Origin: Cenococcum geophilum | Lineage: Eukaryota | Direction: 5' to 3' | Assembly: GCA_050273025.1 (NCBI GenBank) | Contig: CP158635.1 | Span: 7,564,001 to 7,628,000 of the forward strand | Length of the DNA stretch: 64,000 nucleotides | Part shown: one piece after another, positions 1 to 64,000 of the stretch | Numbering within the stretch: position 1 is the first letter of the stretch | Layout: each line of letters begins with the position of its first letter | The notes under the pieces: generated by a model | Databases searched by the model: none | The model's input: the letters and a program-made list of their open reading frames with translations, nothing else | What the model was told of the DNA's origin: nothing | Position numbers and translations under genes: made by a program

Positions 1-699
1 ATTAAGACCCTCTTCTAAGTCACCTAGGTGTACCGGATACCAAATAGGCCCTCGCAGAGGGGCCTTAATAAGTTCTCTAGGCAGGGCCTTAACAAGTTCT
101 TCGCGGTGGCCTTAGGGCCTTAACAAGTTTCGTATAAGGTATCTGCGACACATTAACCTTAACAAGTTCTTATAAAAAAGAGGTTCCCTACGCCCTCGCC
201 GCGTTCCTTTGCGATCTCAGAGCTAGTGCAAGCCCAAGGGTGTCCTGTCGTACGCCTAGGACGCGTCCGCATCCGCTAGCTTGATAAGGCCAGTTTCGGC
301 CCTAGCTACGAGCTAGGTAGTCGTACGTCGGGTGGTTTTCGTATCCCAGTTTCCCTTGATTGATTGCCTCCCTAGATGGTAGAGCGGAAGCCTCAAGCGG
401 AGGCAGTGAGGCTCCTGGTGATGTTAGGGGCGATGCTTTGTACGATGCTTTGTACGCGTCGCGAGCTCAACACCACAGAACCGCGACGACAGCGCGCTGC
501 ACGCGCTGCGACGGCTCTCTTCCATCGCCTCTGCACTTGGCCATCGTAAGGAAGGGTTTTCCTAATAATGTTTCCACCCGCGGCGACGTGGACGCGTGCA
601 GTAGGGCTTCGCGGGCAGGTATATATATTAACTTAGAATATAACTTAAAATGGAACTTATACAACTTAAAAATAAGTATATATTTAATATAATAGTAAA

Positions 700-2020
700 T
701 ATTACTCTTACTCTAGGTCTATACTTTAGGTTATTAATTAAATATAAAACCAGTTCTCTTTCTATTATTACTCTCGCTAGCAAGTTATAATATTAACCTT
801 AAATTCTAAGTTAATAGAGATATAGAGAATTTAATTAATATTAAGTTAAAATTTAAGTTGGTTAGAGCTATCTAATCCAATCCACAGAGCAATTAGCCGG
901 CGCTCTCTTAGATTAGCCTAATATTAATTACAGTAGCTCCATCTAGAACGCTAATGCTAATTACTTCCCCCGCTACGCAGAGCGTCTCGGCACTTATAAA
1001 TACGCAAGCTATTATATTAGAAATCACCTCCTAAATAGTCGTAACCTCTTAAACGGCTACTTTAAAAGCTTAGATAATATCTAAAATATAGGTAATAGGA
1101 CTAAGCGTTCCTAATACGCTAGTTACGCTAGCAAGGAGCCCTTTACTTATCGTTATAGCTTTAACTAGATTCCTTTTATAAACGTCCTCTATAAGCTAGC
1201 CTTTAGCTATATATTTAGTTTAAGTTAAAGCGCGTAGCGACTTACTATTCTTACTAAATAATCTTTCTATAAACATTAGAGATATTCTAAAGTTCCAATT
1301 TCTCGCATTAAATTACACCTTAATATAATTAACATTTAAGCAGCCTTATATAGCTATAAATTCATTTAATATAGATTTTATTCACTTTAATCTATTAAAT
1401 TATATTAATAATACTCTCTTTTTTCTTATCCAAAATATAAATCCCTAGTAGTTTTACTATAAGTAATATATACCTATATCCTACTGCTCTACTAAAATAG
1501 TATTTATATTAAATCCTAGAAACTAAATAGAGTAGTTTATTTAAAATATAGTAATGCCTATATTTATACTACTAAGTTTAATTTCCATAACACTAATAGC
1601 CTTATTAATTATAGCATCTCTATCTTTATTAAGTACTATATTATTAGGATTACTAGTAAGCATATCTAGCTTAGAATCTGCTTTAGATATATCTACCGCC
1701 TTACTATCTTCCACAGCCGCGTTATCTACTATAGTATTACTAAATATAGTTAACTTTATATTATCCTTAGTAGGTATATTTATCTTAGTATCTAGTTCTA
1801 TAGTATCTAATACTCTACAGTCTACTAGCCCTATTAGTTTAGGCTCTATATCTAGTATATCTTCCGTCTTTCTCTCTTTAAGTATAACTCTAATTTCTGC
1901 TATAATTATTTCACAAAGTCAAAATTCCTTAGTAATACCCTCTATTATTAGTAAAGCAATAAAACATAGGGCATTACACCAGAGTACTACAATTTTACTT
2001 ATTACAGCTATGTAGAAAAT
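700..2020 (-). pseudogene. RIP-degraded ORF relic of unknown product
   Basis: Long minus-strand frame interrupted only by TAA/TAG/TGA stops. No family recognised. Confidence 0.3.
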
Positions 2021-2957
2021 TGTCCGTACATTGTCCAGGTAGTTTATAACTATTTAACTTATTTAGAATTATATTAGTTATAGCTTAAGAATTAATTTTA
2101 GTAATAATAATCTAAATATTCGCACTAAGCAATAATTATAATGATAATTATTTATTACGTAATATTGTAACTTATATAAATACCGGCATAGTCTTGCCTT
2201 TAACTAGCTATAAAATAAAGTTTTTTTTTTTTATTTTTTTTTTATATCCGTTGTATTATACTACGTATAATACTACGCATGCAGCCTCTAGGCTATGGCG
2301 CTATAGTTCTATATACATAAATCCTTCCTAGGCAGCTTAACATGTACTAGTAGCTAAGTAGACACTCTAGCCCGTTTTTAAAATGCTAGGGGAGCTCTAG
2401 CGACTAGTGTTTTTTCGTTCTGGTATTTTGCTTACTATAGTCCAGTTTACACCAAGAAAAGGAAATCCTAGCTCTTTTATCTATTTCTGCCGTATTCTGC
2501 CGTTCCTAGAGTAGAAAAAGCGCTCTAAAAGAAAGATTTTTATTAAATAGTTTTACACTTAAGAATAAGAGGCGTTATAATAGCTTACTAGCTTGGAAGT
2601 AGCTACTAATTACCCCTAAAGCGACTTTTTATCCTATACCCTATCTCTTCTCCTTGCTAAAGAAATGGGTAGGGAATTAGTAATTAATAGGTACTCTCCC
2701 TAAAAATAACCTACTAATAGTATTTTATAAGGGCAAACCTCGTTACATAAACCCACTCCTATAGGAAAATTTTCACGAAGTTGTCTTGTATAGGGTATAA
2801 ACACCAATTCGCCTATATACCTTAGATTTAACGTGCTAAAGTAACACGGGCCGGTCCCTTCCCCTCCCCTACTATAGCCACCCCTATCTGCGCATCTGCG
2901 GTACGCCTATAGTGCGGTATTGTATGGTATGTTGTGGCGGTGGTGGCGGTTGTGGTA

Positions 2958-3551
2958 GAGGTCGTCTGCAGCGCGATGGCCGTAGACAGGTTGTGGAGGT
3001 CGTCTGCAGCGCGATGGCTGTAGACAGGTTGTGGAGGTCGTCTGCAGCGCGATGGCTGTAGACAGGTTGTGGAGAGGTCGTCTGCAGCGCGATGGCCGTA
3101 GACAGGTTGTGGAGGTCGTCTGCAGCGCGATGGCTGTAGACAGGTTGTGGAGGTCGTCTGCAGCGCGATGGCTGTAGACAGGTTGTGGAGGTCGTCTGCA
3201 GCGCGATGGCTATAGACAGGTTGTGGAGAGGTCGTCTGCAGCGCGATGGCCGTAGACAGGTTGTGGAGAGGTCGTCTGCAGCGTAATGGCCGTAGACAGG
3301 TTGTGGAGAGGTCTGCAGCGTGATGGCCGTAGACAGGTTGTGGAGAGGTCGTCTGCAGCGTGATGGCCGTAGACAGGTTGGAGAGGGGTCGTCTGCAGCG
3401 TGATGGCCGTAGACAGGTTGGAGAGGGGTCGTCTGCAGCGTGATGGCCGTAGACAGGTTGGAGAGGGGTCGTCTGCAGCGTGATGGCTGTAGACTAGTTG
3501 TGGTGGAGGTCGTCTGCAGCGTGATGGCTGTAGACTAGTTGTGGTGGAGGT
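2958..3551. repeat. Tandem minisatellite, ~38-40 bp unit gaggtcgtctgcagcgcgatggccgtagacaggttgtg, ~15 copies
   Basis: Directly visible head-to-tail repeats. Confidence 0.95.
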
Positions 3552-3601
3552 TGCGTCCGGTGACGTGTCTTTAGGGGCTATATAGCCTGCGGCGCCATAG
3601 C

Positions 3602-3818
3602 GACGACGACGGAGGAGCGAAGGGGGAGACGACGACGGAGGAGCGAAGGGGGAGACGACGACGGAGGAGCGAAGGGGGAGACGACGACGGAGGAGCGAAG
3701 GGGGAGACGACGACGGAGGAGCGAAGGGGGAGACGACGACGGAGGAGCGAAGGGGGAGACGACGACGGAGGAGCGAAGGGGGAGACGACGACGGAGGAGC
3801 GAAGGGGGAGACGACGAC
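3602..3818. repeat. Tandem minisatellite, 26-bp unit gacgacggaggagcgaagggggagac, ~8 copies
   Basis: Directly visible near-perfect repeats. Confidence 0.95.
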
Positions 3819-4408
3819 CTAAAATAAAGTTATAAATTATGGAGTAATTGACCATTATCTATTTCTTATAATAACATCTACTTAAAGCCAAACTGCGTGA
3901 TTAGTTAACCCTTCCTTTCCTAGTAATCCTCCTTCTAATCTAGCCTAGATTGTTCTAATTAGTCCACTATATTTTCTAGCCTATCTTTAGGTTTATAATA
4001 AAATAAAGCCAAAACTTAAAGTTTTAGATAATTTAAGCGTCTCTTAGCTACTAATAGATTTTAGCCTAGAAATTATAGAATATATTTGGGGTTTATAGAG
4101 GCACAAGGCATATTAAGAGCGTAAAAATAAATTTTAATTCTAGGAATTACGCTATAAGGAAAGAGATCACTATATTTAAGAAGAAGTTAATATTAAGCTA
4201 TAAAGCCAATATAAAAGTCTATACAGCAAGGACTATAATAGTTTTAAGAGTTTTATAGAAGAAACCGATATTTTAGCAATAATAGATAATTTTGTAGATT
4301 GCGCCTAAAACTAAAGACAACGTTATTAGGAAACTAATATTATATAAGGGAATATTAATTCTAACAGCCTCCTAGAGGAGACCTCCCAAGATAAGTTATC
4401 TAGCTCTA

Positions 4409-7400
4409 TGTTGGTAAAACCTAAGTAGATAGTTATATAGCCGCAAGGTACGGGCGACCCTAGGGCAACCCAGGGGTAACTCGCCCGTGAGGCACGTGCT
4501 CTGCACATGCCTAGGGAAAACCCTTCCTACCTTGTACACAGACTCCTTCTTTTCCCTTAAGGATTCGTCTCTGTCTATACAATATACCCATTATTCTATT
4601 ATTGGACTCCCTATCTACATTCTTACCTTACATTCAAATCCTTACCAATCCCCTTAAGAGGATAGCCGGTTCAATTTTTCTATAATACCTCCAAAAAGAA
4701 AACTGACGCTTATACCCGACGGTAATACGCTAGTGATACGACCGTAAAACGCCTTAGGATCTAGTGTAAATGAAACCGCTAGAAGCATACTAGCAGTATC
4801 TAAGCCATTCTCCGAATCCCAAAACAATCAGATATCTACGAACGCTGGAGATTAGTTCAACTTATATACCTAGGCTCAACAGGAGCTTAGTAAGGTTATT
4901 AGCATCCTACCTAATACCGCTGATATAAAGGAGCTAGATAAGCTGGCTAAGAAAATAGCCAACTTACGGAGCATTATCGATTTAATAAAGCCCTCCTGTT
5001 ACCTCTCTAGTAAAGAGCATAAGTTATATGGCGAACGTATACGCCGATTAAATCTCAACGCCCTAGTTAAGAAGTCACCACCTAATATTAGCAGTACTAC
5101 TTAACAACATTTTAACCGGTGGATTGCCGCAGTTAAGAACCAATTTAAGGTTAATAACGCTAACTATAATTATAAGTGACGCACGCGCTAGGCCATCGAA
5201 GGTCTTATAAAAGAGAAGACAATCACCTAACTAGTTTATCGCCGGTTAGGTACTAAGGATAAGGGTCCCTTACTATAGGACAAATTTAAGACTATAGTCC
5301 AAGACCAGATCAGGAACCCTATAGTAAGATACTTTAATAACGCTATAACATACTATATAGCTATTATAAAGGAGAACTAGAGGTTTAACGTCTTCCTAGC
5401 CTATATATATAGCTTAGAGGACCTCTTCTTATATACCCCTTTTATTAATCCTAAATAATAGGTAGACTTCTAGTTCTTATATCTTTTAGCCTACCTATAA
5501 GTAGAGCTCTTCCGCCAGAACTTCGCCTAATAGGTGAAAACCGCTAAAGACCTCTTTAACAAAATCCGCTATATAGAGTAATTGCTTAATACTATAAAGC
5601 TCGCGGAAAATCGCGTAAGTAGCAGCGGCAAATTATCGTATATGAAGCGCGGTTACAGCACAGGCTCTATAGACTTAGGCTTAGGGAACAGAACCTAAAA
5701 AGGGTAACGCTTTTCTAAGTAAACTCCTAGGGAGACCACCCAAAAGCCAGATAGCTTAGGGGACCCCCTAGACGCCAGTACTACGCAGGCGAGTTAAAGG
5801 ACCGCAGGCGGCTACTATAAGGAACACTAGAAGCAGGCTAAAGAGAAGTTAGCCCGGGCTTTAGAAAACCCAAAGCCCTAGTAGCGTATCTCTCTTAACT
5901 GTAACTAGGGCCTAATATAAAGGGAGAAAAGAAACACATTATAGTATACGTTGCGATAAATACGCCCTAGGGCGAAGTCCGCCTATATACCTTATATAAC
6001 AATAGGTGCCAAATTAACCTTATTAATTAAGACATTGTTCGTAGGTTTAACCTACCTATACACTACGCGCTACGTTTATATAAACCTATTACACGTTTCC
6101 TTAATAGCAACTAGATAACAATCTAGGATACTTATAATCTAACAGTTACCACTAGTAACTCCCAGGGTACCCCTTGCACTATTAGCCCGCAGACCTTTTA
6201 GGGCGGCTCATTTAATAATTATAATATAGTTCTTAGATAGGATTAGCTCACAGAAGCAAATTTATTAATTAGCTTCCGTTCTAGATAGTTTATTTAGGGT
6301 ACTTTAGACCCTAAACGCCTCTAGATAGTTACCCTTAACGCTTTTCTGGTAGATATTAAGGCTGGCGAAATAGTCTATTCACTATAGCCAAAAGACTCCT
6401 TCTTTACGCCGGTTATAAATATAATAGAGGACCTATTATTACTAGCAGCGAGTACCCGTATAGACCCTCCGGACGTAGAGATACCGGTTATAAACATAGT
6501 AGAGGACCTGCTATTACTAGCAGCAAGTACCCGTAGAGACCCTCTAGTACCGGCGCAGATTACCTATATATAAGGGGGAGGTAATCGAAACCCTAAAACT
6601 ATTAAGTATACTGCAGCAGAGCTATATATACTCTCTATATAAGCATACCTACGAAACACATATCGGCCGCACCCTTCTCTTCACTAGCTCCCGGAAGTAC
6701 ACTACTACATAATAGTCGCTTTAACCTCCGTGGCCCCTGGCCTACCAGATATATATAAGGAGGAAATTAATATCTTTTCTAATAAGCTAGCAAGCATACT
6801 ACCGTAGAACTCTAAGTACGACTATGCGATTAACTTAGAAGAAGGCAAGACGCCACTATAAATGCCCCTCTATAACCTCTTATAGAAAGAGTTATAAATC
6901 TTACAAGAGTACCTAGACAGTGCTTTTAAAAAGGGCTAGATTAGGCCCAGCAAGTTGCCTACTAAAGCGCCTATCCTCTTCATACCAAAAGCAGACAGTA
7001 TAATACGGCTATGCGTTAACTACAGATGCCTAAATAAGATCACGATTAAAAATTAATACCCCCTACCACTGGTTGGTAAACTCTTTAATAGGCTTAACTA
7101 TATAAAGATATTTATAAAGCTAGATCTTCGTAATGCGTACTATAGGATTCGTATCAAAAAGGAAGACGAATAGAAGACCGTATTTAAGATACGCTACGGT
7201 CACTTTAAGTACCTAGTGATGCCCTTTAGTCTTGCTAACGCCCCTACAACTTTCTAAAGCTATATTTATAAAGCTCTAGAAACCCTAGTGGATACCATTT
7301 ACATAGTCTACCTAGATAATATTCTTATCTACTTAAATAATAAGGATAAGCACGTTGAGCACGTTAAGCAGGTACTACAACAGCTCCGCGCTTGGGGCCT

Positions 7401-10400
7401 ATACGCTAAACTGTTAAAATATATCTTTTACACTAAGAACGTTGAGTTCCTAGGCTTTATTATTACCCCTAGGGGTATTATAATAGACCCTAACCACGTA
7501 AAAGCTATTAAGGAATAGCCTAAGCCTAAGTCCTATAGGGATATCTAGGTCTTCCTTAGCTTTACTAACTTCTATAGGCGATTTATCTAGAACTACTCGG
7601 ATACTGTATACCCCCTATACGCATATCTTATATAGGTATATTATAACCCAACGTTAGATAGGGAGAAGAAGAGGAAGCGTAAGTTAAAAGGGCCTACTAA
7701 ATAGTATTAACCCTAGTCCTGGCCTGATAACGTACAGTAAGCGTTCCGTAAACTACGCGCTATATTTACGCAGGCTCCTCTACTTCACCACTTTAACCCT
7801 AATCTACCCCTAATAGTAATTACTAACGCTTCTAACTATACCTATAGCGGTATACTTCTGCAGCCTTTAGGGTAGGAAAATTAACTCCACTAGCACCTAA
7901 TCGCTTATTATAGTCAGAAGCTTACTAGCCTAAAAGTACAGTATAATACACATAATAAAGAACTACTCGCTATAGTGCAATGCTTTAAGATATAGCGCTA
8001 TTACCTTAAACACGCCGCGTATGTAACGCGCGTGCTCTACGATTATAATAATCTTTAATACTTTATAACCACTAAGAGCTTATCTGCTTACTAGGCCTAG
8101 TACGCTAAGAAACTAGCTAAGTTTAATTTCGAGATTAAATATAAGCTAGGTAAAACAAATCCTACTAATATACTATCCTAGCGCCCAAATTATACCAAAG
8201 GCTTTAAAGATAGTAGTAAAAAAATACTCCTTAATGCCATACTACCTATATTATAGCAAAAGTTGCAGGTTATAAGCCTTATGGGCGGCCCTAGTGCTAC
8301 TATACTATACTAGCGAGTAGTATACGTATAGTATGCAAGTAACCCTTATAAACTTAGCGCCGGCGGACTAAAGCGTCCTACTATTCTCTTTAAGACCACT
8401 TTAACCGGCCTAATGGCGTTTAACCCTAGGGAAAACCCCTTGGCTTAGGCTACGGTCCCCTATAACGACCTAGCGAGTTACCTATACATTATATATTACT
8501 TTACTGGCACCAACTTTACGCAGAGTTTTGTGCTATAGTAAGAAGTAGTAGTAGCTGCTTTAGCTAAAACGGCGTTTACGGAACAACCCCCTAAGTTACT
8601 AGTTAATTTTATTTATAGAGTACAAAAAAGGGACGCCTTTATACGCTCTATATGTAATTAGTTAACCTAAAAATAAGTTCCCACTGGTAATAAGGACTAT
8701 ACCCTTAATAATTAAGGACTCCTAAGGTAAAATAACAAGGTCTGGGTGCTAAATTACATACTACTACAATAGGAGATCCTTAAGCGAAATTATGACGATC
8801 CTATGGGCGGCCACTATGGTTTTAACCGTACCTTTGAGGTAATCACGCGGAAGTATGCTTGAAACGGCCTTACCTAGAACCTCCGTAAATACCTAGATAA
8901 TTATAATACCTACTAACGCTCCAAATCGCGCTGCTATAAACCCTATAGTAAGCTATAGCCTCTCTAGGCCCCTACCTAAGCCTAGCGGTATTATTTACTT
9001 AACTTTATTACGGATTTCCCAGAGTCTAAGACTCCTAATAGCGTAAAGTATAACTCCATCCTTATTCTTATAGACCGTTTTATAAAGCTAGTACGCTACT
9101 ATCTAGTGTATAAGATAATTAATACTACACAACTCGCAGAACTCTTATTTAGAGTCTTTGTATAAATAGGGCCTCTAAATAATATCGTCTCTAATAAGGG
9201 TAGTGTATTTATAAGCAAGTACTAAAGCACCATATGCTACTATCTCCGCGTTTAACGTAAACTTAGCACTATATTCTACTTATAGATAGATAGGTAGACG
9301 GAGCGTTAAAACTAGGAGCTTGAGGCATACCTACATATATTTACAAACTGGGAACAGTCTAATTAGGCCTCCCTACTTAAAGAAGCAGCCTTTACCTATA
9401 ACTCTAAGGTTCATACTATAACAAAGCGTTCCCCTATTAAGCTCGCCTATAGCTAGCTACTAAACGTCCTAGACGGAGTCCTGGATAGCGTCTAAGACAT
9501 TTAGTAAGGTAGGGAGGGGTCCAAGTTAACGAATGTCTAACTTACAGAGACACACCTATAACGCCTACGCCTCATATATAAGGCAGCGGCGGCGTCAATA
9601 ATATACGCCTAAAAGCTTTAGGTAAAATACTATAATTGTCACTATCTAGCCAAGCATTTCACCGTCGGTAAACGAGTCCTGCTCTCCTCTAAGAATATTC
9701 ACATAAAACGTCCTTATAAAATGCTTAACTACAAGTTTATAGGACCGTTTCAGATCCTAGAGCGCGTAGGGCAGTAAGTATATAAGCTAGAGCTTCTACC
9801 TGCTATAGTACGGCTCCACCCAGTCTTCTATATCTCCCTACTAGAGCCTTATAGGTCACGCCCTAGGTTTTAACCCCTAGCAGTAGAAGAGCTCAAGGAA
9901 GGCAGCTGGGAAGTAGAAGTAATTATCACCTACTAGGATTATATTAAACAACCATAGTACCTTATTAAATAGCTAAGATGGCTAAATAAGTATAACGAAT
10001 AGAAATACAAGATAGAACTTAAGAATTGTTAATAACTATTGGATGAGTACCATAAGCGGGACACCCTAGCCTTATAGCTAAAGCGCAGGCGAAAAGTAAG
10101 CGCCGCTATTAAAATATAACCTATATTAAAGCGGAGTAGAGGACGTCCTAAGGGATTAAAGAATAAGCAACAACTGCTATAAGAACTGCGGCGTACGTAT
10201 AGGGTAAAGTTTTAATTTATTAATATCCTACGCCCGTTTATAACCGGGGTTTATTTAACCGGAGTCCACGACCTACTAGTAACCCGCTAGTGGTAACCTA
10301 TACTAATAACTTATACTATTCCACGTATATACTACGCAGATAATATATAAGGCTAAAGCATAGGTTAGCGGCGGATTTAACGGGTATATAGCCTTACCGT

Positions 10401-11186
10401 CCTAAACCTGGCTGCATGTAAGTAACCTATAAACCTACCCACGAAGTATATACGGCGCTACGCCGGTATAGCGTAAGGCTAAAGTAGGGTTAGCGGCGGG
10501 TTTAATAGGTATATAGCCTTACTGTCTATAAATCTGGCTGCATGCGAATAACCTATAATTAACCCGCAAGGTACTAGCGACCTGCCTATATAAGCGAGCT
10601 TTTGGAATATTTCTAGTCTACTAAATTTAGGCGATGGTATTAAGCTCCACTAGCTCTACCTATTAAATAGACTAATTAGGATTTTCTATACTAGGCATAC
10701 AAAATCGCTACTAGCTCAGTTAAATGCGGGGGAGTCTTAGTAAGGCAAATCTAACTAATTAGACAACTTTAACCGCCGGTCGAAGTTCCTTAACATCTTC
10801 GCGCCGCGCATATATACTACCCGTCTCTTTATACGCAAAATTAAGACGCTCTTTCCCCTCTAAATTTTTTCCTTACTAAGGTTTTTTATAGGGTTTTATT
10901 AAGGCTTAAGTATATGAAGGATCGGGGACGACCCTTTTTAAAAGGGGGGGCATTGTCAGGTAAAACCTAAGTAGATAGTTATATAGCCGCAAGGTACGGG
11001 CGACCCTGGGGCAACCCAGGGGTGACTCGCCCGTGAGGCACGTGCTTTGCACGTGCCTAGGGAAAACCCTTCCTACCTCGCACACAGACTCCTCCTTTTC
11101 CCTTAAGGATTCGTCTCTGTCTATACAATATACCCATTATTCTATCATTGGACTCCCTATCCACATCCTCACCTTACACTCTAACA
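4409..11186 (+). mobile_element. Ty3/Gypsy chromovirus LTR retrotransposon (Gypsy-1), RIP-inactivated
   Basis: LTR-like direct repeats ~4413-4635 and 10954-11186. PPT aaaaggggggg before 10954. RT VYLDNIL (YLDD after RIP reversion) in ORF 7288-7518, then RNase H, integrase and chromodomain WEVEVII at ~9907. The 5' boundary is uncertain. Confidence 0.92.
10320..10558 (+). repeat. ~115-bp tandem duplication in the Gypsy-1 3' UTR
   Basis: Two copies of ...aaggctaaag..ggttagcggcgg..tttaa..ggtatatagcctta..ctggctgcatg..taacctataa. Confidence 0.85.
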
Positions 11187-12026
11187 ATAACGGTATAACA
11201 GCGTATTAGTACTTTAAGGTATTAGTCTTTATATATTTATAATTTATTATAGGGCTTATAATACTACAGATACTAAGGTTAAACTTTAATCTTAGTACGA
11301 TTATATATTATATTACAACTCTAAGCCGTCTTTACACTCTAAGAGAGACTTATTATTATAGGATTCACGATTATAAACCCCAAACTACCATTTATTATCT
11401 AACTATACTAAATATCGCGTGTAACTATACAGAAAGATACTTTATAAATAGCTACTTTAACGCTAAATCTCCTAAGGCGCCCATATATATACAAGTAAGG
11501 TTTCGCTACGCTTTATAGGCCCTTAAGCTAAAGCTATATATCTACTTTACCTTAGTACCTCTAAGTCTCTTAATAGGCTTATTAAGAAAACTATAGTTAT
11601 ACCTTAAAAAATCTTAAGATTTAGACCCCTATTATATATATTACTTCAAAAACAAGTTAGAATTTCGCAGTAAGTTATATATAGCAATAAATGGTACTTT
11701 TATTTTAATATTATTATAATAACGCTAAGAATAAGATATAGGACTTAAAATAACTTCTTAGCTAAAGCCTTTACTTCTAATCTTAGACCTAGTGCAAAAT
11801 AGTCTCTATAAAATAGCTTATAGAAGGCATCTGGTATAGAAGGTTAAAATTTATAAAGAGGAAGATTCTCCCTAATTTATAATTAAGCTATCTTACTTTA
11901 ACCCTTTTACTATTATAGTATCCCATAGAAGGTTTTAATTGTTATTATTATTAAAATTCTCTAATATAATCTCTCTAAATCTATTTAGTTAAATATAATC
12001 TTTATTACGGCATTAACCTAACGTGT

Positions 12027-12187
12027 TGTTATAGCTACGCGTATACATAAGCACGGACCTAACCCTTAAGCAACACGTATATATACCTACCTCGTCTCCT
12101 ATACATAGATCCTTACACAATATCGTTTGTTAATAATATACAGTCACCTCATACCTCGTACCTTGACAGTTGGCACGTACTATAACA
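12027..12187. mobile_element. Possible solo LTR
   Basis: tgttatag...ctataaca inverted ends and TATA-like core. Flanks (cgtgt/atctt) do not form a TSD. Confidence 0.4.
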
Positions 12188-13310
12188 ATCTTAGCGTCTA
12201 TAAACGCGCCGTATTTAAATCTACGACTAAACTCAGTATATTGGTAAAGGAGAAGACTTTTATTAATTAGAAGTCGGTGCGCTAATTATAAGAAATAAAT
12301 AAGGACTCTATCTATTAAGTATAGCTTTAGGGCCTCTATATATATATAAGAAAGGTATAGAAAAATAGGAAATAAGGGGAAGGTAATTAAGTTAATAGCT
12401 AAATTAACGGGCAGGTAGCTAAGTTAGGGTAATAAGATAACCTAATTTAGGTTAACAACTTCTTAGACTTAGGGCAATTATACTATTAAATAAGCGTATT
12501 CTAGCATCTCTCTTTTCCGCCTATATAGACGCATTCTAATATAAGGTTAGTTTATACACTAGTTAAAGAGAAGTAAGTTTAACTATCTGCTTTTACTAAT
12601 TTATCCCGCTAGATATAGTGAACTATCCTTATAGTTGCGCTAGCAATTAAAAATAATACTATAGAGTAACAATTCTATCCAACTCCCTTATTCTCTTATT
12701 AACTTATATCTACTAAAGGCACCACCTAATTTAGTCCCTAGTCCTCCCCTAACGGCGTCCTTATAAAATTACGCTGCCCTAATTAGTTTATAGAAAGACT
12801 AGCACTATCTAATCTTTATTTAGTATCCAGATAATACCCGCATACATTAGGAAATTTTTTTTGGGGCTCGTTGTTGCGGCAGGTGGATATAGTTGATAGC
12901 AATTTGCGCAAAACGCACGTTTTATAACAAGTTTGCAGCACCCTAATAGCAATTTGCGCGTTTTATAATAAATTTGCAGCACCTAATAGCAAATTGCGGT
13001 AAAATGCTACCCTATAAATAAATAGTGCGCAAACTGTACGAATTATACGAATTGTACGAATTGTAAAAACTGTACGAATTGTACGAATTGTACGAATTGT
13101 ACGAATTGTAAAAACTGTACAAATTGTAAAAACTGTACAAATTGTAACTATATAAATTATAATTATATTATATAATAACCAAATTATTACATATTTCCAT
13201 AGATTTCTATAGTATACTTTTAAATATATTTATATTATAACTATATAAAATGTAGAGCTATCTACTTTAGGCGTTAAGGGGAAGCCTCTTACGGAGGCTC
13301 TAAATTATCT

Positions 13311-15169
13311 ACCTACTTACCTACCTGCCTACCTGCCTACCTGCCTGCCTGCTTGCCTACCTACCTACCTACCTACCTGTCTGTCTGTCTATGCCTACCT
13401 ATCTATGCCTACCTGTCTGTGCCTACCTGTCTATGTCACCTTGATTCGATCGATCGATCGAATCGTTTATCGTGTTCGCTGGCTGGTCGTTCGAACGGTT
13501 GTCGTGTGGCTCTGGCGACGGTCGTGTGGCGATGACGACGGTCGTCTAGCTCTGGCGACGGTCATCTGGCTCCGGCGACGGTCGTCTAGCTCTAACGACG
13601 GTCGTCTGGCTCTGACGGTCGTCTAGCTCTAGCGACGGTCATCTGGCTCTAACGACGGTCGTCTAGCTCTGGCGACGGTCATCTGGCTTTGGCGATGGTC
13701 GTCTAGCTCTAACGGTCGTCTAGCTCTGGCGACGGTCATCTGGCTCCGGCGACGGTCGTCCAGCTCTGGTGACGGTTATCTGGCTCTGGCGACAGTCGTC
13801 TGGCTCTGACGACGGTCATCTAGCTCTAACGGTCGTCTAGCTCTGGCGACGGTCGTCTGGCTCCGGCGACGGTCGTCTACTAGCTGTCGTTCTGGTGTCT
13901 TCCTAGGTAGGGAGGATATAAGAAAGGGTAAAAAATAAGGTAGCTACCTAGGTGTATATAGGGGGTATACTTGGCAGAGGCACGTATAGAGGCTATCGGG
14001 AATATAGCGGGGACCCAATAGTAGTGTGTCGCGCGCATACACACAAAGGCTTTGTGTAGAGCTTTGTGTAGAGCCTCCGTATGTAGAGCTTCGCGTAGAG
14101 CCTCGTGTAAAGCTTCGCGCAGAGCCTTGTGCAGAGCCTCTATATATAGAGCTTTGTGTAGAGCTTCGTAGAGCTTTATGCAGAGCTTCGTGTAGAGCTT
14201 TATATAGAGCTTTATACAGAGCTTTGTGTAGAGCTTTATACAGAGCCTCTATACGTAGAGCTTCGTATAGAGCTTCGTGTAGAGCTTTGTGTAGAGCTTC
14301 GTGTAGAGCTTTATATAGAGCTTCGTGCCGAGCTTTGTATAGAGCTTCGTGTAGAGCCTTATACAGAGCCTCTATACCTAGAGCTTTGTATAGAGCCTCG
14401 TGTAGAGCCTTATATAAAGCTTCGTGTAAAGCTTCGTGTAGAGCTTCGTGTAGAGCTTTATATAGAGCCTCTATACGCAGAGCTTCGTGTAGAGCATTGT
14501 GCAAAGCTTCGTATAGAGTATTATATAGAGCTTCGTGCAGAGCTTCGTACAGAGCTTCGTGTAGAGCCTCGTGCAGAGCCTCTATACCCAGAGCTTTGTG
14601 TAAAGCCTCGTGTAGAGCCTTATATAAAGCTTTGTGTAAAGCTTCGTGCAAAGCTTCGTGCAGAGCTTCGTGTAGAGCTTCGTGTAGAGCTTTGTGTAGA
14701 GCCTCTATACGCAGAGCTTTGTGTAAAGTATCGTGCAAAGCTTCGTGTAGAGCATCGTGTAAAGCTTCGTGTAGAGCTTCGTGTAGAGCTTTGTACAGAG
14801 CCTCGTGCAAAGCTTCGTGTAGAGCTTCGTGTAGAGCTTCGTGTAGAGCTTTATGTAGAGCTTCGTGTAAAGCTTCGTGTAGAGCTTCGTGCACGAATTC
14901 GTGCAGAACTTCGTGTAGAGCCTCGTGCAGAGCCTTTATACGCAGAGCTTTGTATAGAGCCTCGTGTAAAGCCTCGTGTAAAGCTTCGTATAGAGCTTTG
15001 TGTAGAGCTTTGTGTAGAGCTTCGTATAGAGCTTCATATAGAGCTTCGTGCAGAGCTTCGTGCAGAGCTTCGTGTAAAGCTTCGTGCAGAGCTTCGTACA
15101 GAGCTTCGTGCAGAGCTTTATGTAAAGCCTTATGCAGAGCTTCATATAGAGCCTTATGTAGAGCCTCTG
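13311..15169 (+). repeat. Composite repeat core: (CCTA/CCTG)n, (ctggcgacggtcgt)n, unique ~130-bp linker, (gagcttcgtgca)n 12-mer array
   Basis: Directly visible. The 12-mer array spans ~14050-15169. Confidence 0.95.
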
Positions 15170-15434
15170 CATTAGGAAATTTTTTTTAGGCATATTATTG
15201 CAAGCGAAAATTAGGGTCTGCAAAACCTGCGTAAGTCGCAATTTTGGTAATTTATGGCGATTTGCAGCAATTTGCTACAAACACATAGATAAGGCAGGCG
15301 CGTGCATAGGTAGCCTATGTGTTTGTAGCAAATTGCTGCAAATCGCCACAAATTGCCAAATTTGCGACTTACGCAGGTTTTGCAGACCCCGATTTTCGTT
15401 TGCAACAACGTGCCCAAAAAAAAAAATCCTAATA
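15170..15434. mobile_element. Palindromic MITE-like hairpin with CATCAGG-type ends
   Basis: ~120-bp inverted arms (tctgcaaaacctgcgtaagtcgca / tgcgacttacgcaggttttgcaga) centred near 15302. Confidence 0.85.
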
Positions 15435-16179
15435 TAATAGCTATACTGCGTTAAGTTTAGGTAAATAGGTAAAACAGAATATACACTATTCTATCTCGTA
15501 GGGCTCCCTAGTTAGACGCTATATAAACTACTAGGGCAGATAAAGCTAGTTACTTTTTACCCGTCTAAGCTATAGTAAAATCTATTACCATCTAGTCTAG
15601 CTTTAAAGCGGTAAGCGGCTCTAGCGGATATACTTTATAGCTAATCTTTCTAACTTTCTACCACTACTAGCTAATTACTAGACTTATATAAATATTACTA
15701 GGAATATATATAAAAGGCTTTAAAGCAATTAGGTAACTAGGAATAGTTTTTCTATAGAATCCCTAAGTAAATCTTTACTCTAGCCCACCCGTATCTTAAA
15801 AAGACTAAAAAGGGGCTTTTAACTCCGCCATTTCCTTAATATTGCACATAATATTCTTATCCTCTTTTTCTAAGCGTTAGGGTAATAGCCTTACTATTAT
15901 CCCTCACTAAATAGTAATATTAAACGAGGATAACCAAGTAGCTTAACGCAGACGTTATTTAGCTACTTTTACAAGCATATTAACGGAGGCGCTTACGGTA
16001 TAGAAAGCCTAGCTAATATCTTATAAAACTAACTCTAATAGACACCCTATGTGTAGCAAGAACTCTATCTAAATTATAATTAATAAAATCACCCTTTACT
16101 GATCTAAAGTGTACTTTAAAAAGATAACTATTAAGAACCTAAATAAAAGTTTAATGCCTAGATGTTTATACACCGCTTA

Positions 16180-17091
16180 AGGCTTTAGAAGGCCCGGATT
16201 AATTAATAGTATATTAACTTTGGGAATTCCTAGCTTTATGCAAGTTATAATAATATACCTCCAATAGTTTCTTCCCCTAGAGCTCTTTATACCTAAAACA
16301 GTATTAATAAACCATTTCTGAAGGCCAAAAAGCCAAATAATTAGAAAATGTAGGTAGGTAATAGTAAAGAATAAACAAAATATCGGCTTAATATTGTCGG
16401 ATAGGTCTTATACCTTAATACCTCAAAAACCTATATCCTCTAGCATTTGCGGTAGGACTCCCTCTTTAAATTTCCTATTTACTGGCATAGATGCGAAAGT
16501 ATTAATTTTATTTATAGAATCTTTAAGGTATTTAGGCGCTTTATTAAATTTAAAATCGTATTTATATAATATAACGGACCCCTCTAGTTTAAGGACTCGG
16601 TAAAACTCATATAAGACTTATCCTGGATTTGTTATATATATAAAAGTCTCTATAGTATAAATTCCGTTAATTAAATTATTCTAGAGGCCGTTTAGATAAT
16701 AGTAGTCTATCTTTTAAGTAGATACTTACTGTTTAAAATTTTCTGCCTTAATATTTCTGTTTACCTTATTAAGGTAATAGTTAACGACGTTAATTCTAAA
16801 AACACGTAACCCTTTCTTTGCTATATATATTACAACGTATCCTACTCTATATCCTGCGTTAAGTACTATAGCTTTAGCGCTAAGATTTAGGGAGTTAAAT
16901 AGATGGTCTTCTATTGCCCTAAAGGCCCTAGTAATTAAAAACGGCTATTTAGCTTCTACTAGATAATAGCTATAGTGACGTATTTCACCAAGCATAAGTT
17001 TATAGCCTATTTAAGATTCGAGAGAATTGTAATAGCTTTATAGGGAGTGGTTAGGTTTAATAAAAGGTTTGCTATTATTAATATCTGCTAT
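16180..17091 (-). pseudogene. SAM-dependent methyltransferase (sterol 24-C-methyltransferase-like fold), RIP pseudogene
   Basis: Minus frame reads VLNAGYRVGYV (reverts to motif I LDAGCGVG), GIYTIETFIYITNP (YTMETFVHATDP) and EFYRVLKLEG. In-frame TAA/TAG stops. The 3' end is approximate. Confidence 0.85.
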
Positions 17092-20000
17092 AATAGAATT
17101 GAGGTGGAAATATGGTTTTCTAATATATAATTTGGTAGTTCTATTTTTAGGTTCGCCTTATAAAATACAATTACGGAAAGCTAGGGAGGAGCTAAAGAGA
17201 ACCCTTTACTTATTTTAGAAGACTAATTTTAAAAGACTCGATTATAGGCATCTCCTAGCAAGGTGGGGGTTTTAATAGCGGCGTAATTAATAACTAGTCT
17301 TGGTAAAAGGCATCTACTAAGACACTAGTAATAACTATATCTACCTAAGCCTTATCTATAAGGCTAGTAAAAAGCATTAAAAAGAATAATAAGGAGGAAT
17401 TAAAAAAACGAAAATTTATAGAGAATGACGATAGGCTTAAAGAGCTCTTTTATATAGATATTTAAAGGCGAAGATTATGGAATTAGGAGCGGTAGGCTAA
17501 CTATCTCTCCATTAAAACACCAATACTAGATACTAGAGCTCTATATTAGGTAGCTAGTTAATTACTAAGTATAGCATGGGAAGTAAAACCTAGTGGTAGA
17601 GATTTATTACAAATTTATGGGCCATCTGTCTATATTTTTTACGCCGCTCCGTACTATTCACTACGCTATAAAAGGAGGGGTCAGCCTAGGGTATATATAA
17701 GCTTTTATAGTGTAGGTATTAAATAAGCGACTTAATTATAAATATAGCTCTAAAGTCTCTATATATATACAAGGTAGGGGGCAAGAAGATAATGATAACG
17801 ATTTATAACAGCTACTATATGCAGCGCTACTTAGTTAGTAATAGGTAATAGAAATAGGTAATAGAAATAAGTAGTAAGATATATAATAGTAAGAAATAGG
17901 TAGTAAGTTATAAGGTAATATAAGCCTTAGTAGTTGGTTATAGTATATATAGAAAGCGTAGGCCTGGCGGAATTTATAACCTATACCCTTATTTATACTT
18001 GGTTTAGCAATTTTATTTAGTCTTTATATTAATAAATAAGAACTAGACGCTTTTACTTCGCCCTAATAATAAGTACTACCAACTATAAATAATGCAGCTA
18101 TTATACTGTTACGGCACTGGCAGAACTTAGCAGAACTTCGCGGTTATGTAACTAGAGGACCGTATAAAAGAACCCTACTTCGACCGGCGCTGCTTTTCTT
18201 CCCCTTTCCTTTCTCTAGCTTTAGACTCTTGTTTATAGATAATCTAATTATATAGGCTTGCGCGTCCCTTATACCGTGCTCGTGCCTTAATTAACTAAGT
18301 TATTAACATTATCTAAAGCTTATCCACCCTTTCTTTCTAAGAAGGAACTTAAATATATCTAAAGACTAGAATAAGAATAAGAACTAGAACTAGAATAAAA
18401 ACCGGAACTAAAGAATATAAAAAGAACACGAACCCTAAGAATAGGACAAGCACGGACTAGAACCCCTAAAGAATTTACTCAAAATTATCTAACACCCTTA
18501 CAACTATGCTAAGAAATATAGCAGCTAGCAAAGCAGCTGCAGAACCTTTAAATACCTTAGATAGTAAAATAGTTAATATCTTAAACCCCTAGGCAGAGCT
18601 AGTAGTAGCTAATACTAAGATTAAACAACTGCGAGAGCTGCTTAAAGCTAGAGATACCCCTACCTCCGTATCTAGTAACAAATTATTAAATACCTAGAGA
18701 CTTACTACGGTCCTTAAAGCCCTGTCTTAGCGCCTTAGCGGACCTACTAAGCCATATATAGCATCATCGCGGTCCATAAAGGTTATGGATTCCCTATTGC
18801 TTATAGACGGAACAAACCCTATATTTAATAACTAGAAGCTCTAACTACAAAATAAGCTCGAAGTTAATACCGACTATTTTCCTAACCCTTAGGCCTAAAT
18901 GGCCTATATCTTCAGCCGTACTAGCGGGGACACCTAGACGCACCTACGCCTATAATACGCTAAGGACTTAATAGACCCTTTTACCTTTAAAAAAGAAATA
19001 ATTAACTACTTGTCTTCTATTTATAAGAACCCCTTTAAGGTATAAAACGCCCGCTTTAATTATAAAGGCCTAAATATAAAAACAATGGAGACCTTTTTAG
19101 CCTTCTAGACCCGCTTTCTATACTTAGCCAGCTAAGCCTAAATTCCCTAGAAAGATTTAATGCTAAACCTATTTAATAAGCTTACCCTAGACCTACAGCG
19201 GGCCGTATTACTAGTTTTTACTATTATATAGACGCTAAAGAACTTACGGATTAGTGCTTGGCTATTAACTAAGGCCTTTATTAAATTAAGGCACGCGCTA
19301 AACGATATAAAGCCAGAAACCTTCTAAATTAGATTATAAATAACGCAAGAACGGCCCGTACTACCCTAGTACGATTAATAACTCCTATAGTACTAGCTAT
19401 ATAGCCTATCGCTAATATATTAGCTGGCCGTGCAGCTAGTCCTACTATAGGTCTGGTAAATACTCGGCCTATATTTAGCAGCCCCTATATATAGGCCTTT
19501 AGTAATAAAGGCACCTACTTCTCTTACGGCTAGAAGGGCTATATTATAAAAAACTGCTTAATAAACGCAAAAAGGGACAAAGTTTTATTAATCTAGAAGG
19601 ATAGTATAGAGTTAGAAAAAGAGGAACCCTAGAGAAAGACTCCTCTCTGGGGTTAAAAGGGATTAATATATTATATATTAATTTAGGTCCGCTAGTTAGC
19701 AGAAGAAGTTATACCTTCCCTTATACTTTATTCCGTAATAAATATTAAGTTTTAACCTCTACTTTAGCTAACTCTAGAGTAAATACCTTTACCTTAATAA
19801 ACACCTAGTGCGTTATAAAGCTAGCTAACTTTTTAAATATACCCCTTAAAGAACTGCCTAAACTAATTTCTATTTACGGGTATAACGGATAGATAGGGCC
19901 ACCTATTATAACTATATTGCGGATTTACCTTTATATTAACGGACGAAGGTAGTATAATATCCCCTTCCTTATTACGGACCTAGAAAGCTATAATATAATC

Positions 20001-21592
20001 TTAAGGAAAAAATAGCTAGCCTATTTAGGCTTATGGCTTAATATATAAAGTAGACGGCTTATCTAGCCTAAAACCTTACCCCCAACTCCTTCCTTTATAA
20101 AAGAAATTAGCATTATAATAGAAAACCTTATATAGCCCTAGATTAACACTATTTACTAGGCCGATGCTATGCGTAGGGACTAGGCCTTTAAGAAAGATAT
20201 ATAGCTTAATCCGCAATAGATCTGTATACTACGCCACCCCTAGACTACCTATATTACGCTACCCGCATTAAAGACCTAGGAAGTTAATAGTGACCTAAAA
20301 AAGCCCCCTATAGAGAGCTTAGGCCCTATATAGCTATAAAAAATAGTAAGGAACGTCGGACGCTATACTAAATTAATAAATTAGAGGGATAAGTTGCAAA
20401 AGATAGAATAGGAGCTAAGAAAGATTATAAACCCTAAACTGCAAAATACGGTCTAGTAAATAGCTGTAAAAAAAATCTACGGACCTCCCACTAGTTAATA
20501 TCTACTATATTAGCGCTGTAGGATTCTACCGGAACTTAGTCTAGCCTAATACTATTACTTTTACAACTAGCTTATATAAAATTAATTAAATACTTAAGGA
20601 AAAGGAAAGTAAGCTTAGTAGATAGAAAAGTAAGCTTATAAATAAGGAGCTAGCAGAACAGAAACTACCCTATTAATACTAAAAGTTTAAGGATATATTC
20701 TCTAAGGCAGTATCTAATATACTTCTACTATATTAACTATACAACTATAAGATCGAGATTAAGTTAGATAAGGAAAACGCCCTTAGCTATACCCCCCTCT
20801 ATAAATAATCCATTGCTAAGTTATAGGCTACTAAGTAGTACCATGTTAATAACCTAGTAAAGGGGTTTATTAAGCCTAGCTAGGCCCCTTTTAACTCCCC
20901 TATTTTCTTTATAAAAAAGCTAAATAGAGGACTTTGTTTCTATATTAACTACTATAAGCTTAATTATATAACCCGTAAAGACCGTTATCCGCTGCCCCTA
21001 CTTAATTAAACACTAGCCTAAATAAATAGAGCTAAGGTATTTATAAAGCTTAATATCCGTTAGGCTTTCTACTAAATTAGAATAAACCTTAGATCTATAG
21101 ATCTTACTATATTTTAGACTTAATATAAATTATATAAGTATAAAGTACTTCCTTTTAGACTGACTAACGGACTGGCTACATACTAACGATATATAAATAA
21201 TATACTCTTTAACTACCTTAACAACTTCTGCACGGCCTACCAAGATAATATTATAATTTACTCTAAGAATAAGTTAGAATATAACGAAAACGTCTGTAAG
21301 GTTCTATAACGGCTTTATAAGGCTAGCCTTTAGGCTAACATTAAGAAGTTAGAATTTAGTGTAAAGTGTATAAAGTATCTAGGGTTTATTATTAGTATAA
21401 ATGGAATTAAGGCTAACTTAAAAAAAAGGCCGTAATTAATTAGTGGGAACTACTACGGACCGTAAAAGGGATATAGTTATTCTTAAGCTTCTGTAACTTC
21501 TACTAACGCTTTATTAAGAACTATAGTAGGATTACTTAGCCCCTTAGCCGCCTTACTATAAAGGACCAGCCCTTTTACTTTAACACTATATA

Positions 21593-24500
21593 ATAATAAT
21601 TCATTGCTTAACGTCCGATTTGGATCCCTATTGGGCCTACGCGGACTACCCCTTATATACATATGGGGAGAAAACTCTATTTAAGAAAACCTCGTAATCT
21701 ATCTCCCCGCCTTTTAGGACTCGCCTATAAGGCGCCTGCGAGGCGCCTATAAGTCACCTATGGTGCTCCTACTACCTTACTTTTTAACCTCCTTAGGAAC
21801 TACTGCTGCCGTAATAAGCCTACGGACGCGCTAGTATTGTAAACTTTACTCTACTACTATAGAGTCATTAGGGGGCGCCCGTTGCTCACCTCACCCTCTA
21901 TTACTATTTCCCTTACAACCCAGAACTAGTTTAGTACATTTTAGCTAATAAGCCACTAGGTAACCGCCTTAAGGCCTTTTTATATTAAGAGCAGTGTATT
22001 ATAGTTCTCTATACCAGCTACTAAAAGCATTACTTTTTAGTTAGTGCGTAAGGGGCATAACAGTATTACGTGTTTTAGTGTCTATCTTAGCCAGCTATAT
22101 TTACATCTTAGGCTACCTACTAGGATACCCACCCGGTAGAGCTAGTCTTTTAGTCCTATTATTCCTATTCTTAAGAGTATCGCTATTATATTTTCTACCT
22201 TCATTAGGCCTTCTTAGAGCCCTAGAGTGTTTACTCCCTATAGCGTTAACTATGCTACGGCTTAGGTTCCTCTTGCCTTAGTCAGCCTCTATACCTTTAA
22301 CTCCTATACGCCTCTTTAGCATTAATCTAACCAGTGTTGTATTACGGTAGATAGTTTCTTAGCGTTCTTTTATACTCTACTTTAGCTCCTTTCTCTCTCT
22401 TACTATTGTCCTTACTAGCCTCTTACGCGTCTGCCTTCCTTCTCTATATAGGCCTAGGCCCTAAAGCAGCACTATTCTTCTTCTACTTTTTTTTACCTAT
22501 TTCTCCAATATATCTTCCCTACTTTAGGGTTATTAGTTTATTCTCCTATAGGGCGCCCTAAGGTCCCTCTATAGTTTATTTAGGCGTGTCTTAATATACT
22601 TTATAATATTAGAGTTACGTTTATTTTAGGCCCTTTATATTACAGTAGCTTTAATATATAGTTATAGGGGGGGAATATTGGCTTCCTTCTTAAGCAGTGC
22701 TATGGCCGTTTGCTTATATCCGCCTGTTATACTTTAAAGGTAGGCTATTTAGACCTTTTAGAGTGGTTTAAGGAGCGACTTAGGGGGGCCTTTTTTAGAT
22801 TCTCTAATGGCCTAAATACTAGACCTATAAGTTATGGTTAGCCAGACAACTGCTATATATAATAGGCGTAACCTCTAGAAGCATAGGCCCTATATAGAAT
22901 TGACGATCCTAAATAATGTAATATACTGTGCTTAGCCTTTGCGGGCCGCTTACGCCGTATATACGCTCCACCGGAGCTTGCTGTTTACCTATACTTCTAA
23001 TACCCTTAGGCCCTAAACTGGTTAACCCCTAAAGCCTTAAATGCGGATTATATACTAAAGATCTGCAGATTAGTTGCGTTTTCTTATAAAATAGATTAGC
23101 TGGTATTTCTCTAGTAAGAATTAGACTCTATATTATCTTACCTATTCTATATAGGTGTTATAAGCTTTCTTTAGCATTCTGCAATTCTCTGCGGCTAATA
23201 GCCCGTATATAATTAGGTTTGTGTCATTAACAAAGCCTATCCCCTAGGTCGCCCCTTCCTTAAAGGAGTTAAACAGGTTGCTTATAAAGAAAAGGAAGAA
23301 TATAGGCGAGAGGGGTAATCCTTATAGTATTCCTGTTGCAACTATAATAGGGGGGCTCTAGTATCCGCTAAAGACTAGTAATATTTCTTTCTAACCTATA
23401 AACCCTTAGATAAATTGTATAATCTATTCTAAGAAGCCTTTTGCCCTAAGGATATATAAGAGACGCTCGTGGGGTATATTATTATAGGCGCCACTAATAT
23501 CTAGGCTAAGTATTAATACTATAAAGTCCCTTCGCATCGCCCATGCGGATTTAATGGTGGCAGCGAGTAGCGTAAGTGCTAATAGTGTTAAGCGGTTCTT
23601 TCTTGCCCCCATTTAGCTCTATAGTAGTAAGGTGTATTCCTTAGCTATGTCTGCTATGCGGTCCGCTATTACCTTTTCTAAGATCTTACTAAGGGTGTTT
23701 TCTAAGGCAATAGGGCGGTAGCTTCCTAGGATTAAGTAATCTGCTTTACTTTCTTTTTATAGGATAACTGTTATTATAGATCTTCTAAGTTGTAGGTAGT
23801 AGCCTATAGCAAAGTATGCTCTGGCTATATCTGTAAGCTAGGGTACTATAAGTAGTCCATAGGTCTTTAAGGCCTTATTTAGAATCCTATCTAGACCTAG
23901 TGCTATATTATTTAAAAGGCGGCTAATAGTTCTAGCCATTTCCTTTATTGTTATATCGCTGTTAACCTATAGGCGAGTCACTAGTGCTTTACCTGTAATA
24001 TTACTAAGGTCTACTAAAGCCAGTTAGGGGGAGAACCTTTCTATAAGGATCTTTACCTTCTTATCGTTATTATTAGTGGCCTATAATTCCCCTACTCTTC
24101 GTAGGGGTAGTAAGTATAGGTCTTTTACTAGTCGCCCTGCCTTTTTCTTTACTTATTTTACTATAGCCTACAGGCCCTTATTATAGGGGAGGCTTAGGTT
24201 AAAAGTATGCTCGTTTATAAATCGTCTCTAATTATTTCTTACTTCTTTTTTTAGGGTGTTCTTTAACTAGTTTCTTATATCTTTATATCGTCTCTTATCT
24301 TTAGGGTTATAGCTACTTAAGTATTTCCTTTTTACTTATCGTTAGCTAGCTATAAGAACTACGCATTATACGGACCATGCGTGTCGCGTATAGGGGCCCG
24401 GTCTTAAGACCGGGCAGTACTCTTCTAGCCTATTTTTAATCGCTGCCTAAATCCTTTCTAGTCTTTAGTTAATTTTCTTAGGGGTAGCTAATAAGCCTTG

Positions 24501-24800
24501 CTCATTTAGTATTAGATGGATTTCTTCTAGGTCTTAGAGTTGTTATTTAACTGTATTAAGGAAACTGTCTGCCTTAAGCATCCTTATTACGTATCTTTTG
24601 CTATTTAGTTGCGCCTTAATGTCTAAATCTAGCTGTATTTAGATGGGGATATAGTTTAAGGTAAGTACTTATTCTTCTTTAGGGTTGCACCTTTTAAGTC
24701 TCTAGTATAGGCCTTCGTCTATAAATATAAGGTTAATTATACTTCTAGCGGGTCCTCGTTGCCATATAATTGCTCTAGGGGGGGTGGCCTGCTTAAGGCC
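21593..24800 (-). mobile_element. 5'-truncated Tad1-like LINE
   Basis: 13-bp TSD ttaacactatata (21580-21592, 24801-24813). Short (TTA)n tail. RT motifs LSLDISGAYNNIPHERL (ORF 23424-23612), GIL*GLPLSPIFF and GFVNDT. Confidence 0.92.
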
Positions 24801-26562
24801 TTAACACTATATATAAGTAGGCTTTTAATAAGCTTAAGAAACAACTAATCTCCGCTCCCTTACTCGCCTACTTTAACCTAAAATAGCCCTTAATACTAGA
24901 AACGGATGCCTTAGATAGTATTATTACTAGTATTTATTCCCAAAAGTAGATAGACAGAGAATGGTACCCTATTGCTTACTACTTAAAGACTATAATAGAT
25001 ACTAAGCTAAACTACCCAATCTATAATAAAGAAATGTTGGCTATTATCTCTAGCTTTTAGCATTAGCGAGTATAGCTAAAAGGGACTCCTAAGCTTATCT
25101 AGGTAGTTTCGGATTATAAGGCCCTAGAATACTTTATAATAACTAAGGCCCTTATAGCTTAGTAAGCGCGCTAGGTAGACGTTCTATCCTAGTTTAACTT
25201 CCTAATTATATATAGGCTAGGCGCTACTAACCATATAAATGCTTTTATAAGACGTAAATAGGACCTAAATAACTAGATAGCTATAAAGATCTTATTATGG
25301 ACCTAGACGCTACTATAACCAGAGTACCTTAACCCTTAGATATAGAAAGAACTAAGTACTAAATCTATAAGCGCTAAGATATATCCTATTAACCCTATAG
25401 AATTCGACTTTATTAATAAACTATTGCAAGTAAACTGTATGGACCCTCCTTTATAGGTATACCGTAAAAAGGCAAAGGATATTACTAGCTTATGGTCCCT
25501 TAAAAATAGACTACTTAAGTACTAGAAACGGTTAGTAGTAGTAAAGGAACGGAATTTATAAACCTGGCTTATTACTAAAGTATATACCTAGGTCTCTACG
25601 GCCTACCCTAGAAAAAATAAGACCCGTAAGATTATTAGTAACCGTTACTACTGGCCCAGAATAGTTATAGATATTAACCGTTATATACAGAACTGTAATG
25701 ACTGCTATAGGTCTATAATTCTATAAGATAAAACCCTAGGACTATTAAACCCCCTCCTAATACCTAACTGCCCCTAGTAGTATATCTTTATAGACTTTTA
25801 TAAGCTACCTACAGACCGCGACGGATATGATATAGTTATAATTCTAGTTAACTGCTTTAGCAAGCGCCCGTTTTTAATTCCCTATTATAAGAATATTAAT
25901 GCTAAGAAGGCGGCTTAACTATATATTTATTATATCTACCGTATTTACGGATCACTAGATACTATTATATCCGATTATAGCCTATAATTTATATTGGCCT
26001 TTTAGAACGAGTTTACCTAGATCCTAGGTATTAGGCTAAAGCTCTCTATAGTATACTACCCCTAGATAGACGGCCAGACGGAGATTATAAATTAATATTT
26101 GGATTAAAGACTCCGGCCTTTTATTAACTACTTTTAAAACAACTAGGGCAAACTGCTACCCCTAATAGACTACGCCTAGGCGACCCTACTCTATAACTCT
26201 ATGGGATTTGCACCTATCTAACTAGAAATAGGGTATTTACCATAAATAAGCTTTAACTGGGATAGACTAGAAGGACCATAGACTATACGCGAAAAACTGT
26301 CTTATAAGGAAGCCTAGCAGTACATTAAGCGCTTAAAGGAAGTCTAGACAGTAGCTCGTATAAATCTAAAAAAGGCCTAAAAATTAATGGAATATTAGGC
26401 AAATAAGTATAGGCGTAAACCCGACTTTACCATAGGCGATATAGTTTAGGTTATAATAAAAAACTAGAAGACGGAACGGCCTAGCTATAAGCTAAACTAT
26501 TAAATAGCGGGACCATATAAGGTCCTTAAGAAGATAGGTAACTCGTATAAAGTAAAGCTCCC

Positions 26563-27432
26563 TGTTACGGATTCCGACCGTAGCACCGCCAAGGGCTCGC
26601 CTAGCGAGCCTTGGCACCCACAGTATATAGAGCCACGGTGCCTTCGTACCTCTTTGCACCTTCGTGCAATATCCTGTTGTGTATATAGCCAATGCTATGA
26701 CGTTCCCAGAGCCTCCTAACCGCGCTCCGTGACATTATATTGCACCCAACGACTCGCATAGGCCTGCCTACCGCCTATGGAGCCGGTACGACGACTTTAA
26801 CCCATGCCGACCGTTGGACGACGATTTGATACCCTTAATTCTACCTCTTAATTTCTACCGCATTAACGTCTCTGCCTACTACTGCCTCTACGATTCTACC
26901 TGCCTGCGCACACGACTATAACAATGCCTATCCAATAGCAGCATCTCCGCTTTCCCGCTGTGCGCTTACAACCGAGCAAGACCAGCACCTCTGCTGTCCC
27001 GCTGTAAGGATACTACTTCGACCTAGGACTGCAAACAGTTATCTACGACTTAACGAGCTTGGAAGAACAGTTATAAGATACCTCAGACATCGAGTCATTA
27101 ATCTACCTATTAAATCGTCATCACCCTCGTCAACCGTTCGAGCTACGTTCTGCCAGCGAACGCCTCTAATAAGCTCTGCCAGTCACTAGTGAGCACCACA
27201 GCACCGTACGGAGGGAGGATCTGCCTTAAGGGACTTCGGCTTTGTATAAGGGGGGGGTAGTGTCACGGATTCCGACCGTAGCACCGCCAAGGGCTCGCCT
27301 AGCGAGCCTTGGCACCCACAGTATATAGAGCCACGGTGCCTTCGCACCTCTTTGCACCTTCGTGCAATATCCTGTCGTATACATAGCCAATGCTACGACG
27401 TTCCCAGAGCCTCCTGACCGCGCTCCGTGACA
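26563..27432 (+). mobile_element. TRIM (terminal-repeat retrotransposon in miniature), 870 bp
   Basis: 172-bp LTRs 26563-26734 and 27261-27432 (TG...CA). TSD ctccc. PPT aagggggggg. 526-bp interior with no pol. Confidence 0.93.
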
Positions 27433-28116
27433 CTCCCAGATTTAATTAAGGTTTACCCTATTTTCTTACTAGATAAGCTATAGAAAGCTATAAACGACCT
27501 ATTACCTAGATAAAAGAACAAACCTCCCCTACCGATTTAAGTTAATGGCGACGATGAATAGGAAATTAAAGAAGTACTAGCCTGTAAACTAGTAAGGAAA
27601 ACGCTAAAGTACCGCGTTAGTTAGAAAGGCTATAACCTAGACCCTAGCTAGTACCCTATATAGAACTTTATTAGTAGTCCCTATAAGCTTTAAGAATTCT
27701 ATAGCTATTACCCTAATAAACTAGGACCCCTAAAGTACCTAGACAAGTAGATAAAGTGCTAGTATAGTAAGGACGATAAGCTACTAAAAGAATATAAAGA
27801 TAAGAACGCCCTATAGGCATAATACGGATATATAAAGCCTAAGGGCAGGCTTTTACGGAGGGGGGGTAATATTACGGTACTAGTAGAACTTGGCAGAACT
27901 TAACTGGCAGAACTTAGCAGAGCTTAGTTAGTAGAACTTAGCAGAACTTCGTGGTTACGTAACTAGAGGACCGTATAAAAGAACCCTACTTTGACCGGCG
28001 CTTCTCCTTTCCTTTCTCTAGCTTTAGATTCTTGTTTATAGACAATCCAATCGTACAGGTTTGCGCGTCCCTTATACCGTACTCGTGCCTTAATTAACTG
28101 AGCCGCTAATATATAC

Positions 28117-28900
28117 TCTCTTATACGTGCAAAGAATAGCCTATTTTAGATCTTTTAGGTCTATTATAGTACTTATTAAAACATTAGCTAAACCTCTAAT
28201 ATTAGTAATAGTAAATAGTATATAGGAATCGGCTTCTAGCAAAGCAAGATAATAAAATCTCAAGTAAGAGTTATATACCATAAGAGGTTCCTTAGCCCCC
28301 AGCCTATTAGAAGCCTTTAGTATACGCTACTTAGCAGAACCTATAATGTCTAAGTCCTAAAGAAAACATAATTATTAATATATATAGATTTTAACTAAAT
28401 ATATAAAAGGTTGCGTTAGCTTCTACCGCGGGTTAGTACTATCTTAGCGAAGATTAAGGTTAATTAGTAGGATATTTAAATGTCTTAGTAACTATAACAC
28501 AAATTAAGCCAGATCCATCGCCAGAACTTATTAAGGAAGGAAGTTATTTCTTACCTAATATGCTATAGAGGCGGAGGAACCTATAGGAAAGCGGTGCTGC
28601 AATTTATTATCCTTAGTAGGCTCTTTTAATTAAGTAATACAAATAGTTACCTAAGCTTAAAGCTGTTAAGGCTAAGCCCTTATATATTAACGTAAAGCAG
28701 TATAATTAGATTTTGGTAAGACGCAAAGCTTATATATAATTTAACAGCACGTTTTAAAAAGGACGAAAGCTATATTAGTATAAATCCCGATATAAGCATA
28801 TAATGAGATAACCACGTGGTCCTTATAGACAGTTTCTAACTACTAAAGACACTGCGGCTCCTTTTAGTAGCGGAGGCACCGAGGATAATTCACAGATATA
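28117..28900 (+). pseudogene. hapB: NF-YA / Hap2 / HapB CCAAT-binding factor subunit paralogue, RIP pseudogene (5' part probably ~17790-18106, split by Gypsy-2)
   Basis: 28677-28841 translates PLYINVKQYN*ILVRRKAYI*FNSTF*KGRKLY*YKSRYKHIMR*PRGPYRQFLT. Transition reversion gives PLYVNAKQ..RIL.RR.AR...KGRKPY.HESRH.HAMRRPRGP.GRFLT, the CBFB_NFYA signature. Confidence 0.9.
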
Positions 28901-29129
28901 AACCGCGTAATATACCACCACGTCTTATATAAAAACGTCTTAGTATATAAAGACCTACTTTTATTACTAGGCTAATAAAAGGAGTTCTTATATAATTATA
29001 CTTAACACCTAAAGTGGCTATAAAACACTATCTACTTTAAGAGAAATGTATTTAATATATATAAGGTGTTTTACTAGCTTTAATAGGGGCTATGCTTGCT
29101 TTAAGAGAAGTTACTACGCATAAACTAAA

Positions 29130-29352
29130 TATAACGGTGCTAGGGCGCGTTGCCTGCTAAATTCTGCTAAATGCAACCATATTCTACCACATCCTATAAT
29201 TAGCTCGCCTACTACTAGCGCCTTGGCGGTTACCTCTATATATTTTTTTACATCGGTCCTAGCGACTCCTTTTCCTTCTCTTTAGCGTAGTATCTTTGTA
29301 ATATAGCATTTATTTAAGCTTTGGTTTAGAGATATTTATTTAAGCCATAACA
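29130..29352 (+). mobile_element. Solo LTR
   Basis: tataacgg (TGT after RIP reversion)...ccataaca. TSD ctaaa on both sides. Homologous to 49187-49386. Confidence 0.88.
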
Positions 29353-29971
29353 CTAAATTAGCTATCTAAACTATAAGGGCGAACAGAAAATGGCGATTAT
29401 TCTCTTTATATTTGGTTCTTCTTCTCTTTAAAGTCTTTTGGCGTAAGCTTTATAGGCACTGGATATATTTAACTCTGTACTTAATTAGAAGATATTTTTA
29501 GATAAAGGTCGTTAATATATAAGCTATTCTATAGTTAGTGGCTATAACTACTGCTTTATAGACGTGTAAAAGTACTATTTATTTTACACGTTTTGAACAT
29601 AAAATACTTTTACCCCAGCTATAGATCGTAACTCGTCTGCTTTTTTAAAAAGGGTCTTTATTCTTTTACGTAATATCTCTCGTTTTTACTTTGCTTTAGC
29701 TCCTTAAGCCTTTATATTAGAGTTTTGTATTTATAATAAATTGAGAATAGTTCTAGATATACTACTAGAACACTTACCTCCACTCTTGTCACCTATCTTT
29801 AAGTTAGTAGAATTAGTAGAATCTATAATGCTTGTAAAATTAAGGAAATTACTTAACTATTATTTATAATAATAAAAGTAAGTCTATTGTTAAAAAAACC
29901 TATATATAACTATATTTAATTATAACTATTTATAAAACTTAAGTCTACTATTTATAATTTAATAGCCAGTA

Positions 29972-30118
29972 ACGTAGTTAACGGGGTTTTGACCGGTCCC
30001 TGAGTTATAACCGATTTAAAGTTTTACTAGTTATTTGTCGGCGGGTCGGCGTTTTGGCGAACTTTGATTTTCAAATCGGTCATAACCCAGGGACCGGTCA
30101 AAACCCCATTAACCACGT
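29972..30118. mobile_element. pogo/Fot1-like MITE, 147 bp
   Basis: ACGT termini, TA TSD, ~45-bp inverted repeats (ggggttttgaccggtccc / gggaccggtcaaaacccc). Confidence 0.88.
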
Positions 30119-33100
30119 TATATTTATTAAAAAAGATATAAAGAAAGTTCTAAATACTTTAAAGTATTGCTTATTATAATTTTTACTCTTCTACATTCCA
30201 ATAAAGTAAAATCAATTTAAATTATATATTTCTTAACTATTTTACTAGTTATTCTATTGGAAGAATAAATAAGTATTAATAAGTTTAACTTTAAGAAACT
30301 ATAACACTAGAAAAGAGAAGGAGTTTAGCTTGCGTAGCCAGTGCTCAACACTATAGGGCGATAATAGCGAGCCTAGGATTTTGCTCAGAATATTAGATTC
30401 TAGGCAATATATTTTTAAGCCGAAGTAGCTACTAACTAAGAGAGAGTAACGCAGTGTAAGTGGATAAGGGGTTTTTAAGGAGAGGAAATTGTTATATAGC
30501 CTAATTAAATAGAACTTCTGTTAGCTGAGATCTCGTCTAATATATATGCTTAATTAATCTTAGCTTAATTCTCTAGAGCTATTTAAGGCGATCTGTAGAT
30601 ATCTACCTATATTACCTACTTAATAATAGAGTAATACTTGCGAATATTACCATATAAAAACTAAGACAAGATACCCCTATATAAAATACCTCTATATCTC
30701 CCTTTTCTACTTTAATATTAGGTTATAATAAATAAGTAGTGGAGTATATTAGTTTTAAAACAAAAAAGTAAGGAAATATAGAAATTATATAAAAAAACAC
30801 TTCCGTATGCAATATATATAGAAATAAGAAATAGATTCTATGGATTAATACTACATTATAAAATAGAAAGTAAGAGTGCTAAAATACACTATAAGAAAAA
30901 TGCGAGTATAGTACTAATAATTAAGCAACCTACAGCTGTTTTATAAAGAAGTGCAGCTAAAGCGTTATTTAAAGGAATAAGCTGGTTTATAGGGTAAGAG
31001 GTTAATAAGCTACTTAATAGTGAAGAAATTTAAATAGGAAGTGGATTATAATATATAGCATTTATATAACTTATACAAATGTATCTTATTCCAATTGTTA
31101 TATTTTTTAAACTTTTAAACTTATACTTTAAAGATAAAAACTAAAGGCTAGAATTAGTAAAATTACTTATTAGACTTTGTTTTACTAATATATAGAATAA
31201 GAACTCCTTTAATCATCCTTTCTTTACTAGAAATAATTAGAAAAAAAGTATTCCTAGTCCTATACTAGCGCATCCCGTAGCTATATACGCTACTTTCTTA
31301 TATATTTAATTAAAATTTATATCTAATAAACATAATTAAGGAACTAGAAGCTAGTTTTAATAGGTACTAGTAAATTTAGGGAGGTGCTTTTATCTGTTGT
31401 CGTTTTATTAGAATTTAGCTAATTATAAGTATAAGAACGTAGAGCTACTATAGGCTAGAAATATATTCTACGTATAGGATATAATATAAAAAAGAAGAGG
31501 CAAGGAAAGAGGAAAAGAGGTAGTTATATTAGGGGTTGTCACGGAACCCTACCGTAGGGACCTCTATAGGAGAGCCCCGTGCTCTTGCGTATACCTTACA
31601 TACAGCTTATATCAGCTACGCGTAGGTATATCACCTCCTTACGCCCTTGACCCTTACGATCGATCGCGTAATATCTTGTAGACTCCTTAAATACATACGC
31701 TTTATAGCTACTGCCCCCGTTCCATAACATTACGTTACGCCTTTTTTACCACTAACGCTTAGCCTATAACCAATTTTACGTCTCTATAATACTGTAGGTG
31801 CTACTAAAAGTAACGCGTCTATAAATTACCTTACTTTATACTTCTAAGGAACCTATAATAGTAAGATAATATCCCTTACTAGCTACTATATTAAACCTAA
31901 AAAAAATCTAATACCTATACTTAACCTATAACGCTAATTAATCCTAGGAGAATTTAATTTATTAGCCCTAGCCTTAACCCCTAAGGAGACGGACACTAAT
32001 AATATCTTATCTTTTATTATATAACTATAGATAAGTAAATAGAAGGGCTACTACCTATTAAAATTAAAATATAAGACGCCGAGACGTTTGTAAAAATAGT
32101 AGCACGAGACCCTAATAAATACTACCGCCTTCTATAGAACTACTACTTAAAGTTTATATAAGCCGAGATGCGTACTACCTAAGATTGCGATATTATTTAA
32201 GACCTATAAGCTTATAAGGCGCTTACTAATAACACACGTTAAGAAACTAAAAATAACCTCTATATATCTAAACGCGACGTCTAATAGTTAAAGAAGGCTA
32301 AGATTGTACTAATTGCTATAGTTACTAAAAGAGAAGGCATAATTAAATACCTATAATCTTAGCTTAATAAGCACATTTATAATAATGCTGGATACCTCTT
32401 TACTATTTATAACGCCACCTAAGTCTCTACGCCCCTAGTAACTTTACTTACTTAACGCTTAATAGAGGGCTAGCGCTAAGCAGCTTTACCTAATAGAAAC
32501 CCTTACTAAAGCAGGAATAATAAAAGCTATAATAATTGGACCTAAACTACTACCGTAGGGTCTAATATACGCTACCCTAATCTCTTAGTCTTTTAGGGAG
32601 ACCGCAAGGAATATAGCCACTAGAAGATATAAATCCGTAAAAAAACTAACTTTAAGCACCTACCTTTTTCCTATAAAAGATACTAAGATTAGCTATATTA
32701 TTGGGCAAATAAAGGGTATACTATTTAATAGACTCTTCGCCTAATAGGAAACTAGTAGCCCCTAGAAGTAGCAGTCTTACTAAAAAGTCTTTAACGATCT
32801 TAACTTAATATACCGTAATTATAACCTACTAGCTACTAACTAAGCTAAACTACGTGCCCTAAAGATAAGCCCTACTAAATTATTTAATAAATTCTATATT
32901 AAATTCTAGGAATACATTAGAGCTCTCGCCTAAGACGATACTAAAGACTAGGAGGACCTCCTTAAAAAAGTTACTTATTGCCTTAGTTACGCAGCCGCCA
33001 GCCATAACTATAATAATGTTTATAATATAGTAGCAACTCTATAGAAGATTAAACGATAACTAAATTAGATTGCTACTACTAACCTTTACCTACAAACCTC

Positions 33101-35199
33101 TCTATAGAAGTCCTCCGGGCCTACTAAACCTATATATACTAAGCCACTAACACCTACTACCTTAAGTACTACTAGAACTAATATCGATTTCTCTATACTA
33201 ACCTTCCTATAAATACTCCTAGATAGAGAGCGCAAGCTACTCCAGAAACTAAAATGCTGCTATAAATGCTATTAAAAAGGCTATTATCGCGATAACCTAA
33301 ACTGCCTAATAGCTAAGTTTAGTAGCTACCGCCTAATACCTAACCTAATACCCTAAACACTAAATACGTTACTATATACCACTACCGTACAAAATAAAAA
33401 TATAGTAATAGTAGTAAAGTTAGATACGGAAACAGAAAACGCTAAGTCCTAGCCTTAAGTTATAGGTTAGGACGCCCTAATAACAGAAGGATCTATATAT
33501 CGGCTTACTTAATAGATAACTCTATAAAGATAAACGGACGGAAATAGATAGTTTTACCTATAATAGGAACTACTACTAAAAAATAATATAAAAGCCGTTC
33601 TATAATTAATTGCAAAGCTACTAATAAATTTATAAATACCTAATTTATGCGTATTTATAACCTACCTACCTTACCCCTTACCAAAGCCCGCGCCCTATAA
33701 CTCGCTAATAGTAATTATACCGTATAAAAGATTACCTATATAGCATAACTCTACCTAGATATAAATGGGCACTAGGAAGAACTCTAGGCCTATATTATAC
33801 TACTTACTAACTACTCTATTATTCTTGGAATAAACTAGCTTAAATAATACAACCCTACCATTAACTAGAAGAAAAGAGAAGTAACTTTTAACTCTAAATA
33901 CTATAGAGAGACTTGCCTAGGGTATAGCCTAGCTACCTCTATTTACTCCCTAGGATATTAACCTAAGGAACCCCTTATTACTCCACCTACAACTAACTAC
34001 TACTACGTAAGTACCCTAGCCTTTTACCGTATAGTACGTAAGAAAGGCTAAACTATTATTATAGCTTTCTAATTATAACTATATAAGCTTAATAAAGAAT
34101 AAAATTATATCCTCTATAGTAATAAAATAGATATAGTTAACCTTTTAAAAGACAACGCCCCTACGGAACTCTACGGACTTTTACCTTTAGACTTTAAGAA
34201 GTTTATAAAGCTTAAAAAAGGACTTACCAATAAAGAACTCCGCAAGCTCCTCCCTAAGAGGTACTATAACTTTACCAATATATGCTTATAAAAGAGCGTA
34301 AATATACTCCCCCTATATTAACCTAATAACTATACCATTAATATTGAATAAGGAAAAATGCTACCTTATAAGAGATTCTACCTAATATTAAAAGATGAAC
34401 TTCTAATTATAAAAAAGTATATTAACAAGCACCTTAATAAAGGATTTATTTATCCTAGCATATTACTAGCAGCCGCCCCTATCCTTTTTACTAAGAAGCT
34501 AAAAGGAGGTATTTAATTCTATATTAACTATAGAGGACTTAACGCTATTATAATTAAAAACTAATACCCAGTACCGCTTATATATAAGACCCTTAAGCGG
34601 TTTAGTTAAGCCAAAATCTATACTAAGCTTAATATTATCGCCGCCTTTAACTATTTCTAAATATAGGAAGGTAATAAATAGAAAACCGCATTCGCATTAC
34701 GCTTTGGCCAATTTAAATATACTATTATGCCCTTTAGCGTATATAACGGCCTAGGCACCTTCTAAAGCTATATTAATAACGCCTTATAGGACTACTTTAA
34801 CGACTTCTACTCTGCGTACCTAGATGATATACTTATTTATAATAATAACCCCTTTAAGTATACCGAACATGTTTAAAAGGTCCTATAGCGCCTTAGGGAC
34901 GCAGGACTTTATATTAATTTAAAGAAATGTAAATTCTTAGTTATAGAAGTAAAATACCTTAAACTAATTATTACTACTAAGGGTATCTATATAGACCCCA
35001 AGAAGGTACGTATAATTATTAAATAGTAAGCCTTTAATTATATTAAGGACGTATAAGCCTTCCTTAGTTTTGCTAACTTCTATTAGAAATTTATATATAA
35101 CTTTTTAGGCGTAGTAGCACTACTTATAGCAATAATACAAATAAAGGGCCTTTTTATAAAAGGAAGAAAAATATACCTACGCTTTACCTAAACGCCTAA

Positions 35200-35935
35200 G
35201 GGATCGTTCGGTTGCAAATGAGGTCCACATCATAATCTGTTCGATCTGTGCGTCTTTTAGTGTCGCTCGTTTTGTAATTAGTGGCGGCTACCACCGTGAC
35301 TTAATTGAATCAGTAAATGAGTCGATCGTTCGGTAAGCCTCTAGATGAGACTCCATATTTGACTCCGCACAATGGGTTATTGATTTTAGTGGGCGATTTA
35401 AGTGACCTCTGCCACCAGGCCTCTATCGTGACTCCCTGCTTTGGTGTAGCAATGGAGCCTCCTCCACGGCCAATACCCTCTCGCCGGTTGACCTTTTCTA
35501 CACCTGCGCCAACCTCCCGTACGAGCCGCAGTAGAGTTACCGCGACGCCCGCCGGAAACAAGCTTATCGCGATTACGAAGGTTAAGATAATGATATTATA
35601 TAAGGCTTGCAAATGCGACAGCAGTATCGCGATTGGGGCGTGCGGAGTCGCCATATTATAAGAAGTCGTTACTTTGGCATATGCGAGAGCTCCAGAATCA
35701 ATATGGAATATGGGGCAGGAGCTCGAGGCTCCTTATTGAAACGGTGCCAAGAACCTCATTTCAACTACTGTATACGGTATAGCTTGCAAATTTGACGCGC
35801 TTACCGATATGGAGGAGCTCCATATTCAAAAGTCGTCATATTTACCGAACGACAACCTCATATTCATATTTGAGCTCCATATCGGTTAAATATGGAGCCT
35901 CCATATTCAATATGAAGTTGCAACCGAACGATCCC
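35200..35935. mobile_element. PIF/Harbinger-type non-autonomous element, 736 bp, little RIP
   Basis: Perfect 18-bp TIR gggatcgttcggttgcaa. TAA TSD at 35197-35199 and 35936-35938. Subterminal ccatat repeats. Confidence 0.92.
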
Positions 35936-38388
35936 TAAATATAAGAAGACGTTCTAAGACCTTAAAAATGCCTTTACTAAAGCACTTATCTTAGCTTACT
36001 TTATACTAAAACAATAACTTTACCTTAAAACTAACTCTTCAGACTACGTTAACGTAGGTATCCTTTCCTAAATAGGTAATAACGGTCTCCTTTACCTAGT
36101 CGCATTCTACTCGTCTAAGCTTATACTATAAGAGTATAACTATAAGATCTATAATAAAGAATACCTTATAATTATATAAGCGTTTAAAGAATTCTAACCA
36201 GAACTCTCCTTAGTAGAGCTTAACTAGCTAACTAAAGTCCTTACGGACTATCGCAACCTTAAGTACTTTATAACTATAAAGTAGCTAAACTAACGCTAAG
36301 TAGTTAGAACGAGTTCCTCTTTAGTTTTAACCTTAAAATTATATATAAACTAGGAGTATAAGATACTAAACCTAATAGCCTAATATACCGCTTATAAGGC
36401 CTTCTTTAGTTTAAAGATAACCCTTATAATTAGTTCTAATAATAGATAATCCTAAAAGCACGAAATTTAGCCTTAGGCATACTACCTACAATAGAGCTAA
36501 CTATACCCTAGCTTTATACTATAGAACTAAAGTTACCTCCTAAAATTAATAAGCTTATTACTACGGCATATAACGCCTCTATTAACCTATTACTATATTA
36601 ACTTATTACCGCAAAGACCGCTAGCGCCCGTACGCTACCTATTAACCTCTAAAGCTTAGGCCAGATTAATATAGCAGCTTTAAAAGTAAAAGAGAATAGG
36701 CTCTATTATAGAGGCCGCCTATTTATCCCTAACTTAGAAAATCTATAACGGCAACTAATTTAAATAGCCTACGACCTCCGATTAAGTGGCTACTTAGGTA
36801 AAAAAGGAACTTATAAGCTTCTTAGCTAATGCTACTTCTAGCTAAAAATAATAGACTTAATTAAACACTTTATAAGTACCTACTATAGTTATAAGCGCGC
36901 CAAAGCCTTTAATATAAAGTACTAAGGACTACTATACCCTCTACTAGTACCTATATAACGATAGGCAGATATTGCTATAGATTTTATTATAGACCTACTA
37001 CCCTATAAATGACATGGCCGTACCTATAATAATATCCTTATAATAATATACCAACTTATAAAAGAGCGCCACTACGTCCTAACCGAAGGCGTAGCCGTTA
37101 GTAATGTTACTAACGCTTTTCTCTGTAAAGTTTACCGACTATATAGGTTACCTAACTTAATTACGTCCGACTAAGGTATATAATTTAACTCTAATATATA
37201 GAGACGAATCTGCTAACGCCTTAGTATCTCCGTTAAGATATCTATATCTTTTTATTATAAAACTGCTAGGCAACTAGAAAACGCTAATACTAGTATAAAA
37301 GCGTACCTACAATAGGTAGTCGCCTATAGTTAAGATAACTAGGTAGATTACCTCCTACTAGGTAAATTCGCAGCGAATAACTATATCTTAACCACTATAG
37401 GACTTACCCCGTTCTTTATAAATAAGGGTTATTACCCCTAATCCGGTATAGAGCTACTAGAACCTATTAATAAGAAACTACCATATAGAAAACGCCTTAA
37501 GATGCTACTTACTAACCAATATACAGACTATATAAAAAATCTACTCAACTACTGTAAGGGAGAAATGGCCTAGGCTTAAGTAAAGCAGGCCTACTTTGCT
37601 AACTATTATAAAACGCCACCACTGGAAATGCGTGTTAGCAACTAGGTATAGCTAAATATACGTAATATCTCTATATAGAGGCCTATAAAGTCACTTAATT
37701 ATAAGAACCTTAGCCCCTATTTAATTAAATAAGTTATTAATAGGGGAGCCGTATATAAGCTAGAACTCCTACCTACCCTAACTACTCGTAGGATATAGCC
37801 CATATTTTACCTATAGCTACTATACCTCTATTAGCCTAACCCCTTACCGGGATAGATATAGCCTAAACCCCTACTAGTACTAATTTAAGATAAGAATAAA
37901 GACGAGAACTATAAGGAGTGGACTATTAAACAAATTATTAACTTTAAATACTTTAGCAAAGGTAGAGGACAACGGCTCTACTATAGAGCTATATACATAG
38001 GATTCGATATAAATTAGCTAAAATGGCAACTATAGGAAGACTTTGAAAATGCAAAGGATCTAATTAGCGACTTTTACTACGCAAACCTATAGAAACTAGG
38101 CCTAAGCAGAGACTTTATACCTAATTCTTTATAAAAGCCTATATAGAGTTAAACCGTTATACATTACTACGTAAGGGTAAATTACCGTTAGATTGCCGTT
38201 AAATTGCAGTAAAGTGCGATTACGTAACCGGAATATTGTTAAGATGTCTAGGAACTTCGACCGGCGGTTAAAGTTATCTAATTAGTCGGATTCTTAGATG
38301 CTAAGCCCTATTATATAATGTTATTTTAAACCTTTAGCAATACCCCCTTGTTTCTTCTTTTCTATACCTTAAGTGTCCCTTCTATATA

Positions 38389-39409
38389 CATCAGGAAAAT
38401 GTTCATGCCTCCTGACAGTACTGACAGGCTCCTGACAGCTCCTGTCAGGGCTGCCAGGATCTCCAGGAGACCCTCACACTCGGTTTCCTGTCAGGAGCCT
38501 GTCAGGAGGCCGCCCGGACCAAACGGACCAAACGGACCTCCAGGACCTCCAGGACCTCCAGGACCATCAGGACCATTAGGACAATTAGGACAATTAGGAC
38601 AATTAGGACAATTAGGACAATTAAAATAATTAAAATTCTAGATTTTAAAATGAGGTATACTAATACTCCAGTATTTACAGCAGTTAAAATATAAAAATCA
38701 GGTTAATTTTAGGCCCTATTCTATATACACAATGCTTTAAGCCATCTAAATAATCCAAATCGATCCTTCCTACCTACCACCTATGGCTGTGTCTACTCGG
38801 GCGTCAAGCGATCGATCGAGGAGACGAGGGGTAATCTCTCGCAGAGGCTCCAAACCGTCGATTGGCGGTGTTCCCGATGATCCGCCGGCCGTGTACTGAT
38901 TTCCTAACTAGGCCTAGTGCCTGTCCTGCCTGTCCTGCCTGTCCGACCGTCCTACCTGTTCGTGCCTACTGTCTGTGCCTACCTGTCTGTGCCTGCCTGT
39001 CGTGCCTACTTGTCTATGCCTACCTGTCTGTATCTATAATTCGGGGGAGATGTCGGCCCGATCGAAGGCTCTGCTTGATTTGATTGCGATTAATTGTATT
39101 GATTCGAATCGTTCTCTATGGGCGTTCGCTGGCTGTACGTTTGAACGGTGGTCGTCTGGGGTGCCTCCCTAAGAGGCCTTAATTCGATTTGATTTGGTAA
39201 CGGGATAATATCAAGGCTCTGGTTCGATTCGATCGATTGAATTGATCGTGGTGTCCGCTGGCTGGTCGTTCAAACGATTATCGTCTGGCTCTGGCGACGG
39301 TGTCTGGTTCTGGCGACGGTCCTCTCCTACCTGCCTACCTACCTACCTGTCTGCCTACCTACCTACCTACCTACCTACCTACCTACCTACCTACCTACCT
39401 ACCTACCTA

Positions 39410-39453
<44 letters not shown>

Positions 39454-40749
39454 CGTCAGTGTCTGGTTTAATTCGGGGGAGGGGCCGGCCTAATCGAAGG
39501 CTCTGATTGATTCGAACCGTTCTCTATGGGTGTTCGCTGGCTGTACATTCGAACGGTAGTCGTCTGGGGTGCCTCCCTAGGAGACCTTGATTCGATTCGG
39601 TGAGCCGATATCGAAGCTCTGGTTCAATTCGATCGATCAATTGATTGAATCGTTCGTGGTGTTTGCTGGCTGGTCGTTCGAACGGTCGTCGTCTGGTTCT
39701 GGCAACGGTCGTCTGGTTCTAGCGACCGTCTGGTTCTAGCGACCGTCTGGTTCTAGCGACCGTCTGGTTCTGGCGACGGTCGTCTGGTTCTGGAAACGGT
39801 CATCTCGTTCTCGCAACGGTCGTCTGGTTCTGGCGACGGTCCTCTGCTGGTTGCCGTTCTAGTGCCTCCTAAGGTAGGGAGGATGTAAGGTAAAAATAAG
39901 GTGGCTACAAAGGGGGTAACTTGGCAGAGGCACGTGTGGCAATCGGGAATATAGCGGGGACCCGATAGTAATGTGTGCGGAGCTTCGTGTAGAGCCTCCG
40001 TACGCAGAGCTTCGCGCAGAGCCTCGTGCAGAGCCTTTGTACGTAGAGCTTCTTCGTATAGAGCTTTGCGCAGAGCTTCGTGTAGAGCTTCGTATAGAGC
40101 TTTATGCAGAGCTTCGTGCAGAGCCTCTGTACGTAGAGCTTTGTGTAGAGCCCCGTGTAGAGCTTCGTGTAGAGCTTCGTGTAGAGCCTCTGTACGCAGA
40201 GCTTCGTGTAGAGCCTCGTGTAGAGCCTCGTGTAGAGCCTCGTGCAGAGCCTCGTGTAGAGCTTCGTGCAGAGCTTCGCGTAGAGCTTCGTGCAGAGCTT
40301 CGCGTAGAGCTTCGTGCAGAGCTTCGCGTAGAGCTTCGTGCAGAGCCTCGTGTAGAGCTTCGTGTAGAGCCTCGTGTAGAGCTTCGTGTAGAGCTTCGTG
40401 TAGAGCTTCGTGTAGAGCTTCGTGTAGAGCTTCGTGCAGAGCCTCGTGCAGAGCCTTAGTAGTGTTGCTTGAGGGGTGTGCATAGGATGTTGCTTTGGGT
40501 ATCCTGCCAGGAACCTGACAGGACGATCAGGAAATACTAGTTTCCTGTCAGGACGATCAGGAAAATCAAAGATCCTGTCAGGACAATCAGGACAATCAAG
40601 ATCCTGGTAGGCTCCTGGCAGGACAATCAGGACGATCAAGATCCTGGTAGGCTCCTGGCAGGAGCCTGTCAGGACGACCAGGACGATCAGGAAATCAAAA
40701 TCCTGCCAGGAGGCCTCCAGGATCTTGGCACCCTAACAAAATGCTGATG
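38389..40749 (+). mobile_element. CATCAG-terminated non-autonomous element, copy 2 (least mutated), inserted in the Gypsy-3 3' UTR
   Basis: ta|catcagg...gctgatg|ta. 9-bp caggacaat/caggacgat subterminal repeats in both arms. Same composite core (~38920-40455). Confidence 0.85.
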
Positions 40750-41002
40750 TATATATAGTAACTATAGCGTCGCCAGAGCTCCGCCTCTATAAGAGGGGGG
40801 GTAGTATTACGGAACCCCACCGTAGGGGCCTCTATAGGAGAGCCCCGTGCTCTTACATACACCTCATATACAGCTTATATCAGCTACGCGTAGGTATATT
40901 ACCTCCTTACGCCCTCGACCCTTACGATTAATCGCGGAACGTCTTGTAGACTCCTTAAATACGTACGCTTTATAGCCACTACCCCCGTCCCGTAATAGGG
41001 GT

Positions 41003-42900
41003 AAAGCTTTATAGGTAGTTATGTAGAGGCTTTAAAGGCTCAATTTATATATTATAATAGTAAGCGCCTAGGTGCTCTTTCGCTTTAGATAAGGGGATAG
41101 GGGGTTGTTAAAAAGGAGTAGTTGCTAAAGAGTGGCTGTTTAGAAAAGGGTGCTCGCACTTAGTCTACTTAATATCTCTTCCTATAACCTTGTCTAATAT
41201 TTTTAGTCCTTAGGTTTAATAGGATTTAACTCTTTTAGCCTACCTATATTCTAATTAACCTTCTAATTACTTATTTCCCGTGCGTTTTTTATACTATGTC
41301 CTATTTATAAAGACCTAATTAGAAATGTAATTGGAATAGCTTTGCTTTAGTTTATTTACTAAAAAGAGGTTACTATTTAGGATTTTTAGAGTATTTTAAA
41401 TCCTAAAATTATATTTAGAAGATTCTAATTCGGTTATATGCGGTCGTCTATAACTAGTCCCACCTCTTTTATTAAAAGATATAAAATATAAGTTTTTATA
41501 GTAGCTATAAAATGTAATTACTATTAAACAGTCTATTTCCCAACGTCTCTAGTTATATTAATTTGTCGCCTAGCAAATCTATAAGATAAAGATTAATAGA
41601 TAGCTTAGTACTTTGAGAAATATCTACGTTATTATTACTACTACGATATCCAGTACGGAGTCCTATACTTAGATAGCCTACGTTATATAATGATTCTTTA
41701 TAACTATATCTGTTATTAATAAAACTGCCATCCATAAAACTATCCGTCTTAAGTTCCTATATAAGTTTAAGGTTCTATAGGTAGTAGTTCTTAGCCCGTC
41801 CAAATATTGTAGCTTAAGAGAAAGAGTAAGTAAAAGTTTTACTAAATATACTAAGGATTGTAAGTATAAAGTTGAAGTATTTCTTTAATAGCAGCCCTTC
41901 TATATAATTTATAGACTAGTTTTTACTATATAGGATTAGGTTTAGGAGAAGAGAACTAATAAAAAAATTTAGCTCTTTATCTCGCGCTAAACCAACTCCT
42001 TAGATTTTAAATTCTTATAATTTTTATAATTCTTATATACAGAATAGAGGATCTTCCTATATTTAATTAGCTAGAATCTAATTTATAATTTTTTTTAGAG
42101 GACTCTGCCTATATATAATATATTTACTTTATAGCAAGCTAGGGTAGCAAAGGAGTAACAATTATATACTCTATACCTCTGTAGAGGTAGAGAACTTTAT
42201 AAGTAGCTTAGCGAGAAGTTTTATAGATAAAGCTTTAGGGCAAACCGTATATAGAGCTCTATATAAATAGAGCACGTAGTATACCTAGGGGTTAGAGGTC
42301 CTAAGGAGGTCTTCCCCCTATATACTATAAGGCTCTATTTAGAGCTTTACTAAGCTATATATAAGGCCTTATTAAAGAACTTAGAGGTATATTTTAGTAT
42401 AAATATATAACTAGTATAGGAGTTTTATATTAACTACCTTCTACCCTATTCTTCTTAAGTGCTTAGATAAATATAATTTATTAACCAACGCATTTATATT
42501 GTCTTCCCTTTAAGGATAAACTCGATATAATAGGTAAGATATTCGTAACGCTTTTCTCTCTCGCTTTAAAGCTTAGTAACCTTCTTTTTAAGCTTCTTTA
42601 CTAAATCTAAAACTTTAATATAATTCCTTTTAAACTTCGCTCTTATAGACCCAATCCACTGCCCTAGATTATCCTGCTTACTAATAGAAAGTCTTATTTC
42701 CTTTTCTAATTCTAGATTAAAGATACGGCGTTTTATACTAAGGTAGTCTTCCACGCGCTAGATATTATCTTCTTCTATCTTTTATATATTTTTTCTTATT
42801 TCTAAAAGTTGATTTCAAATAGGGCTGATATTTATATTTGGCGTATTTATATTAAAAGGCGATTTAGTTAATATAACTTTTATAATAGCACTAGAATATA
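41003..42900 (-). pseudogene. RIP-degraded ORF relic, unknown product, coiled-coil-like segment
   Basis: ORF fragments 42566-42754 and 41553-41735 lie on the same strand and are flanked by RIP-type stops. Confidence 0.3.
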
Positions 42901-43022
42901 ATATCTTAAAGATATAAAGAGTAGAGAATGAAATTAATGGACGTTTTTAAAAAAAATAATCTATAAACACTTAGCTTTAAAGCTTTTTAATAGACTAAAA
43001 ATAAAAATAATGTATATATATA

Positions 43023-46000
43023 TATATAATTACAGCACGTAGTATACCAAACGCGTTGTTACACGTTTAGTGCACCAACTACTTATATACTAACTAATTA
43101 GGGGGAAGCGCGTCAGTATATAGACTACGTAGTCTACCTTAATAGAATTAATAATTACTACTATCTAAAAGAGCATACGATACTATACGTATTTCGTGCC
43201 CCTAGATATAGCTTACTTGTATTATTAAATTAATATAAACACTAATTAGTAAGCGCGCACAGATTAGCAATTACTTAACACCTCTCCCCAAGCAATATAT
43301 AATAGCGACTACCCGTTTAATCCTAGTACGACCTGCTAGAAGGTTGGAAGTTGGGGATTACAGACCATATTACCATCTCTGTATACTTATTTAAGTCTTA
43401 GTATAGTTTACTAGAAGTTTATAAATATAAATATAGACCTTCACGGAACCTCTTACCCTCCTACAAACTATTACGGAACTATTAATTGCCTTTACGGACT
43501 ATTAAAAGACCTTTTAAACTATTACGGACCCGTTAATTGATTTTACGGACCGTTATAAAACCTCCTCCACCCGCTATAAGCTACTACTACCCGTTATAGC
43601 TTATATGGACATACTACGCTATATAATATAGTAGATATAAGCAAGTAAATTAACGAAGGTTAAAAGAAGTGGAGTTAAGGAGTCGACCTTATGTCTGCAA
43701 ATACTATTAACGACTATATTAATTTCAAAATCCTTAAATACGGACACTTTAAGCTTCTAAATAATAATCTATGGGAATAATATAAGGAAGACTTTGCGGA
43801 CTTTACGGAAGCTATCTTTAAGGCTTATAACTTTATAGCTACCCGTAACCTATAAACCCTCTTATATTACTAAGGTATATGGGTTAAAAAGAATAGATAA
43901 GTTACTATTGCACGGCCTCTATATAATATACTACGTAAGGAGGACTAAACGGAATAGACTAAAGAGCAGATTCTAGATTATATTAAAACTAGCGGACTCT
44001 TTGCCTCTTTTAAACTAAATAGGATCTCCGGTTTTATAGACGACCTATTTAACTAAATTTGTCCTATAGACTAAAGAGATCTTAAAATTAATCTTATGGG
44101 CTAAAGTATACCTAGCACTTAAGTTATAGACCGTAATACCCTTATAAACTAAAATACGGACTAAAGCCCTTCTGTCGCTTAAGTTATAGATCTGTAAACT
44201 ACTTAAGTAAAGACCTATAGTAAGGAGCTAGCTAACCTAGCTAAGCTCTATACTGACGAATCTAAATATAGCGGTAAAAATAATAACTTTAACTTTAAAC
44301 TAACTATCTTTACGGACCTTTATTAGAAGGCTAATATTCCTAAATAGGAGTTTAACTAAGCCTACTCTACTATACTGCGCGGCCTAGCCCTTAACCACTA
44401 TTACACTAACATTAAGAGTAACCCCCTTAGTGTCCCCTTTAATAAGCTATATAAGGCTATACGTAACTACTTTAAAGGCCTAGAATATAAGCGTAATATC
44501 CTTACCTAATAGAATGCGATTAAGTTACGGATTATAATTAATAAGAATACTAAAAAGTTAATTATAGAGTGCTTGCAAATTCTTATTAAAGACCTCTAGC
44601 ACCTACAGCACAGCTTTAATGTTAAGCTTTAAATAGACGACTTCTTATATAACAAACTTATTACAATTTACTAGGAAGTAGAGCCCTGTAAATATGCCTA
44701 TTATAAGCCTACAGATACCTTAGCTGGCCTTATTAATAATTTATGGTCCTTTATTATAACGTACGAAGTTTTAAACCCACTAGGTAGTACTTAAGCCTTT
44801 ATTATAGACCTATAAAACCCATAAGCTAACTTAAATGCCTACTTTATAGACCGCCGCTACCGCTAGCAGTACCTATACCGACTAAGTCCTACCTGTAACC
44901 CCCGTAGTAACTCCTATATAAAAGTATACCCCTATAAATAAACTAGCTAGAAGTGCTTTGTGTGCGGTAAGGAAGGATATTAGTCTATAAGGCATACCTA
45001 GGAAGAGTGTAATAAGTCTAAGAAGAGATTTAATAGCCGGATTAACTAGTTTATCTTAGACTATAAAGGAAAGGAAGCGGAAGAGTCTCTTAACGAGTTA
45101 ATAGAAGCCCTTATAATTAACTTTAACTTAAACACTTAGGAATAGGAGACCTTAGAGACGTTCCTAACTGCTTTTAGACCTTTTATAGACGGCTAAGCCT
45201 TTAATATTACGACCGTATTAGCCAACCGCTCCTTTATACACTTAATCGCACCTAAAAACTAGCCCATAAGTATACTTATTAGATCTATTATAGACGTTAC
45301 AGACCGCAAATAAGACCTATTTGCATATATTACTACAGAACGCTATACCCCTAAAGAATTCTATAGCGTTATAATTGATATAGGTGCCTCTAAGAAGTCT
45401 ACTATAGGTTACGGATAATACCTTATATATAAGACCACCATAAATAATAATATAGATATTAATACTATGTAAACTAGGGCCGTAAATGTCTAATTTGGCA
45501 TCGGCTCAACCGCATTAATTAGATTAGTTATAGTTAAGACCCTAATTAGCCTAGTTAACTTCCACGTAGTAAAAGCGGACACCCCTTTTCTACTCTGTCT
45601 TATAGATATAGATAGGTTATGGGTTTACTATAACAATGTTACGGACACCTTAATTGGCCCCGTAACTGCCCTAAGAAATAAGTACATTACCCCATCAACC
45701 GCATAATAATTTAGACACCCGTTCCTTATATAGGGAAAGACTTTATAGACCTATATTTAGGAATCTTTTAACTATAACCCGTGCTACCTTACTAGTACTA
45801 AATCTACCGCCTATACCGCCGTTTCGGCCACCCGTTAGCCGAAAAGCTGTATAGAGTCCTTAAACGCTCTGGACATAACAACGTTAATAAGAAGGTAATT
45901 AACCACCTAACTAAATACTATTCCTTCTGCTAGAAATATAGACGTTCCCTAAGCCGATTTAAGTTCACCCTTTATAAGGATTTTAATTTTAATTACTTAG

Positions 46001-49000
46001 TATATATAGGTATTATATACATTAACGGCAGCTTAGTATTATATATAATTAACGAGGTAACCCGCTATTAAGCCGCCCGTTAATTGTAAAATATATTTAT
46101 AAAATATACTTGGGATATTTTACGGACCTGCTAGATTAACATATACGTTAGACCCCCTAAGTATATTACCTATAACGCCGGTAGGAACTTTATTAGTAAG
46201 GAATTCTAATAGTATGCTACGGCTATGGCTATTTTAATAAAAGCCGTGCTAGTTAAGGCGCACTAGTCCGTTAGGCTTATTAAGTAAGCTTACCTAGCTT
46301 TATAGAGAGCTTATTAGATTATTACGGATAAGTATAAGGATATTTAAAGGGAACTAGCTTTATAGATGGCCGTAAAAGCCGTTAATAACACTGCTGGCCC
46401 TAATAGACTAGTACCTACCCTCTTAGTTTACGGAGCTTACCTAAGGATAAGCAACCTAGGCCCTCCTACCCTATCTATTATAGAATAAGTAGCTACAATA
46501 TGGAAGGTAATGGCCAAAATAGTTAAATTATAGGCTAAATAAGCTGTTAATAATGCCTTATATTACCGCAACGAACCTAATATAACCTTAGTTTATAACC
46601 TCCCGCTTAATTCTAAAGTCCTTATATAGTGTAAGAGTGGCAACTAAACTAGACCTTATTGTTTACTAGCTATAGAAGACGAAACGTACTGTATATAACT
46701 TCCTAGTAGACTAACTAACTTTAGAAACACGTCCGTAAAACCCTACCTTTGGTCCAAAAATGCCTATACTATTGAACTAGATAATCTAGAAGCACCCACT
46801 AAACCAGATAAACTAGAAGTACCTTTGCCTACTTTAGAAGTCCCTTAAAACCGTATTAAACCTGCTATAAAGCGTAGTTAAGGACGCCCCTAAAGCACTT
46901 TATAACTAAGAACCCCGTAATAGAGAATTACCTAACCTTTATAGGTATATCCGTAAGGCAAATTCTACCTATAGATATATTAGTTTTAGTATAGGAAACA
47001 CTTTTTACGGACTTACGACGTAAGGAGATTAATAAACTACTTAAAAAGGGTGTTTTTACAGCTGTAATAGAGAGAGACGTTCCGCAAGGCGTCTGTATAT
47101 TTAACTTACGCTTTATTAATAAAATTAAGCACCCTAGTATTAATAAAGCCTTTAAAAAATTAAGGCTTGTTATATAAGCTTATAATAGCTAGAGAAAAGA
47201 CTTAGTCCTTATATAATCGCCTATAATTTAATAGGTTAGTTAATGGATTATATTTATACTTACGCCTAGACTATAGCAAACTAAACCTATAGCCCTCTAC
47301 TTATAGGACATCTCGTAAGCTTATATATAGTCTAATACCTACCTAAGTAGAAACATCTTTATACGACCATCCCTTAAGCTTAATTTATAACTAGGAATAA
47401 TTTTACGGGTTATAAAACCCCTTTACAAAGTACTAAAAGCTAAAAACCACTAGTTTAAAACATATTATTAGTATTACGTTAGTAAACTTAATATAGAATA
47501 GTTAACCTATAACCCCTGCCTCCTATATACCCTATTAAACGGCCTTAGTATTATTGGACTTTAAACAGATAATACCCTCTTTTTAGCGAACTAGACTTTT
47601 GCGAATACTAAAGAGACTAAACTATAAAAGGCTAGGTTTCTAGCAAAGCTATAAGAGTAGTTAACTAAGCAGACTCTAATTAAGTTTAACGGAGGTTTAA
47701 TTACATAAAAGGGCAATCTAATTTAGCTAACTTAGAAACGCTAATCTTAAAACCTAAGGCTTATTATAGTAAAGCCTATAAACCTTACTAGCTCCCGCGG
47801 AGAGACCCGTAAGACTATAAATATAAAGAACTAATACGTTGCATAGCGTGTAAGAGGCGCCTATATTACTATAGTTTGTTAACCTAAATCTACCTATAAT
47901 TTATTCTTTGCGGCCCAGGTAATAGATCTATAAGAGGAAAATATTAAGCAGCTAAATAAGCGTATTTAGTAGTAAATTAATAATATAATAAGAGGACTTA
48001 CTTTTAAACCACTAGACCTAAATTTCCTTAGCGTACTAGTATTTATAGACGCCTCCTTTACTAATAACAGGGACCTATTATCGCAAATCGGCTTTGTAAT
48101 TATACTTACGGACTATAATTAGGATATAAATATACTCTACTAGTCTTTAATTAAATATAAACGAGTAACCCGCAGTATACTAGCTTCTAAGCTATATGCA
48201 CTAGCTTATGGCTTTAATATAGGAGCCGTAATTAAGTTAATAACCTAGAAGATCCTATAACTGGAGCAATTACCCCTAGTCCTATGCACTGATTTAAAGT
48301 CCCTCTATGACTATATAGTTAAACTAGGCATAATATAAGAGAAGAGGCTTATAGTTAACCTAATGTACTTACGTTAGGCCTATAAACAACGTGAGATTAT
48401 AGAGGTTAAATAGATTAGCAGCGGAGATAACCTAGCGGATGCTATAATTAAGGCAAAGCCGTGCTAAGCTTTTAAACCCCTAATTAACATAAATAAGCTT
48501 AATCTAAAGGTTATAGAATAGGTGGAATGAGACTAATGGAGCACTTATGGTTTATTTACGGCCCGTTAGAAGGCCGTATAGTTTATTTATAGTCTGTTAA
48601 AAGGCTATACGATTTATTTTACGGGCCGTAAGTAGGACTTACGGCTAGCTTAAAGCACCGTTTAGAAGGCAGCCTAAAAGGCACCTTAGGAGGGATTTCC
48701 TATGTATTTCTTTTATGTTTTACGGTTCTAATAAGGTAATTACGGAGGCTATATACAAGTGGGTCTATCTTTAAGTGCCGCCAGTGTATAATTATAGCAC
48801 GTGGTATACCAAACGCGTTGTTACGCGTTTGGTGCACCAACTACTTATATACTAACTAATTAGGGGGAGGCGCGTTAGTATATAGACTACGTAGTCTACC
48901 TTAATAGAATTGACAGTCACCACTATCTAAAAGAGCATACGATACTATATATATTTTGTGCCCCTGGATATAGCTAACTTGTATTATTAAATTAATACAA

Positions 49001-49003
49001 ACA
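43023..49003 (+). mobile_element. Ty1/Copia LTR retrotransposon (Copia-A), RIP-inactivated
   Basis: 219-bp LTRs 43023-43241 and 48785-49003. TSD atata. Domain order: knuckle KCFVCGKEG (44951), protease IIDIGA (~45370), integrase RRFGHP (~45818), RT (~47160-47580), RNase H VFIDASF (~48038). Confidence 0.95.
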
Positions 49004-49078
49004 ATATATAATAGTTATTTATAATTAGTACAAAACTCTAACTATTTTAATCTAAGTTTTAAAATATAATCTAGCGCC

Positions 49079-49480
49079 TATAACGGCTCGTATAAATACC
49101 TCTAAGGTAAAGCTTATAGATTGCTATAATACAAATATACTAAGCTAAGAAGAAGAAAAAAAAAAGGAGAAGGTTGTTAAAGGTAGCGTTACAGCTTAAA
49201 TAAATGCCTCTAAAGTAAAGCCTAAACGAATGCTATATTATAAAAATACTAAGCTAAGAAAAAGAAAAGGGGTATTTTAGGGCCGACGTAAATAAATATA
49301 TAGGCTAACCGCCAAGGCGCTAGTTGGTAGAATATGGCAGTATTATGGCAGAATTTGGCAAGTAACGCCCCCCTAGTACTATTATAGGTAGTATAATTAA
49401 ATATTTTAAGACGCTAGTCGTAAGCGAGCTAATAGTAAAATAACGGAATATAGCAGAAATACGGTCCTAGCGCCGCCACA
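49079..49480 (-). mobile_element. Solo LTR interrupted by a related solo LTR
   Basis: tataacggc...gccgccaca with TSD gcgcc/gcgct. Confidence 0.8.
49187..49386 (-). mobile_element. Solo LTR (same family as 29130-29352)
   Basis: TSD ggtag at 49182-49186 and 49387-49391. Its reverse complement aligns with 29130-29352. Confidence 0.88.
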
Positions 49481-49893
49481 GCGCTATCTAGTTAGGATTC
49501 CACCTAATTAAAGTAAAGCCTTTATTTAGTCCAACTTTATACCTTATACTTCTAAGTTTTATTAGGAGTTACTAGTTATAAAGTCTAGATTTTTAATCTC
49601 CTGCTATAACTATAGTAAGCCGCATAACACAATAGTGAAATTTAATTTACAATATAAATTAACTAAATTATACTTAAACTTGACTAGTAAAATAGTTTTA
49701 TAACCCTAAATAAATTATCACTATAACGCTACTATATAGTAGGAACGTGCACATTTATAAAAGCTTTCAACTTATATATTACTAGCTATCTCTATTCTTA
49801 TATTATACGTATATAAAATTGAATTATATAATACTATAAATTAATCCTCCTCTTACTAGCCTTAAATAGTTATAGTACAGCATCTATTATACA

Positions 49894-51500
49894 CTATTGT
49901 ACCTCTACTTTACAGCCTTCCGTAGCGGATACTACTAAAGTTATTATCTGCTATTCTACTTCTGTTAATTCTATAATCGCACTATTAGGTAACTTAATTG
50001 TCTAAACTCTCTAAATAATTCATATAACTACATAGGCGGCTTTTATAAGCGTAAAATTAACTATAAAAGAAAGTATAAATTAATATTAGGAAGTAATCTT
50101 AGCTTAACTAACAGTAAAGGGCGCTTACTTCCTAGATATATCCTTAGACCACTATTATATGGTAAATAACCCCATTTTACGTCGGTTCTGTTATAGTTTA
50201 GTAGCATATCTTTATCCCATCTTTTAGGACAATAGAGCTTAGCGTCTATCTTATAAAGGTTGGGTCGTTTATATATTATATAGACACTATATACTATAGC
50301 CGTTCCCTTAGGAATTAAAACAGGAGAAGTTCTATTAAGGCTGCTGCCTATAGGTAATATAGTGGTTCTTAAAGCTATATAGGTATTTATAGGAACGGAA
50401 GGATAGAGTTAAAGAGCTACGTTCTTTAGTAACATTCTATAGATTAACAATTAGAGAACTTACTCTCTTTTAAGACATTTTAAAGATATTCTATATTCCA
50501 GAAGTCTATGCGGTATAACTTTATACTGCTATTATACGCAGCAGCCATTTCTACTCTTAGTTTAGTAAGAACATTTAGATATTAGATAAGGAGAAAGCTA
50601 TATAAAAAATTAGGAGTGGAAAAGGCAAAGTATTACGCCGTATTAGGAGTACACTCACAATGTCTATAAGAGAAGGTAGGCCGTAGTGCCTCTTTTTATA
50701 GTTAGAATATTAATTATCTAACCCCTTAATACTATACGGTTAGGGGCATTCTAGATAAAGGAGTCTAAAAAGATATATTTTTACCCCTTATCCTCTTATA
50801 TATCTCGCGAGAGGTTATAATCTATAATCTAGTCCGTAAAATAATAGACCTTATTACAAGCGTCCTAGAACTTTTTTCCTCTAATAAGCTAGTAGAGATC
50901 TAGGAGCTAAAACCTCTTTACCATATACGCCTTTACTATATTAAAGATATTAGCAAATATCTACTCCCCGGTCAATTCTAGAGCTTTTAGGCTTTTTACT
51001 AACTCTCTAAAAAGAAACTTAGTTGTTATATCTAGGGTTAAACGGAAGAAAAGAGGTTATAAGTTAACAACGCTGTCTTTTTAAGAGATAATATTAATAA
51101 GGTTATTAATAGCTTCTTAGAATACTTTTAGGTTATTATACTACTTATAATAAAACTGCGGCTTTAGTAATTCTCGTAAATACTTCTACAGTGCGCCTTT
51201 CTAAGTAAAGATACCATCCCTAAATATAGGGAGTATAATTTATTACCGCGCTCCTATACCCTAGTCTAAATAAAATTAGTAGTAAGTAGGTAAGAGATAA
51301 TTTTTAAGACTTTATATAGACCTTTAAAGTTAGTAGATAGGATAGCCTTAAGGTTAGCTAGGTCTATGGTGCCAAACGCTTATATACTAAGGAAGACTTA
51401 CTTAAGCGTATTTCCTATTTAGCAAAAATAGAAAGAAAAAACAGTTCTATTAATTAAGACTCTATATTAGCTTTAAAGACTTACTTTAGGCGGTTAATAC
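49894..51500 (-). pseudogene. Cytochrome P450 (CYP52-clan-like), intron-containing RIP pseudogene
   Basis: RGTTAYLL (I-helix RDTTA), LYPSVPINT..ALRTTILP.G, PKRW (PERF) and GYLPYNSGLRIYLG (heme motif GPRICLG) followed by a gtaag intron. The start is approximate. Confidence 0.88.
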
Positions 51501-51589
51501 CTAGTAGCCTTTAGTTTTAAAGTCTTAGAGATAGAAGACACCTATAGCGCTTACTAATAACCCTATTGGCCTTTAGTCTAATTAGTAGG

Positions 51590-52230
51590 TTCTCTGCACG
51601 AAGTTCTACACGAGGCTCTGCACGAAGTTCTACACGAAGCTCTGCACGAAGCTCTGCACGAAGCTCTGCACGAAGCTCTGCACGAAGCTCTGCACGAGGC
51701 TCTACACAAGGCTCTACATAAAGCTCTGCGTACAGAGGCTCTGCACAAGGCTCTGCGCGAAGCTCTGCGTACGGAGGCTCTACACGAAGCTCTGCGTACG
51801 GAGGCTCTACACGAAGCTCCGCATCGGGTCCCCGCTATATTCCCGATAGCCTCTACACGTGCCTCTGCCAAGTATACCCCCTATATACACCTAGGTAGCC
51901 ACATCATTTTTTACCCTTCCTTACATCCTCCCTACCTAGGAAGACACCAGAACGACAGCCAGCAGACGACCGTCGCCGGAGCTAGACGACCGTCAGAGCC
52001 AGACGACCGTCGTCAGAGCTAGACGACCGTCGCCGGAGCCAGATGACCGTCGCCAGAGCTAGACGACCGTCGTCATCGCCACACGACCGTCGCCAGAGCC
52101 ACACGACAACCGTTCGAACGACCAGCCAGCGAACACGATAAACGATTCGATCAATCGATCGAATTAAGGTGACATAGACAGGTAGGCACAGACAGGTAGG
52201 CACAGATAGGTAGGCATAGACAGATAGACA

Positions 52231-52272
<42 letters not shown>

Positions 52273-52742
52273 TAGGCAGGCAGGTAGAAGAGAACCGTCG
52301 CTATATATTAAATTATCTAAAATAATATAATTTATTTTGCACTAACTGTATAAACTAAGTAAATACTATTAAGTGTATAGGAAGAGCAAGATATATAAAA
52401 TGCGCGAAGAGGGCATTATATATAGAATATATAAGGAGGGCATTATATATTAATTGCGCATTAAGTGCAAAATGCGTAATTAGCTGCACTGTATTATTAA
52501 ATATAGCAGTATGCCGCACTATATTATTAAATATAGTAATATACCGCACTACATTATTAAATATAGCAGTATGCCGCACTATATTGTTAAATGCAGCAGT
52601 ATACCGCACTGCATTGTTAAATACAGCAGTATGCCGCACCTTAGTTAATACTATACGCTACACATTATAGTGCGCAGAATGCGCATTTGGCCGCCAAATG
52701 CTGCCAAATGCTGCAAAAATGCTAGTAAATTTTTTCCTAACG
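51590..52742 (-). mobile_element. CATCAGG-family element, copy 3, truncated at one end
   Basis: Reverse-oriented core (tgcacgaagctc)n, linker, (gacgaccgtcgccagag)n, (GGCA)n. 30-bp arm repeats 52490-52640. End aaattttttcctaacg|ta. Confidence 0.8.
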
Positions 52743-53190
52743 TATATATTAATTTTATTATTATTTAGCAGATCCTTATTATATCTATCCTTCTATAAAA
52801 GTAACCCGGGCGTTATTACTATAATACGGTACGTAAAGTAGGTGCTTAAGGAGGTACCGGCTATTTATACTAGTTGGTTCCCCTTAGGAGAACTATCTTC
52901 CTTTTATTTAACTATTTTCTGCTAAAGTACCTTTTCTATTTCTAACACTATTGCACTTTTTATACCCTATAGTAATTTAATTTCTATAGTTTTATACTTA
53001 TAGTTTAGGTAGTAAATTTAGAGCTTACCTGAAATAACTTTTAATTCTCTTTTATTAAAGCCGATAGTATTTAAGGTATGGCGAATTTTAAAGTTTATAA
53101 GTATTTCTCCGCTAACCTAAACTAATTCTTTATATACTATAGACTGTAAGACCCCTTTAGGGTTACTCTTTCCTTATTTTAAAAAATAAC

Positions 53191-56100
53191 TGTTTATACT
53201 AATTTAATAATACAATTGAGTTATATCCCGGGGCACAAAATACGTATAATATCGTATGCTCTTTAGGATGGTGGTAACTATTAATTGTATAAAGTAGACT
53301 ATATGGTCTATATACTAATGCACCTCCCCCCTAATTAGTTAGTGCTTTATAAGTGCACCAGACGCGTAAGCGGGTGGTTAGTGCACTGGACGCGTAAATA
53401 CGTACCTGGTGTACCGAACGCGTAAGCACGCAGTTAGTATAATAGGTGCTATAATTATACACTAGCGGTACTTAAAAAAAATGAAACCATAAAACATAAA
53501 GGAAAATATATAGGAAATCTCCCCCGAGGTGCTGTCTAGGCTGCCTTCTAAGCGGTGCCCTAAACTAGCCGTAAGTTCTGCTTACGGTCCGTAAAATAAA
53601 CCGTATAGCCTTTTGACGGGCAGTAGACGAGCTATAAGTTAGATCTTAAGGGCCGCTAAGGCGCTAGTGCTAAGCGAGCTAATGGCGATTTTCTATCCCA
53701 GGGATGGAAAATTATAATTGGTTGATTTAACTACCCTGGTAGAAAATGGCAGAATTTAGCAGGTTATGTAAGTCCATTAAGTTCCATTGCAGCTTTCTAC
53801 CGTTCTCTACCTAATAGCTTATAGTCCGTAGAATAGGCCGTATAATAAGCCGTACGGCCTTCTAACGGGCCGTAGGCGTACCATAGGTACTCCGTTAGTC
53901 CCGTTCTACCTATTTTATAACTTTTAGGTTGAGCTTATTTGTGTTAATTAGGGTTTTAAGGGCTTAATATGGCTTTGCCTTAGTTATAGCGTCCGCTAAG
54001 TTATCTCCACTACTAATCTATTTAACTTCTGTAATCTTACGTTGTTTATAGGCCTAATATAAGCACATTAGGTTGACTATAAGCCTCTTTTCTTATGTTA
54101 TACCTAGTTTAACTAGGCAGTTGTAAAGGGATTTTAAATCGGTGTATAAAACTAGGGGTAACTGCTCTAGTTATAGAATCTTCTAAACCGTTAATTTAAT
54201 TACGGCTGCTATATTAAATTTATAAGCTAGTATATATAGTTTAGAAGCTAGTACACTACGGGTTACTTATTTGCACTTAATTAAAGACCAGTATAGTATA
54301 TTTGCGTCCTAATTACGGTCTATAAGTACAATTATAAAGCTAATTTGTAATAATAGGTCTTTGTTATTAGTAAAGGAGGCGCCCGTAAATGCTAGTAGGC
54401 TAAGGGAATTTAGGTCTAGTAGTATAAAAGTAAGCCCCCTTGCCGTATTATTAATTTACTACTAAATGCGCTTATTAAGCTGTTTAATATTTTCTTCTTA
54501 TAGGTCTATTACCTGGGCCGTAAAGGATAAATTGTAGGTAGATTTAGGTTAATAGACTATAGCAATATAGGCGCCTCTTACACGCTGTGTAGCGTATTAG
54601 TCCTTTATATTTATGGTCTTACGGGTCTCTCTATAGGAACTGGTAAGGTCCGTAGGCTTTGCTATAATAGGCTTTAGGTTTTAAGCTTAGCGTTCCTAAG
54701 TTAGCTTAATTAGGTTACCCTTTTATATAATTAGGCCTCTATTAAACTTAATTAGATTCTACTTAGTTAACTGCTCTTACGGCTTTACTAAGAACTTAGC
54801 CTTTTATAGTTTAGTTTCTTTAGCGTTTATAAAGGTTTAGTTTGCTAGAAATAGGGTATTATCTATTTAAAGTCTAACAATATTAAGGCCATTTAATGGG
54901 CTGTATAGGAGGTAGGGGTTATAGGTCAACTGTTCTATTTTAAGTTTACTAACGTAGTGCTGGTGATATATCTTAAACTAATGGTTTCTAGCTTCTAGTA
55001 CTCCGTAAAGAGGTTTTATAACCTATAAAATTGTTCCTAATTATAGGTTAAGCTCGTGGGGTGGTCGTATAAAGATGTCCCTACTTAGGTAGATGTTGGA
55101 TTATACGTAGGCTTATAAGATATTCCGTAAGTAAAGGGCTATAGGTTTAATTTGCTATAATCTAGGCGTAAGTATAAGTATAATCCATTAACTAACCCGT
55201 TAAATTATAGGTAATTGTATAAGGACTAAGTTCTTTCCCTAGTCGTTATAAGCTTATATAATAAGCCTTAATTTTTTAAAGGCTTTATTAGTACTAGGGT
55301 GCTTAATTTTGTTAATAAAGCGTAAGTTAAATATACAGACGTCTTGCGGAACGTCTCTCTCTATTATAACCGCAAAGACGCCCTTTTTAAGTAGTCCGTT
55401 AATCTCTTTACGTTATAAGTCCGTAAATAGGGTTTCCTATACTAGAACTAATATATCCGTAGGCGAAGATTGCCTTACGGATATTCCTACGGAGGTTAAG
55501 TAATTCTTTGTTATAGGGTTCTTAGTTATAGGGTGCTTTTAGGGGCGTCCTTAACCGCGCTTTATAGTAGGTTTAGTAGGTTCTATAGGTTTCTGGGGGA
55601 CTTTTAGGGTAGGTAAGGGTGCTTCTAGTTTATTTAATTCGGCAGTCGCTTCTAGTTTATTTGGTTCGGCGTTATAGGTATTTTTAGGCCGAAAGTAGGG
55701 TTTTACAGATGTGCTTCTAAAGCTAGTTAGCCCACTAGGAAGCTGTACGTAGCACGTCTTGTTTTCTACGGCTAGTAAACAGTAAGGTCCAGTCTAATTG
55801 CCGCTTTTACGCTATATAAGAACTTTAGAGTTAAGCGGAAGGTCGTATACTAAGGTTATATTAGGTCCGTTACGGTAGTATAAGGAGTTATTAATAGTTT
55901 GTTTAGCCCGTAATTTGACTATTTTAACTATTACCTTTTATATTATAGCTGCTTATTCCGTAATAGACGGGGCAGAAAGGCCTAGGTTGCTTATCCTTAA
56001 ATAGGCTCTATAAACTAAGAGGGTAGGTACTAGTCCGTTAGGGCTAGTAGTATTATTAACGGCTTTTACGGCTATCTATAAAGCTAGTTCTTTTTAAATA

Positions 56101-59100
56101 TCCTTATACTCGTCCATAATAATCTAGTAGGCTCTCTATAAAGCTAGGTAAGCTCGCTTAATAAGCCTAATAGACTAATGCGCCTTAACTAGAACGGCTT
56201 TTGTTAAAATAGCTATGGCCGTAGTATACTATTGGAATTCCTTGCTAATAAAGTTCCTACCGGCGTTGTGGGTAATATACTTAGGGGGTCTAACGTATGT
56301 GTTAATCTAGCAGGTCCGTAAAATATCCTAAGTATATTTTGTAGATATATTTTATAACTAATGGGCGGCTTAATAGCGGGTTGCCTCGTTAATTATGTGT
56401 AATACTAGGCTGCCGTTAATATATATAATGTCTACGTATACTAAGTAGTTAAAATTAAGGTTTTTATAAAGGGTAAACTTAAATCGGCCTAGGGAACGTC
56501 TGTATTTCTAGCAAAAGGAGTAGTATTTGGTTAGGTGGTTAATTGCCTTCCTGTTAATATTGTCGTGTCTAGAGCGTTTAAGGACTCTATATAGCTTTTC
56601 GGCTAATAGGTGGCTAAAACGGCAGTATAGGCGGTAGATTTTAGTACTAGTAAGATAGCACGGGTTATAGTCGAAAGATTCCTAAATATAGGTCTATAAA
56701 GTCTTTCCCTATATAAGGAACGGGTGTCTAAATTGTTGTGTAATTGGTAGGGTAATATACTTGCTTTTTAGGGCAGTTGTGGGGCCGATTAAAGTGTTTA
56801 TAACATTATTATAGTAAACCTATAACCTATCTATGTCCATAAAATAAAGTAAGAAAGGGGTGTCTGCTTTTACTATATGGAAGTTAACTAGGCTAATTAG
56901 GGTTTTAACTATAACTAATTTAATTAATGCAGTTAAGCTAATGCTAAATTGGACGTTTATAGCCCTAGTTTATATAGTATTAATGTCCGTATTATTATTT
57001 GCGGTAGTCCTATATATAAGGTATTGTCCGTAACCTATAGTAGACTTCTTAGAGGCACTTATGTCGATTATAACACCGTAGAATTTCTTAGGGGTATAGC
57101 GTTCTGTGGTTTTATATGCAAATAGGTCCTACTTATAGTCTATAATGTTTATAACGGGGGTGCTTATAGAATAGTTTTTGGGCGTAATTGAGTGTATAAA
57201 GGAACGGTTGGCTAATACGGTCGTAATATTAAAGGCTTAGCTGTCCGTAAAAGGTCTAAAAGTGGTTAGGAATGTCTCTAAGGTCTCTTATTCCTAAGTG
57301 TTTAAGTTAAAGTTAATTATAAGGGCTTCTATTAACTTATTAGGGGGCTCTTCTACTTCCTTTCCTTCGTATTCTAAAATAAACTAGTTAATATAGCTAT
57401 TAAGTCTCTTCCTAGACTTGTTACGTTCTTCCTAGGTATGCTTTATAGACTAATATCCTTCCTTACCGTATATAAAGCACTTCTGGCTGGTTTGTCTATG
57501 GGGGTATATTTTTATATGGGTGTTGCTATGGTGGTTATAGGTAGGACTTAGTCGGTACGGGTGCTGCTAGCGGTAGCGGCGGTCCGTAAAGTAGACGTCT
57601 AAGTCTATTTACGGATATTAAATATCCGTAATAAAGGCTTAAGTGCTACCTGGTGGGTTTAAGACTTTATACGTTATAATAGAGAAGCGTAGGTTATTAA
57701 TAAGGCTAGCTAAGGTATCTGTAGGCTTATAGTAGGCGTACTTGCAGGGCTTTACTTCTTAGTAGGCCGTAATAAGTTTATTATATAGGAAGTCGTCTGT
57801 TTAAAGCTTAGCGTTAAGGCCGTGCTATAGGTGCTAAAGGTCTTTAATAAGAATTTATAGGCACTCTATAGTCAATTTTTTAGTATTCTTGTTGATTACG
57901 GTCCGTAGCTTAGTCGCATTCTATTAGGTAAGAATATTACGCTTATATTCCGGTCCTTTAAAGTAGTTATAGGTAGCTTTGTATAGCTTATTAAAGGGAA
58001 CACCAAGGGGGTTACTCTTAAGGTTGGTGTAGTAGTGGTTAAGTGCTAGGCCGCGCAGTATAGTAGAGTAGGCTTGGCTAAACTCTTATTTAGGAATATT
58101 AGCCTTTTAGCAAAGGTCCGTAAAGATAGTTAGTTTAAAGTTAAAGTTATCGTTTTCACCGCTGTACTTAGATTTATTGGTGTAGAGCTTAGCTAGGTTA
58201 GCTAGTTCCTTACTATAGGTCTTTACTTAGGTGGGTTGCGGATCTATAACTTATAGATCTGTGGTTTGCGGATATATAGCTTACAGATCTATAACTTAAG
58301 TAATAGAAGGGGTTTGTTCCGTATTTTGGTTTATAGGGGTATTATAGTCCGTAATTTGGGTTATGGTGGTATTATGGTCCGTAACTTAAGTATTAGGTGT
58401 ACTTTAGCTAGTAAAATTAATTCTAATACTACTTAGGTTTGTAGAACGGATTTGGTTAAATAGGTTAGCTATAAGGCTAGAGATTCTGTTAAGTTTAAAG
58501 GAGGTAAAGAGGTCGCTAGTTTTAATATGATCTAAGATTTACTCTTTAGTCTATTCTATTTGGTCCTCCTTACGTAGTGTGTTGTATAGAGACCGTACAA
58601 CATTAACTTGTTTGTCCCTTTTAACCTATATACCTTGGTAATATAAAAGGGTTTGTAGGTTACGGATAGCAGTAGGGTTGCAAGCCTTAAAAATAGCTTC
58701 TGTGAAGTCCGTAAAGTCTTCCTTATATTACTCCCATAGGTTGTTATTTATAAGCTTAAAATATCTATATTTAAGGATTTTATATTTAATATAGTTATTA
58801 ACGTTAGGTATAGACGTAAGGTTAACTCCTTAGCTCTATTTCTCTTAACCTTTATTAATCTGCTTGCTTATGTCTGCTATGCTATATAGTATAGTATATA
58901 GCGGGCGGAAAAGGTCTTATAGTGGTCCGTAAAGGCGGTTAATAGGTCCATAACGGTTTATAGGAGGATAAGGGGTTTCCATAAGGTCCAAAGAGGTTTA
59001 AGGTTTAAGGGGGTTAAGGATAAAGGTTTCTATAAAGGTTTATATTCGCGTTTATAACTTCCGGTAAACCGTATTAAGACTTAAATAAGTATATAGAGTT

Positions 59101-59505
59101 GGTAATAGGTCTATAATCCCCGACTTCTAACCTTCTAGTAGGTTATACTAGGAGTTTAAATAGGTGGTTACTGTTAAGTATCGCTTGGGGGGAGGTGTTA
59201 AGTAATTGCTAATCTGTGCGCGCTTACTAATTAGTGTTTATATTAATTTAATAATATAATTAAGTTATATCCCGGGGCACGAAATACGTATAGTATCGTA
59301 TGCTCTTTGGGATAGTGGTAACTGTCGATTGTATGAAGCAAACTACGTGATCTATATACTGATGTACCTCCACCCTAATTAGTTAGTGCTTTATAAGTGC
59401 ACCAGACGCGTAAGCGGGTGGTTAGTGCACTGGACGCGTAAATGCGTACCTAGTGTACTAAACGCGTAAGCACGCGGTTGGTATAATAGGTGCTGTAATT
59501 ATACA
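53191..59505 (-). mobile_element. Ty1/Copia LTR retrotransposon (Copia-B, same family as Copia-A)
   Basis: 271-bp LTRs 53191-53461 and 59235-59505. TSD ataac. Interior is the reverse complement of Copia-A apart from transitions and small indels. Confidence 0.95.
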
Positions 59506-59510
59506 ATAAC

Positions 59511-61830
59511 TCTATAGCTTTACTATTTTTTTTAACTTTAACGGACGTGTATTTTTTAAGAATGTTATTATTTTAGGCGCTTACCTAATCTAGATTTAAA
59601 AGGCTACTTATAATAAACTAATATATATTTATAATACTATTCTTTATTATAGTCCCTAATATAGCCTAAACAAAGAATCTAAGGCGTTTTAGTATAGTAC
59701 TTTTATAGAAATAAAGAAATTGGCTAACTATAGTCTCTTTATTCTTCTTATTATAAAACTTATTCTATAAAACCCTACTAAAAAACATAGTCTTAACCAA
59801 CTGCTAACCTTTATCCTCTTACTTACCGTTAAATAAGAAGTAGTAGACGCTTCTAGTAATTATAAAGTTGTTAATAATACGCTGTTTTAGGTATTTAGAT
59901 ATTATAATTATAATAAATCTTATTACTAAGGCAGCCCAGGTACTAACTAAAGGATTACCCTTTTAAGTAGTAGGACACTATTGGAGAACTATAGGTAAGG
60001 GGTTTTTACTTTATCTGTAAGAGCTTAATAAGTATTTAAAGTATTATAGGCGGTCTAGTTTCCTAACATTTTTATTTTTAGCTACTTATTTAAAGTCGGC
60101 TGCTCTATACCTAGAGAAGCATCTACTATTAAATAGTATATTATAACTCTTAGTGGTGCTTACGCTTGCGTTATAAGTGGTAAGTCTTTAAATAATAAGA
60201 TATAATTATCTCTTTAGGTAGTAATAATATGTAGAACTATAATAACTAGGCTAACACTATACTGTTTACGTATTATAGATATAGCGTTATAATTTACGCA
60301 CGAGTATAGTAGAGGTACTTTATCCTAGCTAGGATACTTAACGTTATTAGCCTAGTAGCCCTCCGGTAAATATTAAGTAGCATTTTTAGCCGCTTAATTA
60401 GTAGCTACTTTATCTAGGTTTATAGTATAGTAGTAGTTAAGGATAATAGTTAAGTATACGGTTACTATTTTACCGGTCCCTATACTGTCTACAAAAACCC
60501 TACTATTTAGCTCTATACGTTCCTAGTAGAATATCTTAAATATACTATATAGCTAGTATAGGAACGCTCTAAACTCCAGATTTAAACCCTATTTATAGGG
60601 AACGGAGACTATCTTATTCCCTAGGAGGGCCCCTTTAGAAACCCCCTATAGCTTAGCTAAGCGTTTATATATTTACTACTCTATTCTCTTAACCTTGCCA
60701 CCTACTTTTACTATAGCGGCTTTTTAAAATCCAAAATAAGCTAACATTAGTCTAATTTAAGATGTACTCTATATACTTATATACCTATACTTTTACTTAA
60801 TATAATTAGCAGCCTCTACCTCCCTATTGGCTTCGTTTATTATATCTTTAAGGGCCTCTTCTTTTAGGTTATTGTCTTCTGTAGAAACCTATATGGTATT
60901 ACTAGCTAAATCGTCTACGGTTATAACCTATAGTTAAGCTAGTTTGGGATCTAGAGCGGTTGCGCTTTAGAGAGCATTATAATTGTCTTTATTCTCCTCT
61001 ATACTACTAGGACCCCCTATAGGCTAGATAGCTAGACTACCGCGGCCGTCCTTAGTAGCTTGCTATAATTTGCCTTTAGATACTCTAGCAGGTTACTTCC
61101 TTTTATAACTACGTTTCTTCTAACCTAATAAACTTAGAATGCTATTATACGCTAATAGGGTTAATAAAGCATTGCTCTTACTTTTAGTATCTTTATTAAC
61201 AAACTTATTATTTAAGTACTCTAAGTACTTATGGGTCTGCTTAGACGCAGTCTTCTACCGTTTTTTATATATAGGATTACTGCGTAAAGACTAGCAAATT
61301 AGGGTATTAGCAATACTGGCAGGGTTTATACTCTACTTATATGGTATTTAGTACAGTATTTCTATAATTAAATACTTAGCTGTAATTATTAGTATATAGA
61401 TAGCCAGATGTTATTAAAAGAACTTATAATTGGTACTCTTAAGTATAAATTCTACTTTACTTTTATAGTATAGTATATATCGCTAGAATGCGGCTTATAA
61501 TACCCCTTACTAGGCAATATAAGCCTTCTTATAGGATTTAATATTAACCTATATAATTTAATCTTTATCTAAGTTAAACTCTATTAATACTATAACCTCT
61601 TAAAATAGCAAAAAACTAATTTCTTTAAAGCAATAATAGTATCTTTAGACTAGCTCTCTAAAATACCTTCCCTTTTAGGTAAGTTACTAAGAACCTTTTA
61701 AATAAAGTTATTGCGTAGTACTTTATCTTTAGTAGTATAAAATGCGATTTTATTAAGCCTGGCTTCTACTATACTATCTAAGATTGTCTTTTTAATTTCC
61801 TTAAGGCTACGAGTATTAATTTCCCATCTA
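59511..61830 (-). pseudogene. SNF2-family ATPase/helicase-like RIP pseudogene (possibly continues 52745-53185)
   Basis: 60466-60504 reads SRVFVDSIGTGKI, reverting to GGVFADGMGTGKT (SNF2 motif I). LRSL*I (Q-motif-like) upstream and LTTY downstream. Tentative NKIY>DEIH at ~59913 in another frame. Confidence 0.65.
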
Positions 61831-63807
61831 TTTATAATATCTAAGTCCTTTATAGTAATGCGTAAAGATATTAAGATAGGATAAAGGAGAAGTAGAGTGT
61901 TATAATATAAGAGCGAAAGAATCTAGTTAGTGTTTAGTAAAAGTGTAAGTTTAAAGTAGGTAGGTAAGACAAACTAATTATAAGAATTAATTAACTAGGT
62001 AAATTACCGCAGTTCTAGGGTATAAGTTACAGCTTAAAGCAGTAATTAGCGGTTAAACTAATTAATTAACTAATTAATGTCGCGTAGAGGTGCCATACGA
62101 GAGTTAGTTAAGGTAGTAGAGGTAAAGAGTTAGGCGAAGTAGATATTAAAGTTAAGTACTCCTATAGAAACGCTAGTAGGTAAATTGCTGTTATCTAATA
62201 CTTATTAATAGTAAGGTAAATTAAGAAGTTCTAGTAAATACGCAGCATGCTAAGTTTAGCGGCATTTTACGGTAGATTGCCTTAGGTAGTATAAGTTTTA
62301 TATAGTTATAATCTTTAGGATTTAAGAACTAAACTAACTTATTAGTTTATTAAACCTTATAAATCCTACCTAGACTACTAATATAAAAAGGTAATAACTT
62401 AGCTAAGTATAGAATTTATATATTGTTTTTAATTATATTTTAATAGGAGACTAAGTAAAGCTAATTGAGCCTTTACTATAGCCTCCTTTAAGCCCCCCTT
62501 TACCGCCCTTAATTAATCCTCTATATTAAACAGCCGCTAGTTAAACCGTCTAATTACTTATAGGACTTAATACACCTTATTTAGCGTATATAGTATATCC
62601 TCCCTTATAACCTTAAGCTAGTCCTTTACTAAAAGCTTTTAAAATATTACCTTTTTTTAATTTATATTATGCGCTTTAGTTATAAATATAGTTTTATAAC
62701 CTTAGAGATAATCCTGCTTTATTACTTAGGCGTCCTAAATTAGATTAATAATAGATATATTTTAAGCCTTTTTAGCTTTTTAAAGTTCCTTAATTTCTGC
62801 CTTTAAACTCTCTATTTTAGTAATTAGAGGGTAATACAGTCTATAAAGCATCCTATTCCTCCTTTTTATAACTAATTATCTAACTTACAATATTAAAGAG
62901 GTCCCTCTTTATAGTTTTTTTAGTTTCTATAATAGCCATCTCCGCGGCGCTATTTTTATTTAACTTAGTTCTCTTTAAAGTATATATAGCGGCATTTTTA
63001 GCGGCTGGTAGGATAGAATAGGTTAGTAAAGGCTTCTTAATAGATAGCTAAGCTATCTTCGTGGCTTTAGCTACCTTACTATTCTTCTCCTACTTAATTA
63101 GAAACCCTCTAATCTCCTTTTAGTAACTATCCACCGCTTTCTTCTTTCGCGACTTTAGAGCTAGCTTAGTGGTCCTATCTCTATTCTTTAGTAACGCCTT
63201 TTTAATATAGGGACGCTTAGTGCGCTTAGTTAGGTAGCTGCATACCTAGGGTTTTTATTTATCTATAATAACCGATTAGCGTAAAATATCTATAACTCTT
63301 TCTTAGCATATATACTATTACGATATTTACTTTAAAAATAGGTTAAGGGCTGGTATATAGTTAAGTTAAGGGGAAATTAGTTCTAATATAAAGAGTAGGT
63401 AATAGATAGATGGATAGTATTTAGCAGTAGGATCTAAAAGGGAAGCTTATCCTTATTAACGTTAAGAACGCATATAAAGTAGATAGGTAGTAGTAATTTA
63501 GGGGAAGACTTTAATAAAGGATTATTTTATATAATTAGTAGCTAGTTAATAGAGGAAGGCTAGAAACCTATAGTTATAATATTATATATTATAACATTTT
63601 GCCTAACTTCCTCAAATATACATATAGGTGGTGGCCTTCTATAGCATTTTGTCGGCATTATAAGTTAACGCGTTTTAGTAAGGCTTACTAATAAAATTAC
63701 GCTAGCTAGGGTGCCCGTAGTATACTAACCTAGGTAAAAGCGTCTAAAGCGCCTAATATAAAAAGTATTTTTTACTAAATAAAGGGATATAGAGCTTAAA
63801 GCTCCTT

Positions 63808-64000
63808 ACTATTCGGTTATAAATCGCCTTTATATTATAACTGTTCGATCTATACGCCTTTTAGTATTACCTATTTTATAATTAGTGGCGGCTACTACTA
63901 TAGCTTATTTAAATCTGTAATTAAGTTAATTATTTAGTAAGGCTCTAAAATAAGGCTTTAGATTTAACTTTATATATTAATACGTAATTAATATTAGTAA
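63808..64000. mobile_element. Heavily RIPed relative of the Harbinger-type element at 35200, running off the window
   Basis: ctgttcgatctatacgccttttagt...taattagtggcggctactac aligns with 35237-35295. Degenerate TIR attcggttataaat. Confidence 0.8.

Follow-up and report, generated by a model that had tools for sequence, protein, structure and literature searches.

The window, a 64,000-nt stretch of contig C1 of the Cenococcum geophilum genome, consists almost throughout of RIP-type DNA, in which transposons are interleaved with broken genes of cellular type. This raises the question of what kind of DNA carried these genes. An earlier note, made from the sequence alone, had proposed a fossil multi-gene cassette, once multi-copy as a segmental duplication, an accessory chromosome or cargo of a giant element such as a Starship. 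We conclude with high confidence that positions 617-51594 derive from one copy of a giant Starship, of which they form a remnant lacking the captain. This Starship exceeds 159 kb, has a Hephaestus-type TTAC(N7)A target and has a captain known from its sister copies; the fossil itself is a known kind of element. Among the proposed origins, Starship cargo is thus supported, while neither a segmental duplication nor an accessory chromosome is needed.

Backbone, later insertions and sister copies

Excision of ten insertions from the window leaves 19,803 nt, in agreement with the ~19 kb claimed by the earlier note. However, these 19.8 kb do not form a single cassette, as they comprise the Starship backbone and part of an unrelated Plavaka transposon. 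The segments are:

617-2222, minus: Starship backbone, ORF without assignment (~755-1909); colinear copies on C4, C5 and C7
2223-3819: later insertion of a high-copy repeat that ends in poly-T and holds tandem arrays; target-site duplication (TSD) of 12 nt; non-LTR-like by eye
3820-4408: Starship backbone, colinear in sister copies
4409-11184, plus: later LTR element, 5-nt TSD
11185-12844: Starship backbone without assigned family
12845-15433: later non-autonomous TIR element with Plavaka-element termini, TA duplication and tandem arrays
15434-18107, minus: Starship backbone, RIP-broken SAM methyltransferase (PF08241; main exon ~16180-17217); five long copies
18108-28112: later LTR element, 5-nt TSD
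28113-31536: Starship backbone, RIP-broken NF-YA (~28674-28823, plus) and MADS-like piece (~29602-29673, minus)
29972-30118: small TIR insertion within the backbone, TA duplication
31537-40997: later LTR element with nested repeats, 5-nt TSD
40998-43022: Starship backbone without assigned family
43023-49008, plus: later LTR element, target duplication ambiguous
49009-51594, minus: Starship backbone, RIP-broken cytochrome P450 (49873-51594)
51595-52290: truncated relative of the tandem-array TIR element, joining the backbone without a terminus
52740-64000: part of a 21-kb Plavaka TIR transposon, lacking the first 1.8 kb and extending beyond the window end
53185-59508, minus: later LTR element splitting the SNF2 gene

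Seven insertions were aligned against the empty site in the sister copy on C5, and clear duplications were seen in 6 of the 7, as expected from the earlier description of TSD-bounded insertions. A 220-nt repeat occurs twice in the backbone (29121-29355 and 49184-49395) and at dozens of positions across the genome. Within the LTR element at 31537-40997 sits a less mutated piece of a Plavaka element (35216-35638), which is 66-70% similar to 63834-63947 and to other Plavaka copies.

We searched the window's own genome (178 Mb, seven contigs, C1 to C7) with four backbone pieces and scored the best 40 candidates for each, so that the locus counts are lower bounds. The multi-copy origin proposed before was borne out: six further colinear backbone copies lie on four other contigs (C4:19.59M, C5:10.23M, C6:7.81M, C6:11.95M, C7:4.78M and, partly, C5:7.06M). 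With the window's own, this gives at least seven colinear copies on five contigs and in both orientations. The sister copies are 84-91% identical to the window backbone; the query 1-4400 found only C4, C5 and C7 among the matches listed. In the C5 copy, the pieces of 617-51594 follow each other almost contiguously within 15 kb, and 13.4 kb of this interval matches. Between the C4 and C5 copies, colinearity extends through 24 blocks with 125,985 aligned nt (C5:10171001-10330000), those at C7 and C6:11.95M are also colinear over long parts, and the C5 copy spans at least 159 kb including nested transposons.

Transversion distances between the copies range from 0.11 to 1.6%. Comparison of the window with C5 revealed 1,229 transitions and 102 transversions in 13,258 nt, with CpA as the main context in both directions. 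As C/G is kept in one copy where the other has T/A, and reciprocally, RIP acted independently on these copies after copying. Unmutated GC-rich islands lie within or beside Starship copies (C7:4770001-4776000 and C6:11921001-11927000) and are possibly later single-copy cargo or host genes.

Captain end and the break at 51594

Several features of a Starship are present in the element: an inward-facing DUF3435 captain as first gene in sister copies, a length of at least 159 kb with cellular cargo, and a shared end with unlike flanks. Homology breaks off sharply at C5:10171061, behind TTAC, and a broken, inward-facing DUF3435 tyrosine-recombinase gene lies ~0.6 kb inside this end. The domain scores above the Pfam cut-off in sister copies (E 5.5e-12 and 5.6e-11), and a 746-aa protein annotated from Zopfia rhizophila, which is intact and carries no captain-family label, could be aligned over its residues 16-745 at 46% identity. 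The common end is found with unlike flanks at 8 of the 9 captain loci examined, the ninth being truncated, and the C4 and C5 flanks differ outside the TTAC. Each of the eight ends reads TTAC, then seven bases, then A. Four captain ends are located 53-60 kb from the P450 of sister copies in the expected orientation, the link between captain and backbone at C5:7.06M and C6:11.95M resting partly on position and orientation. Captain ends of the C6:7.81M and C7:4.78M copies were not found among the best 40 of 229 candidates. As stated in the earlier note, no DUF3435 captain was recognised in the window itself; this holds for the backbone stretches scanned, and no nearby match is among the candidates scored in the genome searches.

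The empty site was read by proxy, from 13 uninserted copies of the repeat that flanks the C5 end. Ten of these 13 have an unbroken TTAC and 12 an A at +8, the seven-mer between them being A-rich, which places the crossover at TTAC and gives TTAC(N7)A as the target. The predicted far-end motif is absent from the loci examined, and the far end lies beyond C5:10330000.

The window's own copy reaches leftwards at least as far as C1:7501407, which lies 62 kb outside the window, and ends at 51594; on the left side it resumes (C1:7513042 to 7501407) after ~24 kb of insertions. At 51594, the backbone meets tandem repeats of a small TIR element without a TIR terminus, and the P450, cut by this break, lacks ~124 nt at its start. 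Some 60 kb from the captain side are absent from the 50 kb right of the window. Near C1:7.6-7.9M, no match was obtained either with the captain (best 40 of 229 candidates) or with the captain-side backbone (best 40 of 57). Deletion is the simplest reading of this loss and would have passed through the small TIR element. That the captain side was spared, and either sits at a distance of over 50 kb to the right or was displaced in a rearrangement, is unlikely: the left part of the copy does resume past its ~24 kb of insertions, and two captain loci on C1 (2.62M and 14.84M) have no known cargo, but neither region searched to the right gave a match among the candidates scored, and a junction lacking a TIR end is what a deletion would leave.

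We also considered that the copies may be segmental duplications or pieces of an accessory chromosome, copied without captain action. Some of them are partial and abut unmutated GC-rich DNA (C6:7.82M and C7:4.77M), and the element is seen from its captain end only. However, an end that is identical to the base stands behind TTAC at eight loci, whose flanks outside are unlike and which have the captain inside, and the copies are scattered over five contigs in both orientations, which makes copying of this kind highly improbable. For the Starship, published Hephaestus work points to a course in which the captain would have cut the element out in circular form and inserted it anew at TTAC(N7)A sites. 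With several copies in one nucleus, RIP would then have destroyed captain and cargo alike, and later transposons (LTR and TIR) would have accumulated in what was by then dead DNA.

The captain is also represented, with numerous transition variants, on contigs of three other isolates (three studies), where the depth drops several-fold at its edge. One RNA run gave 14 reads on the captain, none of them 95% alike.

Cargo genes and the Plavaka transposon

A Pfam scan in which stops were read as X gave 4 hits among 48 frame translations. It supports the methyltransferase, NF-YA and P450 identities given by the earlier note: Methyltransf_11 (~16570-16863, minus strand; E 1e-4), NF-YA (plus strand; E 1.6e-8) and P450 (minus strand; E 7e-9). 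The SRF/MADS piece is weak (E 0.011, under the cut-off). The methyltransferase and NF-YA are indeed divergent, roughly 1 kb apart after excision, with start codons unmapped. Outside the backbone copies there are at least eight RIP-damaged methyltransferase relatives (75-80% identity), perhaps cargo of related elements. The four of these paralogues that were compared are all RIP-damaged (~4-6% transversions), hence no intact donor was found among these four.

The backbone ORFs without assignment, in the window and in C5, had no Pfam match. The ORF at 755-1375, searched as a four-copy alignment, had no match among 8,000 candidates, and against 1.84 billion proteins it found three short unnamed fragments only. 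In the small parts of the C5-copy cargo scanned, we detected weak BTB and GNAT matches, while the usual, though not obligatory, Starship auxiliary genes (DUF3723, ferric reductase, patatin and NLR) were unconfirmed; patatin-like and kinase-like motifs are seen by eye in this cargo, the former without a Pfam match.

The fourth named gene, the SNF2-like ATPase, is present, but it belongs to a separate 21-kb Plavaka transposon and not to the backbone. The Pfam scan of the window frames and a motif search both missed it, and a PDB search with its alignment reached a best E of 0.35. A seven-copy alignment matched an SNF2-domain (PF00176) protein at 65% identity, and mapping from this protein places the gene on the minus strand at 60672-59519 and 53191-52697. 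Sequence 59510-64000 matches about 30 other loci, none of them beside a backbone copy (best 33 of 507 candidates). The copy on C6 (16184701-16205703) spans ~21 kb between inverted termini, which begin with CATCA, and codes for a Plavaka transposase (PF18759, E 1.4e-22 and 4.1e-19) as well as DUF6532; in other copies and at the right end the termini are RIP-altered. The Plavaka part of the window (~52740-64000) has no counterpart within the 100 kb of the C5 Starship copy that were compared. The SNF2 gene is therefore cargo of an unrelated Plavaka transposon. A single cassette that includes the ATPase, as its position beside the P450 after removal of the insertions would suggest, is scarcely credible, since the gene sits in an element with inverted termini and a transposase of its own and the sister copies carry other sequence beyond 51594; for the C5, C4, C6 and C7 copies this arrangement is refuted.

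The element resembles PlavakaB, for which the available text of PMC12730594 gives termini CATCA..TGATG and a 2-3 nt target duplication: both have a Plavaka transposase and CATCA termini (CATTA after RIP), and a TA duplication was seen here, only for the non-autonomous copy at 12845-15433. It differs from PlavakaB in being ~21 kb long with SNF2 modules and DUF6532, and 'SNF2' does not occur in the main text of that paper, as far as available.

The cellular-type genes were described in the earlier note as mutated as heavily as the transposons. Consistently, the backbone (GC 0.29, TpA/ApT 1.59, (CpA+TpG)/(ApC+GpT) 0.43) carries a load that matches the four LTR elements (GC 0.34-0.40, TpA/ApT 1.85-1.91, (CpA+TpG)/(ApC+GpT) 0.38-0.49). 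The note had named single-copy genes and a mutation density decaying from each transposon as evidence against its proposal; we found multi-copy genes and a density of 0.27-0.31 in six successive 200-nt bins from the insertions (0.298, 0.283, 0.265, 0.312, 0.292 and 0.309). Leakage of RIP from adjacent transposons into single-copy host genes, for which the shortness of the window's backbone pieces (0.2-2.6 kb, hence all near an insertion) might speak, deserves practically no credence, being refuted by the copy searches (seven copies) and the distance bins (no decay), and a nearly insertion-free 15-kb stretch of C5 is just as heavily mutated (GC 0.28-0.35).

At C4:12392624-12394660, in surroundings of normal composition (GC 0.45-0.52), lies a P450 that is unmutated, has open exons and is perhaps of CYP52 type. 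Compared with it, the window P450 shows 284 C/G-to-T/A changes, 31 in reverse and 34 transversions in 1,733 nt; only ~2 kb around the gene are homologous. This transversion distance of 2% is larger than most distances between the copies, which indicates that the two genes split before amplification. The near-twin suggests capture of a host gene: the cargo P450 would have been taken from the chromosomal gene before amplification, both this direction and the core status of the C4 gene being putative. With an unmutated P450 only 2% transversions away from the cargo copies, the locus offers a close view of gene capture. The C4 gene survived though six or more cargo copies are RIP-damaged. The PDB matches of the P450 are distant CYP4/CYP97 structures.

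Variable spacer and comparison with known Starships

The seven-base spacer between TTAC and A moves along with the element. Among the eight ends, its bases 1-2 and 7 are fixed, while 38 transversions in 84 pair-sites (0.45) are seen at bases 3-5, although these pair-sites are not independent and come from eight dead ends. The next 68 nt show 7 transversions in 1,904 pair-sites (0.004), and the value is 0.011 over 373 aligned columns; the excess at bases 3-5 over neighbouring DNA is thus ~40- to 100-fold. C4 and C5 have only 0.11% transversions over 10 kb, yet they differ at all three of these bases. These values (0.45 versus 0.004-0.011) are at odds with a spacer evolving in step with the remaining element. 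Nor does a spacer always taken from the local target fit C5, whose spacer is found in none of the 13 empty-site proxies (12 read AAA and one TAA).

Coupling sequences are known from Tn916. We tentatively propose that TTAC-targeting captains may recombine across a mismatched overlap, so that each hop could leave a few bases from a previous target in the element. This proposal has against it the invariance of bases 1-2 and 7 and the small, non-independent sample, read at captain ends only, as well as the footprint-free excision of Hephaestus reported in PMC10104507, as far as its text is available. Error-prone repair at the junction could give the same spacer pattern. IntDOT of CTnDOT, according to the available part of PMC2817482, requires matching bases only where the first cleavage occurs and accepts mismatches elsewhere in the overlap. 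It is thus a tyrosine recombinase whose mismatch tolerance would explain a variable spacer; IntDOT is bacterial and its tolerance was shown biochemically, whereas ours is deduced from eight dead ends. Our literature search found no account of the variable spacer, on which supplements of Starship papers may bear. Variation at bases 3-5 is not mentioned for Hephaestus in the available parts of PMC10104507, PMC11162782 and 10.64898/2026.09.21.753150. On the mismatched-overlap reading, the variable spacer makes a testable prediction on captain strand exchange, and the many dead ends record junction sequence over successive hops.

Judged from target and end sequence, the element is Hephaestus-like. 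Hephaestus, whose target is TTAC(N7)A in the available text of PMC10104507, likewise has an inward-facing DUF3435 captain at its 5' end and a crossover at TTAC. Its circle junction is published (10.64898/2026.09.21.753150), and, in the part of that source at hand, the end we describe (TTAC, seven bases, A, then a G-rich arm) matches that junction. Duplicated copies are also struck by RIP in both, PMC10104507 reporting, in its accessible sections, destruction of duplicated Starships in crosses. Unlike Hephaestus, every copy seen here is dead and the cargo is another one, with at least seven cargo copies and eight captain ends in this one genome; Starships are described as low-copy in the available text of PMC11162782. 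Derelict regions of Macrophomina phaseolina (10.1101/2021.12.13.472469, seen in part) are similar in that Starship cargo without a DUF3435 gene is alike among copies. In contrast to these, sisters in the same genome retain a broken captain and end here, which allows the parent element to be recognised. With its length of more than 159 kb, this Starship reached at least seven copies before RIP killed it, and giant elements thus contributed to genome bulk. In the available text of PMC12910237, on a large RIP-rich ascomycete genome, 'starship' occurs only in the reference list.

The genome holds at least 165 DUF3435 matches; a family search that listed 150 of these 165 (100 of 341 candidates scored) did not include the captains of this Starship family. 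The loci C6:9655464 and C4:23562890 share only the captain (~3.1 kb) with C5 and then diverge, which shows that cargo differs within the family. DUF3435 matches near C7:10.44M and C6:11.93M lie outside the shared sequence and were therefore not accepted as captains of this element. A second captain relic, 5'-only and 80-83% identical, is found inside three copies (C5:10310973-10312440, C4:19498773-19499791 and C6:12075317-12076555). A nearly intact DUF3435 gene of another family is present at C3:7969165-7970527, with one stop in its first match and none in its second, and a stop-free DUF3435 match lies at C6:8404499-8405095.

Follow-up and report, generated by a model that had tools for sequence, protein, structure and literature searches.

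About 1,200 short non-coding DNA transposons in the genome of Cenococcum geophilum share a common middle and carry five sets of ends

Three elements in the window and the core they share

The window analysed here is a stretch of 64,000 nucleotides of the fungus Cenococcum geophilum (GCA_050273025.1, contig CP158635.1). Three elements in it carry the same ordered non-coding core (Table 1), as the first-pass annotation had claimed and as comparison of all three sequences confirmed. From left to right the core comprises (CCTR)n, a ttcgatcgatcg/gttcgaacgg segment, an array of the 17-20-mer ctggcgacggtcgt, a linker and a 12-mer array; copies 1 and 3 are 94% identical across 325 bp. Genome-wide, the linker gave 1,225 matches, against 0 in the control. 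The genome holds about 1,200 of these short non-coding DNA transposons, with one common middle and five sets of ends.

Table 1. Features of the three elements and of the retrotransposon that hosts copy 2 (window positions)
Feature	Position	Strand	Description
Copy 1	12845..15434	+	complete non-autonomous element; long Plavaka family C ends; TA duplication
Copy 1 left arm	12845..13250	+	41-mer and 9-mer tgtacgaat repeats
Leftmost core segment remnant	13276..13303	+	75% over 28 bp, E 0.017 (weak alone)
Copy 1 core	13309..14020	+	shared ordered segments
(CCTR)n	13309-13435	+	part of core
Palindrome-rich segment	13441-13515	+	part of core
ctggcgacggtcgt array	13501-13878	+	part of core
Linker	about 13885-14020	+	part of core
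12-mer gagcttcgtgca array	14049..15169	+	91 units; optional core part
Copy 1 foldback right arm	15170..15434	+	265 bp; inner and outer terminus
LTR retrotransposon hosting copy 2	31541..40995	+	Gypsy-type domain order; LTRs 31541-31727 and 40809-40995; copy 2 just upstream of 3' LTR
Copy 2	38389..40749	+	complete element; both ends of 29.3-kb long family A; two tandem core units
Copy 2 left arm	38389..38770	+	caggac repeats; first 230 bp = one long A end, 77%
Copy 2 core	38770..39980	+	longest form: leftmost segment, CCTR, mid and palindrome segments x2, ctgg array, linker
Copy 2 12-mer array	39980..40457	+	38 units
Copy 2 right arm	40459..40749	+	TTTTGCTGATG-type end; last 180 bp = other long A end, 82%
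Copy 3	51590..52742	-	E-armed; ends inside array at 51590; right arm missing
Family B left-arm inner remnant	52304..52331	-	between E arm and core; 27/28 bases, E 2e-10
Copy 3 left arm	52335..52742	-	CGTCAGG-type terminus, 30-mer repeats

Copies 1 and 2 carry the ends of two long elements that encode Plavaka transposases, and the arm that remains on copy 3 corresponds to the left end of a long element of type E (90% over 126 bp). The left arm of copy 1 is homologous, in two pieces of 72-91% identity, to the left end of a 21.0-kb family C element, and the distal half of its foldback right arm matches the right end of long C at 88%. The remnant of the leftmost core segment in copy 1 also follows the A arm of copy 2 and is longer in three other copies (L162, L170, L180). 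The host of copy 2 encodes RT-RNase H followed by integrase-H2C2 (a weak match). A clean insertion into this Gypsy element had been proposed, and the search for its empty site bore this out: at L173 the left and right flanks are adjacent, with a 2-base overlap, and the insertion is discrete, 59 bp upstream of the 3' LTR. Its TA duplication lies inside a (TA)n run. The common CATCAGG terminus with TA flanks described at first needs correction: copy 3 begins CGT(C/T)AGG, the right end of copy 2 reads CATCAGCATTTT, and TA is not obligate.

The core itself is variable. The 12-mer array, taken at first for a fixed part, is missing after the linker in 16 of 107 cores (some of them cut short or interrupted), including the complete A-armed copies L171 and L188 and both D-armed copies; it is an optional part of the core, not an invariant one. 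The leftmost segment is lost in the B- and E-armed forms, the left boundary and the arrays vary freely among copies, and the boundaries change with arm type and lie inside the A-armed form, which is the longest. A diverged relative of the 12-mer array (69-81% identity) lies inside long family A. The analysis found no origin for the core. Long open frames run across the 12-mer array because it is repetitive, and they were rejected as coding sequence.

Termini, target duplications and the long Plavaka elements

An identical 2-bp duplication flanks 50 of the 53 complete copies, TA in 29 and another dinucleotide in 21, with ten different dinucleotides in all; 3 bp are identical in 2 of the 53, and one of the three copies without identical 2 bp has CA/TA flanks, as RIP would give. 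The element ends read CATCAG, CATCGG or CGTCAG: the A and C arms fit CATCA..TGATG, B has CATCGG, and D and E have CGTCAG, a one-base variant. In the window, the 10-mer terminus at one mismatch is not above chance (17 observed, 12.9 expected); genome-wide, longer terminus patterns are (controls 0-2).

A search for long CATCAG...CTGATG elements with a transposase had been recommended, and such elements exist: they measure 20-29 kb and code for Plavaka. The Plavaka domain PF18759 has 123 matches in the genome (E 1e-66 for family A, whose transposase frame shows a CxxC) and lies inside long A, B, C and D. Long A (29.3 kb, duplication CT) has the same termini as the short A-armed copies; long B (20.0 kb), long C (21.0 kb, four copies) and long D (21.0 kb) likewise share the termini and have 2-bp duplications. 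The A transposase is 42% identical to that of B, 31-33% to that of D and 28-33% to that of C. Long E was followed for 21 kb, with nested LTR elements from position 1449, and no transposase was met in that stretch. Families A-D were identified by arm match as the putative helpers; stops run throughout every long element observed, and no active helper was found among them. Neither the linker (best nhmmer E 1.7) nor the palindrome segment occurs in the four complete long elements A-D, and the short units are not plain internal-deletion derivatives of one helper.

These ends have a published counterpart. PlavakaB, in the CMCT clade, is described with 2- or 3-bp duplications, 5'-CATCA..TGATG-3' termini and a Plavaka transposase (Kojima 2025, PMC12730594), and the elements described here share the 2-bp duplication, the termini and the Plavaka domain. 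The consensus starts given in that paper include CATCAGGAAAA, CATCAGCATTTT, CATCAGCAAAA and CATCGGGG, the last comparable to the CATCGG of family B, and one published family measures 24 kb, against 20-29 kb for the long elements here. The published families were, however, rebuilt from Agaricomycotina, and two families here end in CGTCAG. Because the ends and the variable 2-bp duplication match PlavakaB, and because the genome also holds long elements that pair these ends with a Plavaka coding region, the family, first described as unclassified with unrecognised termini, can be placed: it fits non-autonomous, cut-and-paste PlavakaB, the termini suggesting PlavakaB over PlavakaA (TGT..ACA ends). 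An early guess towards CMC/EnSpm pointed the right way, given the Plavaka (CMCT) transposases in long elements with these ends. Strict EnSpm/CACTA elements have CAC termini, a 3-bp duplication and Transposase_21, and do not correspond, with 3-bp identity in only 2/53; a PF02992 (Transposase_21) search gave no candidate and was uninformative, since no control genome gave a match either.

The TA flanks had also been read as a hint of Tc1/mariner-type elements with an obligate TA target. TA makes up 29 of the 50 duplications, those of copies 1 and 2 included, but the other 21 are of some other dinucleotide, RIP-type mutation has made the genome rich in TpA, and the ends match Plavaka-coding elements; this identity is refuted, with next to no probability left to it. 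Plavaka elements of a truffle genome, also that of an ascomycete, resemble the present ones in their 2-bp duplications but have CATAC termini, and the passage on them reports no shared core or arm exchange (PMC12581995). In the PlavakaB passages, too, non-autonomous families built around a common core are absent (PMC12730594), and full-text searches, mainly of open papers, returned no report of such a Plavaka family or of CGTCAG ends. The non-autonomous PlavakaB families and the CGTCAG ends are thus new to the literature searched.

Five arm sets on one core

Five arm sets (A-E) occur on one core, and of the 69 copies typed on both sides 68 have left and right arms of the same set. The 107 cores comprise A/A 29, C/C 20, E/E 14, B/B 3, D/D 2 and E/B 1, together with 37 that have a single typed arm and one (L029) that has none; the mixed E/B copy, L064, has TA on both sides. 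The recommended table of arms, termini and duplications, drawn up for these 107 cores, finds 106 of them Plavaka-armed, and in a position-ordered sample the figure is 30/30. On the other side, when the first 100 exact linkers were compared with terminus lists limited to exact or first matches, only 70 had a listed terminus upstream; two of the remaining 30 were inspected, one an A variant and the other a B-type core beside another MITE. Metagenome contigs carry the same five arms, matched in 16/16 of those typed on both sides among 120 stretches, most of them too short to type. The five left arms are unrelated past the first 9-11 bases (best pairwise E 0.037 over the first 300), as the initial reading held. 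Its word "interchangeable" is right in that five sets sit on one core, and misleading in that, with one exception among the 69, both arms of a copy derive from the same helper family.

Older arms have left traces. The D right arm contains an A-right remnant (35 bp at 80%, with short repeats) and the E left arm a B-left remnant. One RIP-normalised linker haplotype is common to 22 C-armed and 10 E-armed copies, and in the linker tree B-, C- and E-armed copies interleave, while A-armed and D-armed linkers each fall on one side of a branch. The order and direction of changes are soft because the tree is short (140 columns), with 3/51 inner branches well supported and the bootstrap unsettled.

Termini, 2-bp duplications, arm-helper matches, matched pairs, fossil arms and reticulate core haplotypes are all directly observed. 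We consider it probable that a non-autonomous element here changes helpers by re-arming, as units of 1.3-2.9 kb moved in trans by long (20-29 kb) Plavaka transposases of at least five helper families, A-E. The earlier idea of non-autonomous DNA transposons that keep a core while their arms turn over gains support from the matched helper ends, the fossils and the common haplotype. In a capture step, a core copy would come between the left and right ends of another family, either by nesting in a long element (L155 lies inside a long C element) or by a position beside a free foldback end; deletions would then trim the old arms and the helper interior, and the new helper would mobilise the unit. 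D and C probably arose from A-type cores, and E from B. Since the microsatellite and the arrays offer homology in any register, gap repair or ectopic recombination could also swap core segments between differently armed copies.

Two other histories were weighed against re-arming. The core might be a mobile element of its own, Helitron/Helentron-like or a mobile satellite, inserted separately into each Plavaka family. Its tetranucleotide microsatellite, short hairpins and tandem arrays are reminiscent of Helentron-associated elements, and L029 lacks a typed arm; yet a Plavaka arm accompanies every other core, each arm type sets the core boundaries differently and within the extent of the A-armed form, pieces of older arms move along with the core, and the only target duplications found sit outside the arms. 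Free copies with constant ends and no duplication, as a Helentron-associated element would have, do not appear among the 107 cores, and we regard this history as very unlikely. Even less probable is a single lineage without swapping, in which the arms diverged in place together with their helpers and the core is an old piece of a long element. The array relative inside long A and the undivided placement of the A-armed and D-armed linkers agree with it. Against it, the arms cannot be aligned, C- and E-armed copies carry the very same linker at a helper identity of 28-42% (linker divergence being far below helper divergence), and none of the four complete long elements contains a linker.

Re-arming has partial parallels. 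The CMITEs of Acropora corals are a precedent: they are non-autonomous, their interior, of unknown origin, is more conserved than their ends, they number about 1,600, one copy has a TIR discordant with its interior, and a function of the interior was proposed (Wang et al. 2010, PMC2872659). They differ in being about 100 bp long and piggyBac-type with a TTAA target, in varying only in TIRs of 13-14 bp, and in having one family tied to a helper (PMC2872659). In the present elements arms of 250-500 bp, with subterminal repeats of their own, have been exchanged; four helpers could be named, and the steps are recorded in fossils and in a mixed copy. CORE, V and Deu SINEs and MER6 also keep a conserved middle while the part recognised by the helper is exchanged, but the SINEs are retroelements with one exchanged tail and MER6 is a single mariner MITE with a V domain; the present elements are not members, and SINE tail and module exchange themselves stand as hypotheses (PMC6887750). 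Non-autonomous DNA transposons are usually taken as deletion products that depend on a single helper. In this genome one interior is tied to five end sets, four of them traced to deeply diverged helpers, and leftovers record the order; a repeat annotation that relied on the ends alone or on the interior alone would put about 1,200 copies in the wrong class.

Retention of the core

Core-bearing units may out-multiply plain deletion derivatives. In terminus-first samples, core-less short derivatives number 0/21 for E (16 core, 3 long, 2 interrupted), 0/18 for D (12 core, 3 long, 3 untyped) and at most 2/20 for B (15 core-type, of which 3 were followed only to a CCTR-like array and 2 more lack a listed exact linker; 1 interrupted, with a linker 2.7 kb further along; 2 long; 2 other). 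The terminus counts, 147+521+344+102+208 = 1,322 with some right ends included in the C count, come close to the 1,225 linkers plus the long elements. First-mate RNA reads favour the plus strand over the minus by 8- to 276-fold in 30/30 bins and across many haplotypes, a figure that gives the strand of the first mate, for the family reads by themselves. Two observations, the rarity of short derivatives that lack the core and the stranded RNA, speak for the suggested function of the core, and any function in cis would be a deduction from them. We lean slightly towards retention because the core supplies some aid in cis, for example transcription or open chromatin near the ends. That it is a portable cis module, acting as a promoter within the element or by opening chromatin and equipped with recombination handles, through which a non-coding parasite outlives its helpers, is a tentative reading to which we give somewhat less than an even chance. 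If true, such a module passes between transposases that are only 28-42% identical and acquires both ends each time, its units outnumber the deletion derivatives of each sampled helper despite RIP-type defence, and it is the DNA-transposon counterpart of CORE-SINE tail exchange, with helpers, intermediates and RNA available.

A serious competitor, which we also hold to fall a little short of even, accepts the same re-arming and makes the core a passive passenger: the commonest small cargo, frequently inserted into long elements, with arrays that are an easy substrate for recombination, and spread by founder bursts. It agrees with the free variation of the left boundary and arrays, the loss of the leftmost segment and of the 12-mer array in the forms named above, and the occurrence of nested copies such as L155. 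The load of C>T/G>A changes in the arms of core copies is about half that of long copies, most core copies having been picked by similarity, and may reflect size or youth alone; subfamily differences blur the transversion clock, and age and escape from RIP are not separable by it. An Rfam search of copy 2 gave no family above threshold (best mir-9243, in the array, 36.6 bits against 83), and a structured RNA on the minus strand at 39453-39985 was not accepted, as folding is weak (z -2.39) and the arrays add to the score. Against a passenger, a plain deletion needs one event and a core derivative an insertion and two trims, yet core forms dominate the three families sampled; moreover, RNA from many haplotypes follows the orientation of the element. 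Both questions, how helpers are changed and whether a conserved interior aids transposition or only recombination, can be tested in this one genome.

No transcript start or end was found in the family RNA reads, and a promoter scan with a bacterial model, ill suited to a fungus, found nothing. A CT..AC joint in the RNA is not an intron, because DNA contigs carry the same joint. Stranded RNA reads cover the region 39453-39985 of copy 2, and family sequences are present in RNA contigs, an observation of presence only.

Window copies and their classification

The first-pass annotation proposed that three elements, here copies 1, 2 and 3, share one ordered non-coding core, and this core was recovered in all of them: (CCTR)n, a palindrome-rich segment, a 17-20-mer array, a linker of ~130 bp and, optionally, a 12-mer array. 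The genome-wide linker search that it called for gave 714 matches with one motif (control 2) and 1,225 with a better-conserved one (control 0). Its reading of copy 2 as a discrete insertion is borne out by an empty site at another locus (L173), in which both flanks adjoin with a 2-base overlap. The supposedly common terminus does not extend to copy 3, which begins CGT(C/T)AGG.

The genome holding the window (G000:C1:7564001-7628000) comprises 7 contigs and 178 Mb. Dinucleotide indices per bin of the window are 1.1-2.5 for TpA/ApT and mostly 0.3-0.5 for (CpA+TpG)/(ApC+GpT), the latter being 0.8-0.9 in the majority of the bins of copies 1-3. High values of the first index with low values of the second are the signature of RIP-type mutation (repeat-induced C>T/G>A changes) in filamentous ascomycetes, which suggests that the window carries this signature.

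Target duplications were scored in the 53 copies, out of 107 distinct cores, with both termini visible. An identical 2-bp duplication flanks 50 of these complete copies (TA 29, AA 5, TT 4, AC, GG, AG, AT and TC 2 each, CA 1, TG 1), and 3 bp are shared in only 2 of the 53. A search with the Plavaka profile PF18759 returned 123 genome matches, every one with stops; 20 were inspected at 10 kb, 13 at 5 kb, and some were extended further. The long, transposase-bearing families (helpers) number four: A, with duplication CT, measures 29.3 kb including a 2.3-kb insertion, B 20.0 kb, and C and D 21.0 kb each; the transposase frame of A has 42% identity with B, 31-33% with D and 28-33% with C. In the source (section 3.2.2), the PlavakaB subgroup is defined by duplications of 2 or 3 bp together with termini of the form 5'-CATCA..TGATG-3'; element starts in its supplement include CATCAGGAAAA and CATCAGCATTTT (Kojima, 2025; PMC12730594). 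Since the 2-bp duplications and the termini agree with this definition and long Plavaka families were found, the core-bearing elements can be classified, as far as sequence features define the subgroup, as non-autonomous PlavakaB.

Helper arms around the core

Five arm sets (A-E, left plus right ends) enclose the core. The arms of copy 1 match both ends of long C and those of copy 2 both ends of long A; the left arm of copy 3 matches a long E-type element whose interior, common to three loci, was followed with no transposase reached. Cores with B and D ends are also present in the genome. Pairwise comparison of the five left arms found no alignable sequence past the terminus. Left and right arms belong to the same family in 68 of the 69 copies typed on both sides, the sole exception (locus L064) combining a left arm E with a right arm B, with TA flanking both sides. 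Taken in order of position, the first 30 exact linkers all have a typed arm (7 A, 14 C, 7 E, 2 B). Among 120 metagenome stretches containing the linker motif, every arm that could be typed (77 stretches) belongs to the same five sets, and arms matched in 16/16 stretches typed on both sides.

BLAST and profile searches did not find the linker in long A-D or in the E stretch (best E 1.7). The only core part with a diverged relative in the helpers is the 12-mer array, which sits inside long A and is optional, being missing from 16 of the 107 cores. By these comparisons, the core is foreign to the helper elements.

At one locus (L029), an A-type core has no typed arm: to its left is an AT-rich, palindromic stretch, to its right a coding-like, little mutated insertion. 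These flanks may represent either a sixth arm type or two insertions. An E-type foldback end within a B-like arm, with no core nearby (L212), suggests that free foldback ends exist.

Arm succession, core exchange and amplification

The longest form of the core is found in A-armed copies. D-armed copies retain a fragment of the A right arm within the D arm, and E-armed copies a fragment of the B left arm within the E arm; C and D arms join the core at its leftmost segment, B and E arms further in. The linker tree (101 rows) places A on one side of a weak branch and D as a pair, with B, C and E interleaved. Because this tree is short and poorly resolved, the direction of arm succession can be proposed only tentatively. 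With RIP-type changes set aside, one linker haplotype is common to 22 C-armed and 10 E-armed copies, which diverge upstream of (CCTR)n and again directly after the linker, so that the exchange points fall in or beside repeats. Crossed combinations at four loci (L245, L276, L293, L311), for instance a B/E-like linker next to left arm A or an A-like linker next to left arm B, are further signs of exchange. In long D (L125:7276-7515, L154), two right termini follow each other in direct order, separated by a fragment of the A right arm, as if the outer end of this element had been acquired from a D-armed core copy.

Arm succession may have proceeded by capture, a core-bearing copy being caught between two ends of another family and then trimmed. 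Later template switching via repeats would have exchanged cores, and the core may have promoted amplification through an effect in cis. Regarding this last step, sampling began at termini and not at cores, thus avoiding circularity. On contig C1, exact left termini of E (n=21) lead to a core in 16, a long interior in 3 and an interruption in 2; D termini (n=18) to a core in 12, a long interior in 3 and no clear class in 3. B termini (n=20) lead to core-type sequence in 15 (exact linker listed downstream in 9, palindrome segment visible in 1 more), long in 2, something else in 2 and an interruption in 1, with the linker 2.7 kb further on. An exact linker lies downstream of 13/18 A, 18/23 C and 20/45 B listed termini, A and C being assessed by list matching only; genome-wide, the terminus counts add up to 1,322 against 1,225 linkers. 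The same arms carry about half as much C>T/G>A load on core copies as on long copies (0.067 against 0.128 for B, 0.073 against 0.122 for D and 0.069 against 0.157 for C; 3-5 long copies per family), a difference that size or age could explain. The reading of the core as a passive passenger, to which we assign somewhat less than an even chance, is a serious rival to the cis effect.

The core is also represented in RNA. Raw reads of one run (X21) on 39453-39985 number 6,147 from 9.3 million records, with depth up to 2,700, identity mostly 90-95% and many variants. First mates on the + strand exceed those on the - strand 8- to 276-fold in every bin, a one-sidedness across haplotypes that is not expected from DNA carry-over or random read-through. 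Read by the common library convention, this RNA would extend from the array in the direction of the left arm; no transcript start or end was found in these reads.

Plavaka elements with 2-bp duplications are already described in one ascomycete (PMC12581995). Among the papers searched and the PMC12730594 supplement entries consulted, no non-autonomous Plavaka family built on a common core came up. A precedent for a conserved interior with changing ends is given by the Acropora coral CMITEs, whose interior is reported as more conserved than the TIRs (PMC2872659), and SINE conserved domains with exchanged tails work similarly (PMC6887750). Unlike in both of these systems, whole arms are replaced here, four deeply diverged helpers are identified and intermediates are kept. 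The core-bearing elements are real, classifiable and unusual for their arm succession.

Other repeats

Features of the window
Feature	Position	Strand	Observation
Copy 1	12845-15434	+	terminates in 265-bp foldback
Copy 2	38389-40749	+	shortly upstream of 3' LTR of an LTR retrotransposon
Copy 3	51590-52742	-	without right arm
Tandem arrays	2948-3818		GC-rich 40-mer (15 units), then perfect 26-mer (8 units); unrelated to core
GC-rich element	~26563-27436		~870 bp, little mutated, two direct repeats of ~170 bp; nested inside LTR retrotransposon (spotted by eye); looks like a miniature LTR element
MITE-like element	29970-30120		150 bp, palindromic, TA flanks
Insert within LTR element	35200-35935		736 bp, little mutated, 17-bp terminal inverted repeats, TAA at both sides; presumably PIF/Harbinger-like
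Partial match to this insert	63834-63947
5.6-kb repeat	43089-48587 and 53844-59387		two inverted copies, 82% identity

Long B and long C also have interior matches to parts of the 736-bp insert, and an end related to the MITE-like element adjoins a B-type core at L244. Internal tandem duplications of a 3-5-kb module (69-85% identity) are present in long A (L144, L106, L131, L142), C (L133, L117, L134) and D (L148, L139, L125), and long A has a 1.8-kb foldback. Segments of 600-840 bp are common to the long A/B, A/D and C/D pairs, and a piece common to A and B looks like a possible helicase fragment.

Follow-up and report, generated by a model that had tools for sequence, protein, structure and literature searches.

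A Probable RIP-Degraded Copy of an Amplified Unit Carrying HapB-like and Methyltransferase Genes in Cenococcum geophilum

The NF-YA/HapB Core and the Gene to Which It Belongs

The window considered here is the whole stretch of 64,000 nucleotides of Cenococcum geophilum DNA that we have analyzed. On its plus strand, at positions 28677-28841, lies the relic of an NF-YA/HapB core, composed of an A1 helix, a short linker, an A2 helix and a loop of the GxGGRF type. Translated into 55 codons, five of them in-frame stops that were read as X, this segment matches the Pfam profile CBFB_NFYA (PF02045) with 42 bits and an E value of 1.4e-10, the curated cut-off being 27 bits, and its residues 1-49 fall onto positions 2-52 of a profile of 56. 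The match persists in a blind six-frame scan of the region 24-36 kb, in which it was found within a read of 2000 residues (E 3.2e-8). Among the solved structures in the PDB, the segment 28653-28889 has its top match in HapB of A. nidulans (4g91_A, E 1.4e-11), followed by human NF-YA (4awl_A, E 1.4e-9) and Arabidopsis NF-YA6 (6r2v_A, E 4.1e-8); the residue-level alignments with these three proteins keep the A1 motif ahead of the A2 motif and place a gap in the linker, of three residues with respect to HapB and of two with respect to the human and plant proteins. The profile match and the best structural match thus bear out the sequence-only reading of this DNA, which had recognized an NF-YA/HapB-type core at this place.

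The same reading had also given 28677-28841 as the position of the gene, which holds for the core but not for the extent of the gene: instead of a 165-nt piece, we find a relic of about 294 codons that is split by a Gypsy element. This emerged when the masked segment 28653-28889 was searched exhaustively with HMMER against 1.84 billion representative proteins, which brought up 1059 NF-YA-type proteins at E<=0.001. At the top stands a protein of 264 residues, P0001, which matches without length change at 80.4 bits (57.9 for the runner-up) and itself scores 71.6 bits against CBFB_NFYA. A word-index search with the RIPed reading of the relic gave six candidates, none at E<=0.001, and the same type of search with P0001 found only two further members of the family: P0151 (294 residues, 76% identity over 99% of the query) and P0152 (162 residues, 64% identity over 56% of the query). 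All three are encoded on ENA/Logan contigs of 1.7-4.1 kb, and in the exhaustive search the family amounts to one cluster among the 1.84 billion representative proteins.

When P0001 is compared with the window by tblastn, it aligns along 28119-28892 in frame +3 with 138 of 263 residues identical (E 1e-65). The relic is also collinear with the full P0151, including a 14-residue segment absent from P0001, although the C-terminal tail of P0151 type appears in the window only after a one-base frame change near 28900. Because of this end-to-end collinearity, we take the relic for an entire gene, intronless and about 294 codons long, rather than for a domain alone. Its two pieces lie on the plus strand: the first seven codons plus one base at 18085-18106, with a start codon that is now ATA and the reading INNAAII in place of the MNNA.IT of P0001, P0151 and P0152, and the remainder at 28117-28975, which tblastn, alignment and codon analysis define, with 29 stops up to 28890. 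Genes of this family are intronless, have about 264-294 codons and combine a disordered N-terminal part with a C-terminal CBFB_NFYA core. For the N-terminal 190 residues of P0151, the Atlas model has a pLDDT of 0.49, and a search of the ESM Atlas returned no relative, the best feature score being 0.79 and the structural TM at most 0.26.

RIP as the Probable Cause of Death

Dinucleotide bias of the RIP type extends over all 64 one-kb intervals of the window, with TA/AT ratios of 1.12-2.5 and (CA+TG)/(AC+GT) ratios of 0.18-0.91; the interval 28001-29000, with values of 1.61 and 0.51, has a G+C content of 33%. Islands of weak RIP occur at 35001-36000, 38001-40000 and 52001-53000 (composite index 0.2-0.44), the one at 35-36 kb showing no Pfam match.

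Codon by codon, the relic can be aligned with P0151 at 259 positions, 146 identical and 113 different. C>T/G>A changes alone suffice to derive 99 of the 113 differences, while the reverse direction accounts for nine, and two classes of transversions, used as controls, for none and two. Among the 259 codons, every one of the 29 stops is derivable by RIP; stops now stand in the place of 19 of the 24 Gln, 10 of the 25 Arg and 1 of the 2 Trp residues aligned from P0151, and the start codon has changed from ATG to ATA. The proposal that this NF-YA gene copy is dead through RIP is therefore sustained by all of its stops and most of its codon differences, and killing by RIP-type transitions is the cause of inactivation that the sequence comparison supports. 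Since the window copy has no start codon, 29 stops and an insertion of 10 kb in codon 8, it can yield no protein and has no activity today.

RIP-type changes appear to have touched the open relatives too. Single C>T/G>A steps could explain 38 of the 51 differences between P0151 and P0001, 34 of the 40 between P0151 and P0152, and 31 of the 41 between P0001 and P0152, versus 280 of 1227 differences in a control of 25 ordinary NF-YA pairs of similar identity. Moreover, P0152 ends where six metagenomic copies of the gene, described below, have a stop at a Gln position. We thus read the three proteins as probable lightly RIPed survivors that were caught by gene callers and are not proven to be functional; among the copies seen, none is clearly a functional member of the family, the three open frames differing mainly by RIP-type changes.

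Retrotransposons Within and Around the Gene Relic

What separates the two pieces of the gene is an LTR retrotransposon of the Ty3/Gypsy group at 18107-28111, on the plus strand and in codon 8. It has LTRs at 18107-18308 and about 27867-28111, a polypurine tract at 27857-27866, a 5-bp target duplication, TATAC, at 18102-18106 and 28112-28116, and domains in the order RVT_1, RNase H, Integrase_H2C2 and chromo-like SH3_Tf2-1, so that LTR pair, polypurine tract, target duplication and the order of reverse transcriptase, RNase H and integrase all agree with membership of this group. The empty site can be seen in the six metagenomic loci, which without exception join 18107 straight to 28112. Nested insertions are present within the element itself. 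A second reverse transcriptase relic (RVT_1, E 1e-15) lies at about 23093-23744 on the minus strand, nested between the reverse transcriptase and RNase H of the Gypsy element, and a 172-bp direct repeat with 44% G+C occurs inside its integrase region at 26563-26734 and 27261-27432, the two copies being 96% identical, which suggests an additional small insertion or duplication.

Beyond the gene, 155 nt downstream of the relic, the plus strand carries a solo LTR of 223 bp (29130-29352) that belongs to a related family and is defined by its junctions, with CTAAA at 29125-29129 and again at 29353-29357. It is missing from the metagenomic loci L002, L004 and L005 and has a partner repeat at 49184-49324. 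The LTR-like flanks at 27927 and 29214, which show partial likeness in alignment, are read as LTRs of related families. The earlier placement of the gene relic amid transposons is in keeping with these retrotransposon neighbors. Elsewhere in the window, direct repeats of 223 bp at 4413-4635 and 10959-11181, identical once transitions are collapsed, bound an insert of 6.3 kb and could be the two LTRs of a further retrotransposon; the insert parts two pieces that are contiguous in the metagenomic locus L003. An element of about 6 kb is present in two inverted copies, at 43022-49024 and 53189-59510, the cores of which (44180-48598 versus 58253-53832) are 98.5% alike after transition collapse.

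A Family of Many Copies

Inside the window, the block 28113-29213 has no second copy, even in a transition-collapsed alphabet. A different picture comes from the contigs of four public runs (X1, X5, X8 and X10) over 27900-29400. In X1, the likely source sample, exact contigs with no differences (records 1, 4, 6 and 8, with depths of 44.6-48.6) tile the block, and other contigs over the same block differ from it at 13-27 places per 146-191 nt. The other three runs come from further isolates under the same species label and show the same pattern of variants; the maximum of variant contigs at one place is 9 in X1, 12 in X5, 9 in X8 and 31 in X10. Of the variable places in X1 over 27900-29400, a stretch that takes in parts of LTRs, 185 out of 209 are transitions. 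As contig depth is not copy number, we leave the count of copies inexact.

A scan of JGI metagenome contigs yielded 594 stretches that fit the search pattern, of which six encode a HapB-like relative (L001-L006). All six lie on contigs with one metagenome prefix, and we assume them to be parts of a single genome. In each locus, the frame is broken by 13-22 stops and the start codon is ATA. Compared pairwise over 663-804 nt, these loci show 63-108 transitions as against 0-2 transversions, being 99.7-100% alike when transitions are ignored; for L003 and L006, the comparison extends to 2746 ungapped nucleotides with 300 transitions and a single transversion. From such differences, which are almost entirely transitions, it follows that the six copies were identical until RIP struck each of them independently. 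The copy in the window stands further away, with 116-159 transitions and 10-16 transversions to the six loci, and is 98.0-98.6% alike to them with transitions ignored. Fourteen transversions are fixed between it and the metagenomic copies, distributed over the first, second and third codon positions as 4, 6 and 4; they carry no signal of coding constraint by which purifying selection could be recognized, the numbers being small and the changes possibly later than inactivation. Multiple copies, almost pure C:G to T:A differences and an excess of TpA are what is found here, as in RIP-mutated repeats. The sequence-only reading had spoken of one extra gene, a claim that has to give way: the gene is a member of a multi-copy family present in the contigs of four isolates and in six metagenomic loci.

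The Repeated Unit and Its Methyltransferase Gene

The similarity between copies is not confined to the HapB-like gene. Upstream, the plus strand of the window at 15918-17423 aligns by blastn (80-84%) with L003, L005, L006 and partly L004, and the promoter-proximal part at 17977-18106, directly 5' of the Gypsy insertion, aligns with all six loci (79-86%), spanning 17977-18107 in L002, L004, L005 and L006 and 18007-18107 in L001 and L003. The intervening segment of the window, 17424-17976, is missing from the metagenomic loci. Downstream of the gene, the repeated unit continues on the plus strand at 28976-29129 up to the solo LTR, past which it restarts at 29353 and reaches at least 29429; accordingly, L002, L004 and L005 align with 28112-29130 by blastn and then again from 29347, 29352 or 29354 to 29407-29429.

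The locus L003, of 5.1 kb, can be followed further upstream. Besides 15926-17419, 18007-18107 and 28112-28748, blastn finds plus-strand pieces collinear with it between 1497 and 12840 (1497-1618, 1732-2220, 3834-4407, 11179-11880, 12547-12595 and 12641-12840), with window-specific insertions between them. The L003-collinear segments being so scattered, the window copy of the unit must have been broken by several insertions. Two tandem arrays rich in G+C within the RIPed region, at 2948-3544 (a 40-bp unit repeated 15 times) and 3602-3818 (a 26-bp unit repeated 8.3 times with 100% match), fall between two pieces that are contiguous in L003. A satellite-bearing repeat occurs three times in the window (13305-15423, 39327-40458 and 51587-52303), containing arrays of a 12-bp unit in 91, 38 and 19 copies as well as a 20-bp unit; one of its copies lies within the repeated unit of the HapB-like gene, in the interval 12840-15926.

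The unit holds a second gene. On the minus strand at 16252-17181, tblastn with the reading of L003 reveals the relic of a class I SAM-dependent methyltransferase with 10 stops (310 residues, 72% identical), separated from the HapB-like gene by about 0.9 kb on its upstream side and oriented divergently to it. The L003 protein matches Pfam Methyltransf_11 with an E value of 2.5e-11 and has its top PDB match in MitM (E 1.8e-8); the relic scanned directly in the window gives a weak match of 21.4 bits. When all six frames of L003 were scanned with Pfam over its 5.1 kb, the methyltransferase was the sole domain besides the HapB-like gene, and domains of a reverse transcriptase, transposase, Helitron Rep or tyrosine recombinase did not turn up; the corresponding scan of the window at 28.1-34.5 kb shows no transposon protein domains. 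Unit ends, terminal repeats and target duplications are not visible in the six loci, each of which runs to a contig end.

RIP has not reached equally far in all copies. Upstream of position ~2900, L003 is free of RIP-type change, while L006 has 89 such changes over L003 positions 2388-2887. Along L003 5-2682, the window shows T/A opposite C/G of L003 in 338 cases and C/G opposite T/A in 31. The un-RIPed segment 1-2900 of L003 contains open frames of 209, 156, 127 and 124 codons without Pfam match, and its counterpart in the window is heavily RIPed.

Relationship to Standard HapB Proteins

The short linker between A1 and A2, which had been regarded as beyond the reach of transitions, is a genuine feature of the family, since P0001 and P0151 have it as well. 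Defined as the interval between RIL.RR and Y.HES, the linker is 16 residues long in the relic as well as in P0001 and P0151. We surveyed 157 NF-YA proteins, 12 of which do not fit the pattern; in the remaining 145, the linker has 18 residues in 115, 19 in 24, 17 in 2, 16 in 3 and 15 in 1, and two of the three cases of 16 residues are P0001 and P0151 themselves. The motifs are altered too: the family has KQYN versus KQFH of HapB, ILVRR versus ILKRR, QHESRHKHAT versus LHESRHNHAM, and GPRGRF versus GPGGRF. In the last of these, the Gly-Gly of the GxGGRF loop has a role in DNA contact; P0151 has GPRGRF and P0001 GPSGRF, and the codons of the relic can be reached from the P0151 form by transitions. 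Differences in linker and motifs between the family and HapB lie outside the action of RIP because they are not of the C>T/G>A kind and are common to the open relatives.

With HapB of Massarina eburnea (P0153), P0151 shares 46 of 75 residues (61%) across a 3-residue gap, and this similarity is limited to the core, no further significant segment being found outside it. The earlier view that the relic is not a recently RIPed copy of a standard hapB of Pezizomycotina type accords with this restricted similarity, as the signature of that type (KQF..RILKRR, ESRHNHA and a linker of 19 residues) is absent from the family. A quick tree, built from 72 columns of 155 core sequences, unites the 20 rows of KQF type in one clade that does not include the family (SH-aLRT 98); by path length, the family has its nearest rows in proteins of Ceratobasidium and Rhizoctonia (1.39-1.54). 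When compared with the family core of Pfam type, KQF-type proteins occupy ranks 78-142 of 156, below many others. An AU test on the same 72 columns does not reject a tree in which the family and the KQF-type rows are united (p 0.40). As far as the sequences go, the paralogue may thus stem from an old duplication or from a recent one followed by fast evolution, or may be of foreign origin.

Whether the gene is additional to a canonical hapB is a related matter. The standard type is strongly conserved in A. nidulans and Massarina, from which we infer that the organism would have its own canonical hapB, besides which the HapB-like gene would be an extra one. Alternatively, the resident hapB of this lineage could itself be of the odd P0151 type.

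Evolutionary History of the Unit and Its Alternatives

In all, we consider it very likely that the stretch at 28677-28841 is the DNA-binding core in a dead copy of a unit that was amplified and then RIPed, and which contained divergently oriented genes for a HapB-like protein and a methyltransferase. The course of events with the best support is as follows. A divergent HapB-like gene would initially have come to lie beside a methyltransferase gene, as the preserved core suggests. This ancestral gene was presumably a working paralogue distinct from standard hapB, because a recognizable core has been kept while the rest diverged. The unit subsequently multiplied into many nearly identical copies, and RIP struck every copy independently with the C>T/G>A changes documented above, leaving the one in the window with 29 stops and no ATG. 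Later than RIP, the Ty3/Gypsy element entered codon 8 and the other LTR element, now a solo LTR, the DNA just downstream, both insertions being evident from their empty sites.

How was the unit multiplied? A plausible route, if not quite a probable one, is that it travelled as cargo of a mobile element, be it a non-autonomous element, a capture of Helitron type or part of a giant Starship-type element, so that the gene was spread by transposition. Six or more copies had the same sequence over 0.66-2.7 kb prior to RIP, many variant copies exist in four isolates, and the unit pairs two unrelated genes, of which the HapB-like one has no similarity outside its family; all this is what cargo would lead us to expect. 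Against cargo speak the scans of L003 and of the window at 28.1-34.5 kb, which detected no domain of a reverse transcriptase, transposase, Helitron Rep or tyrosine recombinase, and the six loci, which all stop at contig ends and in which the unit shows neither an end nor terminal repeats or a target duplication. The lack of RIP-type change in L003 upstream of ~2900 would fit partial segmental copies equally well.

These same observations lend some weight to another route, which we regard as possible while leaning against it, namely that segmental or ectopic duplication within repeat-rich DNA gave rise to the family, with no transposition machinery, and that RIP followed. It would account for the absence of transposon coding domains in the unit, for the collinearity of the window copy and L003 over more than 5 kb, and for the RIPed extent that differs from copy to copy, L003 being un-RIPed upstream of ~2900 where L006 is RIPed. 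Its difficulty is the sheer number of copies, which is high for such a process: RIP found six or more of them still identical, and in X10 a single place is covered by as many as 31 variant contigs.

The relic is unlikely to be a RIPed recent duplicate of the resident hapB. The N-terminal regions of HapB proteins evolve fast, so that unlikeness to the HapB of another fungus is not decisive, and the AU test leaves kinship with the Pezizomycotina-type clade possible; yet HapB of both A. nidulans and Massarina eburnea has a 19-residue linker and the KQF and HNH signatures, neither of which the family possesses, the differences are shared by open relatives and are not of RIP type, and the family core scores lower against KQF-type proteins (the ranks given above) than against many others. 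That a single-copy gene was killed by RIP leaking from adjacent transposons is hardly credible, for the block 28113-29213 is single in the window and flanked by highly repeated LTRs, but recurs as diverged contigs in the source run and three isolates and as six metagenomic copies.

Comparison with Known Systems and Significance

HapB, or Hap2, is a single-copy core gene in ascomycetes and provides the CCAAT complex with its sequence specificity. HapB of A. nidulans (4G91/4G92) is the best solved relative also of P0151 (E 1.4e-19), having in common with the family the A1 pattern LYVNAKQ..RIL.RR and the A2 pattern RKPY.HESRH.HA.RRPRGP.GRFLT, whereas the family has a linker three residues shorter, altered motifs, many copies and the marks of RIP. 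Human NF-YA (4AWL) and Arabidopsis NF-YA6 (6R2V) have the same two-helix core (E 3.3e-15 and 6.7e-15 with P0151) but linkers two residues longer. Plants possess many NF-YA paralogues that are kept functional, in contrast to the copies of the present family, which as far as seen are all degraded or lightly RIPed.

Filamentous ascomycetes are known for repeat families degraded by RIP and for RIPed gene duplicates in AT-rich regions. The present family resembles them in its transition-only divergence, TpA excess, stops at Gln, Arg and Trp codons and nesting with LTR retrotransposons, although its unit holds a transcription-factor paralogue and a methyltransferase instead of transposon genes. Mobile elements, for their part, capture or carry genes in systems such as Pack-MULEs, Helitron captures and Starship cargo. 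With these systems the family shares the presence of host-type genes in many identical copies; unlike them, its unit has no visible mobilizing gene, terminal repeat or target duplication. In those parts of the literature that our search brought up, no NF-YA/HapB paralogue was found to be linked with RIP or transposons. We regard the finding as a HapB-like paralogue of narrow distribution, which was amplified and is now dead, within the known NF-YA/HapB family.

A more far-reaching scenario, which we regard as rather doubtful, is that a mobile or self-amplifying unit spread a divergent HapB-like subunit, with its short linker and altered Gly loop, together with a methyltransferase of natural-product type in one burst to many loci, that this subunit, while intact, competed with HapB for HapC/HapE or shifted the targeting of the complex, and that after silencing of the family by RIP, open frames such as P0151 may survive and be expressed in some of the isolates.

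As it stands, the window contains a well-documented pseudogene and is of use mainly as a clear example of RIP, of nested insertion by retrotransposons and of the death of a gene family. A HapB paralogue with a short linker, restricted to this lineage, has here been multiplied and subsequently wiped out by RIP. An intact copy, should there be one, would represent a transcription-factor gene riding in amplified DNA, and nature would in it have tested how the spacing between A1 and A2 bears upon the assembly of the CCAAT complex and its reading of DNA.
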